From assembly GCF_963921235.1 (NCBI RefSeq), contig NC_086097.1, positions 20,400,001 to 20,464,000 of the forward strand: a DNA stretch of 64,000 nucleotides. Reading direction: 5' to 3'. Within the stretch, counting starts at the first letter, position 1. Each line of letters begins with the position of its first letter. Below the pieces are notes generated by a model. It worked only from the letters and a program-made list of their open reading frames with translations. It was not told the DNA's origin and did no database searches. Source of the DNA: Mobula hypostoma. Taxonomy: Eukaryota. Below are positions 1 through 64,000 of the stretch, piece by piece. The translations under genes and the position numbers were made by a program.

Positions 1-359
1 CAAATAGGAGCTTTCGGTGACACCTGTTTTGTATGTTCCCAGTTCCTCTGTCACGTAGGAGAGTTAGAAACAGCATTAGATTGACTGCTCTGCAGAGAAG
101 ACAGCAGGCATGTCCCCTCTGTTTATTTCTTAGGCCACTGAGGGAAACTGGCTCATTCAGTAGTGGCAGGAGTACGTTGGCTGGCTTTGAGGTCAATAGG
201 CCACTCGCATCCACCCCCAGTATCAGCCCATTTGTTATAGAGACATAGATCAAGGATAGTGCAAGGAAGCAGGCACTTCGGTCCAATTGGTCCATGCTAT
301 CCAACGTTCCCATCTAAGCTAATCCATTTTGCCCATGCTTGGCCCATATCCCTTTAAAC

Positions 360-439
360 CAGGGGTTCCCAACCTTTTTTATGCCACGAACCCCTGCCGT
401 TAACCAAAGGGTCCGTGAATCCCAGACTGGGAACCCCTG
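360..439. mobile_element. hAT (Charlie-like) MITE
   Basis: TIR caggggttccca/tgggaacccctg; 8-bp TSD ctttaaac/ctctaaac; inserted in a CR1 3' fragment. Confidence 0.85.
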
Positions 440-2559
440 CTCTAAACCTTTCCAATCCGTGCGTCTGTTAAATGCGGATGTATCTGCTTTATCTAGTTCC
501 TCCGGCAGCAATTTCACGTACGGCTGCCCCTCCACGTGGGGGAGAAAGTCATTCCAACCCCTCAAAACGACATAGTGCACTTTATAAGCATTCTGACTGT
601 TGCAAGCCGATTCAGTGCCAACAACTCTGAGAAATAACAACAGAAAGTTGCCCCTCAGATTCCTAATAAATCTCTCCCTAAACCTTTATCCCTTAGTACT
701 TGATTTCCCCAGTCCTGTTAGCTGGACTTCCTCCGAGGACTGCTAAGATAGAGGGCTGTGAGACTAATGAATATCCTGCCACCACTGTGGTCTCAAAGCT
801 AAGACAGCGAGCTGTTTACTTGTCCTGCACACTTCATGTACTTCTGAATTTTACATTACTATCCTATTTGTGATAATATTTTGTTTATGTGCTGTGTGTA
901 ATATATGTATTATGTTTGGGCTGTGGTTTGGAGGGACATTGTTTAGTTTGGTTGTATACATGTACAATCAGATGTTTTGTTTAGTTGTATGTATGTACAT
1001 TGTTTTGTTTGGTTGTAAATATATACAGTCAGATGACAATAACCTTGAACTTGAAGATGAGTTGAAAAATAACTGCAGGTCCTGGAAACCCTCGGCAGGT
1101 CGAGAAGCAACAGTAGAATGAGATTTGGTTTCAGTCCTATTTTGGCTGCTGTCTGTGTGGAGATTGCACGTGCTGGTTGTGAGGACAATGGGCTGCTGTG
1201 GGTTGTCCCCTAGTGTGAAGGTGACGGGTACAATCTGTAGGGAGCTGATGGGAAGGTAGGGAGAGATTTAAAAAAAAGGATTAACCTGGATTATCAAGGA
1301 TCAACTTTATTCACCATATACATTTACATCAGTTGGGAATTTGCTGTGCTGTGTTGGTGTGACATGCATAAAAACAGTATTCAACAATTGTAATGCATGA
1401 GGATTTATAGAAAAAGAGTATATAGGTTAAAGTACAGACGTGGATATTACTGCAGGGTTTAATTGTAAATGGGAAGCTGATAGTTGGTGCAGATTCTGTG
1501 AACCAAAGAGCCAGTTTCCATGCCAAATGACTAACTTTTCTAAGAATGCTGCATCATCTGCCTAGTCGGTATGGCCTTTTCTGTTCTATTTCTCAGAGAT
1601 GTTAGATACAGAATGCCTTGATGAAAGCTGATACAGATGATGAGACTTAGGGATAGAATTAGGCCATTCGGTCCGTTGAGTCTCCTCTGCTATTTGATCA
1701 TGGCTAATTTGTTTTCCCTCAGAACCTCGTTCTCCTGCCGGCTCCCCATAACCTTTGATACTTTTACTAATTAAGTACTTATCAACCTCCGCTTTGAACA
1801 TACCCAGTGACTTTTCTTCCACAGCCGTCGGTGGCAATAAATTCCACAGATCCACCACCCCCTGTCTAAAGTGATTCCTCTTCATCTCTTTTCTCATAGG
1901 GTGTCCTTCTCTGAGTCAGAAGGTCATGTGTTCAAGTCCCACTCCAGATATATAAACACACTCTTAGGCACGTAGATGAAAGGAAAGTGAAGGACTCTGC
2001 AGGAGGGAAGGGTTAGATTGATCTTTACAGTAGGTTACAAGGTTCATCCAACGCTATGGGCCAAAAAGCCTGTACTGTGTTGCCGTGTTTGTTCTGTGTT
2101 CTCAGATTGGATGGTCGAGCACTGTGCGCTGGTGTATGATCTCAGAATTGTCTCTGCCTTGCCAGGTAATTGCTATAATTGGAGGAGAGGGGAAGATTTC
2201 TTCAGCGTTCTAAATAATTAGTGCAAGCATTGTTGACATTATATCATTGCTGCTTGTGAGATCTTGCTGTGCGCTGGTGTTACCCGGCGTGATGTATCCC
2301 TTGCTTCATCAGATAGACACAGTTTTGAGCTTCCTAGCAGAAGCTATTGGACAATCTGGCTTTGGTGTGGCTCCCTGTGAACCCTACTCCCCCAAGCTAG
2401 AAACTTGGTGTGCATAGTTCATTTGGGGCTGTGGATGATAGTGGCATGTTACTGTCTCACAACTCCACTGACCCAGGTTCGATTCTGGCTTCTGGCGTAA
2501 ACCTGATCTCCCAATTGCCAATGTGGGTTTCCCCTGGGTGTTCCACCTTCATTCAATGG

Positions 2560-3130
2560 TGTGTTGGTTTTTATTAGTCCGGGCGTTTGAGTTCACGTGC
2601 TGTGACGTAATGTCACAACTCCATAAGACTCTGGTCAGACCGCTCTTGGAGTATCGTGCTCAGTTCTGGTCGCCTCATTACAGGAAGGATGTGCAAGGAT
2701 GCATAGGAGATTTACGAGTGCTGCCTGGATTGGAGAACACATCTTAGGATAGGTTGAGTAAGCAAAGGCTTTTCTCTTTTGCGCGAAGGAGGATGAGAAG
2801 TGATTTGATAGAAATGTATAAGATGATGGGAAGCACAGATAAAGTGGACAGCCAGCAACTTTTTCCCAGAGCGGAAATGGGTAATACATGAGGGGATGAG
2901 CTTAGGTTGATCGGAGGAAAGTGCAGGTGGAATATTAGAGGTAGGTTTTTTTTTACACTAGGTGGCAGGTGCATGGAGTGGAGGGGGGAGCACGGACGGT
3001 AGAGGCAGATTCATTACGACATTTAGATAGGCAGATGAATGAAAGAAAATGGAGAACTATAAGGGTTAAATGAAGAAGGTTAAAAAGTCAGCAAACATCA
3101 TGGTTGAAAGGGCCTCTACTGTTCGATGTT
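2560..3130 (+). mobile_element. CR1 3' fragment (similar pieces at about 1640-1910, 8800-9270, 26860-27110, 40770-41220, 53260-53610, 57760-58310, 59775-60495, 62165-63060)
   Basis: KTLVRPLLEYRAQFWSPHYRKDV motif and shared 3' UTR. Confidence 0.8.
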
Positions 3131-3815
3131 TTATGTTCCTCCCATAACCCAAAGATTTGCTGCTTGGTAATGTTAATTATCTCCACTAAAGAGTGGTGCA
3201 GAGTTGATTGGGTTGGTATGTTTGAGAAAGTGAGACAAAACCTTTATTTGGGGGGAAATGTGAACGATGGGTTTGTTGTGACAACTTGCATTGACTCGAT
3301 GACCAAATGGCATTCTTCCATGTCATAAGGAAGCCTTAGTAATCATTAATGTGGCACAACCAAATGGAAAGTGGCACCCCTTCTATTCCATGTGAATTTA
3401 ATATAGAGGGTGGTTGCAGCAATGTTCTCGCCCCCCCCCCCATCCCCATTGTTCAGTCCCCAGCTTACTCCCAAGGGTTGCAGTTTATTTTTTATTGAGA
3501 TACAGCATGCAATCAGTCCTACCGGCCCTTCGAGCCATCCCACCCAGCAATCCTCTGATTTAATCCTAGCCTAATCACGAGACAATTTCTCAATGACCAA
3601 TTGACCTAGCAACTGGTACGTCTTTGGACTGTGGGAGGAAGCCGGGACACCCGGAAGAAAACCCTTGCAGTCACTGGGAGAACGTAAAAGCACCCTTCAC
3701 AATCTGTCCATAAGAGTTTCTATATCCTTTACACTTCTAGGCCCTGATCAAGGATCTTGACCCAAAACAGCAACTGTCCATCGATGCTGCCTGACCCTTC
3801 CCGAGTTCCTTCAGC

Positions 3816-3852
<37 letters not shown>

Positions 3853-3889
3853 CTTCAGAGTTAGAGTTGGTGAATTGGAGCTGAATTTG

Positions 3890-4200
3890 GTGACACAGTG
3901 GCATGGCGGTTTGCGCAGTGATTTACAGCACCAGCTGTGTAAGATCGGGTTTGATTTCTGCTGTTGTCTGTAAGGAGTTTGTACATTCTCCCCGTGAAGG
4001 CGTGGATTTCCTCCGGGCACTCCGGTTTCCAAAGATATACAGTTAGAGCTGGTGAGTTGTGGGCATGCTGTGTTGGTGCTGGAAGCACAGTGACACTTGT
4101 GGGCTGCCCAGCATGACCCACGCTGATTTGATTTGACTCAAGCGATGCATTTTTCACGTGTTTCAATGTGTCAAATAAAGCTAATTGTTTTAACTTTAAG
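3890..4200 (+). mobile_element. tRNA-derived V-SINE-type element (copies about 8075-8340, 12015-12290, 32505-32730, 43075-43300, 44275-44470, 61090-61360)
   Basis: tRNA-like head then core tgtaaggagtttgtacattctccccgtg...gggtttcctccgggtgctccggtttcctccca. Confidence 0.8.
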
Positions 4201-4303
4201 AATGTGATCATTAATTGCTGCTCTTGTTGGAGGTAGAGACAATTCCTGGGGAAATCGTACTTCATATTTAACCTTTCTGCATCTCCTTGTCTTGCAGGAC
4301 CCC

Positions 4304-4423
4304 ATGCCAACAATTATGACCACCGACCACCCCGCACGTCAGCTTCTGGATTTTAACCAGAAGCTCGACATCAATCTGTTGGATAACGTGGTAAATTGTC
4401 TATATCATGGGGAAGGCCCTCAG
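4304..4423 (+). CDS. XPO1: Exportin-1 first coding exon (human exon 2 equivalent; exon begins 4298)
   Basis: ttgcag|gaccccATG; MPTIMTTDHPARQLLDFNQKLDINLLDNVVNCLYHGEGPQ; donor CAG|gtgag; matches the CRM1 N-terminus. Confidence 0.95.
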
Positions 4424-4800
4424 GTGAGATTAACCATTGGGTGACCTCTCTTCCCCTTGTCAGTGGGTCTTGTGCGTGGGTTTGCACTTGTTAACATGCT
4501 GCAATGAAAGGTGTGACTGCAGTGGTGAGTGTGAAGAGGATATTGGGATTCAAGTTCTGGTTAGCTTATTGTCAGATATAGTTGCACTGCTGGCTTTTAG
4601 GGCAGCAGTGAAGTTTGGCAGTGTTCAGGGCTTTCTTCATCGTGCCAGTTGCTTCCTCTTGGTTTTTGCTACTGTCAGTCATGCAAGTCATGGGTGAAGA
4701 CTCCGGAAAATGGTCGTACACGGATATAGGATTCTTCATTGGACCGGTCAAGGTTGTTGACCCTGAGCTGAACCCCCAAACCTGGAGGATCCGTGGACCA

Positions 4801-5018
4801 CAGACAAGAGAAAGTCTGCAGATGCTGGAAATCCAAGCAACACACAGAAAGTGCTGGAGGAACTCAGCAAGTCAGGCAGCATCTATGGAAAAGAGTAAAC
4901 AGTCGATGTTTCTTTTCTGTCTGCTCCTGATGCAGGGTCTCGGCTTGAAACGTCAACTGTTCTCTTTTCTGTAAATGCTGCCTGGCCTGCTGAGTTCCTC
5001 CCGCATTTTGTGTGTGTT
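4801..5018. mobile_element. Fold-back Penelope pLTR unit with hammerhead variant
   Basis: Inverted arms (tgctggaggaactcagc.../gctgagttcctcc...), CTGATGC...GAAACGTC at 4927-4954, flanking repeats gatccgtggacca / gatctgtagacca. Confidence 0.75.
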
Positions 5019-5619
5019 GATCTGTAGACCAATGTTAGTCTGGCTTCCTCCCTTTGACCAGTTTGGCGTGGGTGAGCCTACCAAGAGCTAGAACACACAA
5101 CCTTGACTCCAGCCAAAATGGCTGTGTGGGTTACTGAGGCACCAGGCTGCTGAACCTCACAACAAGGTTGTGGTCCTCTTGGAGAATTATCACCTACATG
5201 TCATGTGAAATCCTTTGCTTGCATGAAGCTCACAGAATAAACAGTGTGTCCTTGAGCAAGGCACTTAACCACACATTGCTCTGTCTGTGTGAGGAGTGGC
5301 GCGCCACACAGTCTTTGTTCCGTGCCTTGTAAGGCGTGAAAATGCCCGACGCTGGCCTCTTAGGCCTGAGTCGATGATCCCTCTTGCTGCAGTAATAAGT
5401 GAAACTGTAAATACAGCAATGAGCACAAAGCAACGAGTGAAGAAGAAACGTGAAGAAGTGCAAAAACTGAGAGAGGTATTGGTATGCATTCAGAAACATG
5501 GCAGCTCCAGTGGGGAGGGGATGTGAAAGTCATTGGTTCAGAAGTCTGATGTGTGGGTATGTTACCAGGACTGGGAAATTGTCATTCTGAGGAAATATTG
5601 AAAAGACTGGTGTGGTTTT

Positions 5620-5995
5620 TGGGTGGCGGGGTGGAGATAAGCCCCTACCAAAGCAGGTGTAAGGTGCTGCTTCCCTCCGCTAACCTGCAGGTCACTCCTG
5701 GACAAGGTGTAGCACATGCTCAGCCTTCCATCAGGGTCACGTGAAGCCATGGGAGTAGGTGGTGGATGGTCGTGTGAGCAGCTGGTGCAGATCCCAAGTC
5801 CTGGTTATGCAACCACCGACACCAGGCAAACAATCTCTGAAGAGTATTAATAATGGCTGGGGGGACCTGTCTTCTGCCCAGAAGAAGTCAGTGGCAAACC
5901 ACTTCTGTAGGAAAAATTGCCCAGAACAGTCGCAGTCATGGGAAAACAATGATCGCTTTTGTCATATGACACAGCACATAAAGAACAAATGATGT
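5620..5995 (+). mobile_element. SINE-like repeat with RTE-type tail (copies 48985-49370 and 58730-58975, minus)
   Basis: Three mutually similar copies; ggcaaaccacttc tail in two. Confidence 0.7.
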
Positions 5996-6380
5996 GGTTT
6001 TAAGAGCAGAGGAGATGTGGGGGAGACTCAGTTGAGTTTCCTAAAGTTGTGTGTCTGACAAAAAATAAATGGGGAGGACCTATTTTACTTGGCAGAAACA
6101 ACAAAACAGAGGAATAGAATTGTCGTAATTGGTGGAAGAATGGGGCTGGAGGTGTATGGGGTAAAACTTTCTTCCAGTGGATGGTAGGGTTCTGGACCTT
6201 GACTGTCCAAGAGGGAGGTAGGGGAAGAACCTTCATCTCACTTTAAAATTATTTGAATCCATGCTTGAGCAATTGTGACCTGCTCTGGAAGTGGGGATTG
6301 GGCTACTGTGGAAACGATGGACAGATGGTTGGTGAATGAACAAGGAACCAAAATCTACTGCTTTTGATTTTTCTTCTTAG

Positions 6381-6482
6381 CAACGAATGGCACAGGAAAT
6401 ATTAACTCATTTGAAGGAGCATCCAGACGCTTGGACCAGGGTGGACACCATTCTAGAGTTTTCCCAGAATATGAACACAAAG
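6381..6482 (+). CDS. XPO1: Exportin-1 exon 3
   Basis: ttag|QRMAQEILTHLKEHPDAWTRVDTILEFSQNMNTK|gtgag, 102 nt. Confidence 0.97.
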
Positions 6483-7194
6483 GTGAGTTAAGTGTCACAA
6501 ATTAAAACTATATGTTATTAAACAAGATAAAAGGGATTAAAAAAAAAAATCCTACTTGTTTTTTAAAAGGCAATAGATGAACCATTCCTCATTGCCTGTG
6601 CCTTCTGAGGAACTCAAGGGGAGCTGCTAATTGGCCACTGAACCAGAATCAAAGAATTGTCAGGGCATGGAAGGAGAAGAGACAGCTTGTCAAATCTGAA
6701 CTAGCTGTATGTCAGCGCAATCCAGCAAGTTCCACTCCAGCTCTTTTCCCCCAGAATCCTTGTCTTTCTTTCCACTTGGATATCTAGCTAACTTCCCTGT
6801 TGAATACTACAGCTGACTCTGCCTTCAGGCCTTTGTTTAATGATGTATCCCAGACCTTGCCCACTCACTCTGGAAAAACAGGTCTTTCTTGTCACCTCTG
6901 CTCTTTGACCTTTTCTGCCAATAGATCAACTCTGACCCCATTGTGGTTTTAAATACACTGCCAGATGTCTCCTTGACCTTCTCCATTCTCGCAACTGTCT
7001 CAGATTCTTCAGTCCGTCCACATGACTAGTGTCCTTTGTCCCTGGAATCATTCTCTGTTGCCCTATCACTGAATTTCTTCTACACCCACTTGGAAGTCTT
7101 TGCATGTTTCTTAAAATGCACTGCCCAGAATGGGACACAAAGCTCCAGCTGTGTTGACCAAAGTCAGTGTGAGTGTTCACATTATTTCCAAAAG

Positions 7195-7860
7195 ACCACA
7201 AGACATAGGAACAAAATTAGGCCAATTGACTCTGCCCTGCCATTTGATTGTGGCTGATTTATTTTCCCTTGTAACCCCATTTTTCTGCCTTCTCCCCATA
7301 ACCTTTGATGCCCTTACCAATGAAGTGACAATCTACCTCTGCTTTAAATATACCAAATGATATACATCTTCCCCAGCCATATGTCTCAATGAATTCCATG
7401 GATCCAACACCCTCTGGCTAAAGAAATTCCTCCTCATCTCTGTTATAAAAGGGACATCCTATTCTGAGGATGTAGCCTCTGGTCCGAGACACTCCCACTA
7501 TTGGAAACATCTTCTCCACGTCCAGTCTGTCCAGGGCCTTTCAGTACTTGATATGTTTCAATGAGATCCCTTCTCTTTCTTCTAAACTCCAGCGAGTACA
7601 AGCCCAGAGCCATCAGATACTCCTCAAATGTTAACCCTTTCATTTCCAGGATCATCCTCATGAATCTCCTCTGGACCCTCTCCAATGCCAGCACATCCAT
7701 TCTTAGAAATAGGGTCCCAAAACTGCTCTCAAATTGCAAACGTCCTTCCTTCTGTTCTCCAATTGTAAAGTCCAGAGCCCTATAAGTCTTTATAATCACT
7801 ATCTCAGTCTGCCCTGCTGCTTCTCAATGAACAATGCACAAATACTCTGACTTCTCTTTT
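7195..7860 (-). mobile_element. CR1 3' fragment
   Basis: LERVQRRFMRMI...LGLYSLEFRR.RRDLIETY and 3' UTR. Confidence 0.88.
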
Positions 7861-8161
7861 CATTCCCCTTTTAAAGTTTTCTTCTAATGTATATTGCCTC
7901 TTATTCTTCCTACCCTAATTGTAGCACTTTGCAATTCTCAGCACTAAATTTTAGCCGACCACCTGCTGGTTCTCCAATTCCTTCGAGTCTAGTACTATCC
8001 TTGGATGCAGCCATCCGATGCCACATTTCTTGCTGATCACACCTTTGCACTATTGGCGACGAACTAACGTTGGGCGCTGCGGTAGTGTGACACTTTCAGC
8101 TCGGGGAGATTCAGAGTTCAGTTCCGGTGCTGTTCTGTAAGGAGTGTCTGTACGTCCTGCT

Positions 8162-8199
<38 letters not shown>

Positions 8200-10844
8200 T
8201 TCTCCAGTTCCCTCCCACAATACAAAGATGTATTTCTAGGTTAATGGGTCATTGTAAATTGTCCTGTGGTTAGGTTAGGGTTAATCAGGTTTGTCAGGGA
8301 CGCCGGAGGACCTCCTCCGCACTGTATCGCTAACTAAATAACAAGTTAGGAGCTTTTGTTGAAAGACCCAATGCAGTTCTTGGCATTAGTTTTTCTTTCA
8401 GGCTCATGTAGATGGAAATCTTGAAAAGAGAAACAGGTTTTCTTCTAGGAACCCAGAGGTAGGCTGCCAACACTTCAAACATTAAAGGATATGCCACAGA
8501 TCTGTATCTCTTTTTTTTAAATGCTAAAATAGAAATTGCTGGAAGAATTCACCCAGTCAGCAGCTTCTGGGGAAAGAGAAAGCTGTCAACAGTTGGATCA
8601 GAAACCCTTTCCCTGAACTGGGGAAAGAGTGGAGATTTATGTTTTACAAAGCACAACTGAGGGCGGAGGGGAGGTGCAGATGAAAGACAGGTCAGGTGCT
8701 AAGGAGCAGGAGCATTGATCGTCACCAGGAAAATAAGATACAAGCATGACTGTGAGAACAGGAGCCTTGGATCCCACACCACCAGGTTCAGGAAGTTATT
8801 AGAACATAGAAACTTACAGCACATTACAAGCCCTTCGACCCACAATGTGCCGACCATGTAACCTACTCTAGAAACTGCCTAGAATTTCCCTAGCACATAG
8901 CCCTCTATTTTTCTAAGCTCCACGTACCTATCTAAGAGGCTGTTTTAAGATTTTATCCACTTCCACCACTGCCGGGGACAGTGCATTCTATGCACCCACC
9001 ATTCTCTGTGTGGGAAAATATTACCCCTGACATCCCCTCAGTACCTGTTTCCAAGCCCCTGAAAACTGTGCCCTCTCGTGTTAGCCATTTCAGGCCAGGG
9101 AAAAAATCTCTGGCTATCCACATGATTGATGCCCCTCATAATCTTATACACCTCATCCTCCGTCGCTCCAAGGAAAAAAGGCCAAGTTCACTCAACCTAT
9201 TCTCATAAGGTACGCCCTCCAATCCAAGCAACATCCTTGTAACTCTCCTCTGCACTCTCTCTGTAATGCCCACTATATTTATTATTCAACAATCATCAGG
9301 CTCCTGAACCACTGTGGCTATCCTAACTCGCCTCAACGCTGAACTAACTCTACAACTATTATTTATAGTTTTTCATAACTTCTATTGTATTTCTTTAGAT
9401 GTTTCTAAATGCCTGCAAGAAAACTAACCTCAAGATGGGTATATGGTGACATAGACAGTACTTAAACAATAAATGTACTTTGAATTTGATCTTGGAATGG
9501 GAAACGTTGAGAAATCGGTTCACCTGACATCAGAGAGATTGGTTTTCATTCCAGAAGGTTGCAAAAGTGCCTAGATGAAAGATAAGACGTACCTTCTTCC
9601 ACGCTTGGTTCCATAACCCTTATTTAACACTCCCACCCAGATGGCACTCTCACCCAGCCTTTGGGAAGAGGGAGTTCAGGCAATTTGCTATATCTGGAAA
9701 AAATTGTGTTGTATCTTTCGCGGATTCAGGAGGCCCTAAAGTCCTTTGCGGTGGTGGAATTCTTTGGAAGCATAGCCTGTGTGAATGAGGAACAGGGATT
9801 TGTGTTTACTTATCCAAGGGAGAAGGGAGGATTGAGGAAAGAGGTTGGGATAAGTGGCATTTAGTCCATCTTCATAACTTAAAGCTTGGTTTTCACAATG
9901 TGTTCTTTAGAACCACAACATTAAGTGACCGGAGATTTTAACTTTGAAACAGAGAATTCTGTGAACAGCCCTTCTCAAGTTGTGCATCGACACCTACTGG
10001 TGGAATGGCTTTGCCCAACTTTTGTCTTGAGGTGGAGAACTAATGTGTTTTGATTTGTTTAGAGATATGGCAGGTTAGCAGGTCCTTCTGGCCCAACGAG
10101 CCCAAACCGCCCAATTAACCAGCTGACCCATACATCATTGGTATGTAGGAGAAAACCTGCTCGATCACGGGGAAAATGTACGCACTCCTCACAGACGCTG
10201 GTGGAATTGAACCCGAGTCACTGGCGCTATAGTAGTGTTATGCTAAACTCGATGTTACCAGGCCCTCAGAGCTTGTGTTTTGTCGTTGAGCCGTTGTTTT
10301 GTCTGGGGTCCCCATGGTGCAAACGGAAACTAACATTGTTTTCACCCAGTTGATAGACCATAAGGTGTTATTTGGTCCATCCCTCCATGCAGTTGTCCTC
10401 CTTGACCGTGTTGGCCCCTGATGACCCAATTAGAGAATGGAGATGGTCTTGGACCATCAAGTCCCTTCCTTTCCACTGCCACCGTTGTCTTCACCCGCAT
10501 CCTCACCCCAGGAAGTTGCACATTCAACCAAATCCCACATTGGTAAGGTCTTTGAGTTGTGTCTGGGTGAGGTCCTGTGTATGGTTCTGATGAAGCTGTG
10601 TGACTGTGAGGTGGTTTGTGGCATTCTCTTTTTTTTTTTTTGTCACTGTCTATAAACCTGTGGTTGCCCGCAGCTCTCCAGATGTCACTGAGGCTGTGCA
10701 AGTGTTGGACGCTGTTTGGTTTAGTGCAGCTAGTGACCGTCCTCAGCTGCCAGTCAGCATGGGGACCAGTTGTTTTGCCTGGGGTAGACTCCCAAAGTAC
10801 TGCAGGATGGGCAAGAAGGCTCTGTCAGTGACTTGTGGTAAGTG

Positions 10845-11370
10845 GTAATTTTGGATATGAGCAGTTTTGGATCCCTGAACTAAGAAAAGGTTTGGAGAGG
10901 GTCTGGAAGAGGTTTATGAGAATGATTCTGAGAATGAAAGGGTTAGCTGTGAGGTGCGCTTGATGATTCTGAGCCTGTACTTGCTGGAGTTTGGAAGAGT
11001 GATGGGGATTTCATTAAAACCTATGGAATATTGAAAAGCCTAGGTAGAGTGGATGTGGAGAGGTTGTTTCTTCGAGCAGGGGATTCTAAGACCGGGGGCG
11101 CAGCTTCAGAATAGAAAGACGCCCATTTAGAACAGATGATGAATTTCTTTAGCCAGAGAGTGGTGAACCTGTGGAACTTATTGCCACAGACGAATGTGAA
11201 GGTCATCGTTGACTATATTTAAGGTGGAGGTTGATAGGTTCTTGATTAGTTGGGGCTTCGAAGGTTACGAGGAATGGGATTAAAAGGGATAATAAATCAG
11301 CCCTGATGGAATGGCATAGCAGAATCAATGGGCTGAATGGCCCATTTCAGCTTTTGTGTCTTCTGATTTA
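10845..11370 (+). mobile_element. CR1 3' fragment
   Basis: Degenerate ORF2 C-terminus and 3' UTR (gaatttctttagccagagagtggtgaacctgtggaa...gggctgaatggcc). Confidence 0.85.
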
Positions 11371-11471
11371 AATCAGAGAATATAGTGTTGTGTTTAGTGT
11401 AGTGGATATAGAATAGTAGTTGGTGTTTACCAGTCTGTTACTAACCAGCATTTGTAATGTTTGTTTCTCAG

Positions 11472-11544
11472 TACTATGCCTTGCAAATACTGGAAAATGT
11501 GATTAAAACACGTTGGAAAATACTTCCCAGAAATCAATGTGAAG
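11472..11544 (+). CDS. XPO1: Exportin-1 exon 4
   Basis: tcag|YYALQILENVIKTRWKILPRNQCE-G|gtgag, 73 nt. Confidence 0.97.
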
Positions 11545-11629
11545 GTGAGTCATGCTGTTCTCTTTCTCTTGGTGAGTGGGGTGGGGAGGAAAGATCGTTA
11601 TTAATATTTTCCATTTTTCTTTCTTGCAG

Positions 11630-11685
11630 GAATAAAAAAATATGTTGTGGGTTTAATTATTAAAACATCGTCTGAGACTTTGGAG
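11630..11685 (+). CDS. XPO1: Exportin-1 exon 5
   Basis: gcag|(G)IKKYVVGLIIKTSSETLE|gtaaa, 56 nt, after an 85-nt intron. Confidence 0.93.
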
Positions 11686-12494
11686 GTAAATTAAAAGTTG
11701 TGCACTTCAGCTGTTATGCTTTCTTTAGTTTATCCTGGATATTTCAGCTCTTGGCTTTTCTTTAAGTCTCTCTTTCTTTTCAAACTTTGTTTTCCCCAAT
11801 TCAGATTTAACCCTATGGATTATTTTCTTAAATTCATGGGATGTTGATTGACATGTTTCCCACCCCGCAATCCCCTTCGAGTTCTCTCCTGGGTCATTTC
11901 ACAGAGTAGTGAAGAGCGGTCTATGTTGCTGTAGGCCTCGAGTGGAGTGAGGCCCACTTGACTGAGAATGCTGAGTTTCCTTCTCTGAAGAACTTCAATG
12001 AATCACATACTTCCGTGTCATGGTAGCTTAGCGGTTTGCGCAGCATCTCTGGGTGACGGAGTTCGGAGGTTATTTCTGGCATCCTCTGTAAGGTGTCTCT
12101 GTACATCCTCTCTGGAATGTGTGAGTTTCGTCCGGGTGCTTTGCTTTCCTCCCCCAGTTCAAAGATGTACTGGGTAGGTTAGTTGGGCATTGTAAATTGT
12201 CCCGTGATTAGGTTAGGGTTAAATCAGGCTGCTGGGGTGGCGCACTCGAGGGGCCTAACCCGCACTGTATCGCTAAATACATAAATAGATTTTTAAAATA
12301 GAAGTTTGCTGGTTTCATAGTCACTGCTACAGTTGCAAGTTGATTTAGTTACCGTTGTGAGAAAGGAACTTCATTCAATGCATCTCTATGCAGATGAGTA
12401 GCTTAATGACTGTGCTGGTGTATGAGGGCTGGGTGCTGTCAGTGAAGGGTGACCCAGTTAGGTTCACCTTTACAGAAAACTAATAAACACTGGG

Positions 12495-13280
12495 TAACCA
12501 CAAGTCAGAAGAGCAGAATTAAGCCATCCAGCCATCAAGGCTGTTCCGCCATTCCATCATGGCTGATTTATTTTCTCTCTTGATCCGATTCTCCTGCCTT
12601 CTCCCTGTAACCTTTGACACCCTTATCAAGAACCTATCAGCCTCTGCTTTCAATATACCCAATGTCTTGGCCTCTACAGCTACCTGTAGCATTGAATTCT
12701 ATAGATTCTCCATTCTCTGGCTGAAGAAATTCCTCCTCATCTTTGTTCTGACAGGAGGCTATTTTATTCTTGAGGTTGTGCTCTCTAGTTCTAGATTCTG
12801 CCACTACTGAAAGCATCCTCTCCATGTCCATACTATGCAGGCCTTTAAATAATCAGTAAGTTTTAGTGAGATGCTCCTCGTCCTTCTAAACTCCAGTGGG
12901 TACAGGGCAGGGCTATCCTTCTTAAAGTCCAGCACCTCCTCCATTAATGTGGGATCATTCCTAAGAAACCTCCTCTGGACCCTCTCTATTGTCAGCACGT
13001 CCATCCTTAGATAAAAGGCCCAAAACTGCTCAAAATAATCCAGATGTGATTTGACCAACATCTTATAAAACCTCAGCACTGCAACCCTGTGTTTATATTC
13101 TAGTCCTCTCGAAGCGAATACTAACATTGTATTTGCCTTCCTTACCACAGTCTCAACCTGCAAGTTAATCTTTAGGGAATCCTGCACACAGACTTCCAAG
13201 TCCCTTTGCACCTCCTGATTTTGGAATTTTCTTCCAGTTTAGGAATAGTCTATGCATTTATTCCTTCTACCAAAGTGCTG
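12495..13280 (-). mobile_element. CR1 3' fragment
   Basis: QRDLEV.VQDSLK, GLEYK, IERVQRRF motifs and 3' UTR. Confidence 0.88.
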
Positions 13281-13861
13281 AGTCTTCAAGGTTTAATTGG
13301 TGTGGTCATGGATTGGACTCTGAGGTTCATGTTTGTGGTTTCTGGCTGCTCTTTTTTGTTGTTGCTGTTTTGGGCAATTTTGAATTTGGGGTGGCTTGCA
13401 GATAACAAACACTGAGCTAAATTAAGTATGCCTGGACTCTTTCAATTTTGTGTTTTATATTCTGTGTTTGGCTTGTTTTGTTTTCTTGCCATTTGTGTGA
13501 TTTGTTCTTAAAGAGCGGAGTAAGATTTGAGATTTTCCACTCTCCTGGAACCATTCCTGACTTGAGTGACTCTCAGATGATGGTTAATGGCTCCATGGTC
13601 TCTTCAGCGACCTGAAGAGATTGTGCAGGCATTGGGTGAGGGAGCTTCACAGTTCTTGATTCCATGCATGTCTGTCATTTCCATTCATTGATGGCAGATC
13701 TGGAGAAAATTGCTTGCCACTTTTATAGCCCATTGGCAAAAACATCACTATATATATATATATATATATTTTATATTGGGTTGCTCTTTTTAGTTTGAAA
13801 ATGAACCTCGAAACCAAATAACGTAATTATCTAACAAAACTCTTTTGTCTTTCCCTTCCAG

Positions 13862-13906
13862 AAGGATAAAGTTTATCTTGGAAAACTGAATATGATTCTT
13901 GTACAG
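13862..13906 (+). CDS. XPO1: Exportin-1 exon 6
   Basis: ccag|KDKVYLGKLNMILVQ|gttgg, 45 nt. Confidence 0.95.
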
Positions 13907-13992
13907 GTTGGTAAAAGTTTTGAATTATTATCACATGTACTGGGATACAGTGAAAAGCTTGTCTTGCATACTGTTCATGTCGATCAAATTAT

Positions 13993-14396
13993 GGCTGTGA
14001 AACATGGACCGTGAAAGCAGCTGATGAGAAGAAGTTGACAGCATTTGAGATGTGGACATACAGACAGATCCTCAGGGTATCATACATTGAAAGGAGATCC
14101 AACAGCTTCATCCTAGAGAAGATTGGCACAAAACTGTTGGAAACCGCTGGAAACCGTTATCTAAAGGAAACTTCGCTATTTTGGACACATCTCAAGAACT
14201 GATGACACACTGGAACGCACTGTGCTTGAAGGAAGCCACTCTCGAGGCAGACAGAGGACAACCTGGATCAGCAACATCAAGAAGTGGACCAGCTTCACCA
14301 CCAGAGATGCAAGAGGTTTGATTGCTGACAGATCGCAGTGGAAGAAAGTGGTCGCCAAGGCTCTGGCAGAGTATGGCACATGATGATGATGAGATG
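13993..14396 (+). mobile_element. RTE-clade LINE 3' fragment
   Basis: GCETWTVKAADEKKLTAFEMWTYRQIL; (TGA)n tail; aaattat direct repeat at both ends. Confidence 0.85.
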
Positions 14397-15337
14397 AAAT
14401 TATTACACGGCACATTGAACTTGGACAATGCAGAATAAAAAAGTAAAACAATGCAGAAAAATGTGTAACATCTCTACAGTGTGCAGGTAAATGGTAAGGA
14501 GCAATATGATGAGCTCAAATGAGGGCAAGGGTTTTTTTTTAATTGTACTCTGGAACCATTCAATTTCTTTTAATACTAGGAGAGATTTGCTGTGAATTGA
14601 GTGGTTGCTTGTTTGGCAAACATTCTGCAGTGGGAGTAGTTGAATGGGCTCTATGATCAGGGAATGGTTTGAGAAGCTCCAGAGGTGGGCGTTACCCACC
14701 GACCAGGGCTAACTGTTACCATGCAATCCTCTTAAGTGACGTATCTGGGACTGAGTACAGGGGAGGTCAAGGAGGGTTTATCTTTGAGTTTCTTGCTCTG
14801 TCTTTTCACTTTGTTTCCGTCTTGGCAGGAAGCCTGGTTTCTCTTTTTTCAGTTTCTGTTGTTGTGATGTTGGGGTAATTGATCTTCCTTGCGCTAGCGT
14901 TCAGAGGACCAGTGAAAAAGCCTGTTTGTTTTTTAACATGCAAAATAACATTACCTGAGTATAGCACCTAATCTGTTTATCATGGCATTGTCCGGGATGG
15001 AAACGTGGCAGTGGGGAGATCTCCAACGTTGTGCCTGTTCTGTGTAGATCAGTTTCCTTGCATTACACTGCACGGTCAGCAGCATAATGCAGATGTGTAA
15101 TTGAAACAAACTGGTGACAGGTACTTCCTGACTGGCTGAGTGAGGAAAATTTTAATGTTTCGGATCAATAATGCCATATTCATATAGATAATGCCTCTCA
15201 GTCCTCCCCTGCCGTTCAATAAGACCTTAGCTGACTCTGACTGTTAGAGTCTTGCTTGTGTGACCAGCTTTGCTATTGGTGAAGCATGGTTACAAATGAA
15301 GACCTGGACAAAAAGCGTGTTCAGCTTGAGAGGCATT

Positions 15338-16790
15338 TCAAACACTTCCTGTACTTGTATCAGCTTCAGTGGGGGACCGCCATGCAGAATATGACCCGTC
15401 TACAACCACTCTTTGTCTTCTGTGGGCAAGCCAGTACTTGATCCACAAAGCAATGCCCCCTTGGATTCCATGCCTCCTTACTTTCTCAATAAGCCTTGCA
15501 TGGGGTACCTCATCAAATGCCTTGCTAAAATCCATAAACACTACATTTACTGCTCTTCCTTCATGAATGTGTTTAGTCACATCCTCAAAAAATTCAATCA
15601 GGCTGGTAGGGGATGATCTGCCCTTGACAAAGCCATGCTGACTATTCCTGATCATATTATACCTCTCCAAATGTTCATAAATCCTGCCTCTCAGGATCTT
15701 CTCCATCAACTTACCAACCACTGAAGTAAGACTCACTGGTCTATAATTTCCTGACTATCTCTACTCCCTTTCTTGAATAAAGGAACAACATCCGCAACCC
15801 TCCAATCCTCCGGAACCTCTCCCGTCCCCATTGATGATTCAAAGATCATCGCCAGAGGCTCAGCAATCTCCTCCCTTGCCTCCCACGGTAGCCTGGGGTA
15901 TGTTTCATCCGGTCCCGGCGACTTATCCAACTTGATGCTTACCAAAAGCTCCAGCACATCCTCTTTCTTAATATCTACATGCTCAAACTTTTCAGTCTGC
16001 TGCAAGTCAGCACTACAATCACCAAGATCCTTTTCCATAATGAATACTGAAGTAAAGTATTCATTAAGTACCTCTGCTATTTCCTCTGGTTCCATACACA
16101 CTTTCCCACTGTCACACTTGATAGGTCCTATTCTTTCACATTTTATCCTCTTGCTCTTCACTTGTAGAATGCCTTGGGGTTTTCCTTAATCCTGTCTGCC
16201 AAGGCCTCCTCATGGCCCCTTCTGGCTCTCCTAATTTCCTTTTTAAGCTCCTTCCTGTAGCCTTAGAATCTTCTAGATCTCTAACATTACCTGGTTCTCT
16301 AATCCTTTTGTAAGCTTTTCTTTTCTTCTTGACTAAATTTATTACAGCCTTTGTACACCATGGTTCCTGTACTCTACCATAACTTCCCTGTCTCATTGGA
16401 ACATACCTATGCAGAACTCCACACAAATATCCCCTGAATATTTGCCACATTCCTTCCGTACTTTTCCCTGAGAACATCTGTTTCCAATTTAAGCCTCCAA
16501 TTTCCTGCCTGATAACCTCATAATTCCCCTTACTCCAATTAAACACTTTTCTAACTTGTCTGTTCCTATCTCTCTCCAATGCTATTGTAAAGGAGATAGA
16601 ATTATGATCACTATCTCCAAAATGCTCTCCCACTGAGAGATCTGACACCTGACCAGGTTCATTTCCCAATACCAAATCAAGTACAGTCTCTCCTCTTGTA
16701 GGCTTATCTACATATTGTGTCAGGAAACCTTCCTGAACACATCTAACAAACTCCACCCCATCTAAACCCCTTGCTCTAGGGAGATGCCAA
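15338..16790 (-). mobile_element. CR1 LINE ORF2 fragment (endonuclease end, linker, RT N-terminus), frameshifted
   Basis: FLTQYVDKPTRG..LDLVLGN, SDHNSI, KSPGPD, VPEDWRVADVVPLFKKG, SLTSVVGKLME, QHGFVKGRS, DFSKAFD in three successive frames. Confidence 0.93.
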
Positions 16791-16799
16791 TCGACTTTA

Positions 16800-17330
16800 T
16801 GAGGGGTGGGTCATACCTTATGAGCTTGATGAATTTTTTTTTGAGAATGTGACAGTTTATTGCTGAAGGTAGAGTAGTGGACATGATGCATATGTGTATA
16901 TATAAGATGCTTGATAAAGGTTTCCCATGGTAGGATCCTTCAGAAAGTCAGGTGTGGAATCCTAGGAAACTTGGCCGTGTGGATACAGCTTTGGCTTTCC
17001 CATAGAAGGTAGTAAATGGAGAGTATTGTGCCTGGAAAATGGTGGAAAGTGGTATTCTGATCTGGTTCCCTGCTCTTTGTGATTTTTATAAATGACTTGG
17101 ATGGGGAGGTGGAAGGGTGGGTTAGTAAGTTTGCAGATGACACCAAAGTCGGTGGAGTTGTGGATAGTGTGGATGGTAGTTTGTTGCAATGGGACATTGA
17201 CAGGATGCAGAACTGGGATGAGGCAGCAGATGGAACTCAATCCAGAAAAATGTGAAGTGGCTCATTTTTGGAAGGTTGAATTTGAAAGCAGAATACAGAG
17301 TTCATGGGAAGAGTTCCTGGGAGGTGTAGA
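16800..17330 (+). mobile_element. Older CR1 RT fragment
   Basis: tttataaatgacttggat...agtaagtttgcagatgacaccaaa (FINDL...SKFADDTK). Confidence 0.85.
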
Positions 17331-18377
17331 TACACATTCTAATTATTTTGTACATGTGGAGCATCTCATCCTACCATTGAGGTGCTGAATTCAAAGTGTT
17401 TGATCCCTTGGACAAAATACTTCTGAGTAAACAATGTGAATCTTTTCAAAACTCCTTAGTTCGCTACACAGCATTTTCTTTGCCTTTTGGCCTGAAACCT
17501 CATCCCCCTCTTCCTCCACAGATCTGAGTTCCTCCAGCAGATTATTTTTTTTGCTCCCCGTTAACAACTCCGGACATTGGGATCAAACCCAATTGCTGGA
17601 GACAAGGACACTGCTTCCCCACTGTGTTGCCTTGTCACTTAGTTGCCTGCCAAGTTTGTGCACACTCATCCCTGCCTTTCCCATTTGAGAATGCCTCCGA
17701 TCTTGGCCTGCCAATTGGGAATTGTTACACACATCAATGGAATATTGAGGTTTTGATTGTATTACACTCTGGCCTGGTCTTCTTGGAGTTCTATGCACTT
17801 AAACTTTTTTGCACCTTTTCATATTATTGCCAACCTTTTCTGGACACTTTGTGATCTCTGCCTTTGGCTTGCCATCCATCTCCAAAGTTTCCAGGTATAT
17901 CCCGAGAGCATATTGATGCATCTGATCTTGTATTGGTTACGGTCATGATGGGTGACCGTGTGTGTGTATGTGTGTGTGTGTTGCTTTGTCCATAGTAAAT
18001 TACCTTTCGGGGAAAGCAGAGATTATTTTTCACATGCTATTAGAGGAATTATTAATCACTAGCGTGGTTTTGTTTGGGTAGGAATATTGGTGAGGTACGT
18101 TAATTGGAGCACACTATGTTTCCCTGGAGTTCTGTCAGGGTTATTTTGCACCCACATGAACAAGAAGCTGCTGAGAGGTCAGCTCACCTTCAGTGCTGAC
18201 CTCCCAGCCCAGTCCTTGGACAAACTGGAACCCATAAACTCCTGAGAGCAGTGAAAGAGCTGAGTGTCGTAGTTAGCCATGCTTCCAGCATCTTTGCCGA
18301 TTAGTATCGGCACTTGTGTATCAGCTGTTATAATAATGAACTGTTAGAGTTGTTTCTTCTAATATTGTGTCAAGCTG

Positions 18378-18525
18378 ACACACAAAATGCTGGAGGAACT
18401 CAGCAGGTCAGGCAGCACCTATGGAAAGGAATAAGCAGTGGATTTTTCAGGGTGAGGTGCTGAGTTCCTCCAGCATTTTGCGTGCGTTGCTCTGGATTTC
18501 CAGCACCTGAAGAGTCTCTTGTGTT
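18378..18525. mobile_element. Fold-back Penelope pLTR unit (centre deleted)
   Basis: acacaaaatgctggaggaactcagc ... gctgagttcctccagcattttgcgtg inverted arms. Confidence 0.7.
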
Positions 18526-20307
18526 GGTGTCTATATTCAAGCTGATTGTCAGTCTAAGCATTTCTCCCTCAAGTTCCACCAGGATTCACCTCCAGCAGAA
18601 ATAATTCTTCTGGTCTCTATAGGGGAAAAAAAAAACCCTCATCTTTTCTGAGTTAATATTCAGTATCTCAAAAGAAGGGATATGATAACCTTTTTGGTTT
18701 ATTCATTCACAAACTGAGGGGTCACTAGCAGGCCAATGCTTGTACTTGATCATTTGATCTCACAATGAGTGACTTATCAGGCTATCTTGGACAAAACCTA
18801 CCACATTACCGTGGCTGTGTAGTCACTTAGGTCAGACTGGTTATGGACAGCAGAATTCATGACAACACACACAAAATGCAGATCGAGTAGTATCTATGGA
18901 GGGAAATAAATATTTGATTTTTCAGTCCTGATGAATGGTCTTGGGCTGAAATGTTGACCATTTATTCCCCTGGATCCCAGGTCTCCTGACTTTCTCAATG
19001 AGCCTACCATAAGGAACCTTGTCAGATGCCATACCTAAAATCTATATACACCACATCCACTGCTCTGTCTTCATCAATTTGTTTCATCACTTCCTCACAG
19101 ACTCTGGCTCATGAAGCACAACCTGCCCCTCACAAAGCCATGCTTCTCCAAATGCTTGTAAACCTGATGTCTAAGGTTCCTCTCCAGTCATTTACCTGCC
19201 ACTGACATAAGACTCATAGGTCCATAATTCCCAGAATTGTCCCTATTACTTTTCTTGATCAAAGGAATAGCATAACAAAGGATAATCCTACGAACATTGT
19301 CAGAACAACTGACGCTCTGAATTTCCTGTTTTTTTTCTCCCCATCCTTGCACTTTAAGTCATCGCAATGCAATCTATGAGACTCAGCCCACTGAGTCTGC
19401 CAACCTACCATCTCACTAGCCAGATCCCCCAATTCTTCTTGGTTGCCCCCTTCCCCTGCTTCGTCTGTCCTTCATTTTCACACAAGAGTCTGTGACAGGT
19501 AATTGACATGTAACACACCCATTTTAAAGATGTGGAAGGAAACTTGTGCGGTCACAGGGAGAACTTGAAAACTCCACCTCGATAGCACCAGAAGTCAGGA
19601 ACGGAGCCAGGCTGATGGATCTGTGAGATGCTGTTTCTACCAACTGCACTGTGTATTGCACCCTGTGTGTGGACCATCTCAAATGGACGGAGGAATTTAT
19701 TAGCTCTGTTTTGACCCCTGGATTCCCACATATGTGGTTCTAGGTTAAAATAGTTAACAACGGTTGGTGGAAGTGATATGACAGCATGCGATTTGATACT
19801 CCCAGAGAACAAATGGGGTTTGTATCTAACTCTCAGATATGTGCAATGTACGCAGGGCCCTTAGCGTTGTTGAGGGTTTCTCTCCTCCACCCCACAATCC
19901 CTTTGACCCCTTTATCATCAGGCAGGAGGTACTGCAGCATTAGGACGAGAGCTGTTAGGGTGAGAAACAGCTTCTCTCCCCTCCCCCGGCTGTAGGACCG
20001 TTGAACTCCCTTCCACCACCCGCGTCTCATCACTTACGAAGTGCCAATAGCGTTATACTGTTTACTTTTTAACTTGTGTTGTAAATGCACCTGACGCTAA
20101 ATGTCAGTCTTCTGGAATATATTTTATTATTTGTTACTTTATTTGTGGAAGTGTTACGCTGTGTGAGAGTTATATGGACTGTCTTGCACGTTGATTCAGA
20201 GCATTGTTTCGTTTGGTGGTCTCGTATGTGGTTGAATGGCGCTGAACTTGGAATGAAGGATTTTCGTTGGGTTTGTATTTTAAACTCATTCCTCTTTCAA
20301 ATTGCAG

Positions 20308-20489
20308 ATCCTCAAACACGAATGGCCCAAAAATTGGCCGACGTTTATAAGTGATATAGTAGGAGCCAGCAGAACCAGCGAGTCTCTGTGTCAGAATAAC
20401 ATGGTCATTCTGAAGCTGCTTAGTGAGGAGGTGTTCGATTTCTCCAGTGGGCAGATGACGCAGGTGAAGGCCAAGCATTTAAAAGACAG
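20308..20489 (+). CDS. XPO1: Exportin-1 exon 7
   Basis: gcag|[61 protein letters not shown]|gtggg, 182 nt. Confidence 0.97.
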
Positions 20490-20774
20490 GTGGGTGCACC
20501 GACATACCCTAAAGGTCTCCTTTTTGCCCATGCATCAGCCTCTCTACGTTAAACAATGTCATCTACAGGCATTTCCCCGTCAAGGGCATAACCCCTTAGG
20601 AGATCATCATACTCAACTCAAGTGATGGTATTTCTACTACCTTTGCTGACATGAGAGATGGTGTGAGCTGCTGCTGGTAGGAGATTTGTAATGGTGTGCA
20701 TTCTGCTTCTCAGCTGAAGGCCCAAGCCCTTCCCCGACCAGCTGGTTGTTTACCTTGCGCAGTCTTGTATAGTG

Positions 20775-20966
20775 AACACAAAATGCTGCAGGAACTCAGC
20801 AGGTCAGGCAGCATCTGTAGAGGGGAATAAATACTCGACGTTTTGGGCAGAGTCCTGGTGAAGGGTCTCGGCCGGAAATGTCTACTGTTTATTCCCCTCA
20901 ATACGTGCTGCCTGACCTGCTGAGTGCCTCCAGCATGCTGTGTGTGCTGCTCTGGATTTCCAGCAC
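20775..20966. mobile_element. Fold-back Penelope pLTR unit
   Basis: Same inverted arms; decayed hammerhead at 20851-20886. Confidence 0.75.
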
Positions 20967-21736
20967 CTTGTGTCGATGGAGTGAATATTGGCTGTCTGTC
21001 CCAGCAGGGCTGGCAATCAGGCTTGATGTTGCAGAACTTGCTCTGTCATCTGGAATGAGGCGGAAAGAAAGAAAACTGGTTCAGAAGTCGATTTCTACGA
21101 GGGAGTTGAATTTACACTTGAAAATGAAAAGTTTACAGGAAAAGAACACTGAGCATGGGTCTAATTGGAAACTTCTTTGGAAGCGACGGGCCAAATCTCT
21201 GCCAATGTTGTGTTTATCGATGTAACAAGTAATATTAGCGGGAGTGGATCTGTGACACAGTGCTTAAGCAGGGATGGGCCCCATCTATCAGGTGCTTGGA
21301 GTCAGCATCAGACATCACAGGAGATGAATGATTTGTCCGTGCATATCGAAACATACAATGAAAAGTGTCGTTTGCGTTAACAGCCAGCAGTCAGCACCCT
21401 TTGGTTAGCAGTGGGAGTTGTGGGCTAATGATATTCTCCCTCTTTCGCCACCTTCCTGTCTTCCCTTCAACCCAAGCCTCCAGCCTGATTATGTGTGGCT
21501 GTGTATTGCCAGTCTAGTGGGGGTGGGGATTGGATTTTGCCAGTAGTGGGAGTGTCAGAGGCCAAATTTGCCAGATGCTGTAAAGTTGTCATGTGAAACT
21601 GGCAGGAATGTCTTGTATCGATAGTAGCAGGAATTTGTAGATGAAAATAAATATCTCAGCAAAGTTCTACTAATTCTAATAACTTCCTCGTGTAAGATTG
21701 TGTTTGATTTTATTTTCCCTCTGTTTCTTTCCACAG

Positions 21737-21785
21737 TATGTGCAATGAATTCTCTCAGATATTTCAGCTCTGTCAGTTTGTAATG
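21737..21785 (+). CDS. XPO1: Exportin-1 exon 8
   Basis: acag|(S)MCNEFSQIFQLCQFVM|gtgag, 49 nt. Confidence 0.96.
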
Positions 21786-22091
21786 GTGAGTAAAAACTCC
21801 CGGTGGACTTTGATCTAACCTGAACCGCTTTTTAAAAACAAAATCAAAATTGGTGTTCACTGTTGATACTGAGCAGGCTGACCATCCTCTGGCTGTTTTA
21901 ACTTGGGAATTCTGTTGTATTTAATTCATGATTCAAAATTCTTTAATGTCATTTCCAGTACACAAGTGTAAAAGAGAACACAATAATTGATACTCTGGAC
22001 CTGAGGCAGCATAATATAACACAGTAAGATAAAGAACACAATGATTAAACAAAAACACAATAAATATAAATGCATAAGCTAGCTTATGCCT

Positions 22092-23688
22092 TAAAATGCC
22101 TTGTAAAAGTATTCAGCCGCCAACCCTTTGTTCACAAAAATGAGTATTACAACCAGGGATTTTGATCAATTGAACTATTTATTTGTGGATCACAATCTCC
22201 TTTTTTTTCTGCAGTACAGAGTCCCTGAAAAACAAACTGTAAAGCATAAAAGACTTAAAAATTGAGAAACTGAAAATGCCCGCAGTTCAAAAGTATTCAC
22301 CCTCCCTTTGCTCAGTACCTGTCCAAACCACCTCTCACAGCTATTACAGCTATTTGGATAAGTCTTTGCATTGCGTGACGAAGCAAGATTTGCTCATTCC
22401 TCCCTGCATAATTTATCAAGCTATGCCACGTTAGTTGGGAGTAGAGCTGGACAGCAATCTTGAGGTCTTGCCAGAAATGTTCAATTGGGTTAACGTTAGG
22501 ACTCTCTGGGCCACTCAAGAACATCATTTGAAGCCATTCCATGTATGCTCTGGCAGTGTGCTTTGGGTCGCTGCCCTGCTGAAAGACAAACATCCTCCCC
22601 TGTTTAAGCTTTCTGGCAGAGACTAGCAGGTTTTTTAAAATCCAGGATCTCTCTGTACTTAGCAGCATTCATTTTCCCAACAATCCTGACCAAATTTCCA
22701 GTACCTGCTGCTGAAAAGCATCCCCATAGCACGATGCTAACTCCACCATACTTTGCAGTAGGGATGGTGTAACCAGGCTGATATGCAGTACTAGATTTGC
22801 ATCACATGTACCATCTTAGCATTGAGGCCAAAATGTTCCACTTCAGTCACATCCGACCACAAGACCTTCTTCCACACCTTTACAGGATCTTCTAAGTGAT
22901 GCTTTGCGAAGACTTCACAGGCAAGGATGTGCTTTTTTTTAGCCGGGACCTCTTCCTTATCACTCTTCCATAAGTGCCATTTTTGAGCAAGGCCTTGGAG
23001 ATTGTGGAGCCATGAACTTCATCTCCAGTTGCAGCTACTAACTTCTGCAGCTCACTCAGCTGATATCACAGTAGCCTCTCTCACAACATCATTCTTCTCC
23101 AGTGACTGAGTTTAGAAGGGAGGCCTGGCCTAGGCAGTGTCACTGTGATTTCATACTTCTTCCACGTTTTCATGATGGACTGCACTGAGCTCCAACGTCT
23201 CTTCAGTGTCTTTGAGATGGTCTTGTACCCTTCCCCAGATTTGTGCTTAATTGTTAACATTCCCTGAATTGCCTTGAATGCTCTTTTGTCTTCATTTTGG
23301 TTTGGTCTGTTAAAAATGTACCATACTATTGGACCTTACAGACATGGGGGTATTTATTCTTATGAATTCATTGAAAACAGGTGACCCTCCAATTTCCTAC
23401 ATTTACAAATTGGGTGAGTTGGTAAGGTAATATACAGGAGTGCACCTGAGCAAAGCTGGCATAGTAATTCCAGAGGGGGTGAATACTTCTTCAGCCTCTC
23501 AATTTTGGTTTTTTAATTTTAAGTAAATTGTTGACAGATTATTGAATATTTCTTTTGATTTGACATGATGTACAATATTTTGTAGATTAGATCAAAAAAT
23601 CCTACTTCAGTATATTTTAAATTTAGAAAATGAGTCAGTAACATGTGAAAATAGTTGTGAGGTCTAAATACTATTTCAAGGCAGTCTA
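22092..23688 (-). mobile_element. Degenerate full-length Tc1-family transposon; transposase pseudogene about 23295->22312
   Basis: Ends TA-aaatgccttgtaaaagtattca / aatactatttcaaggcagtc-TA; ATG MKTKEHSRQ at 23295; FVFQQGSDPKHTA and SPNVNPIEHFWQDLK DDE-domain motifs; frameshifted. Confidence 0.88.
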
Positions 23689-23779
23689 TACATACTTTAT
23701 ACATCCATAGAGTGACGCTAGGCATAGGTGTGTCTGTACATAAAGGTGACTCTAACACAAGATGATAAAGTAGTGGTGG

Positions 23780-24240
23780 GCAAACACGAGGAAATATGCA
23801 GATGCTGGAATTTCAAGCAACACACATCAAAGTTGCCGGTGAACGCAGCAGGCCAGGCAGCATCTCTAGGAAGAGGTACAGTCAACGTTTCGGGCCGAGA
23901 CCCCTCGTCAGGACTAACTGAAGGAAGAGCTAGTAAGAGATTTGAAAGTGGGAGGGGGAGGGGGAGATCCAAAATGATAGGAGAAGACAGGAGGGGGAGG
24001 GATAGAGCCAAGAGCTGGACAGGTGGACAGGCAAAAGGGATATGAGAGGATCATGGGACAGGAGGCTCAGGGAGAAAGAAAATGGGGAGGGGTGAAAACT
24101 AGAGGATGGGCAAGGGGTATAGTGAGAGGGACAGAGGGAGAAAAAGGAGAGAGAGAAAAAGAATGTGTGTATATAAATAAATAACGGATGGGGTATGAGG
24201 GGGAGATGGGGCATTAGCGGAAGTTTGAGAAGTCAATGTT
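23780..24240 (-). mobile_element. 5'-truncated Penelope-like insertion
   Basis: ORF tail NIDFSNFR* (24240->24214), purine-rich UTR and pLTR very similar to 50901-51334. Confidence 0.85.
23880..23915 (-). ncRNA. Minimal hammerhead motif in Penelope 3' end
   Basis: reverse complement agtc CTGACGA g gggt-ctcg-gccc GAAA cg TT gact (GUU triplet). Confidence 0.75.
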
Positions 24241-24542
24241 CTAAGTGTTGATCAGCCTTACTGCCAAGTCCATAAGCAGGGTGGATGGGATCCTTCATGA
24301 AGTTGCTGTTTTTTTCCGGCACCTGTCTGTATACATGTCCTTGGTGGTGGGTAGGCTGGTGCCAGTGATGCATTGTTGCCCTTTCCTGTCCACCGCATGC
24401 AGTGGTGCAGCATGTTAAGATGCTGTCTGCTGCGCATCTGTAGGACGAATATTGACGTACAGAGTCCAGCTTCCTTCAGCCTCCTTGCTGTTCGCCTTGC
24501 AATACCTGGTGTTAGACCTGATGTTAATTTGTCTATTTGCAG

Positions 24543-24662
24543 GAGAACTCTCAGAATGCTCCTTTAGTCCACGCAACACTGGAGACGTTGCTGCGATTTC
24601 TGAACTGGATTCCTTTAGGTTACATCTTCGAAACCAAACTCATCAGCAGCTTAGTGTACAAG
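24543..24662 (+). CDS. XPO1: Exportin-1 exon 9
   Basis: gcag|ENSQNAPLVHATLETLLRFLNWIPLGYIFETKLISSLVYK|gtgag, 120 nt. Confidence 0.97.
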
Positions 24663-24876
24663 GTGAGATTCCTTGATCATCTGTCACAGGACACAAATGT
24701 TCACGTTTAAATCGTAAGTCTTTTGTTTAAGCTGTTGTCTGTTTGCAGTTATGTATTGTTCACTTGTGAGGTTCTTAAATTCACGGTTACTGTATGAAGT
24801 TGGAGTTTTTCCTCTTGGAAGCTTTTCCATATCCTTCCAGTTTCTTCCTCTTGATTGTTCTATGTGCACACTCGAG

Positions 24877-24883
<7 letters not shown>

Positions 24884-24935
<52 letters not shown>
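24884..24935. repeat. (CA)n microsatellite; (TG)n tracts also at 3818-3850 and 8164-8198
   Basis: Directly visible. Confidence 0.97.
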
Positions 24936-24937
<2 letters not shown>

Positions 24938-26079
24938 CACAGTTACTTCCATTCTACTTTACTGAAACATTGCATTAGATGATGCATCCATTTGCCGATG
25001 TTTGGCCCATATCTGTCTAAACCTATAAATATTTGACCAGCTGTGAGCAATTTGCATGTTATGGTCCTGGAAGTTTGGAAAGAGATTTTGCTCTTGTCCA
25101 CTGTTACTTGATTATCCTAAACCTTCAGATGCTTGGTGTTTTTGCACCAATAATGGGAGATAGGTGGAGGTTGTGGCAGATTGGTTTAGACCTTATTGTG
25201 GCCCCATCTCACTGTGTGGAATTTACAAACGTTTGTACTTTTGACCTGCTGTGCAAGTCCTGTCTCTGAGGGAAAGACTCACTTAAATACAAAATTAAAA
25301 CCATAGCCAATCTGCACTTGTACTTTGCTTGTCCATAATTATAACAATCTCATTACGTGCTGCTGATCTCAAGTAATGACTAAAAACTGAATGTTTTATC
25401 AGAGTGTCCACCCCTTCTGGTTTGCACAATTGGATCCCATTGGGCTTTGTTTTGGTGGCAGGGTCCATTCAGACGGTTACGAGTGAGTGAGATCTCTGGT
25501 CAACCATGTAGTTGTACTGAAGGCTTCCTTTAATCTGAAGGGCATGAATGGATGTGACAGACCAGAATTGGCTTTCTGGAGTGTCTTTGATGTACATAGC
25601 TGAAGTTGACTGCACCATTTTAGTGACAAGAGACTTGTATCTGTGTGAACCAGTTAATGATATTTTTAAGCCAAAATGCTCTTGAATGGCAGAGCAAGTT
25701 TAAAGATCCATATGGTCTACCTTTTGCATTCATTCCATTCAGTATAACTAAGAGTGAGTGTTCTGCAGGTAAAATTTTCCTTTATTGGGAAACTTGTCAT
25801 GGGATGTGGATCAGAATGGAGTTGGAGTTCAGCCTTCATCCGATTGAATGCCTAAATCGGTAAAAGGGATGAATGGTCCATTTGTGTTCTTCCGACATTT
25901 TTGTCAATGCAGCACCTCAGCCTGGATTATGTATTTAACATTGGCAACAATTGTTAGTTAATGTAAAAGGAAAAAGTCCCTGGGTGGGCGAGCATTAGTC
26001 TTTCAGGATTTGAACTGTGACTTGTTAGGTGTTGGGTTGGGAGTCCAATGATACTGAGACTGGAAGATCTGCAACCTGT

Positions 26080-26760
26080 AGAAGTTTGGGAAAATTCAAC
26101 ACGACATCTAAAACACTGGCAAACTTCCGTGCATGTGTAGTGGAGAGTATATTGACTGGCTGCATCGAAGCCTGGTATGGAAACATCAATGCCCTTGAAC
26201 AGAAGATTCTACAAAATGTAGTGGATATGGCCCAGTCCACCATGGTTAAAGCCCTCCCCCACAATTGAACACATCTGCGTGCAGTGTGGTTGCAGGAAAG
26301 CAGCGTCCATCATCTGGGATCCCCACCACCCAGGTCATGCTCTCTACTCATAGTTGCTCGCAGGAAGGTACAGGAGCCTCAGGACTCATCGTCAGGTTTA
26401 AGAACAGTCATTACTCCTCAACCATCAGGCTCTTGAACCAGAGGGGATTACTTTACTCACCTTCACTTGCCCTATAACTGAACTGTTCCCACAACCAATA
26501 GACACTTCATCTCATGTTCTTGATATTTATTGCTTGCTTGTTTGTTTATTTGTTCGTTTATTTATTTATTATTTTATTTTATATTTGCAGAGTTTGTTGC
26601 CTTTTGCACATTGGTTGTGTGCCCTGTTGATTGGTGTCTTTCATTGATTCTGTTACGTTTATTGGACTTATTGAGTATGTCTGCAAGAAAATGAATCCCG
26701 GGATTGAATGTATATGGTGACATTGATGTATTTTGAACTTTACTTTGAGCTTTGAATTTT
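26080..26760 (+). mobile_element. Rex1/Babar-like LINE 3' fragment (related pieces about 19860-20250, 36414-37370, 40225-40460, 49830-50010)
   Basis: ESILTGCIEAWYGN; sister copy reads KDPTHP...LPSGRRLCSIHARTTGLKNSYF. Confidence 0.7.
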
Positions 26761-27431
26761 TTTTGGACTTTGAAGATGAGCTATTTGTTATCAGCAAGTA
26801 TGCAGAATTGTCCCTGTGGTCCTAACATTCTTTCCAATCTTTTTGCTGGGGATCATAACTGATAGGAACAGAATTAGGCTATTTGGCTCATTGAGTCTGC
26901 TCTGCAATTCTATCATGGTTTATCTACTACCCCCTCAACTCCATTCTCCTGACTTCTCCCTGTAAACTTTGACACCTTTACCAATCAAGAACCTATCAAC
27001 CTCTGCTTTAAATGTACCCAAAGACTTGGCTCCTGAACTGCCTGTGGCAATGAATTCCACTGATTCACCACCCTCTGGAAAAGAAATTCCTTCTTATCTC
27101 TGTTCTAAGATAATAGATTGACACATGGACTTTCTCCCATGAAATGTGCTCAATTAATTGAGAAATGTGGTTAGTATTTTCATTTGGACTTTAAATATTT
27201 GTGCATATTGATATATGTGTAATTTCCTCTTGTGGCAGGTTATGATTAAAAGCTCTGCTCCCCATGAAAAGGAGTGGGAGTTTGGAGATAATAGGAGATG
27301 GACGTGCCTGGAGTTCAGATTATTTAAAGCTGCATACATACTGTGCTTTACTACTTTGTGTTTCTACCATTAATTCTGATATTCACATAAATATTGACAA
27401 CTACTAGTTTGAGTTCATCATATTTTAGTTG

Positions 27432-28725
27432 TGTCACGTACCCCGTGACGGGGATAAAGAACCAGCAGAGATGGAAAACACTTTGGAGTCTGGTATTGCT
27501 ATAAACTACTAATATTTATTAGTAACTACGCAGCACAGTAATATAAATGCAGACAAACCAAACAGGTTAGCAATGATTATATAGAAAAGTAAGTGTGGAA
27601 TATATATGTATGAGAACCAAGTTTCTTTAAGTCTAGGGGTAAAAAGATACAGTCTTACGATGTTGAGTAAAGTTCAGTTCAGTTGGTGGTATTTAGTTGA
27701 GTAGCGATGGAGAGAGAGAGAGAGAGAGAGTGAGTTGAGTCTTCAGGTGAGCTGATGCCGTTGATCTTCTCGTCGTCCTCCGAAATCCTTTACAAGTCAC
27801 CGACTGTGACTTTAACCAGGGGGACCGGTCTTCTGTGGTGGAGCTATCACCCAGGCGAGGGTGGACACATAGACAACTCCCCACCAGTCAACCCCTTCTT
27901 CACTGATGGAATAACAATTTGGATCGATCCGCCTGATCGATCCTCCAAAACCCACTTTCTCTGCGGGCACAACAATGCTCATTCAGTGTCCAGATCATGT
28001 GTCCTGAGGTCTGTATCATCTGACCTCCTATTTTATTTCACCAGGCTGAGCATCACCTGTCACTCAAAGAGTCCCTCCTTCCTTTGTCTGTAAAGGAGTG
28101 CAAGCAGGCAACAAGTCCTTGAAAGTAATATCAACAATCTGCCTTTGGTCACCATAGCAACCTTCGAGCTGCTCGGTGCTGTCTCCAACTCCAAACTCAG
28201 TAAAAATCCAAAGTTACTTCCAATGCCTTAAAGTGACAGTCCAACTGTTAATCTTCATCTCTCTCTCTCTCTTTTCCAAAAGCAACATATCGGTGGTAAA
28301 TAACTCTGTGTGTGTGTGTGTGTCTCTCTCTCTCTCTCTCTCCTCTCTCTCCTCTCTCTCCTCTCTCTCCTCTCTCTCCTCTCTCCTCTCTCTCCCCTCT
28401 CCCCTCTCCCCTCTCCCCTCTCCCCTCTCCCCTCTCCCCTCTCCCCTCTCCCCTCTCCCCTCCCCTCTCCCCTCTCCCCTCTCCCCTCTCCCCTCTCCCC
28501 TCTCCCCTCTCCCCTCTCCCCTCTCCCCTCTCCCCTCTCCCCTCTCCCCTCTCCCCTCTCCCCTCTCCCCTCTCCCCTCTCCCCTCTCCCCTCTCCCCTC
28601 TCCCCTCTCCCCTCTCCCCTCTCCCCTCTCCCCTCTCCCCTCTCCCCCCCCCCTTCCAAACAAATCATCAATGATAAATGTCTCTCTCCAAACAGTTGAT
28701 AGGAGTACTCCAGGATCTCCTCATA
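27432..28725 (-). mobile_element. Probable solo LTR (Gypsy-like)
   Basis: Starts TGTCAC, ends ...ctcata (CA->TA), 4-bp TSD gttg on both sides, minus-strand AATAAA near 27515-27520, no ORF. Confidence 0.6.
28307..28655. repeat. Compound microsatellite (TG)n-(TC)n-(TCCTCTCTC)n-(TCCCCTC)n
   Basis: Directly visible; pure pyrimidine tract of about 330 nt. Confidence 0.97.
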
Positions 28726-28894
28726 GTTGTGTCCTCCTTTTGTTCGGGCAACACCTCCATTGGAATTGAACTTGAAAGCGAGACTATATTTGTTGAAATT
28801 TATAACAGAACAATTTGACAAGAATGCCTCTGTAATATTTTAAACGATTGATTTTGTGTTTTACCGTTTTAATTTTGTTCTTCTTTTTGCCTAG

Positions 28895-29023
28895 TTTCTG
28901 AATGTGCCCATGTTTCGGAACGTAACGTTGAAGTGTTTGACTGAGATTGCTGGCGTCAATGTCAGTCAGTATGATGAACAGTTCGTCTCTTTGTTTACAT
29001 TAACACTCATTCAGCTCAAACAG
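28895..29023 (+). CDS. XPO1: Exportin-1 exon 10
   Basis: ctag|FLNVPMFRNVTLKCLTEIAGVNVSQYDEQFVSLFTLTLIQLKQ|gtaaa, 129 nt. Confidence 0.97.
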
Positions 29024-29057
29024 GTAAATGGAACCTGAGGCCACATGAAAATTATGT

Positions 29058-29575
29058 GTAGTACTGAGCAAATGTGAAAGGCACATTTATATAGCTTGAG
29101 TGCCCAGAACTTTTGCACAGTACTAGAGTAATTTTATGTATTGCACTGTACTGCTGCTGCAAAAAAAGACAAATTTCATGACATTTGTGAGTGATGATAA
29201 ACCTGATCAAGATATGGGTCTCTCTTGTGGACTGAGAGTGGGAAGGGGTCAGGGAGAGGGGAATCGTGGTTGAGAGAAGGGGGAGGGAGGTAATAGGAAG
29301 CACCAGAGAGACATTCTGTAATGACCAATAAAGTAATTGTTTTGAATCAAATCACCTTGCAAGGTGGCTCAGGGCTGGGTGTGTCTGCACCTGCGACACA
29401 CTCTGCCCCGCCACACTTTCCCTGCCACAGCTCCCTACCCTTGTCATTCCCAACATCCTTTGCTCCTGCCAGATTTACAAACTCGCTCTCTGCTCCACGT
29501 TGACAAATACAGTACTGTGCAAAAGTCTTACGGACCCAAGCTATATATATGTACATAAAACTCTCGCAGAGGACT
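29058..29575 (+). mobile_element. Composite Tc1-type MITE (other copies about 36700-37262 + and 52234-52723 -)
   Basis: Three copies share an internal sequence bounded by short cagtactgtgcaaaagtc...cttttgcacagtactg palindromes. Confidence 0.75.
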
Positions 29576-29780
29576 CCTTCTGGGCAATATCCAATAAGAA
29601 GAACCAAGAACTGATGCTTGAAATATAACAGCACTCAAGTCCACATTGGGATTTGTCTCTTGGCACCAAGAACCAGGTAGTTCCAGTGTTTAAACCCCAA
29701 CTTGGGGCTGTCTGTGACTCCTTACCTGGTCCCTTCTTCCTGTTCCAGCGTCTATTCAAAGCAGAATAACTTTTTGTACT

Positions 29781-30012
29781 GGCCGGCTGGTGGCGTAGTG
29801 GCATCAGCGCCGGACTTCAGAGCGAAGGCTCCCGAGTTTGAACCCAGCCGGCAGCCCAGGCATGCTTTCCATCCATGCTGGGTTGAGCGTCAAGCTAGCA
29901 ACTCGAACTGGTAAAAAAGAAATTGCCTGCTACAGAAACATCAACAGCAAAAAAAAAGTTAATGGCCTATGCTCTCTTGTGAGTTTAAAGGCAATTTCCT
30001 TCCTTTCCTTCC
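29781..30012 (+). mobile_element. tRNA-derived SINE
   Basis: tggcgtagtgg A box, gtttgaacc B box, (TTCC)n tail, ttttgta flanking repeat. Confidence 0.65.
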
Positions 30013-30179
30013 TTTTGTATTGCAGAGCATGTTCTGAAATACAACACGGATATTCTCCGGAGGGTGGCAGAGTTATTTTTGCAGAGGAAATTATACTGTG
30101 TTTGGTAGTTTGCCAACCCTTACTTAAGACTACAGTGCCGTAGTTTGGATAGTCAAGTGATAACCAGAAGAAGGTCCGC

Positions 30180-30730
30180 TGATGCTGGAAATTCAGAGTT
30201 ACAGTAAGCATGCAAAATGCTGGAGGAACTCAGCAGGTCAGGCAGCGCGGCATCTATGAAGAGGGATAAGCAGTCAACGGTTCAGGCTGAGTCCCTTCAT
30301 CAGCACCCTGGATCGACCCCACGACACTCCTGATGATCAGTCTCAGCCTGAAACGTTGACTGTTTATCTCTTTCCATAAATGCTGCCTGATCTGCTGATT
30401 TCCTCCAGATTTTTATATGCATTATCTAAATTTGGACAGTTGAATCTCCTTCCTGTTCTCCCATGGTCCACTCTCCTCTCCTATCAGATTCCTTCCTCTC
30501 CAGCCCTTTGTCTTTCCTACCTACCTGGCTTCACCTATCACCTTCGAGCTAGCCTCCTTCCCTTTCCCCAACCTTTTTATTCTGCCTTCTTTTCTAGTCG
30601 TGAAGGAGGGTCTTGACCCAAAATGTCAACTGTTTACTCTTTTCCATAGATGTTGCCTGACTTGCCGAGTTCCTCCAGCATTTTGTGCGTGTTGCTCTGT
30701 ATATCAAGCATCTGCAGAATTTCTTGTGTT
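30180..30730. mobile_element. Penelope pLTR fold-back plus an adjacent pLTR/UTR fragment
   Basis: Hammerhead-like copies at 30272-30306 (-), 30327-30361 (+) and about 30596-30631 (+, decayed). Confidence 0.7.
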
Positions 30731-31100
30731 ATTGGTTACATGGACCTTGCCTCTGGTAACTAGTAATCAGTTGATGGGATATAATGAGCAAAGATATTTA
30801 TTGAAATGAATTAAGTAACAAAGTGTTGGAAACCCTCAGCAGTTTGGGCAGCAATCTGCTTCTCTCTCCTCAGAATTCCACCGCCACCCCCAACCACCAC
30901 CTACCTAGTGCTTCCAGAGCTCAGCTTTTGGTTTGGATTTACAGCATCTATGCAATTTTTTAACTTTTATTTGGTTTCTGTGTTTTTTCCCCCCATTTCA
31001 TATAAGACTCAGATTTGGGACATGGATAGCAACTGAGCTCTGGTTTAATGTGTTACATAGAGATTGCACGCATCTAATTTTGGGCCTTGTTTCGTTTCAG

Positions 31101-31259
31101 ATGCTACCTGCCAATACCAACATACGGTTGGCTTATGCAAATGGGAAGGACGATGAGCAGAATTTCATACAGAATCTGAGTCTCTTCCTGTGCACTTTCT
31201 TGAAGGAGCATGGCACCTTGGTAGAAAGAACTCTGGAACTCAGGGAAGCACTCTTGGAT
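31101..31259 (+). CDS. XPO1: Exportin-1 exon 11
   Basis: tcag|MLPANTNIRLAYANGKDDEQNFIQNLSLFLCTFLKEHGTLVERTLELREALLD|gtaag, 159 nt. Confidence 0.97.
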
Positions 31260-33036
31260 GTAAGTTGGCCCTGGAAGATGGCGCATGTGGTAACGTTGCT
31301 GTCCTTCATTCTCATCCCATCTGCTTTGTGGTTCTCTCCGAGATTTCTCTGGGATGAGAGCTGTTTCACTGCTTCCTTCCTGCCACTTCTGGTACCTCAT
31401 GGTGGTGTTGTGGTTTTACAGATACTGTTACCCCGGAGACATTAACCAAAAGACCATACTTAGTGTGGATGACTCTTCATAGAGTAATAGTTAGCCACTC
31501 TCATTCAGGGCAGCAATGAAGGTCCTTCACGTCTGGTGGTGTTCAGGGCTTCCTTCATCATGCCAGTAACTTCCCCTTGGTTTTCACTACTGCCCGCAAG
31601 TCCCAGCTGGGTTTCTACCCTTTGACCTGTTTGGCATGGGTGACCCTACCAGGAGTCAAAAGCGTAAAGCCCTGACTCCAGCCAACGTCGCTCTCCAGGT
31701 TGTTGATGCACACAAGCCTCCAAACCCTTCCACAAGGTTGTGGTCCTCTTGGAGGTTAGTAATGGATAGATGGACATTTATTCAGGAAGGGAATTCCTTA
31801 CTCACCGGTACAATTCAGGCTCTTCGATGTTGTGCTGACAAAAATTCCATCACGAGTGATTAGTGAAATGAGTGGCTTATTAAGATGCAGCATTTTTAAG
31901 ATTCTGCACTTGTGTGATTTTAATGGGGCCTGTTGTGTTACAGCAGATTTTGTGCACAAGCTCCTTTTCTTCTGATGTGATTAGTGGTTGCCTACATCCA
32001 GACTGCAAAACAAGAAATTAGCAGCAGACTAGTCTTCAAAGAATGAGGATCAGGTTTATCATCACTGACGTGTGGTGAAAGATACATAAAATTACTGAAG
32101 GGTGCAGTAGGTAATATTAAAAATAGTGCAAAACAATGGGATGGTGCCTGTGGGTTCCAAAATCCCCAAAAAAAATCCTAAATCCGAAACACTTCGGGCT
32201 CCAGACATTTTGAGGAAGGGGTACACAACCTCTGTTGAGAAGATGACATGTCCCAGGTGGTGAGGGTGCTCCGTGATGGGAGCACCCTCACCACCTGGTT
32301 CGTTGCTGATAATGGACTTGTAAAGCACAAGTAATGATTAAGTCAGTTGTCAGTAGTAATGATCGATTCCTTGGTGATTAAAAATTCACCATGCTTTAAC
32401 AGTACCTCGTGCCTGTCAGCGTGGCAAGTTAAAATGGTGAGTTAGTGGATGAATGTGGGGAATGTGAACAAATAAATGCATTTCTCCAATTATGAAAAGC
32501 AATATTTAGAGATACTGTGTGCAACAGGCCCTTTGGCCCAACGAGCCGCATTGCCCAGAACCGACGGATTTAACCCCAGCCTAATCACAGGACAATTTAC
32601 AGTGACCAGTATGTGATTGGACTGTGGGAGGAAACTGAAGCACCCGGAGGAAACCCACATGGTCATGGGAAGAATGTCCAAACTCCTCATAGACGGTGCT
32701 GGAGGAAACAGCATTGTGTTAACAGCTTTGCTACCATTTTGCCCAGGGTTGTGGAGCACTGTCTCTGTGTGTGGGTGTATGGGAGGGAGGAGCAGGGCTG
32801 GTTTTTCTGTTGTTTTGTTGCTTCTTGAGTTCTGTCGAGCGTCGTGGGCATGCTGTGTTGGTGCTGGAGTGTGTGGTGAATCTGTGCCCCCAGCACATCC
32901 CCTGGTTGTGTTGGTTGTGAACACAGACAGCAGACTTCATTGCATGTTTCGATGTACACGTGGTGTATGAATCTGAATCTTTATTGAGTAACAAATTAAA
33001 TTGTAACACTCTTTTCAATGTTGCCTGTTGTTGTAG

Positions 33037-33231
33037 GGTCTACACTACATGATCCTGATATCGGAGGTGGAGGAGATTGAGATTTTTAAGATTTGTTTGG
33101 AGTACTGGAATCACCTAGCAGGAGAGCTTTATCGGGAGAATCCCTTTTCCATTAGTGCCTCCCCTGCCCTGGGGAGTCCTCACAGTGATGTCCCTCCTCG
33201 GAGGCAGATCTATCTCCCGGTGTTATCGAAG
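33037..33231 (+). CDS. XPO1: Exportin-1 exon 12
   Basis: gtag|GLHYMILISEVEEIEIFKICLEYWNHLAGELYRENPF...RRQIYLPVLSK|gtgag, 195 nt. Confidence 0.97.
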
Positions 33232-34849
33232 GTGAGTGTGCTTTTAACTGGCGATGAAGATTGTGAAAATGAAGCAAAGTGGAGTTCAGGGATCAGGCGA
33301 ACTGTGCTTCACCTTGGATTCTCCACGTCTACCATTCTTCAAGAACTCTCTGTCTCTGTCTCTCTCTTTATCTGTAACTGCCCTGTGCAGGCACCTTCAG
33401 TGCTAATGTTTGAAGGTAATGCTGAATATCTCCTCAGAGGCTATACAGGATGAGTAAATCTGGCCTTCCCAGCAACACCTGTCTTGTCAGTGAACGAGCA
33501 ATATTATGTGTGTATTCCAGGTGCATTCCCTGACCATTTCAGTTTCAGCTTTATTATTGCTGATGTACATCATGAAATTTGTTTTTTTTTGCAATTGCAG
33601 TACAGTGCAATACATTAACTACTGTAAGTTACTCTAAGACCAAACAAGAATCTATCAATATCTGCCTTAAATGTACATGAAGACTTAGCCTCCACAGCTG
33701 CCTGCTACAAAGAATTCCACAGACTCACCACTCTCCGGCTAAAGAAATTCCTCCTCATCTCCATTCTAAAAGGAAGTCCCTCTATTCTAATCACAAACAA
33801 GAGAAAATCTGCAAATGCTGGAAATCTGAGCAACACACACAAAATGTTGGAGGAACTCAGCAGGCCAGGCTGCATCTAGGAAAAGAATGGCCTGCCGAAG
33901 GGTTTCGGCCCAAAATGTAGATGATTTATTTTTTTACTCTTTTGCAAGATGCTGCCTGGCCCGAGGCTCTTTCATCACAAGAAACATCTTCTCCACATCC
34001 ACTCTATTAAGGCCTTTCACCATTCGATAGGTTTCAATTAGGTCACCCCTCATTCTTCTAAATTCCAGTGAGTAAAGGCCCAGAGCCATCAAACACTCTT
34101 CAGATGACAAGCCATTCAAGCCATTAGTGGTTGTTCTGACCACTACACTACTGAGCCACCCCATATCTGTTATATCCACATAATTCCATAGCTCCGGAGT
34201 CCCTACCAGTTAGAATGAGCTGGTGTAAAATTTCTCTTAGTTGCCTTGAGGAAGAACATAGAACAAAAATAGTACAGCCCAGGATATTGTGCGGAACCAA
34301 TTAAATTAGTAATCAAATGGCTAAACTAATCCCTTCTGCCTTCACAATGTCCATATCCCTCCATATTTCTCAGATCCATGTGCCTATCTAAATATCTCTT
34401 AAAAGCCCCTAATGTATTTGCCCCTATCACCACCCCAGGCAGCACATGCCTTGCACCCACCAATCTCTGTTAATAAAACTTGCCCCACACATCTCCTTTG
34501 AAATTTCCTCTCTCTCAGTAAATACATGCCCTCTGGTACAGTATTAGACATTTCAGCCTGGGAGTAAGATTCTGTCTGCTCTATCTGTGCCTTTCATAAT
34601 CTTATAAACCTCTGTCAAATCTCCCCTCAGCCTCCAGGGAAAATAACCCAAGTTTGTCCAATCTCTCGTTAAAGACGTGACTCATTTTTGGGTGAATCTC
34701 TGCTCATAGCACTTAATAATATTACACAGCTGTCCTGACCCGGACACTGTCATTTGACACGACTTTGGTCACAATGAAAGCTGCTCGGTTCGGAGGTGGT
34801 GTTGGAAGTGGCCTTTGCCGTTAGAACTTCCTTTGTCTACTGTTGGTCT

Positions 34850-35870
34850 CGGGCCAGTAGATGTATCTAGGTGACCTGTCCCAGCAACAGTGTTGAATCA
34901 TCTGGCTTTATTTGTCCAGGTGCCTTCATAACTCTTTAAGAGACTCATCACTACCACCTCCTTTTATCTTGAAATGCCCTGGCATATCAATATTCTCAGC
35001 ACTGATCTCCCTCTCCTCCACATCCATCTCCTGGGTAATTACTGATGCAAAGTTCTTATTAGGTACCTCACCCATATCCTTCACATCCAAGAAAATGGTT
35101 TCCCCCCCCCCCCCAATCTGTAAGTGGTCCTACCCTCTCCCTAGTTATCCTCTTCCTATTGATGTATGTATAGAATACTTTGGATTCTCTTCAGTCCTAC
35201 TTGCCTGTCTCCACTTGGCTTTCCTAATTCCCTGTTTGAGTTCTTTACTGGCTTCCAGATGATTGTCAAGGGCTCTGTTTGATTTTAGCTTCCTAAGCTT
35301 TTACATACTTTTATTTTTTTTCTTGACTAAACTCACCATCTATCTCAATATCCAACGTTCTCTTACCTTGCCATCCTTGCAATTCCTTCTGACCGGAAGA
35401 TATCTTTTCTAAAACGCTAAGCACCCATGCCTGTTCCTCTCTCAGACAAGTCTCTGTAATGGCCACCACATTATGGTTCCAGGTACTGTATACATTCTCT
35501 GATATTAAATTTGATCCATGATTAAAGTTCATCACCTTTACCCAAAATACTCCTAGCATTAAAATACACGTACTTCCAACTGTACGTGCTATCATATTTA
35601 GATCTTTGCTCCTGCCTGTTTTTACTGGCCCTACCATCTACCTTCCTCCCCATCCCTCCACTTTCTGACTTGATGCTTTGGTTCCCATCCCCCTGCCAAA
35701 CTAGTTTAAACCCTCCCGAGTAGCCCAAGTGAACCTCCCAGCCAGGATATTGGTTCCTCTCCAGTTCAGATGAAACCCACCCGTCTTGTACCGGTCACCC
35801 CTGCCCCAGAGGAGGTTCCAATGATCCTACGATCTGAAACCTCGCTCCCTGAACCAGTTCCTCAGTTACT
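34850..35870 (-). mobile_element. CR1 fragment (ORF1 end / endonuclease region), degraded
   Basis: YFNARSILGKGDEL, VVAITET, GFKLVWQGDG motifs. Confidence 0.75.
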
Positions 35871-37436
35871 CAAGCAGGCGTTTTCCACGGAGGTTGTGTG
35901 AGATTAGAACTAGAGGTCCCAGGGTAGGGGTGAATGAAAGATAAAGTTTTTAAGGGGAACTTCTTCACTCAGTGTGGTGTGAGTGTGGAACGAGCTTACG
36001 GGTCCTGATGTAGGGGCCCGACCTGAAACGTTGACCACCCCTCTCCTCTGCCTCCACAGATGCTGTCTGACCTGCTGAGTTCACCCATCAGCTTGTTTTG
36101 ACTTAGTCCTGTGAGTCAAGATTGCTTAATGCCATTTCCAGTACACGAGTGCAAAAAACAATAGTGTGTCTGCATCCGAAGAAGTACAAAACACAATACA
36201 ATAAAGAACACAATAATAACAAAAATCAGAATAAATATAAATGCAGAAGGTAGTTGCAAACAGGAGAAAATCTGTAGGCGCTGGAAATCGGCAGGACGTA
36301 AGGGCCCTGAGGAAGTATCTCGGCCCAAGACGTCGACTGTACATTTTTCCATAGATGCTGCCTGACCTGCTGAGCTCCTCCAGCATTTTGTTTGTGTTAC
36401 ATAAGATAGTTTATCAGACTAGATTGGTTAATCGCCCATAAGGTGACGGTAGGCACAGAAATGTCTTTACATAAGGTGACTGACAGGAAATGATAAAGTA
36501 GTGGTGGTGGGTGGGTTTGTGGATGGAGGTGTAGATCAGCCTTACTGCTGGGGAAAAGTAACTGTTTTTGAGTCCAGTGGTCCTGGCATGGATGCTACAT
36601 AGCCGCCTCCCTGATGGGAGGGGGGTAAATGATCCTTGAGCAGGGTGGGTGGGATCCTTCACGATGTTACTGGCCCTGTTCTGGCACCTTTTTGTATATA
36701 CACTACTATACAGACGTCCTGGGCGCATGTATATAGCTTGGGTGTCCTGGAGTTTTGCACAGTACTGTAGTAATTTTAAGTATTGTTTTGTACTGCTGCC
36801 ATTTTAAAAATAAAACAACAAATTTCATGACATACGTGAGTAATGATGTACTTGATTCTGCTGTGGGTCCCTATTGAGGACTGGGAGTGGGAAGGGGGTA
36901 TGGAGAGGGGAATCGTGGTTGGGAAGAGGGGAAGGGTGAGAGGAAGGAGTGGAAAGCACCAGAGAGACATTCTGCCATAAACCAATTGTTCAGAATCAAA
37001 CGACCTTGCCTGGTGTCTCAGGGCTGGTTGTGACTGCACCCACTCCACCACTCTTTCCCCCCCCCCCCAATCCCTGGCACTGCATCTCTGCCACCTGTCC
37101 CACACCCCTCCCGTGACGCTGCACCCTTGCCATTCCCAAAATCCTTTGCTCTCGCTGGGTTTACAAACTCATTCGCTGCTCCACTTTGACAAATACAGTA
37201 CTGTACGAAAGTCTTAGATACTCCAGCTGTATGTATGTGCCTAAAACTTTTTTGCACAGCGCCCGATGTCTTTGACGGTGGGTAGACTGGTGCCGGTGAT
37301 GCGTTGGACAGTTTTGACTACCCATTGTAAAGCCTTCCTGTCCACCACAGTGCAGTTTCCGTACCAGCTTTAAGGGCAAATTAAATCCGGATGCTACATG
37401 ACGGTTATTTTGTGTTTTTTTTTCCCTTTGTTTCAG

Positions 37437-37575
37437 GTGAGGCTTATAATGATCAGCCGGATGGCAAAGCCAGAAGAGGTGCTTGTGGTGGAGAACGAAC
37501 AGGGAGAGGTAGTTCGGGAATTCATGAAAGACACAGACTCCATCAATTTGTACAAGACCATGAGGGAGACCCTGG
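37437..37575 (+). CDS. XPO1: Exportin-1 exon 13 (HEAT9 acidic loop)
   Basis: tcag|[47 protein letters not shown]|gtaag, 139 nt. Confidence 0.97.
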
Positions 37576-37908
37576 GTAAGTTCAGCTCCGCTGGTTTTAG
37601 CAGCTTGTATACAAGTTTTATGATTCTCCTCTTTCTATTAATTGTGCACTGTTGAATAAGTTCAGTTGTCTGTGGGGCACTGGAATTGATTTTGATATCT
37701 TTTGGGAAAATTGGGAGAACGTGCACTCAGTGACCAACATTAGGTGCACATTCTTGCCCTGGTATTGGGAAATAATGGGCTGACTGTAAATGTCAGTGGA
37801 TTATCACCAGTGACTGGTGCATTGGCAAATCATCGAGCTGATCTGCTTATGGATCACATTTGTGGAAGTGAATTTCAGTTCACGGTGAGCTGTGTGTTTC
37901 CCTTTCAG

Positions 37909-38090
37909 TGTACCTCACGCATTTAGACTACGCGGACACTGAATGCATTATGACGGAAAAGCTGCACAACCAAGTGAACGGTACGGAGTGGTCGTGGAAG
38001 AACCTCAACACGCTGTGCTGGGCGATTGGCTCCATCAGTGGCGCAATGCACGAAGAGGATGAGAAGCGTTTCCTCGTCACCGTCATCAAG
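37909..38090 (+). CDS. XPO1: Exportin-1 exon 14
   Basis: tcag|(V)[60 protein letters not shown]|gtcgg, 182 nt. Confidence 0.97.
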
Positions 38091-38306
38091 GTCGGTCAGT
38101 GCTGGAGTTGATGTGCCGCATCAATCCCTCTGCGTTTCAACCCCAGATCGGACATTTCGAATGGCTGTATTTGCGAATCAGTTGTATTATTATTGGCATG
38201 CGTTGTGTTGGGATTTGGGAATACAGGAAATTTGTTGTTTTGCAGCAGCAGTACAGTGCAGTTCATTAAAATTGTACTATATATATACAATACTATATAG
38301 TATATA

Positions 38307-38826
38307 TACAAGGGGTGATTGATAAGTTCGTGGCCTAAGGTAGAAGGAGTCAATTTTAGAAAACCTAGCACATTTATTTTTCAACATAGTCCCTTCCTCC
38401 ATTTACACACTTAGTCCAGTGGTCGTGGGGCATACGGATCCCTTTTTTGTAGAAGTCAGCATTTTGGACCTCCAGAAAGCGTCCACAGCAGGGGTGATGG
38501 ATAAGTTCGTGGCCCAAGGTAGAAGGAGATGAGTTATACAGCTCTCGTTACATGCACATGCAGTTCAACTCTTTGAGTGATTGTGCAGAAAGTTTAAAGT
38601 TAATAACTCATCTCCTTCTACCTTAGGCCACAAACTTATCAATCACCCCTGCTGTGGACACTTCCTGGAGGTCCAAGACGCCGACTTCTACAAAGAAGGG
38701 ATCCGTATGCCCCACGACTGCTGGACTAAGTGTGTAAATGGAGGAAGGGACTATGTTGAAAAATAAATGTGCTAGGTTTTCTAAAATTGACTCCTACCTT
38801 AGGCCATGAACTTATCACCCCTCGTA
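38307..38826. mobile_element. Palindromic mariner-derived MITE
   Basis: TA-caaggggtgattgataagttcgtggcctaagg ... ccttaggccatgaacttatcacccctcg-TA; arms carry the mariner transposase tail FYKEGIRMPHDCWTKCVNGGRDYVEK*. Confidence 0.88.
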
Positions 38827-40541
38827 CTATATATGATATATAAAATTGATATTTATTATATATATCTCAAAAAGAAAGTAAAATAGTGAGGTGGTGAATT
38901 GTTTGGCTACTCCTGAATTGGTAGTACCAGAGAGAATGAGGCTTGAGGGTGTAATATATACTGTCTTCAGTAGCTTCCAAAGGCTGCTTCAACATCTTCC
39001 AAATCTGTGATTTTTCCATTGAACGTAGAACAGTACTGCACAGTACAGACCCTATGGCCCATAATGTCCACCTTCTAATTTACTCCAAGATCAATCTAAT
39101 CCTTTCCTCCCTGCCCACATAGCCCTGCATTCTTCTCTCATCCATGTCTTTTATGTCGCTGATGTATCTGCCCTGCCGTGTGTTCCACACACCTTCCATT
39201 CTCTGTAAAAGACCATCCCTCCTCTCCTTTCCTCACAACACCTGTGCCATGTGGAATAATAGGGGCAGCAAATATATCTGAAGCCCAGAGTTGTAGGTTA
39301 TCTTGACAGGTGGCACACTGGTGATCTTTCATCATCAGTGGATCAAATTTCCAGAAGTCCCAACCAAACAAGCAAGACCCCATGTCCATCATAAAGTCTG
39401 CAGCACTTCGAGAGGGTGGCTCACCACTGCCCTCTTATGGTCAATTAGGGATGAGCATTTAATGCAACCGTTGTCTATGATGTTCCCATCCCAACTTTTT
39501 TAAAGTTATTTACACTTTGCCTTTTTTTAAGTGATATGTTAACTAGGTAAATTTACTGAGCCAGTGATGCAGAAAGAGAAGCTAGTAATGGGGACACACA
39601 CTCATTAATTAAAGGTTAAAAAGATTAGGTTTATCTCACATGTACATTAAAACATACGGTGCAATGTATCTTTTTGTGTCAATGAGCAACACAGTCTGAG
39701 AATTGTGCTGGGGGAAGCGCACGTGTGTCACCATGGTTCTGGCACCAACATAACCCACAACTCATTAACCCTAATCTGTACGTCTTTGGAATGCGGGACG
39801 AAACCCAGAGGGTCACAGGGAGAATGTACAAACTCCCGTTACAGACAGCAGCTGGAATTGAAGCCTAATCGTTGACGACGCTGTAAAGTGTTACACTGGC
39901 TTCTGCACTACCACATAAGATCCATTATCAACAGTCGTGATTATCATAAGTACCCGTCTGGTTCACTTCATGATATTGGGGAAGGGGAATATGAAAGCCT
40001 GGTGCAGTTTTTGGCTTCACATCAGCAGCAGTCTGACTTTTAACTCCATTGAGTGTGGGGAATCCAGACCGACTATGAGAAATTAGACTTCCGTAGCCGC
40101 CTGTGGCTACAAACTCCAGAGATTCACCATTCTCTGGATTCCCACTTTTCCCACTATTCAGGGCGCTTACAAAGATAGGTGCATAAAAAGGGCCCGGACC
40201 ACAAGCTGTTCCAGCTGCTACCATCCAGGAAATGGTACTGCAGCATAAAAGCCAGGACCAACAGGCTCAGGGACAGCCTCTTCCACCAGGCCATCAGACT
40301 GATTAATTCATGCTGATGCAACTGTACTTCTATCTTATATTGACTATCCTGTTGTTCGTACTATTTATTATAAATTGCTATAATTGCACATTTGAACGGA
40401 GACGTAACATAAAGATTTTTACTCATGTATATGAAGGATGTAAGTAATAAAGTCAATGCAGTTCAAGACAATAAGCCAATATGCATGTGAAGAGTAAACA
40501 AAAGAATAGGATACTTACTGTTGTATCTCTTTGCTTTGAAG

Positions 40542-40698
40542 GATTTGCTGGGTCTCTGTGAACAAAAACGTGGGAAAGATAACAAGGCCATCATTGCCTC
40601 GAATATAATGTACGTGGTGGGGCAGTATCCCCGGTTCCTTCGAGCTCACTGGAAGTTCCTGAAGACCGTGGTGAACAAGCTCTTCGAGTTTATGCATG
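40542..40698 (+). CDS. XPO1: Exportin-1 exon 15 (NES-binding groove)
   Basis: gaag|[53 protein letters not shown]|gtgag, 157 nt. Confidence 0.97.
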
Positions 40699-41673
40699 GT
40701 GAGTGTATTTATGCGTGGTGAGTGTGTGCCACTGGCTTGTACTCAGTGTGGAGCTGGCAGCCTGTACTTTGACCATAAGACCATAAGCTATAGAAGCAGA
40801 ATTAGGCCATTTGGCCCATCGAGTCTGTTCTGCCATTTCATCATGGCTGATCCATTTTCCCTCTCAGCGCCGATCTCCTGCCTTCTCCCTGTACCCATTC
40901 ATGCCCTGACTAGTCAAGAATCTATCAACCTCTGCCTTAGATACACGTAAAGACTAGGCTTCCATAGCTGCTTATGGGAACCAATTTCAGAGATTCACCG
41001 CTCTCTAGCTAAAGAAATTCTTCCTCATCTCTGTTCTAAAAGTACACCCCTATATTCTGAGGCTATGTTTTCTGGTCCTAGACTCTCCCACCATAGGAAA
41101 CATCTTCTCCACATTCACTCTATCGAGGTCTTTCACATTCAATAGGTTTCAATGAGATCACCCTTCATTCTTCTTAATTCCAGTGAATACAGGCCCAGAG
41201 CCATCAAATACTCTTCATATGTCTTATGGTGTTTGGACTTCGTGTTTACAGACAAATAGGTAACTTTTGGGAAGATTTACTCTACCAGTGCATTTTGAAG
41301 TTTGTATTGAAAAGGTTTCTTTTTCACAGATGTATCTAAGTAGCACTGGCTTTAGCACATCTTTCTGTGAGAAGACTTGATCCTAAATTTACAAGCTTTT
41401 TTTGGAGTGGGTATTTTTGGCTGTTAACTTGTTGAACAGATTTAACAAGAATCAGAAGGATAAACCAACCGTGTGTACAATTTCACAGAAGTGCATTGGT
41501 GTGGGAACATTGACAGCTAGCCTCTCAGTGAATCTGATCATCGTTCAACATTAATGTTTGTCTTTTTTTAGGGAAAAAAATCCAAAAATAGATGAAGAAT
41601 TTGATTTAATTTGAAGCCAGGCTTTCATTTTAAAATCGAAGACGTTCCAAACCCCATGTTTTTGTTGATACAG

Positions 41674-41837
41674 AGACACACGATGGAGTGCAGGATATGG
41701 CTTGCGACACGTTTATCAAGATCGCGCAGAAATGTCGACGTCATTTTGTACAGGTGCAAGTGGGAGAGGTGATGCCTTTCATCGATGAGATCTTGACCAA
41801 CATCAACACTATCATATGTGATCTACAGCCCCATCAG
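41674..41837 (+). CDS. XPO1: Exportin-1 exon 16
   Basis: acag|(E)[54 protein letters not shown]|gtcag, 164 nt. Confidence 0.97.
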
Positions 41838-42056
41838 GTCAGCTCTTTAGGAGATGGTGCAATCTCTGGTGCTTTTTACATGATAAGAAAATCAGGGGAT
41901 CTGGGTTCAGTGCAGGAGAGTGTTACTGAGGTGAATGCTCAGCCATTATCTAGATAAAGGTGGAGCAGATCTGGTGGAAGGGGGGGGAAGACAGTCTGCT
42001 TCTGCTATTCTTTTATACTGAGCCATTAAAATTACTTGCCCAACAGCTTTTGCAAC

Positions 42057-42599
42057 TATACTCAGTGGTCATCTTGCTAGGTACGGGAGTGGAACCTGGT
42101 GTGATCTTCTGCTGCTGTACCTCATCCACTTTACAGTTCGACGTGTCGTCCATTGAGGGATGTTCTTCTTCACACCACTGTTGTAACATGTCATTGTCTG
42201 AGTTGCTGCCCCCTTCCTGTCAATGTGAACCAGTCTGACCATTCTCCTCTGACAGCTCTCATTAACAAAATATTTTCACCAACAGAACTACCACTCACTG
42301 GATTTTTTTTTCTGTATTTTTGCACCATTCTCTTCAAACTCTGGAGACCTGTGTGTAAAAATCCCAGGAGATCAATTTCTGAGATACTCAAACCACCCTG
42401 CCTGGACACTAACCATCATTCCACAGTCAAAGTCACTTGGAGCACATTCCTTCCATATTCTGAAGTTTGGTCTGAACAACAACTGAACCTCTTGACCATG
42501 CCTGCATGCTTTTGTGCAGTGAGTTCCTGCCACATGATTGGCTGACTAGACATTTGCATTAACGAGTAGGTGTACCTAATAAAGTGGCCACTGAGTGTA
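42057..42599 (-). mobile_element. Non-autonomous Tc1 deletion derivative
   Basis: TIRs TA-tactcagtggtc...aggtac / gtacctaataaagtggccactgagtg-TA; HTH remnant GLSISEIDLLGF. Confidence 0.8.
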
Positions 42600-43390
42600 T
42601 GTTCTGTGAGGTGAGCATGGCAATTGATAGCATTATGTCCTGATCATTTTAAAATGCTGTCAGCGAGGTAATGGAAGATGCCTGTAGCTCTGAAACACTG
42701 GCCCAAGTTTCCTCTCATGACCTCCCACCAATACAATATCCTGTCCAGCACGGGATACTGCTGAGACCAGAATCCTGAGCAGAGTTCAAGTTTATTCCCT
42801 TTCAACCGGACACATGTATACGGCCAAACAAAACAACGTTCCCCCAGACCAAAGTGCACAACGCAGTACGTATAACTCACGTACAACACCTGAAGTAATA
42901 TTAGCACAAATAGATGCATAAATAATAAAGTAAATGAAAAGCTCATTCAGTGGCTCAGGCAGCAGCTGTGCAGGGAAATGGGCAGTCGATCTTTCATCTG
43001 GACTGAAAAACTGGAGAGGAGATGGCCAGGAGTCGAGAGGAAGGGTTGAGGCAAGAGCTAGTCCAGATGATACTTTGGGGGTAGCATGGTGGAAATGTTT
43101 CCGTTGCCAGCAACCCAGGTTTAAAGTCCCGCTGCAGTCTGTAAGGGGTTTCTACATTCTCCTTGTGACTGTGTGGGTTTCCTCCAGGTGCTCTGGTTTC
43201 CTCCCACAACCCAAATATGTTCAGTTGGCTGGGTGAATTGGGTCTGATTGGGCAGTGCAGACTCGTTGGGCTATAAGGACCCTTTGCTATGCTGTATCCC
43301 AAGGAAAAGTCTCAACTTTCATCAAAGGTCCACTTCCCTCCAGATGCAGCCAGCTGTGGAGTTCCTCCAGCAGTTAATGTCCATCTGGAC

Positions 43391-43452
43391 CAGGGGTTCC
43401 CAATCTGGGGATGGTAGGGTTCCATGGCATAACAGAAGGTTGTCAACCTCTG
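43391..43452. mobile_element. hAT MITE
   Basis: caggggttcccaa...aacctctg with perfect 8-bp TSD atctggac. Confidence 0.85.
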
Positions 43453-44032
43453 ATCTGGACTGTATTGTCGCTAGTTAGAAGGTGGTAATCCGTGCGGTTT
43501 CACTTACTTTTAACTGATTCAAGACCGTGGATTGCTCTGAAGGAACAGGGCAGCACTAACAGCATCATAAAACCAAGCTGCCAAAGTTGGGGTGGTGGGG
43601 AGGGGTGGGGGTAGGAGTTACAAGCTGGCAGGTGATAGGTGTAACCAGCTCAAGGGGAAGGTAGGCTGAAAGGGGATGAAACTGGGTGAGGATGGGTGAA
43701 AGAGATAAAGGGCTGAAGAAGAAGAATTCAGATAGGAGAGGCCAGTGGACCATGGAAAAAGGGGGAGGAGGGTGGGAAACCAGGTGGAGGAGGTAGCCTA
43801 TCACCTGCCAACTTGTACTCCTACCTTTCCATTTTAGTCCTGATGTAGATTCCCAAAACATTGACTGTTTATTCCCCTCCATCAATGCTGCCTGACCTGC
43901 TAAGTTCCTCCAGCATTTTGTGTGTTGCTCAAGATTTCCAGTATCTGCAGAACCTCCCATGTTTCTGTGATACGGAGCTTGTTTCGGCATCTAATTTTAG
44001 ACTTTCTATCATTTCTCCCCCCCTAACTTCAG

Positions 44033-44167
44033 GTTCACACGTTCTACGAAGCTGTTGGTTACATGATTGGAGCTCAAACTGACCAGACGGTCCAGGAACA
44101 TCTGATTGAAAAGTACATGCTTTTGCCTAACCAAGTGTGGGACAGCATCATTCAGCAGGCAACCAAG
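44033..44167 (+). CDS. XPO1: Exportin-1 exon 17
   Basis: tcag|VHTFYEAVGYMIGAQTDQTVQEHLIEKYMLLPNQVWDSIIQQATK|gtagg, 135 nt. Confidence 0.97.
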
Positions 44168-45051
44168 GTAGGATGGACAATTCATTGTCGCACTGGGCCA
44201 TCTAAATAGTTCAATACTAATGCAGGCTGTAATATTTTTAAATAAATTTAAAGAATGAAGATGTAGCAGAATGCTAGGGAAGCAGTTAGTGACAACACCA
44301 ATGACCTGGATTCAATTCCACTGCTGTCTGTAAGGAGGTTGTAGATTCTCTTCACGACCATGTGGATTTCCGCTGGGTACTCTGGTTTCTTCCCGCATTA
44401 CTGAGACGTACGGGTTAGTAAGTTAGTTGATCACATGGGTGTAATTGGGTGCTGCAAGCTCATTGTAACTGTGCTAGATCTCCAGATCTCTAAATGAAAA
44501 TAAGCGTAAGATATAAATATGAGGCAAAGGACCACAATATGCTTATGCAAAATCTGACCTTTTAATCTCAAACAAGATGTTGCCATTATCTTGTTATCTC
44601 CACAGTTATGAACTGTGGTAGATATAGTCAACACTCCTGCTTCCATTCCCAGGAATATTGTTGAATTCTTTGTTCTGACTGAAACTCGTTGACTTTTATC
44701 CTAAAGATCGAGACCACTTCAATACACCACCGCGGGCAGTACGGTAGAGTGGCAGTTAGCACAATACTCGGCCTTTTTTCCTTGGCGCGACAGAGAATGA
44801 GAGGTGACCTTGATACAGGTGTATAAGATAATGAGGGGCATTGATCATGTGGATAGTCAGAGGCTTTTTCCCAGGGCTGAAATGGCTAGCATGAGAGGGC
44901 ACTTTTAAGGTGCTTGGAAGTAGGTACAGAGGAGATGTCCAGGGTAAGTTTTTTACGCAGAGAGTGGTGAGTACGTGGAATGGGCTGCCAGTGATGGTGG
45001 TGGAGGGGGATACGATAGGGTCTTTTAAGAGACTCCTGGACAGGTACATGA

Positions 45052-45356
45052 TAGGCATCTGTTAGTCTCATGAGACTATGGATTTGCGCCTTGGAAGGTT
45101 TCCAGGGCGCAGGCCTGGGCAAGGTTGTATGGAAGACCAGCAGTTGCCCATGCTGCAAGTCTCCCCTCTCCACGCCACCGATGTTGTCCAAGGGAAGGGC
45201 ATTAGGACCCATACAGCTTGGCACTGGTGTCATTGCAGAGCAATGTGTGGTTAAGTGCCTTGCTCAGGGACACACACGCTGCCTCAGCCAAGGCTCGAAC
45301 TAGTGACCTTTGAAGCACTAGACGAATGCCCTAACCACTTGGCCACGCGCCAACAC
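45052..45356 (-). mobile_element. tRNA-headed SINE nested in CR1
   Basis: Minus strand begins gtgttggcgcgtggccaagtggtta (A box)...gttcgagcc (B box), then ctgagcaaggcacttaacc core; related fragment at 5242-5400. Confidence 0.75.
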
Positions 45357-46489
45357 TTAGGGCTATGGGTAACCCTAGGTAATTTCTAAGGTAAGGACAC
45401 GTTCAGCACATGTTTGTGGGCTGAAGGTCCTGTATTGTGCTGTAGGTTTTCTATGTTCCTAATACTTCATAGCGCCAGCTGTGAGATCAGGGTTCGATTT
45501 CTGCTGCTGTTTGTAACAGCGCCAGTTTACTCTGGGTGTTGCGGTTTTCCTCCCGCATTTCAAAGATGTGTGGGTTAGGGTTAGTGAGATGTGGGCATGC
45601 TGTGTTGGTGCCGGGGGCATGGCGACCCTTGTGGGCTGCCCCTAGCACATCCCGAGTGTGTTGGTCGTTGATGTAAATGACGCATTTCATTATGTTTCGA
45701 ATGTAAATATGACAAATAAAGCTAATCTAGTTTTTTTTTTTAAATCTCTTCTGCTTTCCTTCCTAGTTCAGTTCAGTTCAAGTTTAATTGTATTTCAACC
45801 ATACATGGATAGGGCCAACGAAACAGAGTTACTCTGGGGCCAAGGTGCAAAACACAACCCCAGCAGTCACACACAGCACAAACCACATATAGTACCCTTA
45901 AGACAGCAAGCTCATATCAGATATCAGTAAAATACAGTCACGCAAAAAATATAGTCTGGGTCCATGAATGTTGCAGAAATCCGCAGTTGAACACAATACA
46001 GCTGGTCTCTGCCAAGTAGACACTGGGGGGCAGCACTGGCTCCAGCTTGGGTGCTGTGGCACACCGACTCTGACGCCACCCTCACTCCTGGGATGGCTGT
46101 CAGCAAGCAACACTGTGGCCTGAGTACTGGCACTCACTACGACAGAGTTCATGCAGTTCCCCCACCGTCCGCCAATAAGTCAGCGAGTCAGACTTGCAGC
46201 GTTAACAATGTCCAATGGGGTCTTGCAATTCCTGTTCCTGAATCATTCAGATAATGTACTTCCCCTGGGTTTAGATCCTTGAACCATCCCAGCATGTGGC
46301 TGATCCCCACCCCACTCCACTGTCCATGCTGGTTGGGTTTTTTCCCTTTCTCCTTTCTTCTATCTCCCAGTTTCAAAACAAATCTCCTCATTCCTTGGTC
46401 TGCGGCGACACTTCCAACTGCATTTTTGAACAAATTGCCTTCCCAAGTCCACAGTTACTCCCGGTCCTGCTGTGCTCTGTTACAACACT

Positions 46490-47300
46490 GTAGAATACAG
46501 TGTCGGGAAGTGTATGTTTTTGTGCACTTTGGTAGAAGAAATGAAAGGGTTGACTGTTTTCTAAATGGAGAAAAAAAATACAAAAAACTGAGGTGCGAAG
46601 GGACCTGGGGGTTCCTTGTGCATGAATCCCTAAAGGTTAATTTTGCAGGTTGAGTCTGTGGTGAGGAAGGCAACTGCAATGATAGCATTCATTTCAAAAG
46701 GACTGGAATATAAAACCAAGGATGTAATGTTGAGACTTTATAAAGCAAATGTGAGGCCTCACTTGGAGTATTATGAGAAGTTTTGGGCCTCTTGTCTTAG
46801 AAATGATGTGCTCAGACTGGAGAGGGTTCAAAGGTGGTTCACAAAGATGAGTCCAGGGTTGAATGACGTCATATGAAGAATATCTGATGGCTCTGGGCCT
46901 ATATTCACTAGAGTTCAGAAGAATGAGGTGTGACCTCATTGAAACCTATTGAATGGTGAAAGGCCTTGATAGAGAGGATGAGAGGGTGTTTACTGTGGCG
47001 GGAGTGTCTGACCGGAGGACACAACCTCGCAGTAGAGGGGTGTCCTTTTAGAACGGAGATGAGCAGGAATTTCTTAAGCCAGAGAGTGGTGAAGCTGTGG
47101 AATTCTTTGCCACAGGCAGCTGTGGAGGCGAAGTCTTTATGGTTATTTAAGGAAAAGGTTGATAGATTCTTGATTGGCGAGGGCATGAAGGGATGCGGGA
47201 GAAGACAATAGATTGGGACTAAGAGGAAAATTGGATCAGCCATGATAAAATAGAGCAGGTTCGATGGGCCAAATGGCCTAATGTTGCTCCTATATCTTAT
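46490..47300 (+). mobile_element. CR1 3' fragment
   Basis: LRLYKANVRPHLEY, LERVQRWFTKM, FLSQRVVKLWNSLP. Confidence 0.9.
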
Positions 47301-47737
47301 GGAGATTTGCGAGCTGCTCAAGCACATCCTTGCGTGTGTTGATTGTTAACGCAAGTGATGCATTTCATTGTATGTTTCATTGTACAAATGTGATAAATAA
47401 ATGAACATCAATCGGCTACTGAGTGGTTGAGAGGGGAGCAAGTCATTGAAAGATTTTTGTGTCGTTAACATCTGTAAACTTTCTGCAGACGATATTCTGT
47501 TCCCCGTGCCCGCAGCTACGACGTTGCTTTGCTCTACCTTCGAGTTCTTTGTGATCTCGGCCTTGACATGAGTCAGGGTTGGGGGCACACAGCATCTGAA
47601 AAAGCAGTGGGCATCCTCATCTGCCTATGTCGTGGCACCTACTCACTGTGTCAGAGGGAAGTGCATCAAGTTAGTGCGGTGGCTATTGTTTGCCTTCCAT
47701 AGATTGGTGTCTCACTGGTGCTCTTTTTGTTTCAAAG

Positions 47738-47921
47738 AATGTGGATATTCTGAAGGACGCAGAGACGGTGAAGCAACTGGGGAGCATTCTGAAGACCAAT
47801 GTGAGAGCCTGCAAGGCCGTTGGGCACCCATTTGTCATCCAGCTGGGACGGATCTACCTGGATATGCTGAATGTATACAAGTGTTTGAGTGAGAATATCT
47901 CAGCCGCTATCCAGGCAAACG
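47738..47921 (+). CDS. XPO1: Exportin-1 exon 18
   Basis: aaag|NVDILKDAETVKQLGSILKTNVRACKAVGHPFVIQLGRIYLDMLNVYKCLSENISAAIQAN-G|gtaac, 184 nt. Confidence 0.97.
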
Positions 47922-50607
47922 GTAACGAACCATACCAGCTCTCACTTGAGAGACTATTTGGATAATTTTATGAAAATGATCAATTCTTTCCAAGGAAATG
48001 CAAACCTAAAACTCTTCCCTCATAAAGACGAGGATGGGGGTTGGGGGGGGGGTGGAATCAGTTGAAAGTGTCAGGATTGTCTTTAGATTTTCATTAAACG
48101 AGACTAATAGATGATTCTATGATAAGTTGGGGCCAGAAGGGGGCTATTCAACTTCTGGACCATGTTCCAGTGGTCAAAGACTTATTTCCACTTACCTCCC
48201 ATTTCCTCATCTCCTTGAACATATTTTAGTTAATGAGTATTCATCAAAGACTGATGTAATGTTAGCTATTGACCTAAAAACTGTTCTTTGCTGGAGTTCT
48301 GCCATACTTCGTGCAGTTAATATCTTTACCTATTTCAACTCTGAAAAGCTGGATTCTAATTTTATCGTCTCTTGGTGCTGAACTCTCCGATCAGCTGGGA
48401 AACGTAGGCATTTTAATTCTCAGTAATATCTGTTATTTTTGCTCATGGCACCGTTGTACTTTCCTATTTCGGGTTTGCAAGTAATTGTTTGTTTTTGTCG
48501 GTTGAAGTGGGTTTGATTTTTGGATGAGTCGTGGTCTGAAACTATTAGTGCGCATTCAAGGGACAGAACCGGCTTCTCTAGTATCTGTGCTGCTTCCAAT
48601 AATCTTTGTAAATAACCAGATTTTGTATACAGTGAACGGGTGGTTATAAATGGACTGGTCTGAGAAAGCCCAATAGGATAAAATTTAAAATGATTCCTCT
48701 TTTCTGCTTTCCATCTTGGCTTCACTTTGTTGGAAAACAACAGTTAAACAAATAAAGAGGGCTTTGTTACCAGCCAGGTTGTAGAAGGGATGGTTAGTTG
48801 ATTCTGGAAGGTACCAAATTCTGAATCCTCAGGATGTGAAGGCTTATAGTTTGATAGGCTATTGCAGAGGTGTCCACCTTTCTGATGCTAAATTGAAGCC
48901 CCAGGTGTCCTCTCTGCAACCAATCCCGTGGCACTGTTTCAGAGGGCAGCGGGGGTCTTCTCTCTCCCGTCTATTATACCTCTTCCTCATCATGTGTCGT
49001 GTTGTATGATGTAGGTGAATGTAGTCTATGATTGTTCCCGGAAAATTTTTCTTCAGAAGTGGTTTGCCACTGCCTTCTCCTGGGCAGTGTCTTTACAAGA
49101 TATGTGACCCCAGCCATTATCAATACTCATCAGAGATTGTCTGCCTGGTGTCAGTGGTCGCACAACCAGGACTTGTGATATGCATCGGCTGCTCGTACGA
49201 CCACCCACCACCTGCTCCCACGGCTTCACGTGACCCAGATTGGGGGTGGGGGGGGAATGGTATGCTAAGTAGGTGCTACACCTTGCCCAAGGGTGGCTTG
49301 TTGGCTGGCAGAGAGAAGATTGTGCCTGACACCTCCTTTGATAGGGACTTGTCTCCACCCCACCGCCCACTATTATTATCGGCCAAAAAGATTATCCGGG
49401 AATTGTCACGCCTATTCTTCAGTGTGTAGAGTCAGCCACTGGCTGTTTCCTATATTAGAACAGTCACTGCATCTAATTGGCCATTTGATGTTGAATACTG
49501 AGTGTCGATGGAAGTTGGTTAACCTTATGTCTTGATCCAACCCTCCCCCCCCACCCCCATTCTTGAGTGCTGAGTATATACGCTGATGTTTTGGTGTTGG
49601 TGAGCTTGGAATTAACCCACACTCCTTTAGTTAGCCAACTGTAGCAAGTGGCAACAGAGAGTCGCCATTTGGGGTTCTTCCAAGTCAAGTTGAGTTTACT
49701 GTCATAGCTATAGCTGCATGTATGCCCAAATGCAGCGAAAGACGTCTTGCAGCATTGCATGCACTTCATATTAAAGACACCTTAACAGGACACGAATACA
49801 AATTACTGCAGAACTATTCAAGAGAGATCTCAATTGGAACAGCAAAGTCCCTTGTTGGGAAAAGTGCTTGTAGTGTTGCTATACTGAGATGGCGATTCAG
49901 GTTGTGCAGGTCGGCTCAGGAACCAGAAGGTTGAAGGGAAGTAGCTGTTCTTGAACTTGGTGGTGTGAGCGTCCGGGCTTCTGCACCTCCTGCCCAATGT
50001 GCGGCAATGGCAAGGCAAAAAGGGCAAACTTACTGCGCACGGGATATCGATCCAGTGACGACTGCATTGTTTTGGCCACCTGGACAGGTGGCAGGTTGTG
50101 AGCCCGATGACATCCTCTGCCAGGCACTACGGCATTGTACAAGATTAATAGAGTTGAAAGGGAAAGTAGATCAGCCATATGGAATGGTGAAGCACTAGAT
50201 GGGCTGAATGGCCTGCTTCTGCTCTAATGTCCTGTGGCCTTATTTCAAAGAGCACAGAATATAATGATGAGCGATAGGCGTGATTGGAATAAGTGGCGTT
50301 GTCACCTCTAGCAGGCGATTAAGGAACACCACAGGAATTGTCGCCAACAGCTCAGCCCACGAGGAGCCTGTAGCTTCTGAACTTGCCAATTACAATGTAT
50401 CCACTGGTGTAGATCATGCTGGGGTTACAGTGCATTATTTGAGAATTGCATACCGACTACACTCTGTACTGCAACATCCAGCATCTCCCTGGAGTGGAAC
50501 AGTGTTAACGAGACTTGGCTCTGCTGGATGCTTTGGACATCTGAAGATAATGGGAGTTTGCCCTTTTAAAAGATGTTTGTCTTTCGCTCTGTTTCTCCCC
50601 GGATCAG

Positions 50608-50714
50608 GTGAAGTTGTTACCAAGCAGCCGTTGATCAAAAGCATGAGGACGGTGAAGAGGGAGACGTTGAAACTGATTTCGGGGTGGGTGAGCCGGTCTT
50701 CGGACCCGCAGCTG
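50608..50714 (+). CDS. XPO1: Exportin-1 exon 19
   Basis: tcag|(G)EVVTKQPLIKSMRTVKRETLKLISGWVSRSSDPQL|gtaag, 107 nt. Confidence 0.96.
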
Positions 50715-50964
50715 GTAAGTGCACGCGGTTCATCCTAACCACCTGGACTGATCCGTAGCTCCAGTTCCAATTGCAGTGCTTCTCTCAAAGGTTTCGTCCA
50801 CTGCTGTAAATGAAATTCATTTAGGGCACTGATGGTTTTTATTGTGGTTTTTCTGTTCTCCAGTTTATGTGAGCTGACATCCTGTTGCCTTTTATCACCT
50901 AACACACTTTATCAAAGTTGCTGGTGAACGCAGCAGGCCAGGCAGCATCTCTAGGAAGAGGTAC

Positions 50965-51000
50965 AGTTGACGTTTCAGGCTGAGACCTTTCGTCAGGACT
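50965..51000 (-). ncRNA. Minimal hammerhead motif (antisense copy)
   Basis: reverse complement agtc CTGACGA a aggt-ctca-gcct GAAA cg TC aact; one stem I mismatch. Confidence 0.7.
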
Positions 51001-51370
51001 AACTGAAGGAAGAGCTAGTAAGAGATTTGAAAGTGGGAGGGGGGGAGATCCAAAATGATAGGAGAAGACAGGAGGGGGAGGGATGGAGCCAAGAGCTGGA
51101 CAGGTGATCGGCAAAAGGGATATGAGAGGATCATGGGACAGGAGGCCCAGGGAGAAGGAAAAGGGGGACGGGGGGAAAACCCAGAGGATGGGCAAGGGGT
51201 CTAGTCAGAGGGACAGAGGGAGAAAAAGGAGAGAGAAAGAGAAAGAATGTGTATATGAATAAATAAGTAACGGATGGGGTACGAGGGGGAAGTGGGCATT
51301 AGCGGAAGTTTGAGAATTCAATGTTCATGCCATCCCACTTTCAAACCTCTTACTAGCTCTTCTTTCAGTT

Positions 51371-51406
51371 AGTCCTGACGAAGGGTCTCGGCCCGAAACG
51401 TCGACT
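51371..51406 (+). ncRNA. Minimal type I hammerhead ribozyme motif (Penelope pLTR), core intact
   Basis: agtc CTGACGA a gggt-ctcg-gccc GAAA cg TC gact: stem I agtc/gact, CUGANGA core, stem II hairpin, GAAA, GUC triplet (predicted cut after 51402). Confidence 0.8.
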
Positions 51407-51619
51407 GTACCTCTTCCTAGAGATGCTGCCTGGCCTGCTGCGTTCACCAGCAACTTTTATGTGTATTGCTTGAAATTCCAGTGTCTGCAGATTTCCTGGT
51501 GTTTGCCTTTTACCACCTTCTGCTTCTGGGGAGGCACACTGCATAACTTTTTGGGGAGAATGTGCATGCTGGGCCAAACCACCCTGTCCCTGATGGAGTG
51601 CAGTGTAGGGAAGTGTATG

Positions 51620-52146
51620 GTTATGTACTTCGGAGGTTCCTCCTGAGTGCATGTTTCTGGACTTCTGTAGCTCATCTAATTCAAGGTCTGACGTGTTGTG
51701 CATTCAGCGATGCTCTGCTGCACATCACTGTTATAATACGTGGTTATTTTAAGTTACCGTTGCCCTTCTTTAAGCTTGACCCAGTTTGGCCATTCTCCTC
51801 CGACCTCCCTCAGTAACAAGGTGTTTCCGTCCACAGAATTGCACTCACTGGATGCTTTTGGTTTCTCACGCCATTCTCTGTGAACTCTAGAGACGGTTGT
51901 CGGTGAAAATCCCAGAAGTTCAACCATTTCTGAGATACTCAGACCACCCCATCTGGCACCAGCAGTCATTCCACGGTCAGAGTCAGTTAGATCACATTTG
52001 TTCCCCATCCTGATGTTTGGGCTGAACAACTGAACCTCTTGACCATGTCTGCGTGCTTTTATGCATTGAGTTGCTACCACATAATTGGCTGATTAAATAT
52101 TTGCATTAATGAGCAGGTGTACCTAATATAGCGGTTACTGAGTGTA
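51620..52146 (-). mobile_element. Non-autonomous Tc1 deletion derivative (same family as 42057-42599)
   Basis: MGNKCDLTDSDRGMTAGARWGGLSISEMVELLGFSPTTVSRVHREW is a Tc1 transposase N-terminal HTH; right TIR ends ...actgagtg-TA. Confidence 0.8.
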
Positions 52147-52832
52147 CGCTGCACATTGCTGCCTTCCTATATTAATATCCAAGACTGGAACGTGAATAGA
52201 TACAGTCCTCTGGAGCAGGAGTCTCTCCTGGTATACAGTACTGTGCAGAGGGCTCAGGCTCATGTATATAGCTGGGGTGCCCAAGGCTTTTGCACAGTAC
52301 TGTATTTGTCAACGTGGAGTGGAGAGAGAGTTTGTAAATCTGGTGGGAGCAAAGAAAGTTGGGAAAGGTGAGGGTAGAGCACTGCGGGATTGGGTGTGGG
52401 ACAGGGGGCAGAGGAGAGCCGGCGTGGGGGCTGTCGCAGGTGCAGACACACCCAACCCTGAGACACCAGGCAAGGAAATTTGATTCCAAACACTTACTTT
52501 GATCATTACAGAATGCTTCTCTAGTGCTTCCCGCTCCCTCCCCTCTCCCTGCCCCTTTTCCCAACCATGATTCCCCTCTTCCTGCCCCTTTCCACTCTCA
52601 GTCTACAATAGAGACCCAGATCAGAATCAGGTTTATCATCACTCGTGTGTTATGAAATTTGTTTAATTTTGTTGCAGCGGTGCAATACATAAAATTATAA
52701 CAGTAATGTGCAAAAATCTTGTCAGAATTAATCTGTTTAAGCAGCTTGCACGGCCCTTTTAGTCTCATGTGAAAACTGGCCGGCCTCGCTCTGCTTTAGA
52801 CCCTTCACAGGCTTCACTCTCCCTGTCCTCAG

Positions 52833-53027
52833 GTTGCGGAAAACTTTGTGCCCCCGCTGCTCGATGCCGTGTTGATCGACTACCAGAGGAACGTCCCCGC
52901 AGCCCGCGAGCCCGAGGTGCTGAGTACCATGGCCACCATAGTGAACAAGCTGGAGAACCACATCACGGCAGAGGTCCCGCAGATCTTTGACGCCCTGTTT
53001 GAGTGCACGCTGGAAATGATCAACAAG
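52833..53027 (+). CDS. XPO1: Exportin-1 exon 20
   Basis: tcag|VAENFVPPLLDAVLIDYQRNVPAAREPEVLSTMATIVNKLENHITAEVPQIFDALFECTLEMINK|gtagt, 195 nt. Confidence 0.97.
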
Positions 53028-55144
53028 GTAGTTGGTGGTCTGATCAGCGGAAATGTGACTTCTAACTTTTATTTCATTTAGAGACAGCGCGGTAACAGGT
53101 CTTCGCAGAGCCCGTGCCTCCCAGTTAAACCCATGTGACAAATTAACCTGCTAACCCTGACTACGTTGGAATGTGGGAGGAAACTGGAGCACCCAGGCTG
53201 TCACAGGGAGAGCATACAAACTCCTTGCAGTCAGCAGCAGAGTTAAACATGGAGTTAACCGTAAGACCAAACGATATAGGAGCAGAATTAGGCCATTTGT
53301 CCCGTCGAGTCTGCTCTGCCATTTCATCATGGCTGATCCATCTTCCTTCCCAGTCGCAATCTCCTGCCGCCTTCCCATATCCTTTCATACCCTGACTAAT
53401 CAAGAGTCTTATCAAACTCTGCGTTAAATATGCCCAATGACTTGGCCTCCTCAACCGCCTGTGACAACAAATTCCACAGATTTACCGCTCTGCGAACCTG
53501 TGGAATTCTCCTAATCTGTGTTCTAAAGGTTGTCCTTGTATTCTGAGTCGGTACCCTCTGGTCCTAGACCCTCCCACTACTGGAACGTCCACTCTGTCTA
53601 ACCCTTTCAACATCCTGTCTGAGATGTAAGCCTGTGTGTCCCTTTGCTCAGTTTTCTAGAAGGGGCCACGGGCCCCCAGCGTTCTGAGTTCATGGCCTGT
53701 GTTGTCAACTCAACCACAGCTACAGCTAGTTTGATGGTAAAGTATGCCGGGCACAGCTGTACGTCTGGTTTCTGATCCATTTGCCCCACTCCTGCGACGC
53801 CTATGTTTTGGACAATTGGGTACGTGCAGGCGTACCTGCTCCGAGCAGCCCAGTCTAAGGTCTATCCTGATGGTGTGAAATGGCTGTGTAGGTGTGGTAT
53901 GGATTATTCTCTGAGGCAGTAACATTATCTCTGTTCTGTTTTTCCAGCCAGGAGATTACTTGTTTCAAAAATGTCACAATAAAAGAAAGAGTGGAACCTG
54001 TCAAATCTAATTTTATTGGATGTATTGCATATTCGTGAGTTCAGACTCACTAATGTTAGTCTTCATTTCCCACCCACGTTTGCCCATGAACTGTTTCAGA
54101 GGGCAATACAGAGATTGCTCCATCTAGACTCCCATATCGAGCAGACCAGGTAGGATGGCAGTTAGTCTTCCCTGAAGGGACTCAGTGGACATTCGGTACA
54201 ATATTTTTATTCCAGGTCTGATGCTGAATTTGTATTCATTAGCTTCGCGATGAGCTTGAGTACAGATTCATGTTCTGTTTTCTTCAACTAGTTCAGACAT
54301 TTAAACCTTTCTCCAGCATCTTCAGACTCTTGTGTATTTAGGACTTATTTTGTTATTCTATGAACTTTGAGTACTGACATATCCATTCCCCAAGTTGCAA
54401 ACGTAACGTTCTTTGATGTTTGCTCTCAATGCTGCCACGGGTGCTGACCTAACTCTAAATTCTATTACAACCAATTGTCATGACAAATCTCTCTTCTAAA
54501 TGGGTGGTGTAAGTACATGGTGGGAGATTGTTTGATATGCCGTAGTGAGTGTCCTGTGTTCTAATTTTATTGCCTTGTGAACAGCACTGGATTAAAAAAA
54601 AAAGCAGGAGTGTTTCTGATTTGGAACACACCATTTTTGGGAGTTGAACTGAATGCTGTTTTGCCCTCCTTGGGTACAAGTTATTCTGATTGCTACCACT
54701 GACCCTCCTATAGGCATCTAATACGGAGACAAGATGTGAATGAAGGCATGACAGAGTCACAAGGCTAGAAAAACATAATACTCCACACTCTTCCCCTCTG
54801 TTCGTGTGAAAGATTTATCCAGATCCCCCTTGGATTTGGACTGTGTGTAATTGCCATATATTCTCCACCCTTCCTGCGTTCCTCTGATTCAACAAAACAC
54901 ATCAGTTGATCATTAAACCTCAAACACGTGCTTCAAAACAAGAAAGAAGTGCTGCAAATGTGCTTGGCAGAGTACAAATGGCATTTTAAAATGCGCAAGT
55001 TGTATTGTTCTTCAGTGAATTTGGATTAGGATTAATGGGCATAGACTCTTTAACATTGTGTGCTTATGAAAACACAGGGCAGACAATACAAAGGTTCAAA
55101 ATGTTGTATTTTCAAGTATTTAATTTTTCTTTCTTCCCCTCTAG

Positions 55145-55313
55145 GATTTTGAGGAGTATCCCGAGCACAGGACTAACTTCTTTCTGCTTCTTCAAGCAGT
55201 CAATAGTCACTGTTTCCCTGCCTTCCTGAACATACCTCCAGCCCAGTTCAAATTGGTTCTTGACTCCATTATCTGGGCTTTCAAACACACCATGAGGAAC
55301 GTGGCTGACACAG
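55145..55313 (+). CDS. XPO1: Exportin-1 exon 21
   Basis: ctag|DFEEYPEHRTNFFLLLQAVNSHCFPAFLNIPPAQFKLVLDSIIWAFKHTMRNVADT-G|gtacg, 169 nt. Confidence 0.97.
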
Positions 55314-56627
55314 GTACGAGGTGCTGCGGGCTTTGTATTCTCAGACTTCATGCATCACTGGGACAGTGTGGATTTGGGTCAAGTTTGTAATCATGTGCTC
55401 AAGTTCGGTGAGCCACAGTACAATGGAAGCTTGATGTAGATGAGGTTAAGGTTTCAGATTAGCTTTATTTGTCACGTAGACGATGAAAGGTAGTGAAATG
55501 AGTCGTTGAGGCAAGGACTTGATGGGCCAGAATGGCCCCATTCTATTCCTGTGCCTTGTGGTTTGCAGCAATGACCAACAGAGTCTGAAGGTGGGCTGGG
55601 GGCAGCCTGCAGATGTCGCCACGCTTCCTGTGCCAACGTGGCATGCCCACTACCTACTAACCCGTATGTCTTTGGAATGGTTGCTTCAGTTCAGTGATGT
55701 TTAACACAGAAACATTGGAAAGGAAACTCCTTTTAGGTTGCGGGGAGAGGGTAACGATGCAGTGAACCAGAGGGAGTTTCTGAAAAGATTAGAGTGATCT
55801 GATGGCGATTACTGCTGGAGAGAGGGTACTATCGGGTCTGGAGATATTTCCCACTGCATGCTGCACAAGTCAAGAACGAGGCAGAAATTGTGTGGTTACA
55901 GCCATTTTATTAGATATTCTTAAAGAAATAACAGTAAAGCACATAACTAGAGGGGATGGGTTCAGCGTGAAAGGTGAAATGTTTAAGGGGAACGTGTGGG
56001 GGGGTGGTCTCCCTCACTCAGGGCGGTGAGAATGTAGAATGAGCTGCCAGTGCAAGTGGTAGATGTGGGTTTGATATCAATGTGGATGGGAGGGGTACGG
56101 AGGGCTAAGATCTGGGTGCAAGTTGATGGGACTAGACAGAATAGTTTGGTACGGACTAAATGGGCTGAAGGGCTTGTTTCTGTGCTGTAGGGTTCTATAA
56201 TTTTATGACTCTAACACAGCAACAGATAACTAAGTTTAACTAATTCACTCCAGCAAGGAATCTGTTCCTCATCTCCCTAATACGAAAAACTGGTTTAAGC
56301 CAGGCAGATAGGGGAATCTTCTGATCGGAGCAGCCTGTGAGGCAAGGACAGTCCTGTCAACCCAGACTCACAGGCAAAGACTCGAGAAAAGAACCAGCTA
56401 TACTGCGAATGACTAGAAACTCACCGAACATTTACACACAAATAAGTATAAGCAAGTATAAAGAAAGTTAAACTTACCAGAAAAAGAAAATATCCATGTA
56501 GGCCCTAATCCAACAGCAGAAGGAAATGGCAAAGGATTCCCCTAGATTTTTAATCGATGATTGTCTGCCTTGCGTTGTGAGTGGCGTGACTATTTTAACT
56601 CTGTTCTCTCCGGGTGTCTCTCTACAG

Positions 56628-56762
56628 GTTTGTCCATACTCTATACCTTGCTGCAGAATGTCGCACAAGAGGAAGCAGCTGCTCAGAGCTTTTACCAAAC
56701 CTACTTCTGTGATGTTCTCCAACATATATTCTCCGTAGTGACAGACACATCTCACACTGCTG
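56628..56762 (+). CDS. XPO1: Exportin-1 exon 22
   Basis: acag|(G)LSILYTLLQNVAQEEAAAQSFYQTYFCDVLQHIFSVVTDTSHTA-G|gtgag, 135 nt. Confidence 0.97.
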
Positions 56763-58361
56763 GTGAGTTGCATTTTACTTTCAGTCTGGTCCCTTCCCAT
56801 GCAACGTTATGGGTGTAGAGTACGACGGAAGGCTCCTTCAGCAAGGTGCTGGGTTAACGTTGGAGCACTAGGCAAGGAGAAGGGAGGTGGGATGTGGTAC
56901 AAGTCTCAGCAATGCTGTTTAGATCTGACTCTGTCGCTCGTAGAATGTTACAGCACAGCTACAGGCCTTTTGGCCCGTGATGTTGTACTGACCCTTTGTC
57001 CTACAATCTAACCCAACATAGCCCTCCATTTTCTATCATCCAGTGGTTCTATTTACCATCAGAGAACGTATTCCATATACAACATGAAATTCTTACTCTC
57101 CGCAGACATCCTTGAAATGGAAAAAACCCAAAGAATGAATGAAAGAAAAAACGTAAGATCCCCAAGTCCCCTGCCCCCTTCCACGCATAAGCAGCATCAA
57201 TCCTAACCCCGCCCCGCACTTACTCTAGCATAAAGCATCAGCATTCCCTCCACCCACCATACTAGCAACAGCAAAGCCCCCAAAGAGAGACCATGGTCTA
57301 CAGTACGTCAAAAACTAACTGTTCGTTCCAACAATTTGACGTCCCTCAGGCTCCCTATGATGTGACCTGAACTGAGCACAATATTCCAAGTGTGGTCTAT
57401 CCAGGTATTTATAGATCTGCAATGTTACATTGCAGCCCTTGAGCTCAGTGCTTTGATTAATGAAGGCCAATACACCGTATGCCTTCTTAATCCTAACAAC
57501 TCTACAGCAACTCTGAGGAGTCTATGGACATGGACCCCAAGATCCCTTTGTTGCTCCACACTTGATGTAGAACTGAAAGGTGCGTAGCTCTCTGACGGAG
57601 GAGTTTTCTGTACTGTCCCGAGGGGTCTCGGCCTGAAACGTCGTCTGTTTGTCCATCTTCATAGATGCTGCCTGACCTGCTGAGTTGCTCCAGCGTTTTG
57701 TGGGTGTGTGTGTTTTACATGCTAGCCTTCATTGGTCAGTAGGTTGAGGACAGGAGTTGGGATGCCACCAGATGCTGGTGAGATCGTGCTTGGAGAATTG
57801 TGCACAGTTCTGATCGCCCATCTATGGGCAGGATGTCAGTAATCTGGAAAGGGTGCAGGAAAGATTCGTGAGGTTTGTTACCGGGACTGGATGGTTTTGA
57901 GTTCCAAGGAAAAGCTGGAGGTGCTGGGATATTTTCCCTGGAGCATAGAGGCCTGAAGGGTGACCAAGGAGGCATAAAAAATCATGAGGGGCATGGATAA
58001 GGTGGATGATCCCAGTGCAGGGAAATCTTGAACAATAAGGACATAGACACGGTGAGAGGGGAAATATTCAGAGAAGACATGAAAGGCAGGCTTTTCACAC
58101 AGACGGTGGTGGGTCTGTGGAGGGGGCTGCCAGAGGGAGTGGTGGAGGCAGATGCAGTTAAAATCCTCTAAAGACATTCGAGCAGGTATGTGGATAGGAA
58201 AGGCTTTGAGGAATATTGGTCAAATACAGGCAAGTGGGACCAGCTCAGGTGGACATCTTAGTCAGCATGGATGAGATGGGCTCTTTCAGTGCTGTGTAAC
58301 TCTTTGACTCCCACCACCCTCGTTCTAAACTTCATGTTTAATGGATTCCTCTCTCCACCAG

Positions 58362-58524
58362 GGTTGACGATGCACGCTACCATCTTGGCTTACATGTTCA
58401 GCTTGGTGGAGGATGGCCGAATCACTTTGTCTCTGAGCCCATCGACTCCCAACGTGAATAATCAGATCTTCGTGCAGGAGTTTGTGGCCAACCTGCTGAA
58501 AACTGCCTTCCCTCACCTCCAGGA
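58362..58524 (+). CDS. XPO1: Exportin-1 exon 23
   Basis: ccag|(G)LTMHATILAYMFSLVEDGRITLSLSPSTPNVNNQIFVQEFVANLLKTAFPHLQ-D|gtaag, 163 nt. Confidence 0.96.
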
Positions 58525-58974
58525 GTAAGTGCTGATAGATGAAAACGTAACGTGGTGAAATTGATGCCCTGTTCCCTGAGCCGTGCTAGTGGGTGGGGTG
58601 GTGAAGATGTTGGAAAGTGTGCCCTTCCTGAAGAAGGGTCTTGGCCAGAAACGTTGACTGTTTACTCTTTTCCATAGATGCTGCCTGGCCTGCTGAACTC
58701 CTCCAGCTTTTTATGTGTGTGTGTTGCAGTATCTTTACAAGATGGCTGACCCCAGCCATTATCAATACTCCTCAGGGATTGTCTGCCTGGTGTCAGTAGT
58801 CATATAATCAGGACTTGTGATTTGCACCGGCTGCTCGTACGACCATCCACCACCTTCATGTGACCCTGATCAGGGTCCGGGGCGGGGTGGGGGGAGGGTT
58901 GCTAAGCAGGTGCTATACCTGGGAAGGAGCACCTTACATCTCCTTTGATAGAGACGTATCTCCACCCCATCACC

Positions 58975-59225
58975 ACTACTACGTCCACTCGGACCTAGGG
59001 GCCGGTGTCGGGCATGATGAAGGACTCTCCACTTCTCCCTCTCCCTCATCAGTGTGTTCAGTTCATCTACATTAGCCACGCCGCTGTCTTCTAGGAGCGT
59101 GTTGACCATTGTTTTGGTGCCCAGGGTTCATCCTCCCGTGCTTGGGCTCCCATATGATGACTAGGCTGGCAGGTAGCTTGGGGTGGCGTAGACAGTGCCC
59201 CGCTAGTTGCAGTCTTCTCATCTTC
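58975..59225 (-). mobile_element. RTE-like LINE 3' fragment
   Basis: RRLQLAGHC..HP.LPASLVIIWEPKHG-like remnant on the minus strand. Confidence 0.65.
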
Positions 59226-60113
59226 ACCCCACCACCAGTTTTATTTAATTTATTTATTGGCCCCTCCCCCCATTATATGCTCATTTTTTTTTGGTTTTGT
59301 GCTTCGTGAAGCATTTAGTTTGGTGCTTCAAGAGGGTTGCATCCATCCTGAAGGACACTCCCTGTCAGGATTGTGCCTTCTCCCCATTACGTACCGGATG
59401 CCCACTCACAGAGCTTTCCCCTCCGCCCTCAGGCTTCTGAATAGTCCGTGAACACCACCTCACTTTTCACACATTCCTTACTGGAATTTATAGTAACTTT
59501 TTCATGTTTTGCTCTGTAGTGCTGTCACAACACAAATCTGGTATAAAACCTGATCCTGATTCGCAGGTACAAAACACAAATTGGCCCTCCAGCCCATCGA
59601 GTTTGCACTGATCGTTAACCACCCACTTTATACCAACACTTCATTTAATCCCCATCCCTCCCCAGCCGATCCTACTGCTCAGCCGCACAATCGGGGCCAT
59701 CCTCTATTGGACAGGTGATCTGCCAACCCACACGGTTTTCAATGTGGGAGGAAATGAGTACCCAGATGAAACCCATATAAGACATAGGGGCATAATTAGG
59801 CCATTCTGCCCGTCAAGTCTCCGCCATTCCATTATGGCTGATTTATTATCCCCCTCTACCCCATTGTCCTGCCTTCTCCCTGTGATCTTTGATCCCTGAC
59901 TAATCACAAATCTATCAACCTCTACTTTAAATATACCCAAATGACTTGGCCTCCATGTCTTTCAGTGGCAGTGAATGTCACAGATTCACCACCCTCTGGC
60001 TAAAGAAATTCCTCCTCATCGCTGTTTTAAAGATGCCCTTATATTCTGATTCTGTGTCCTTGGGTCCTAGGCTCCCCAGTATAGGAAACATCCTCTGCAT
60101 GTGTACTTGAAGC

Positions 60114-60169
60114 CAGGGGCTCCCAGCCTGGGGTGTTGGTCCAGAGCAGAAAAAAGGTTGGGAACCCCT
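60114..60169. mobile_element. hAT MITE within CR1
   Basis: caggggctccca...tgggaacccct, same family as 360-439. Confidence 0.7.
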
Positions 60170-61416
60170 CATCTAAGCCTTTCAATATTTGAAAAGTTTC
60201 AGTGGGGTTCCCCCCCACCCCCACCTCGTCCTTTAAACTCTGGTGATTACAGGACCAGAGCTATCAAGTTCTCCTCGTATGTTAGCCCTTTCATTCCGGG
60301 AACCTCCTCTGGACTTTCCCAATCCCAGCACATCCTTTCTTAGATAAGAGGCCCAAGACTGTCCACAGTACTCAAGGTGAGACCTCACCAGTGCCTTTAT
60401 AAAGCCTCAACATTACATTCTTGCTTTTATATCCTTGTCCTCTTGAAATGAATGCTAACATTGCATTTGCCTTCCTCACCACCGACTCAATCTGGTCGGA
60501 GGGAGGATGTGCAGACACCACTCGGACAGTACCTGAAGTCAGGATTGTGCCTGGGTCTCTGGAGCCACAGAACAGTGGCTCTGCTAATTATAACTCTGTG
60601 CTGCCCCTTTTCCTTGTTCTTCTAATTTGCGATCCTGTCATACTTGGGCGAGTTGGAAACCAGTTTCCTGGTAACAGCTGTTTAAACATTTTGGTGATGT
60701 GTTAGCCCAGCAAAGCAACAGAAGGACTAGGAGGACAGGAGAACCGAGTAGAGATTAGCAGTGATACTAAAGGGTGGAGGGACAGGAGCAGCTGATCACC
60801 CACTATTCTGATGAGTAGAACAGTTATAGCGCTGGACAGGCATTTGGCCCACAATGCTGTGCTGATCTTGATGCCAACTTGTACTAAATGTTCTCCTGTG
60901 TATTGTCCATATCCCTCCATTCCCCTCTTAATCATGCATTTCTGTGACAGTGCCATGGGAGCATAGCAGTTAGTGCATCACTCTACAGTGCCAGCTGAAA
61001 TATCCTCTGGTTCCTGTTAGCTTTATTGAAGAAATTAATGTTTTGAGTTCAGGATTTAACCTTCGAAACATTTCATTTACTTAAATAGAAATACAGTGTG
61101 GAACAGATCCATCCAGCCCAACGAACCACACCAACTAGCAACCCACCTATTTAACCCTAACCTACACACAGGACAATTTACAATAACCAGTTAACTTACT
61201 AACTAGTAGGTCTTCGGACTGTGGGAGGAAACCAGAGCACCCGGAGGAAACCCACACATTCACGGGAAGGAAAGTACAAACTCCTTTACATATGTCGTCA
61301 GAATTGAGATGCTCTGAGCTGTAATAGTGTCGCGCTAACCGCTACACTACTGTGTTGCCCCGAATGGTGATTTTAATCATTGTTATTAATCACTGTTTTT
61401 AAATTTTCATTTGTAG

Positions 61417-61513
61417 TGCACAGATCAAAATTTTTGTGACTGGCTTGTTCAGCTTAAACCAAGACATTCCATCCTTCAAAGAGCATTTGAGAGATTTCCT
61501 TGTACAGATAAAG
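61417..61513 (+). CDS. XPO1: Exportin-1 exon 24 (last coding exon lies beyond the window)
   Basis: gtag|(D)AQIKIFVTGLFSLNQDIPSFKEHLRDFLVQIK|gtacg, 97 nt; no EFAGED-type terminal exon seen before 64000. Confidence 0.96.
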
Positions 61514-63394
61514 GTACGAGTTCAAAGCTACAAATTTTAGTGTTACAGAAACATTATGCTCATCTCTCCGAACACTTCGGTCTTGTAGCTAAGCAACATG
61601 AATTTGTAAATGAGAATGTCTGTTCTACTGCTGTTCTTAACACCATGAGATTCAGTGCCAGATGTTACACTTTATTCTCTGAGATCTGGGTATCACTGGC
61701 AAGGTTGCATTTACTGCTCATTCCTTATTCCATTGGAGAAGATGGTTAAAAGAAAAAAAAACTGCAGATGTTGGAAATCTAAAATGAAAATGCTGGAACC
61801 ACTTCTGACAAGGAGTCTTGAACCTGAGACATTGACTAGTGTTTCTCTCCTGAAGATAACGACCTGACCTGCTGACTGTATTCAGCATTTTAGTTTTATT
61901 TTTCAAATCTCTATATAATGCCCTCTGCAAATGTAGAAGTGTTATAACAGTACTAAATCCAAATTCAGTAGTGGTTCCAGTTTTTCACATCTCTTTATCT
62001 AAACTCTTCTTGAATATGTTTAATGACTTGACCCTGACTGCCCACTGTGGTATCCCTCAGCTTCACAATTCCCTGAATAGAAAACCTCTCTTCATTTAAG
62101 AACTAAGTGGTCTACCCCATATCCTTAACCCAAGGCCCCACATACTGGACTTCATATGTTTCATGTGTTCAGTTCTGGTCGCCTCATTGTAGGAAGCTTT
62201 AGAGAGTGCAGAGATTTACCAGGGTGCTGCCTGGATTAGAGAGCATATTTTGAGGGAAGTTTGAGTGAGCTTTTCTCTTTGGAGAGAAGAAGGGAGACAG
62301 GTGACTTGGTAGAGGTGTATAAGACAAATCAAATTCAAGTTTAATTATCATACATGAATACAGCTGAACAAAACACCATTTCTTTGGGGCCAAGGTGCAA
62401 AACATGCAGAGCACATTCAAGATTGCGAGCAAAGAAACGTAGTCACAGGGAAAAAAACACATATATAGTCCAAAATCCCGAGCGACATGTCCCACAAATT
62501 GTACATGTTCCCGGCCGTGCACAGCCACTGCAGTCCAATCTGTGATTCCACCGATCGAACTGTGGAAGGCAGCACTGGGGAGGCCAGCCCCCAACCGAGC
62601 ATGGACCATCTCTGACATCCCTCTCCTGAATGTTGCTCCACCAAACGAGGGAAGCAGGCCAAGCGGCACCTTACATTATCAATGTCCAACAGGGTCTTGC
62701 AAATGCAAGAGATGTTAAGAGGCAGTGATTTAAATGCTGCCTGGGCCTTTTTCTCAAAGGAAGAAATGTTTAATATGACGGGGGGCACAATTTTGAGGTG
62801 TTTGGAGGAAAGTGTAGGGGTGATGTCAGAGGTGGTGCAAGTTTTTTTTACATTAAGGTGGTGGGTGTGTGGACTGTGCTGCTGGGGTTAGTGGCAGAGG
62901 CAGATATGTTAGGAAGATTTAAGGGACTTAGGCACATGGATGAAAGAAAAATTGAGAACTATGAGGTAGGGTTAGTTTGATTTTGTTGGAGTAGGTTAAA
63001 AGTTTGGCACAACATCCTAGGCTGAAGGACCTGTACTGTGCTGTGCTGGTCCATGTTCTTTATATTTGGGGGTGTGTACCTTGTAAGCCAGAGTCATGAG
63101 CCACATGTTAGTCGGTCCAGTTGTACCCTTTCCCCTGATCAATAGAGCTGGCCAAGGCTGGCATGGTAACACACGCTCAGCACTAGTCAGCAGCAAGCCT
63201 AGCCTGAGTAGCTAAAGCACGCAGAGAGGTTCCAGTGTGACGTGGTCAAACTGAGAGACCATGCAAGCGTTCAGCAGAACAGTAGGATGTGGACACGCGT
63301 ACCACAGGCAGTTCTGGCCTCACTGAGGAAGGATAGAGTAAATGGCAGGGCTAGTGTATGAGGAGATGGGTGCCTGCATTCGTATTGACTTTCA

Positions 63395-64000
63395 GTACGC
63401 TGGATGAACTCAGCAGGTCGGGCAGTATCAGTTAGAAACGATGAGTCGACGTTTTGGGCCGGAACCCTTTGTCAGGACTGAAGAATGAAAGATGGGGACG
63501 GGTTTGAAGAATGCTTGTAGCTTCAGTTGAAAGATCACTAATTTTAAAGCCAAAGGGGTGGGGGAGTGGAAGCATTGATGTCATAGCCCTGAAAACAATG
63601 GGTGGTAGAAGAAGCAGGCGGAACCATGAGGGAGCTGGGGGAGGGGGTCGAGTGACATAGGGACAGGGGAAGGGAGGGGCAAGGAATTACCAGAAGTTGG
63701 AGAATTCTATGTTCATACCAAGGGGCTGGAGACTACCTAGACGGTATATGAGGTGTTGCTCCTCCAACCTGAGTTTAGCCTCATTGTGGCAGTAGAGGAG
63801 GCCATGTATAGACATATCTGAATGGGAGTGGGAAGCAGAGTTGAAGTGGGTGGCTACTGGGAGATCCTGTCTGTTGTGGCGGACGGAGTGGAGGTGCTCG
63901 ACGAAGCGGTCCTCCAATCTGCGTCGGGTTTCACCGATGTAGAGGAGGCCGCACCGGGAGCACCGGGTGCAATAAATGACCCCAACAGACTCACAAGTGA
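63395..64000 (-). mobile_element. Penelope-like retroelement 3' end: GIY-YIG endonuclease C-terminus, 3' UTR and pLTR with decayed hammerhead
   Basis: Minus-strand frame 63998->63687 reads TCESVGVIYCTRCSRCGLLYIGETRRRLEDRFVEH...VATHF...LEEQHLIYRLGSLQPLGMNIEFSNFW* (VIY...YIG motif, CxxC); hammerhead-like repeat at 63444-63479. Confidence 0.9.

Follow-up and report, generated by a model that had tools for sequence, protein, structure and literature searches.

Minimal hammerhead motifs in the XPO1 introns of a ray are the 3' ends of a young, hugely amplified Penelope-like element

The XPO1 locus and its motif copies

The stretch of DNA that was analysed as a whole (64,000 nucleotides, hereafter the window) contains coding exons of an exportin-1 gene, the last coding exon of which lies ~2.5 kb past the window end, together with dispersed copies of a 36-nt hammerhead motif. 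The original prediction placed such motifs at 18 sites. Each of the 18 does have the motif, in full or decayed form, and matches the copy at 51371-51406 in 24 to 36 of its 36 letters; the positions given differ from the real motif starts by at most 6 nt, and those on the minus strand are the exact low ends of the motifs. The repeat quoted as following the motif was also found behind it, and the predicted density of one motif per 3-4 kb agrees with ~1 per 3.6 kb in the window. A profile search of the window (nhmmer, with a profile seeded with seven window copies, which match by construction) gave 29 matches (17 plus, 12 minus), 27 of them at E<0.01, and the same profile gave none on the reversed window. 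The 11 matches beyond the noted 18 have lost most or all of the motif, and several are inverted arms. The features of the window are as follows.

3740..3833, plus: copy with decayed motif and a tail, upstream of the first coding exon of XPO1
4304..61513, plus: exportin-1 (XPO1/CRM1-like) coding exons, the host gene; the coordinates run over those coding exons that the window contains
4820..5033, both: short inverted pair made of a minus tail arm, 4820-4913, and a plus copy with altered A9, 4923-5033
8533..8611, minus: strongly decayed copy, absent from the original prediction
17487-17548 (plus), 30818-30853 (minus), 42945-42995 (minus), 43331-43379 (plus): tail-only fragments (nhmmer matches)
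18378..18508, both: short inverted tail pair, motif largely replaced
18854..18971, both: inverted pair; plus copy 18924 keeps its core letters, with stem II at 2/4 and a broken palindrome
20776..20966, both: inverted pair; plus copy 20851, A6 changed
23800..24241, minus: young 5'-truncated copy of the Penelope-like element (PLE) with 3' UTR, strict-intact motif and tail, antisense to XPO1; motif 23880-23915, H17=U
30182..30423, both: inverted pair; minus 30272-30307 (A15.1 changed), plus 30326 (core intact, stem II 2/4)
30596..30713, plus: old-type copy, three core changes
33815..33963, both: inverted pair; plus copy 33888, A6 and G12 changed
36001..36097, plus: decayed copy, A9 changed
36303..36408, plus: decayed copy, G12 and A14 changed
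43836..43946, plus: decayed copy that has lost 5 nt of stem II
50899..51486, both: two young PLE 3' ends in inverted orientation; minus 50899-51334 with 3' UTR, plus 51330-51486; arms of 131 nt, 94% complementary
51371..51406, plus: fully intact minimal type I hammerhead of 36 nt; no other copy on the sense strand is strict-intact
57609..57711, plus: decayed copy with a disrupted core and stem I at 1/4
58624..58734, plus: copy with intact core letters, stem I 2/4, stem II 3/4
61801..61892, plus: decayed copy, G8 and A14 changed
63393..64000, minus: PLE copy whose motif, 63444-63479, is decayed (G8 and G12 changed) and is preceded by a remnant of GIY-YIG coding sequence; homology runs on past the window end

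No repeat match overlaps a mapped XPO1 exon. Seventeen of the 18 noted sites lie between XPO1 coding exons. The remaining one, 3744, precedes the exon with the ATG; a pyrimidine tract and AG stand in front of that exon, which makes a 5'-UTR intron the probable location of 3744. No clear CpG island marking the XPO1 start was found in the 20 kb upstream. Judged from their position, the copies would be part of the XPO1 pre-mRNA.

Most copies are damaged. All core letters are retained in only six of the 18 noted copies, and a strict test of core, both stems and palindrome was failed by 16, leaving 51371 (plus) and 23880-23915 (minus). Rfam covariance models gave no match in the window at the gathering cut-off, and no hammerhead family around 51371 at E<=10. 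A retrozyme tandem array with one hammerhead per unit was considered and rejected for the window, where copies are dispersed or inverted. Neighbouring DNA (40 kb) gave 10 matches, and extrapolation from this and the window would put the genome total of decayed remnants at ~10^6.

The Penelope-like element behind the motifs

The proposal that the motifs come from Penelope-like pLTRs is borne out by their linkage to GIY-YIG and RT sequences. Immediately 5' of the 63444 motif lies a GIY-YIG remnant (63693-63998; 84% aa identity, E 1e-50; PF01541 at 23.5 bits, cut-off 22.6), and walking upstream from young copies elsewhere in the genome met GIY-YIG, CX4CX2C, RT and DKG. In the ~3.5-kb element unit, the predicted cut site is followed by a ~140-nt leader and a single ORF of ~1,015 aa (RT, linker, GIY-YIG); the 3' end has a ~300-nt 3' UTR, then the minimal hammerhead (36 nt) and finally a ~100-nt tail. 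One full natural copy has tandem pLTRs of 967 nt that are 96.6% identical, with hammerhead motifs 3,510 nt apart and an ATG 138 nt past the upstream cut site, and a second locus likewise carries two motifs on the same strand.

In another copy an 860-aa frame contains both the RT and GIY-YIG domains, with DKG and YIDD visible and a CX4CX2C linker at aa 727 between RT and EN. Among the homologs listed, DKG occurs in 107 of 120 and CX4CX2C in 100 of the 108 with the YxG motif, and inspection found CCHH-type EN residues (C-x2-C between the GIY and YIG parts plus two downstream His). The RVT_1 match to the element (E 9e-6, 25.9 bits) is below the 29.6 cut-off. The motifs are therefore the 3' ends (pLTRs) of an EN+ PLE with a Neptune/Nematis-type Cys linker, a placement made by linker type and motifs that covers both clades, with no clade-labelled reference RTs among the matches; that the motif itself is a PLE minimal hammerhead is all but certain.

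The expectation of a very large genomic population was confirmed by counts of 46,118 exact motifs (control 0), 100,750 with intact core (control 103) and 154,569 within three mismatches (control 0). Among 61 scored RT-EN matches, 57 are without a stop at 98-100% identity and 16 have an open frame of at least 1,019 aa, so the family is young and many of its ORFs look intact.

Copies with 5' truncation and an inverted 5' partner are frequent, with arms of 2.4 kb at one locus; in the window, seven inverted pairs account for 14 of the 29 nhmmer matches. The dispersed pattern on both strands thus arises because most insertions are 5'-truncated, often with an inverted partner. The short inverted pairs (120-240 nt) and solo tails might instead be a separate non-autonomous, retrozyme- or MITE-like family that is mobilised as such, since many old copies start at or near the motif and, besides the seven pairs in the window, seven minus-then-plus pairs within 1 kb were counted by eye among the first 100 exact matches listed. 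This is a distinctly unlikely reading, because junctions vary from pair to pair, truncation points are continuous in spread, the proposed unit has no tandem arrays in the window, and inverted 5'-truncated partners are described as typical of PLEs (PMC8557442).

In three of four sequencing runs, represented by contigs of a kind that is not on record and that show no start, end, strand or level, summed contig depth was several hundredfold higher over the motif and tail than over the 5' part of the ORF; loose contig ends lie at both borders of the 36-nt motif. A joint that leads back 3,508 nt was also seen in three of the four, and genomic tandems fit it as well as circles do.

Folding, constraint and function of the motif

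The predicted type I minimal-hammerhead anatomy (CUGAnGA...GAAA...UH core with stems I and II) holds for 51371 and 23880. The 51371 motif has a 4-bp stem I, CUGAnGA, one extra nucleotide, a 4-bp stem II with a 4-nt loop, GAAA and a palindromic 15.1-16.1, and its predicted cut falls between 51402 and 51403. Besides the extra nucleotide, which stands between 9 and 10.1, the palindromic 15.2-16.2 is present. The computed minimum-energy fold of a monomer is a rod that sequesters G5-G8 (-11.9 versus -7.9 kcal/mol for the open form with stems I and II). For the dimer, nearest-neighbour energies, which leave out core tertiary contacts, put the double hammerhead (-14.7) far above the minimum (-32.1). 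No common 3'-tail structure was found in a search for a fold shared by three copies.

Comparison of old and young copies points to constraint on the motif. The consensus of 29 old copies (heterogeneous, from non-random loci, and with an uncertain letter at 11.1) differs from that of 46 young copies at one of 36 motif positions, the free N7, and at 22 of 91 positions downstream (Fisher p=0.004). In single old copies, the core (36 of 288 changed) and the downstream sequence (124 of 1,028) have decayed alike (p=0.84). The motif is thus constrained between consensuses, and solitary old copies decay neutrally; since most copies are broken and decay in this way, they are ribozyme-derived rather than active ribozymes.

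Stem covariation, the check that went with the original prediction, was not seen: there was no two-sided compensatory change within the family, one of 100 listed 10.2 variants regained pairing with 11.2 (counted by eye), and in stem I the partner was changed in 9 of 73 versus 5 of 27. Other, longer-stemmed motif families in the genome (2,630 matches, versus 1,575 in the control) share the core but have different stem II sequences, which pair (by eye, among 100 listed matches), and it is these, together with the consensus constraint, that would support function in place of covariation.

A lone motif would be unable to close stem III and would fold as an inactive rod, as its anatomy and earlier work suggest (PMC4209133; PMC6765202). 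In a partial-tandem transcript, two motifs 3.5 kb apart could pair through the palindromic ACGU as a double hammerhead, which is predicted to cut slowly after GUC. Such cutting would serve to process the element RNA, perhaps also to make it circular, and would thereby keep the motif under selection in source copies. Because insertions end ~100 nt past the cut site, the integration template would not be a simple linear cleavage product; it would be uncut at the 3' motif, or circular or longer than one unit. Solitary copies would then decay neutrally after insertion. Slow dimer cleavage as the selected function of the motif is moderately probable, and the account as a whole (PLE pLTR ends, dimer cutting in source copies, neutral decay of solitary ones) is likely.

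Source elements could also keep the motif for a non-catalytic role, such as protein or RT recognition or dimerisation, or as a mere passenger, with negligible cleavage. The 10.1-11.1 pair bears directly on this proposal. It is G10.1-U11.1 in 39,151 of the 46,118 exact copies (85%), and the conserved-type G10.1-C11.1 is found in 6,967, 51371 among them; because the frequency of U11.1 is far above decay at other CpG sites (100 listed matches), it must have been fixed in the source. The change from G10.1-C11.1 to G10.1-U11.1 would be expected to slow hammerhead cleavage, and the dominance of this lineage could be taken to mean that catalysis is dispensable, although the G-U pair still forms. No rate data on G10.1-U11.1 appear in the accessible parts of PMC544870 and PMC11300833.

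The rod that hides G5-G8 fits a non-catalytic role, as does the weak genomic footprint at the cut site, which involves under 1% of tails: 715 of 84,083 apparently start there, versus 467, 407 and 187 at control offsets of +2, +4 and -4, and for 43 of 100 cut-site matches listed, CpG decay together with one further change would be explanation enough. The self-complementarity of stem I may provide microhomology at the cut site. Naiads proliferate without canonical hammerheads, the authors raising hammerhead parasitism (PMC8557442). Published assays speak against dimer cleavage as the selected function: activity was low even for dimers (PMC4209133), and one of nine Xenopus dimers was cleaved (bioRxiv 10.64898/2026.07.22.740005). 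Against a non-catalytic role stand the sole old/young consensus difference, which falls on a free position of the catalytic core, and the other families that hold the core with unrelated stem II sequences, so a non-catalytic role is rather unlikely and slow dimer cleavage is preferred.

It can also be asked whether intact sense copies in introns cut host pre-mRNAs, as cis or trans dimers, and so affect XPO1 or other genes, or have been co-opted. The ~10^5 intact copies are possible partners, domesticated intronic hammerheads are known in amniotes (PMC6155905), and 14 of the noted 18 copies are sense to XPO1 and four antisense (p=0.03), but the figures for all nhmmer matches are 17 and 12 (p=0.46). 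A sense excess is, moreover, the opposite of what harmful cutting predicts, in a comparison that covers one gene and has little power. The window has a single strict sense copy, 51371, with 35 of its 36 nt predicted to pair outside the motif with the adjoining inverted copy and no intact sense partner nearby; old copies decay neutrally, and three copies within three mismatches lie in the window versus 2.85 expected from the genome mean. Cutting of host pre-mRNAs is therefore exceedingly unlikely, the XPO1 intron copies are very probably inert passengers, and nothing points to an effect of the repeats on XPO1 itself.

A broader and very unlikely variant is that, among ~10^5 core-intact hammerheads, solitary intron copies pair in trans as dimers and cause a low level of host pre-mRNA cutting, the U11.1 sweep and self-masking inverted partners being attenuations that aided spread through genes. 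If this were true, the transcriptome of a vertebrate would be under selection from ribozyme load, and the two variants would serve as natural paired alleles for testing PLE hammerhead function.

Comparison with known systems

Searches of the open literature listed no report of motifs of this type from a shark or ray, the single match for 'shark' using the word for the name of the ribozyme, and one supplementary file of PMC4209133 contains no shark or skate term. The nearest known kind is the minimal hammerhead of metazoan PLE pLTRs, including fish Xena, Poseidon and Neptune (Cervera and de la Pena 2014, PMC4209133), which shares with the ray motif the type I topology without stem III, the palindromic 15.2-16.2, the short helix I, the extra nucleotide between 9 and 10.1, a place in both pLTRs ~3 kb apart, and a mostly solitary or close opposite-strand arrangement. 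The ray motif differs in its 4-bp stem II (7-8 bp in Schistosoma), in its dominant G10.1-U11.1 lineage, where metazoan motifs have a conserved G10.1-C11.1, and in abundance, with at least 46,118 exact copies versus ~4,000 in coelacanth and ~9,000 in X. tropicalis under a different descriptor (PMC4209133).

The element resembles the EN+ clades Neptune and Nematis (Craig et al. 2021, PMC8557442) in its single ORF with RT followed by a C-terminal GIY-YIG, and in DKG, the CX2-5CX2C linker (absent in the Penelope and Poseidon clades), CCHH-type residues, partial-tandem pLTRs and an inverted 5'-truncated partner; its motif is more abundant than the ~37,000 copies given for Naiads, and the same paper calls the role of PLE hammerheads unclear. 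Animal non-LTR retrozymes, reported in one chondrichthyan, also carry type I hammerheads, which are related to those of PLE pLTRs, but are tandem non-coding units, whereas in the ray a coding element has left truncated ends at dispersed sites (bioRxiv 10.64898/2026.07.22.740005). Amniote intronic hammerheads (RECK and others) are likewise type I inside host introns, but are conserved across species at given genes, whereas the ray copies are minimal, repetitive and decaying (PMC6155905).

Minimal hammerheads in PLE pLTRs are thus already known, and the ray case adds scale and tractability. Its at least 46,000 exact and ~100,000 core-intact motifs are several times the vertebrate counts of the founding paper, which used a different search method, and two natural 10.1-11.1 variants, many ORFs that look intact and tens of thousands of copies make direct tests of the role of PLE hammerheads possible.

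Hammerhead copies and the host gene

A 36-nt minimal type I hammerhead motif had been proposed to recur throughout the exportin-1 (XPO1) introns, and the motif or a decayed form of it was recovered at all 18 sites named in the original prediction, with 24-36 of 36 letters shared with the 51371-51406 copy. With seven of these copies as seeds, a profile search yielded 29 matches (27 with E<0.01) across the window, 17 on the plus strand and 12 on the minus strand; the reversed window yielded none, and no Rfam hammerhead model matching the window motif was found. All core letters are kept in six of the 18 listed copies; core, both stems and palindrome are kept in two, 51371 (+) and 23880-23915 (-). 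Seven inverted pairs take up 14 of the 29 matches.

The host gene is on the plus strand. Its coding exons in the window span 4304-61513, and the final one follows ~2.5 kb past the window's end; the best named match of an exon is a Mobula exportin-1-like protein (94%). For 4304-61513, this 'exportin-1-like' label is compatible with either an XPO1 orthologue or a paralogue. Seventeen listed sites fall between coding exons and site 3744 lies 5' of the ATG exon, whose 5' flank is acceptor-like; none of the 29 matches in the window overlaps a mapped exportin-1 exon. Strand counts were 14:4 for the listed sites (p=0.03) and 17:12 for all window matches (p=0.46), and neither shows depletion of motif copies from the sense strand in the window. 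An effect of the copies on XPO1 is unlikely. Three copies with at most three mismatches were observed against 2.85 expected, so the window is typical of the genome.

The parent element and its source lineages

The whole genome (3.48 Gb) was searched with the 51371 copy as query, and an upstream walk from the matches met, in order, a pyrimidine-rich 3' UTR, a GIY-YIG domain, a CX4CX2C linker and a reverse transcriptase (RT). One such coding fragment is present in the window:

63693-63998 (-): GIY-YIG coding fragment immediately 5' to the 63444 motif (84% identity, E 1e-50; Pfam score exceeds the cut-off)

A complete natural copy elsewhere in the genome (L043), though frameshifted, has partial-tandem repeats (pLTRs) of 967 nt with 96.6% identity, two motifs whose predicted cut sites are separated by 3,510 nt, and an ATG 138 nt past the upstream predicted cut site; the motif is located in both pLTRs. 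Another locus (L024) has inverted arms of 2.4 kb. Homologous proteins are present in invertebrates as well as other cartilaginous fishes; among those listed, DKG is found in 107/120, and the Cys linker in 100 of the 108 that have the YxG motif. By criteria given in PMC8557442, the parent, judged on its sequence, is an endonuclease-bearing (EN+) Penelope-like element (PLE) of the Neptune/Nematis type. Just past the window, the last XPO1 intron contains another young inverted PLE pair (L053:671-1468).

The very large genomic population that had been predicted is borne out by 46,118 exact 34-mers genome-wide (control, 0), with 154,569 matches within three mismatches (control, 0) and 100,750 in which the core is intact and the spacer 13 nt long (control, 103). 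Extrapolation from the 29 matches of the 64-kb window and 10 more in 40 kb of flanking DNA would give ~1 million remnants genome-wide, decayed copies included. In the scored set of the 61 best RT-EN matches, 57 have no stop (98-100% identity) and 16 lie within open frames of at least 1,019 aa, so the family is very young and may be active. The element is covered by contigs from four public runs, whose kind is not recorded as RNA; depth drops several hundredfold from tail to 5' ORF in three of the four, and loose contig ends lie at both motif borders and ~103 nt past the cut site.

Of 97 unique matches in 306 kb of non-random sequence, the shorter ones were dropped, and majority consensuses were built from the remaining 75, of which 29 are old-type and 46 young-type. 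The two consensuses differ at 1/36 motif positions, the free N7, versus 22/91 downstream columns (p=0.004), and core changes in old copies occupy 36/288 cells versus 124/1,028 downstream (p=0.84). This consensus contrast and the decay rates of old copies show, at the level of sequence, that the motif is kept under constraint by source lineages and not by inserted copies, which decay neutrally. Support from stem covariation, also sought in the original prediction, did not materialise: 10.2 variants are compensated in 1/100 listed, the stem I partner changed in 9/73 versus 5/27 (counted by eye), and neither check found two-sided covariation within the family.

The conserved pair G10.1-C11.1 is present in just 6,967 of 46,118 exact copies genome-wide, and the variant G10.1-U11.1 in 39,151 (85%); the 51371 copy carries the rarer G-C form. 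This proportion of G-U is too high for CpG decay, because other CpG sites are little changed in the listed matches, and the dominant young lineage is, as read from these copies, fixed for G10.1-U11.1.

Predicted folding and processing

The 51371 copy is the sole strict-intact copy in sense to exportin-1, and an adjacent inverted partner (94% complementary) is predicted to pair with 35 of the 36 nt. The single motif is predicted to form a rod at -11.9 kcal/mol (open hammerhead, -7.9), with core G5-G8 base-paired to the cut-site CGUC and a stability not above that of shuffled sequence (z -0.96). In the dimer, the modelled double hammerhead (-14.7) has lower stability than the MFE structure (-32.1).

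By extension from PMC4209133 and PMC6765202, two motifs in a tandem transcript would pair via ACGU, and their slow cleavage following GUC would process the element RNA. Since insertions extend ~100 nt past the predicted cut site before ending, the integration template would have to be uncut at the 3' cut site, or circular. In a genomic test, 715 of 84,083 copies start at the cut site versus 467, 407 and 187 at control offsets, a small excess for which CpG decay and microhomology at stem I are confounders. Two unselected young copies (L009:808-912 and L034:2343-2452) start exactly at the stem I 5' strand, anecdotally (n=2) suggesting that RT stalls, or finds microhomology, at the edge of the motif.

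Other repeats and known hammerhead systems

The window also contains repeats of other kinds:

15341-17216: fragmented LINE, partly inverted (RVT_1, E 2e-16; Exo_endo_phos_2, weak)
1626-1943, 7176-7642, 12541-12846, 26851-27076, 33638-34118, 40769-41233, 53255-53585, 59777-60088: second abundant dispersed repeat (families D3-D16)
3591-3663, 32584-32656, 53133-53205, 61181-61253: short repeat family (D18)
38345-38795: near-perfect inverted repeat, MITE-like (arms 193 nt, 94% complementary; spacer 65 nt)
22315-22668 (-) and 51757-52092 (-): DDE_3 (E 5e-4) and HTH (E 0.002) matches, below cut-off
28338-28647: 7-nt pyrimidine repeat, 45 copies, shortly before the XPO1 exon at 28895

We take the LINE to be CR1/L2-like; D3-D16 are probably LINE 3' ends, and D18 presumably resembles a SINE core domain. 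The inverted repeat at 38345-38795 is outside the hammerhead family, and the weak DDE_3 and HTH matches suggest DNA transposon remnants.

A genome-wide search for longer-spacer motifs gave 2,630 matches versus 1,575 in the control. The 100 listed matches include several recurring families that share the core while their 6-7-bp stem II sequences, which pair by eye, are unrelated; examples on one contig (C1) are:

90375225-90376021
59454757
90519098
33976016
127619219-127619540
43329381/43329501

Some form inverted pairs, and one case of two same-strand copies 120 nt apart is, tentatively, retrozyme-like.

Literature searches that combined hammerheads and Penelope with sharks, Mobula or cartilaginous fish listed no relevant paper, though supplementary files may contain shark cases. 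The XPO1-intron family belongs to an already known type and is not a new class; its value as a test system lies in its scale, apparently intact ORFs and G-U variant. Published assays described in PMC4209133 report low activity, and a study of Xenopus retrozymes reports cleavage for one of nine dimers (bioRxiv 10.64898/2026.07.22.740005). For minimal hammerheads, PMC4209133 gives ~4,000 in coelacanth and ~9,000 in X. tropicalis, counted with a descriptor that differs from the one used here.

Follow-up and report, generated by a model that had tools for sequence, protein, structure and literature searches.

A minimal hammerhead motif behind its own antisense copy in an XPO1 intron of a ray: a head-to-head insertion of a Penelope-like element

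The 602-nt insertion (50901-51502) found in an intron of the exportin-1 gene (XPO1/CRM1) is an ordinary copy of a described layout, one of thousands in the genome, and it was very probably left by a single integration of a Penelope-like element (PLE) that deposited two 5'-truncated copies head to head, as a near-neutral passenger in which masking of the hammerhead motif is redundant. Positions are those of the window, the whole 64,000-nt stretch of DNA that was analysed (C1:20400001-20464000; genome 3.48 Gb). A sequence-only reading of the same stretch had proposed that a core-intact hammerhead on the sense strand of an essential gene either cuts the intron co-transcriptionally or is silenced by its own upstream antisense copy, the latter accounting for the tolerance of such insertions.

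The course of events that we favour would have begun with a high-copy, endonuclease-bearing PLE inserting once into the XPO1 intron, with both target strands primed and the two cDNAs presumably joined where each had stopped. Each arm brings the minimal hammerhead of the element. The arms are predicted to form a hairpin of ~130 bp in the pre-mRNA, which may undergo A-to-I editing like other intronic inverted repeats and would be spliced out together with the intron. The motif would be silent mainly because helix III, a partner and the element protein are missing, with the duplex as an extra, redundant block.

The window carries the XPO1 gene on its + strand, with 23 coding exons inside the window and one more just past its end. 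The 65 residues encoded by the exon at 52833-53027 are 100% identical to a protein labelled exportin-1-like from Mobula birostris, and the same exon also matches solved exportin-1 structures. The host intron and its neighbours are as follows:

50608-50714, + strand: XPO1 coding exon 18 (107 nt), which precedes the host intron, placed by tblastn with XPO1 proteins and with AG/GT borders.
50715-52832, + strand: host intron of 2,118 nt, flanked by coding exons 18 and 19.
52833-53027, + strand: XPO1 coding exon 19 (195 nt), which follows the host intron.

The insertion starts 186 nt past the 5' splice site of this intron, and the putative cut (51402/51403) would lie 1,430 nt ahead of the 3' splice site. 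The earlier label of intron 19 holds only if a non-coding first exon, which human XPO1 presumably has, is included in the count; by coding exons the intron lies between 18 and 19 and the label fails. Contigs from four of 24 sequencing runs were compared with 51290-53100, an interval that leaves the upstream arm and the upstream exon outside, and the contigs from two of these runs, which are guessed to be RNA, align with the downstream exon from border to border (52832-53028) and measure 3,942 and 2,527 nt. Exact matches at exon borders are the pattern expected of spliced mRNA in these probable RNA runs. One DNA run, bearing another organism label, gave a contig that crosses the right junction of the insertion; it reaches 30 bases into the element, one below the bar of the tool.

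The essentiality ascribed to the window copy of the gene was not borne out, because C22 (62.45-62.52 Mb) carries another XPO1 gene, which seems to be complete. The three exons examined in that gene are open, with 92-94% protein identity to a fish XPO1 and 74-79% DNA identity to the window XPO1. The PLE insertion is absent from the matching intron of this paralogue, and a 6-kb piece of the paralogue holds one decayed antisense remnant of the element. Two further observations concern XPO1 sequence: a single-piece, stop-riddled match to XPO1 residues 4-80 (C52:29716006-29716236) is possibly a processed pseudogene fragment, and a 419-nt, 68% inverted repeat of a different family (window 10974-11368 and 12496-12906) flanks two small XPO1 exons at about 11466-11685.

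The insertion and the features within it are listed in order along the window:

50885-50900, no strand: left half of the target-site duplication; its 16 nt differ from the right copy at one position.
50901-51335, - strand: long arm, a 5'-truncated Penelope-like copy, 92-95% identical to many genomic copies (identity taken from the best 40 of 8,560 candidate matches, which were scored).
50911-51041, no strand: upstream arm of the inverted repeat, 131 nt.
50965-51000, - strand: long-arm hammerhead, in which the core is preserved and the first pair of stem I is disrupted.
51330-51460, no strand: downstream inverted-repeat arm, separated by a 288-nt spacer from the upstream one, to which it is 94% complementary.
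51334-51502, + strand: short arm, an inverted and more truncated pLTR copy carrying a tail of ~35 nt.
51371-51406, + strand: minimal type I hammerhead without helix III, putative cut at 51402/51403, features as in PMC4209133.
51503-51518, no strand: right target-site duplication, 16 nt.

The two copies stand head to head between the halves of a target-site duplication whose length may be read as 13-16 nt, as the first three bases of the left copy could on the right be element tail; a 16-nt pairing with one mismatch was reached by 0 of about 3000 random window pairs. The long arm comprises the last 11 codons and the stop of the GIY-YIG ORF (51299-51334) followed by the 3' UTR/pLTR, and its tail is absent, the ~35-nt tail being found on the short arm only (about 51468-51505). 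The joint between the arms shows an exact microhomology of 2 nt (4/5 imperfect). The long-arm hammerhead differs by four substitutions from the sense copy and, when read on the + strand, is antisense over the sense motif. A tail of 30-40 nt on one side, an inverted truncated pLTR and a duplication, all of which were found, are characters of EN+ PLE insertions, and this anatomy together with the family comparison supports the earlier suggestion that the insertion is a pLTR-bearing element. An assembly artefact was considered and ruled out: the arms differ at eight sites, the duplication is present on both sides, and the joints differ among sister pairs.

Genomic sister copies of the long arm extend into a single ORF encoding RT and, at its C terminus, a GIY-YIG domain; the truncated insertion lacks this ORF, its long arm keeping the same C-terminal codons. 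In two of the three sister-ORF pieces that were scanned, RVT_1 (E 5.2e-05) and GIY-YIG (E 0.0035) were detected, both under Pfam cutoffs. Compared by eye with PMC8557442, these ORFs have cysteines between the two half-motifs and histidines downstream, and they carry CX4CxxC in the linker; according to the same source, a CX2-5CxxC linker motif upstream of GIY-YIG marks Neptune/Nematis as opposed to Penelope/Poseidon. The family thus appears, by its linker motif, to be an endonuclease-bearing PLE of the Neptune/Nematis type. The arrangement is not that of a non-LTR retrozyme, which would have at least two tandem units with a complete hammerhead in each, as the two motifs are inverted rather than tandem and a search for a second sense copy in the host intron found none, the next core-bearing one (58626) having a broken stem II.

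On the XPO1 sense strand, 51371-51406 does contain every catalytic-core base, stems I and II and a GUC triplet, as had been claimed. The segment C3-A9 reads CUGACGA (51375-51381) and is followed by one extra A at 51382, between the core and stem II; stem II is formed by 51383-51385 and 51392-51394, and a U-G pair can lengthen it. G12-A14 occupies 51395-51397, A15.1 C G U16.1 C17 occupies 51398-51402 with the cut expected to fall at 51402/51403, and stem I (AGUC/GACU, 51371-51374/51403-51406) has four firm pairs. GAAA and the cleavage triplet are separated by C and G only, and therefore helix III cannot form within a single molecule. The core, the extra base at 9/10.1, the G10.1-C11.1 pair, the palindromic 15.2-16.2 and the missing helix III are those of a minimal hammerhead (min-HHR), whereas a canonical type I hammerhead would have helix III, a tertiary contact between loop 1 and loop 2 and a helix I of 6 bp in place of the four firm pairs seen here. 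Rfam gave no hammerhead match, and no match at all, across the whole window at the gathering score; at E<=10, a search of 50800-51600 returned three chance matches, none of them a hammerhead. The isolated motif (46 nt) folds no better than shuffled sequences (z -1.18), its best predicted fold mispairs the core, and in the predicted fold of 51340-51470, with the arm left out, stem I has a probability of about 0.03.

By itself, the motif at 51371-51406 probably does not cut. A single minimal hammerhead is described as giving no detectable cleavage and dimers and trimers as having low activity only (PMC4209133), while the hammerhead of the Anolis element is reported to cut only with its protein, to show no RNA-seq ends at the hammerhead site, and to be dispensable in its cutting for insertion (PMC11167929); the motifs behind these data are those of Schistosoma, Drosophila and Anolis, not of the ray family. 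The need for a dimer partner, which the sequence-only reading had foreseen, agrees with the absence of helix III and with the reported inactivity of the single motif (PMC4209133). Both arms of the insertion run across the cut site, and therefore their RNA templates were not cut there before copying; uncut templates would agree with the account in PMC11167929. Co-transcriptional cutting of the intron is unlikely on the same grounds, namely the inactivity of single min-HHRs (PMC4209133) and the protein requirement in Anolis (PMC11167929). In its strongest form, in which the intron is cut at 51402/51403 despite the arm and XPO1 output is tuned in the manner of CPEB3, it is so improbable as to be close to negligible: the core, stems and GUC are intact and a regulatory intronic ribozyme has a precedent in CPEB3 (PMC10919898), but helix III is absent, the intron holds no partner and the motif is predicted to be fully sequestered. 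Moreover, the 94% likeness of its arms marks the insertion as young, and the paralogue intron lacks it, in contrast to the conserved, domesticated hammerheads of other introns (PMC6155905).

The reverse-complement arm that had been noticed upstream of the motif is real and extends over 131 nt (50911-51041 against 51330-51460, 94%). As + strand RNA the arms offer Watson-Crick pairing at 123 positions, G-U pairing at 4 and a mismatch at 4 more, and among the four inverted repeats of at least 60 nt with arms less than 3 kb apart in the window this one is the most perfect. When 50885-51518 is folded, 35 of the 36 bases of the hammerhead are paired to the upstream arm with a probability of 1.0, and the predicted duplex (-251.6 kcal/mol) compares with a predicted -6.5 kcal/mol for the stem I+II fold of the motif; the long duplex over the ribozyme that nascent RNA had been supposed able to form is thus strongly favoured in silico. 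The upstream arm is transcribed first, and therefore, judging from the coordinates, about 40 nt of duplex could form before the motif is made. The match between motif and arm is far beyond chance, yet it is part of a repeat family.

Intronic inverted-repeat duplexes are, in general, plausible targets of ADAR editing. For the predicted 131-nt duplex, whose arms contain 39 and 25 adenosines, use by ADAR or Dicer would likewise be plausible. A single A>G row in the arm was seen in sequencing contigs and is present in DNA runs too, and the contigs over the arm are swamped by repeat copies from the whole genome; a literature search found no report of editing of such repeats in sharks or rays. That the hairpin itself acts on the host, by editing, a change of splicing or small RNAs silencing the family and with no catalysis involved, is very unlikely. 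The near-perfect 131-nt duplex with its 288-nt loop does stand at a distance of 186 nt from the 5' splice site, and in rotifers Penelope copies are reported to give rise to small RNAs (PMC3846280), but thousands of such hairpins are to be expected in the genome, editing, if it occurs, would be nothing unusual for an intronic repeat, and the one A>G row is shared with DNA.

The layout itself is common. An exact 34-nt motif occurs in 6,605 copies genome-wide (3,287 and 3,318 on the two strands), whereas its reversed control occurs in none. Head-to-head pairs were found, within the DNA examined, at 11 of 29 other best-matching loci, or at 7 of 25 once four loci ranked via the arm are dropped, and 11 of 13 such pairs have a duplication of 9-17 nt. 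Taking the first 15 listed exact-motif sites on C1 in order and irrespective of genic context, nine have an inverted arm within about 2.5 kb (five arms span the whole motif, two part of it and two downstream sequence only) and six have none. Such hairpins must therefore number in the thousands. In PLE insertions, as described in PMC3846280 and PMC8557442, an adjacent inverted pLTR, a tail on one pLTR and a duplication of 8-10 bp are typical and the head-to-head form is the commonest, and by this comparison the antisense arm would be a standard by-product of insertion. A sense motif comes to lie behind an antisense arm because of the head-to-head geometry, whichever strand the host gene uses, and the arrangement therefore needs no special history. 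Another pair lies 50 kb downstream of the window (C1:20514083-20514247), where 316 nt in head-to-head orientation carry both motifs in exact form.

A profile search of the window detected 24 remnants of the element end, 14 sense and 10 antisense. The core and both stems are kept in two of the 24, namely the 51371 motif, alone in this respect among the 14 sense copies, and an antisense sister at 23822. For four of the sense remnants (43834, 57619, 58626 and 61803) no inverted partner lies within 3 kb; today all of them are decayed, and they were presumably intact at the time of insertion.

Several of these remnants deserve separate description. The antisense sister (23779-24243) is a young copy, 91-93% identical, with a tail and no inverted arm, and its cleavage triplet is GUU. 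Four older, decayed head-to-head pairs lie in other XPO1 introns (4843-5014, 20778-20940, 30213-30414 and 33836-33964). Decayed sense motifs in direct orientation occur at 36002-36391, 0.3 kb apart, and at 57619-58717, 1 kb apart, and the direct-orientation spacing of these two pairs is the geometry needed by a dimeric hammerhead.

The antisense arm had been offered as the reason why the insertion is tolerated. On the evidence at hand it is not needed for this, because armless sense remnants are present in the gene and a second XPO1 gene exists; an arm is lacking at 6 of 15 exact-motif sites and a partner at 4 of 14 sense remnants. Masking is therefore plausible but unneeded as an explanation of tolerance. 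For masking to matter, the min-HHR would have to cut in vivo with the help of protein, chaperones or a trans partner, the arm would have to capture it, and armed insertions would have to survive better, and we consider this combination improbable. The predicted sequestration is complete, with about 40 nt of duplex before the motif emerges, the one intact sense copy in the XPO1 gene is armed, protein-assisted cleavage is known for the Anolis element (PMC11167929), and thousands of identical motifs exist in the genome. Against this, arms are common whatever the context, and the armless sense remnants of the same gene include two that are directly oriented and 1 kb apart (57619 and 58626). The modelled dimer, moreover, has a helix III of 4 bp and reaches -11.9 kcal/mol, far above the -32.1 kcal/mol of the best two-strand fold. 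The relevant results on intron cutting are reportedly those of Dye 2006 and Fong 2009. As recounted in PMC2995048, cutting of an intron by a working hammerhead left splicing efficient and a faster ribozyme blocked it, so that intronic hammerhead cutting as such is reported not to stop splicing, which again speaks against a need for masking.

Selection on the sense motif was also considered. All four differences between the arms inside the hammerhead lie on the antisense arm (4/4, p = 0.125), three of them being CpG transitions. This skew, together with the fact that no other of the 14 sense copies in the window keeps core and both stems, speaks against our reading, as it is the kind of trace expected if the sense copy, or its masking, were under selection. 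The skew was rejected as a signal in view of that p value and of the intactness, by the same rule, of 22 of 41 young copies in the best-matching loci anyway (hand count). According to a preprint, tandem hammerhead retrozymes are under-represented in Xenopus introns (10.64898/2026.07.22.740005), and by that analogy genic selection on hammerhead motifs can exist. A broader proposal, in which head-to-head PLE insertions muzzle themselves in both gene orientations and, should the min-HHR cut in vivo with the element protein or in trans among its thousands of identical copies, armless sense copies are purged from introns and armed ones kept, the arm being a safety catch that lets the PLE fill introns, we likewise hold to be very unlikely. 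Were it true, the more than 6,600 exact copies would be the first population-level evidence of min-HHR activity in cells. If masking were true, it would settle the in vivo activity of animal PLE min-HHRs, which PMC4209133 left open, and the inverted arm would gain selective meaning; the insertion as found matters little.

Of more general bearing, on the unsolved steps of PLE integration, is the distribution of tails and haplotypes between arms. The ~35-nt tail stands on exactly one arm, which may be the long or the short one, in 23 of 24 head-to-head pairs (13/13 and 10/11 in two sets; p = 3e-6 at even odds), the exception being locus L032 with tails on both arms; one-sided tails have been published qualitatively (PMC3846280). 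Two sites of the family are linked across 65 copies (45 C-G, 11 T-T, 8 T-G and 1 C-T; Fisher p = 9e-7, in a count where the arms of one insertion are not independent), and a 66th copy is T-A. In the insertion the long arm has the C-G haplotype and the short arm T-T (window 51008/51363 and 50913/51458). Of 18 pairs in which both sites are covered, six have arms that differ at the first site, five of these at both in the linked way, the pairs with differing arms besides this insertion being loci L004, L012, L022, L032 and L047; at other non-CpG sites the arms disagree at a rate of about 5% (hand tally). Over all polymorphic sites the arms agree in 53 of 78 comparisons, against an average of 56% for random partners, and 2% of permutations reach this value, so some pairs share a template or lineage. 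Although drawn from a small sample of a single family, these haplotypes suggest that both nicked strands are primed at two start sites, the templates often being separate RNAs or separate pLTRs of a single tandem transcript. The differences between arms could alternatively come from gene conversion. The two-template reading fits the scheme in PMC11167929 better than the fold-back self-priming proposed in PMC3846280, and of the papers listed by a literature search none was, by its title, on twin priming with Penelope-like elements.

Among known systems, the closest in layout is Pen2a_Av of Adineta vaga (PMC3846280; PMC8557442 Fig. 2), which is described with the same 5'-truncated copy beside an inverted shorter copy and, like the general PLE scheme, with the tail on one end, a short duplication and a joint with microhomology. 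The ray insertion differs from it in keeping no more than the last 11 codons of the ORF, in a duplication of 13-16 nt rather than 8-10, in the absence of a palindrome at the joint, and in belonging to a cartilaginous-fish family with a CX4CxxC linker (Neptune/Nematis type). The hammerhead corresponds to the metazoan PLE min-HHRs of PMC4209133 in its type I topology, 4-bp helix I, extra base between A9 and G10.1, G10.1-C11.1 pair, palindromic 15.2-16.2 and lack of helix III, whereas its helix II has 3-4 bp as compared with 7-8 bp in Schistosoma; pairs of min-HHRs on opposite strands, 100-700 bp apart, are already mentioned in that source. With PAc/Poseidon_Ac of Anolis carolinensis (PMC11167929) the ray element shares a hammerhead in the pLTR, uncut RNA as template, a tail between two start sites of reverse transcription and a scheme in which both target strands are nicked and extended, although the clade is different, as Poseidon lacks the cysteine motif that the ray family carries in its linker. 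RECK-type hammerheads (PMC6155905) and CPEB3 (PMC10919898) are likewise self-cleaving motifs that lie sense-oriented in introns of conserved genes; these, however, are described as conserved, few-copy and complete, whereas the ray motif is a young repeat copy without helix III in an insertion that is missing from the paralogue.
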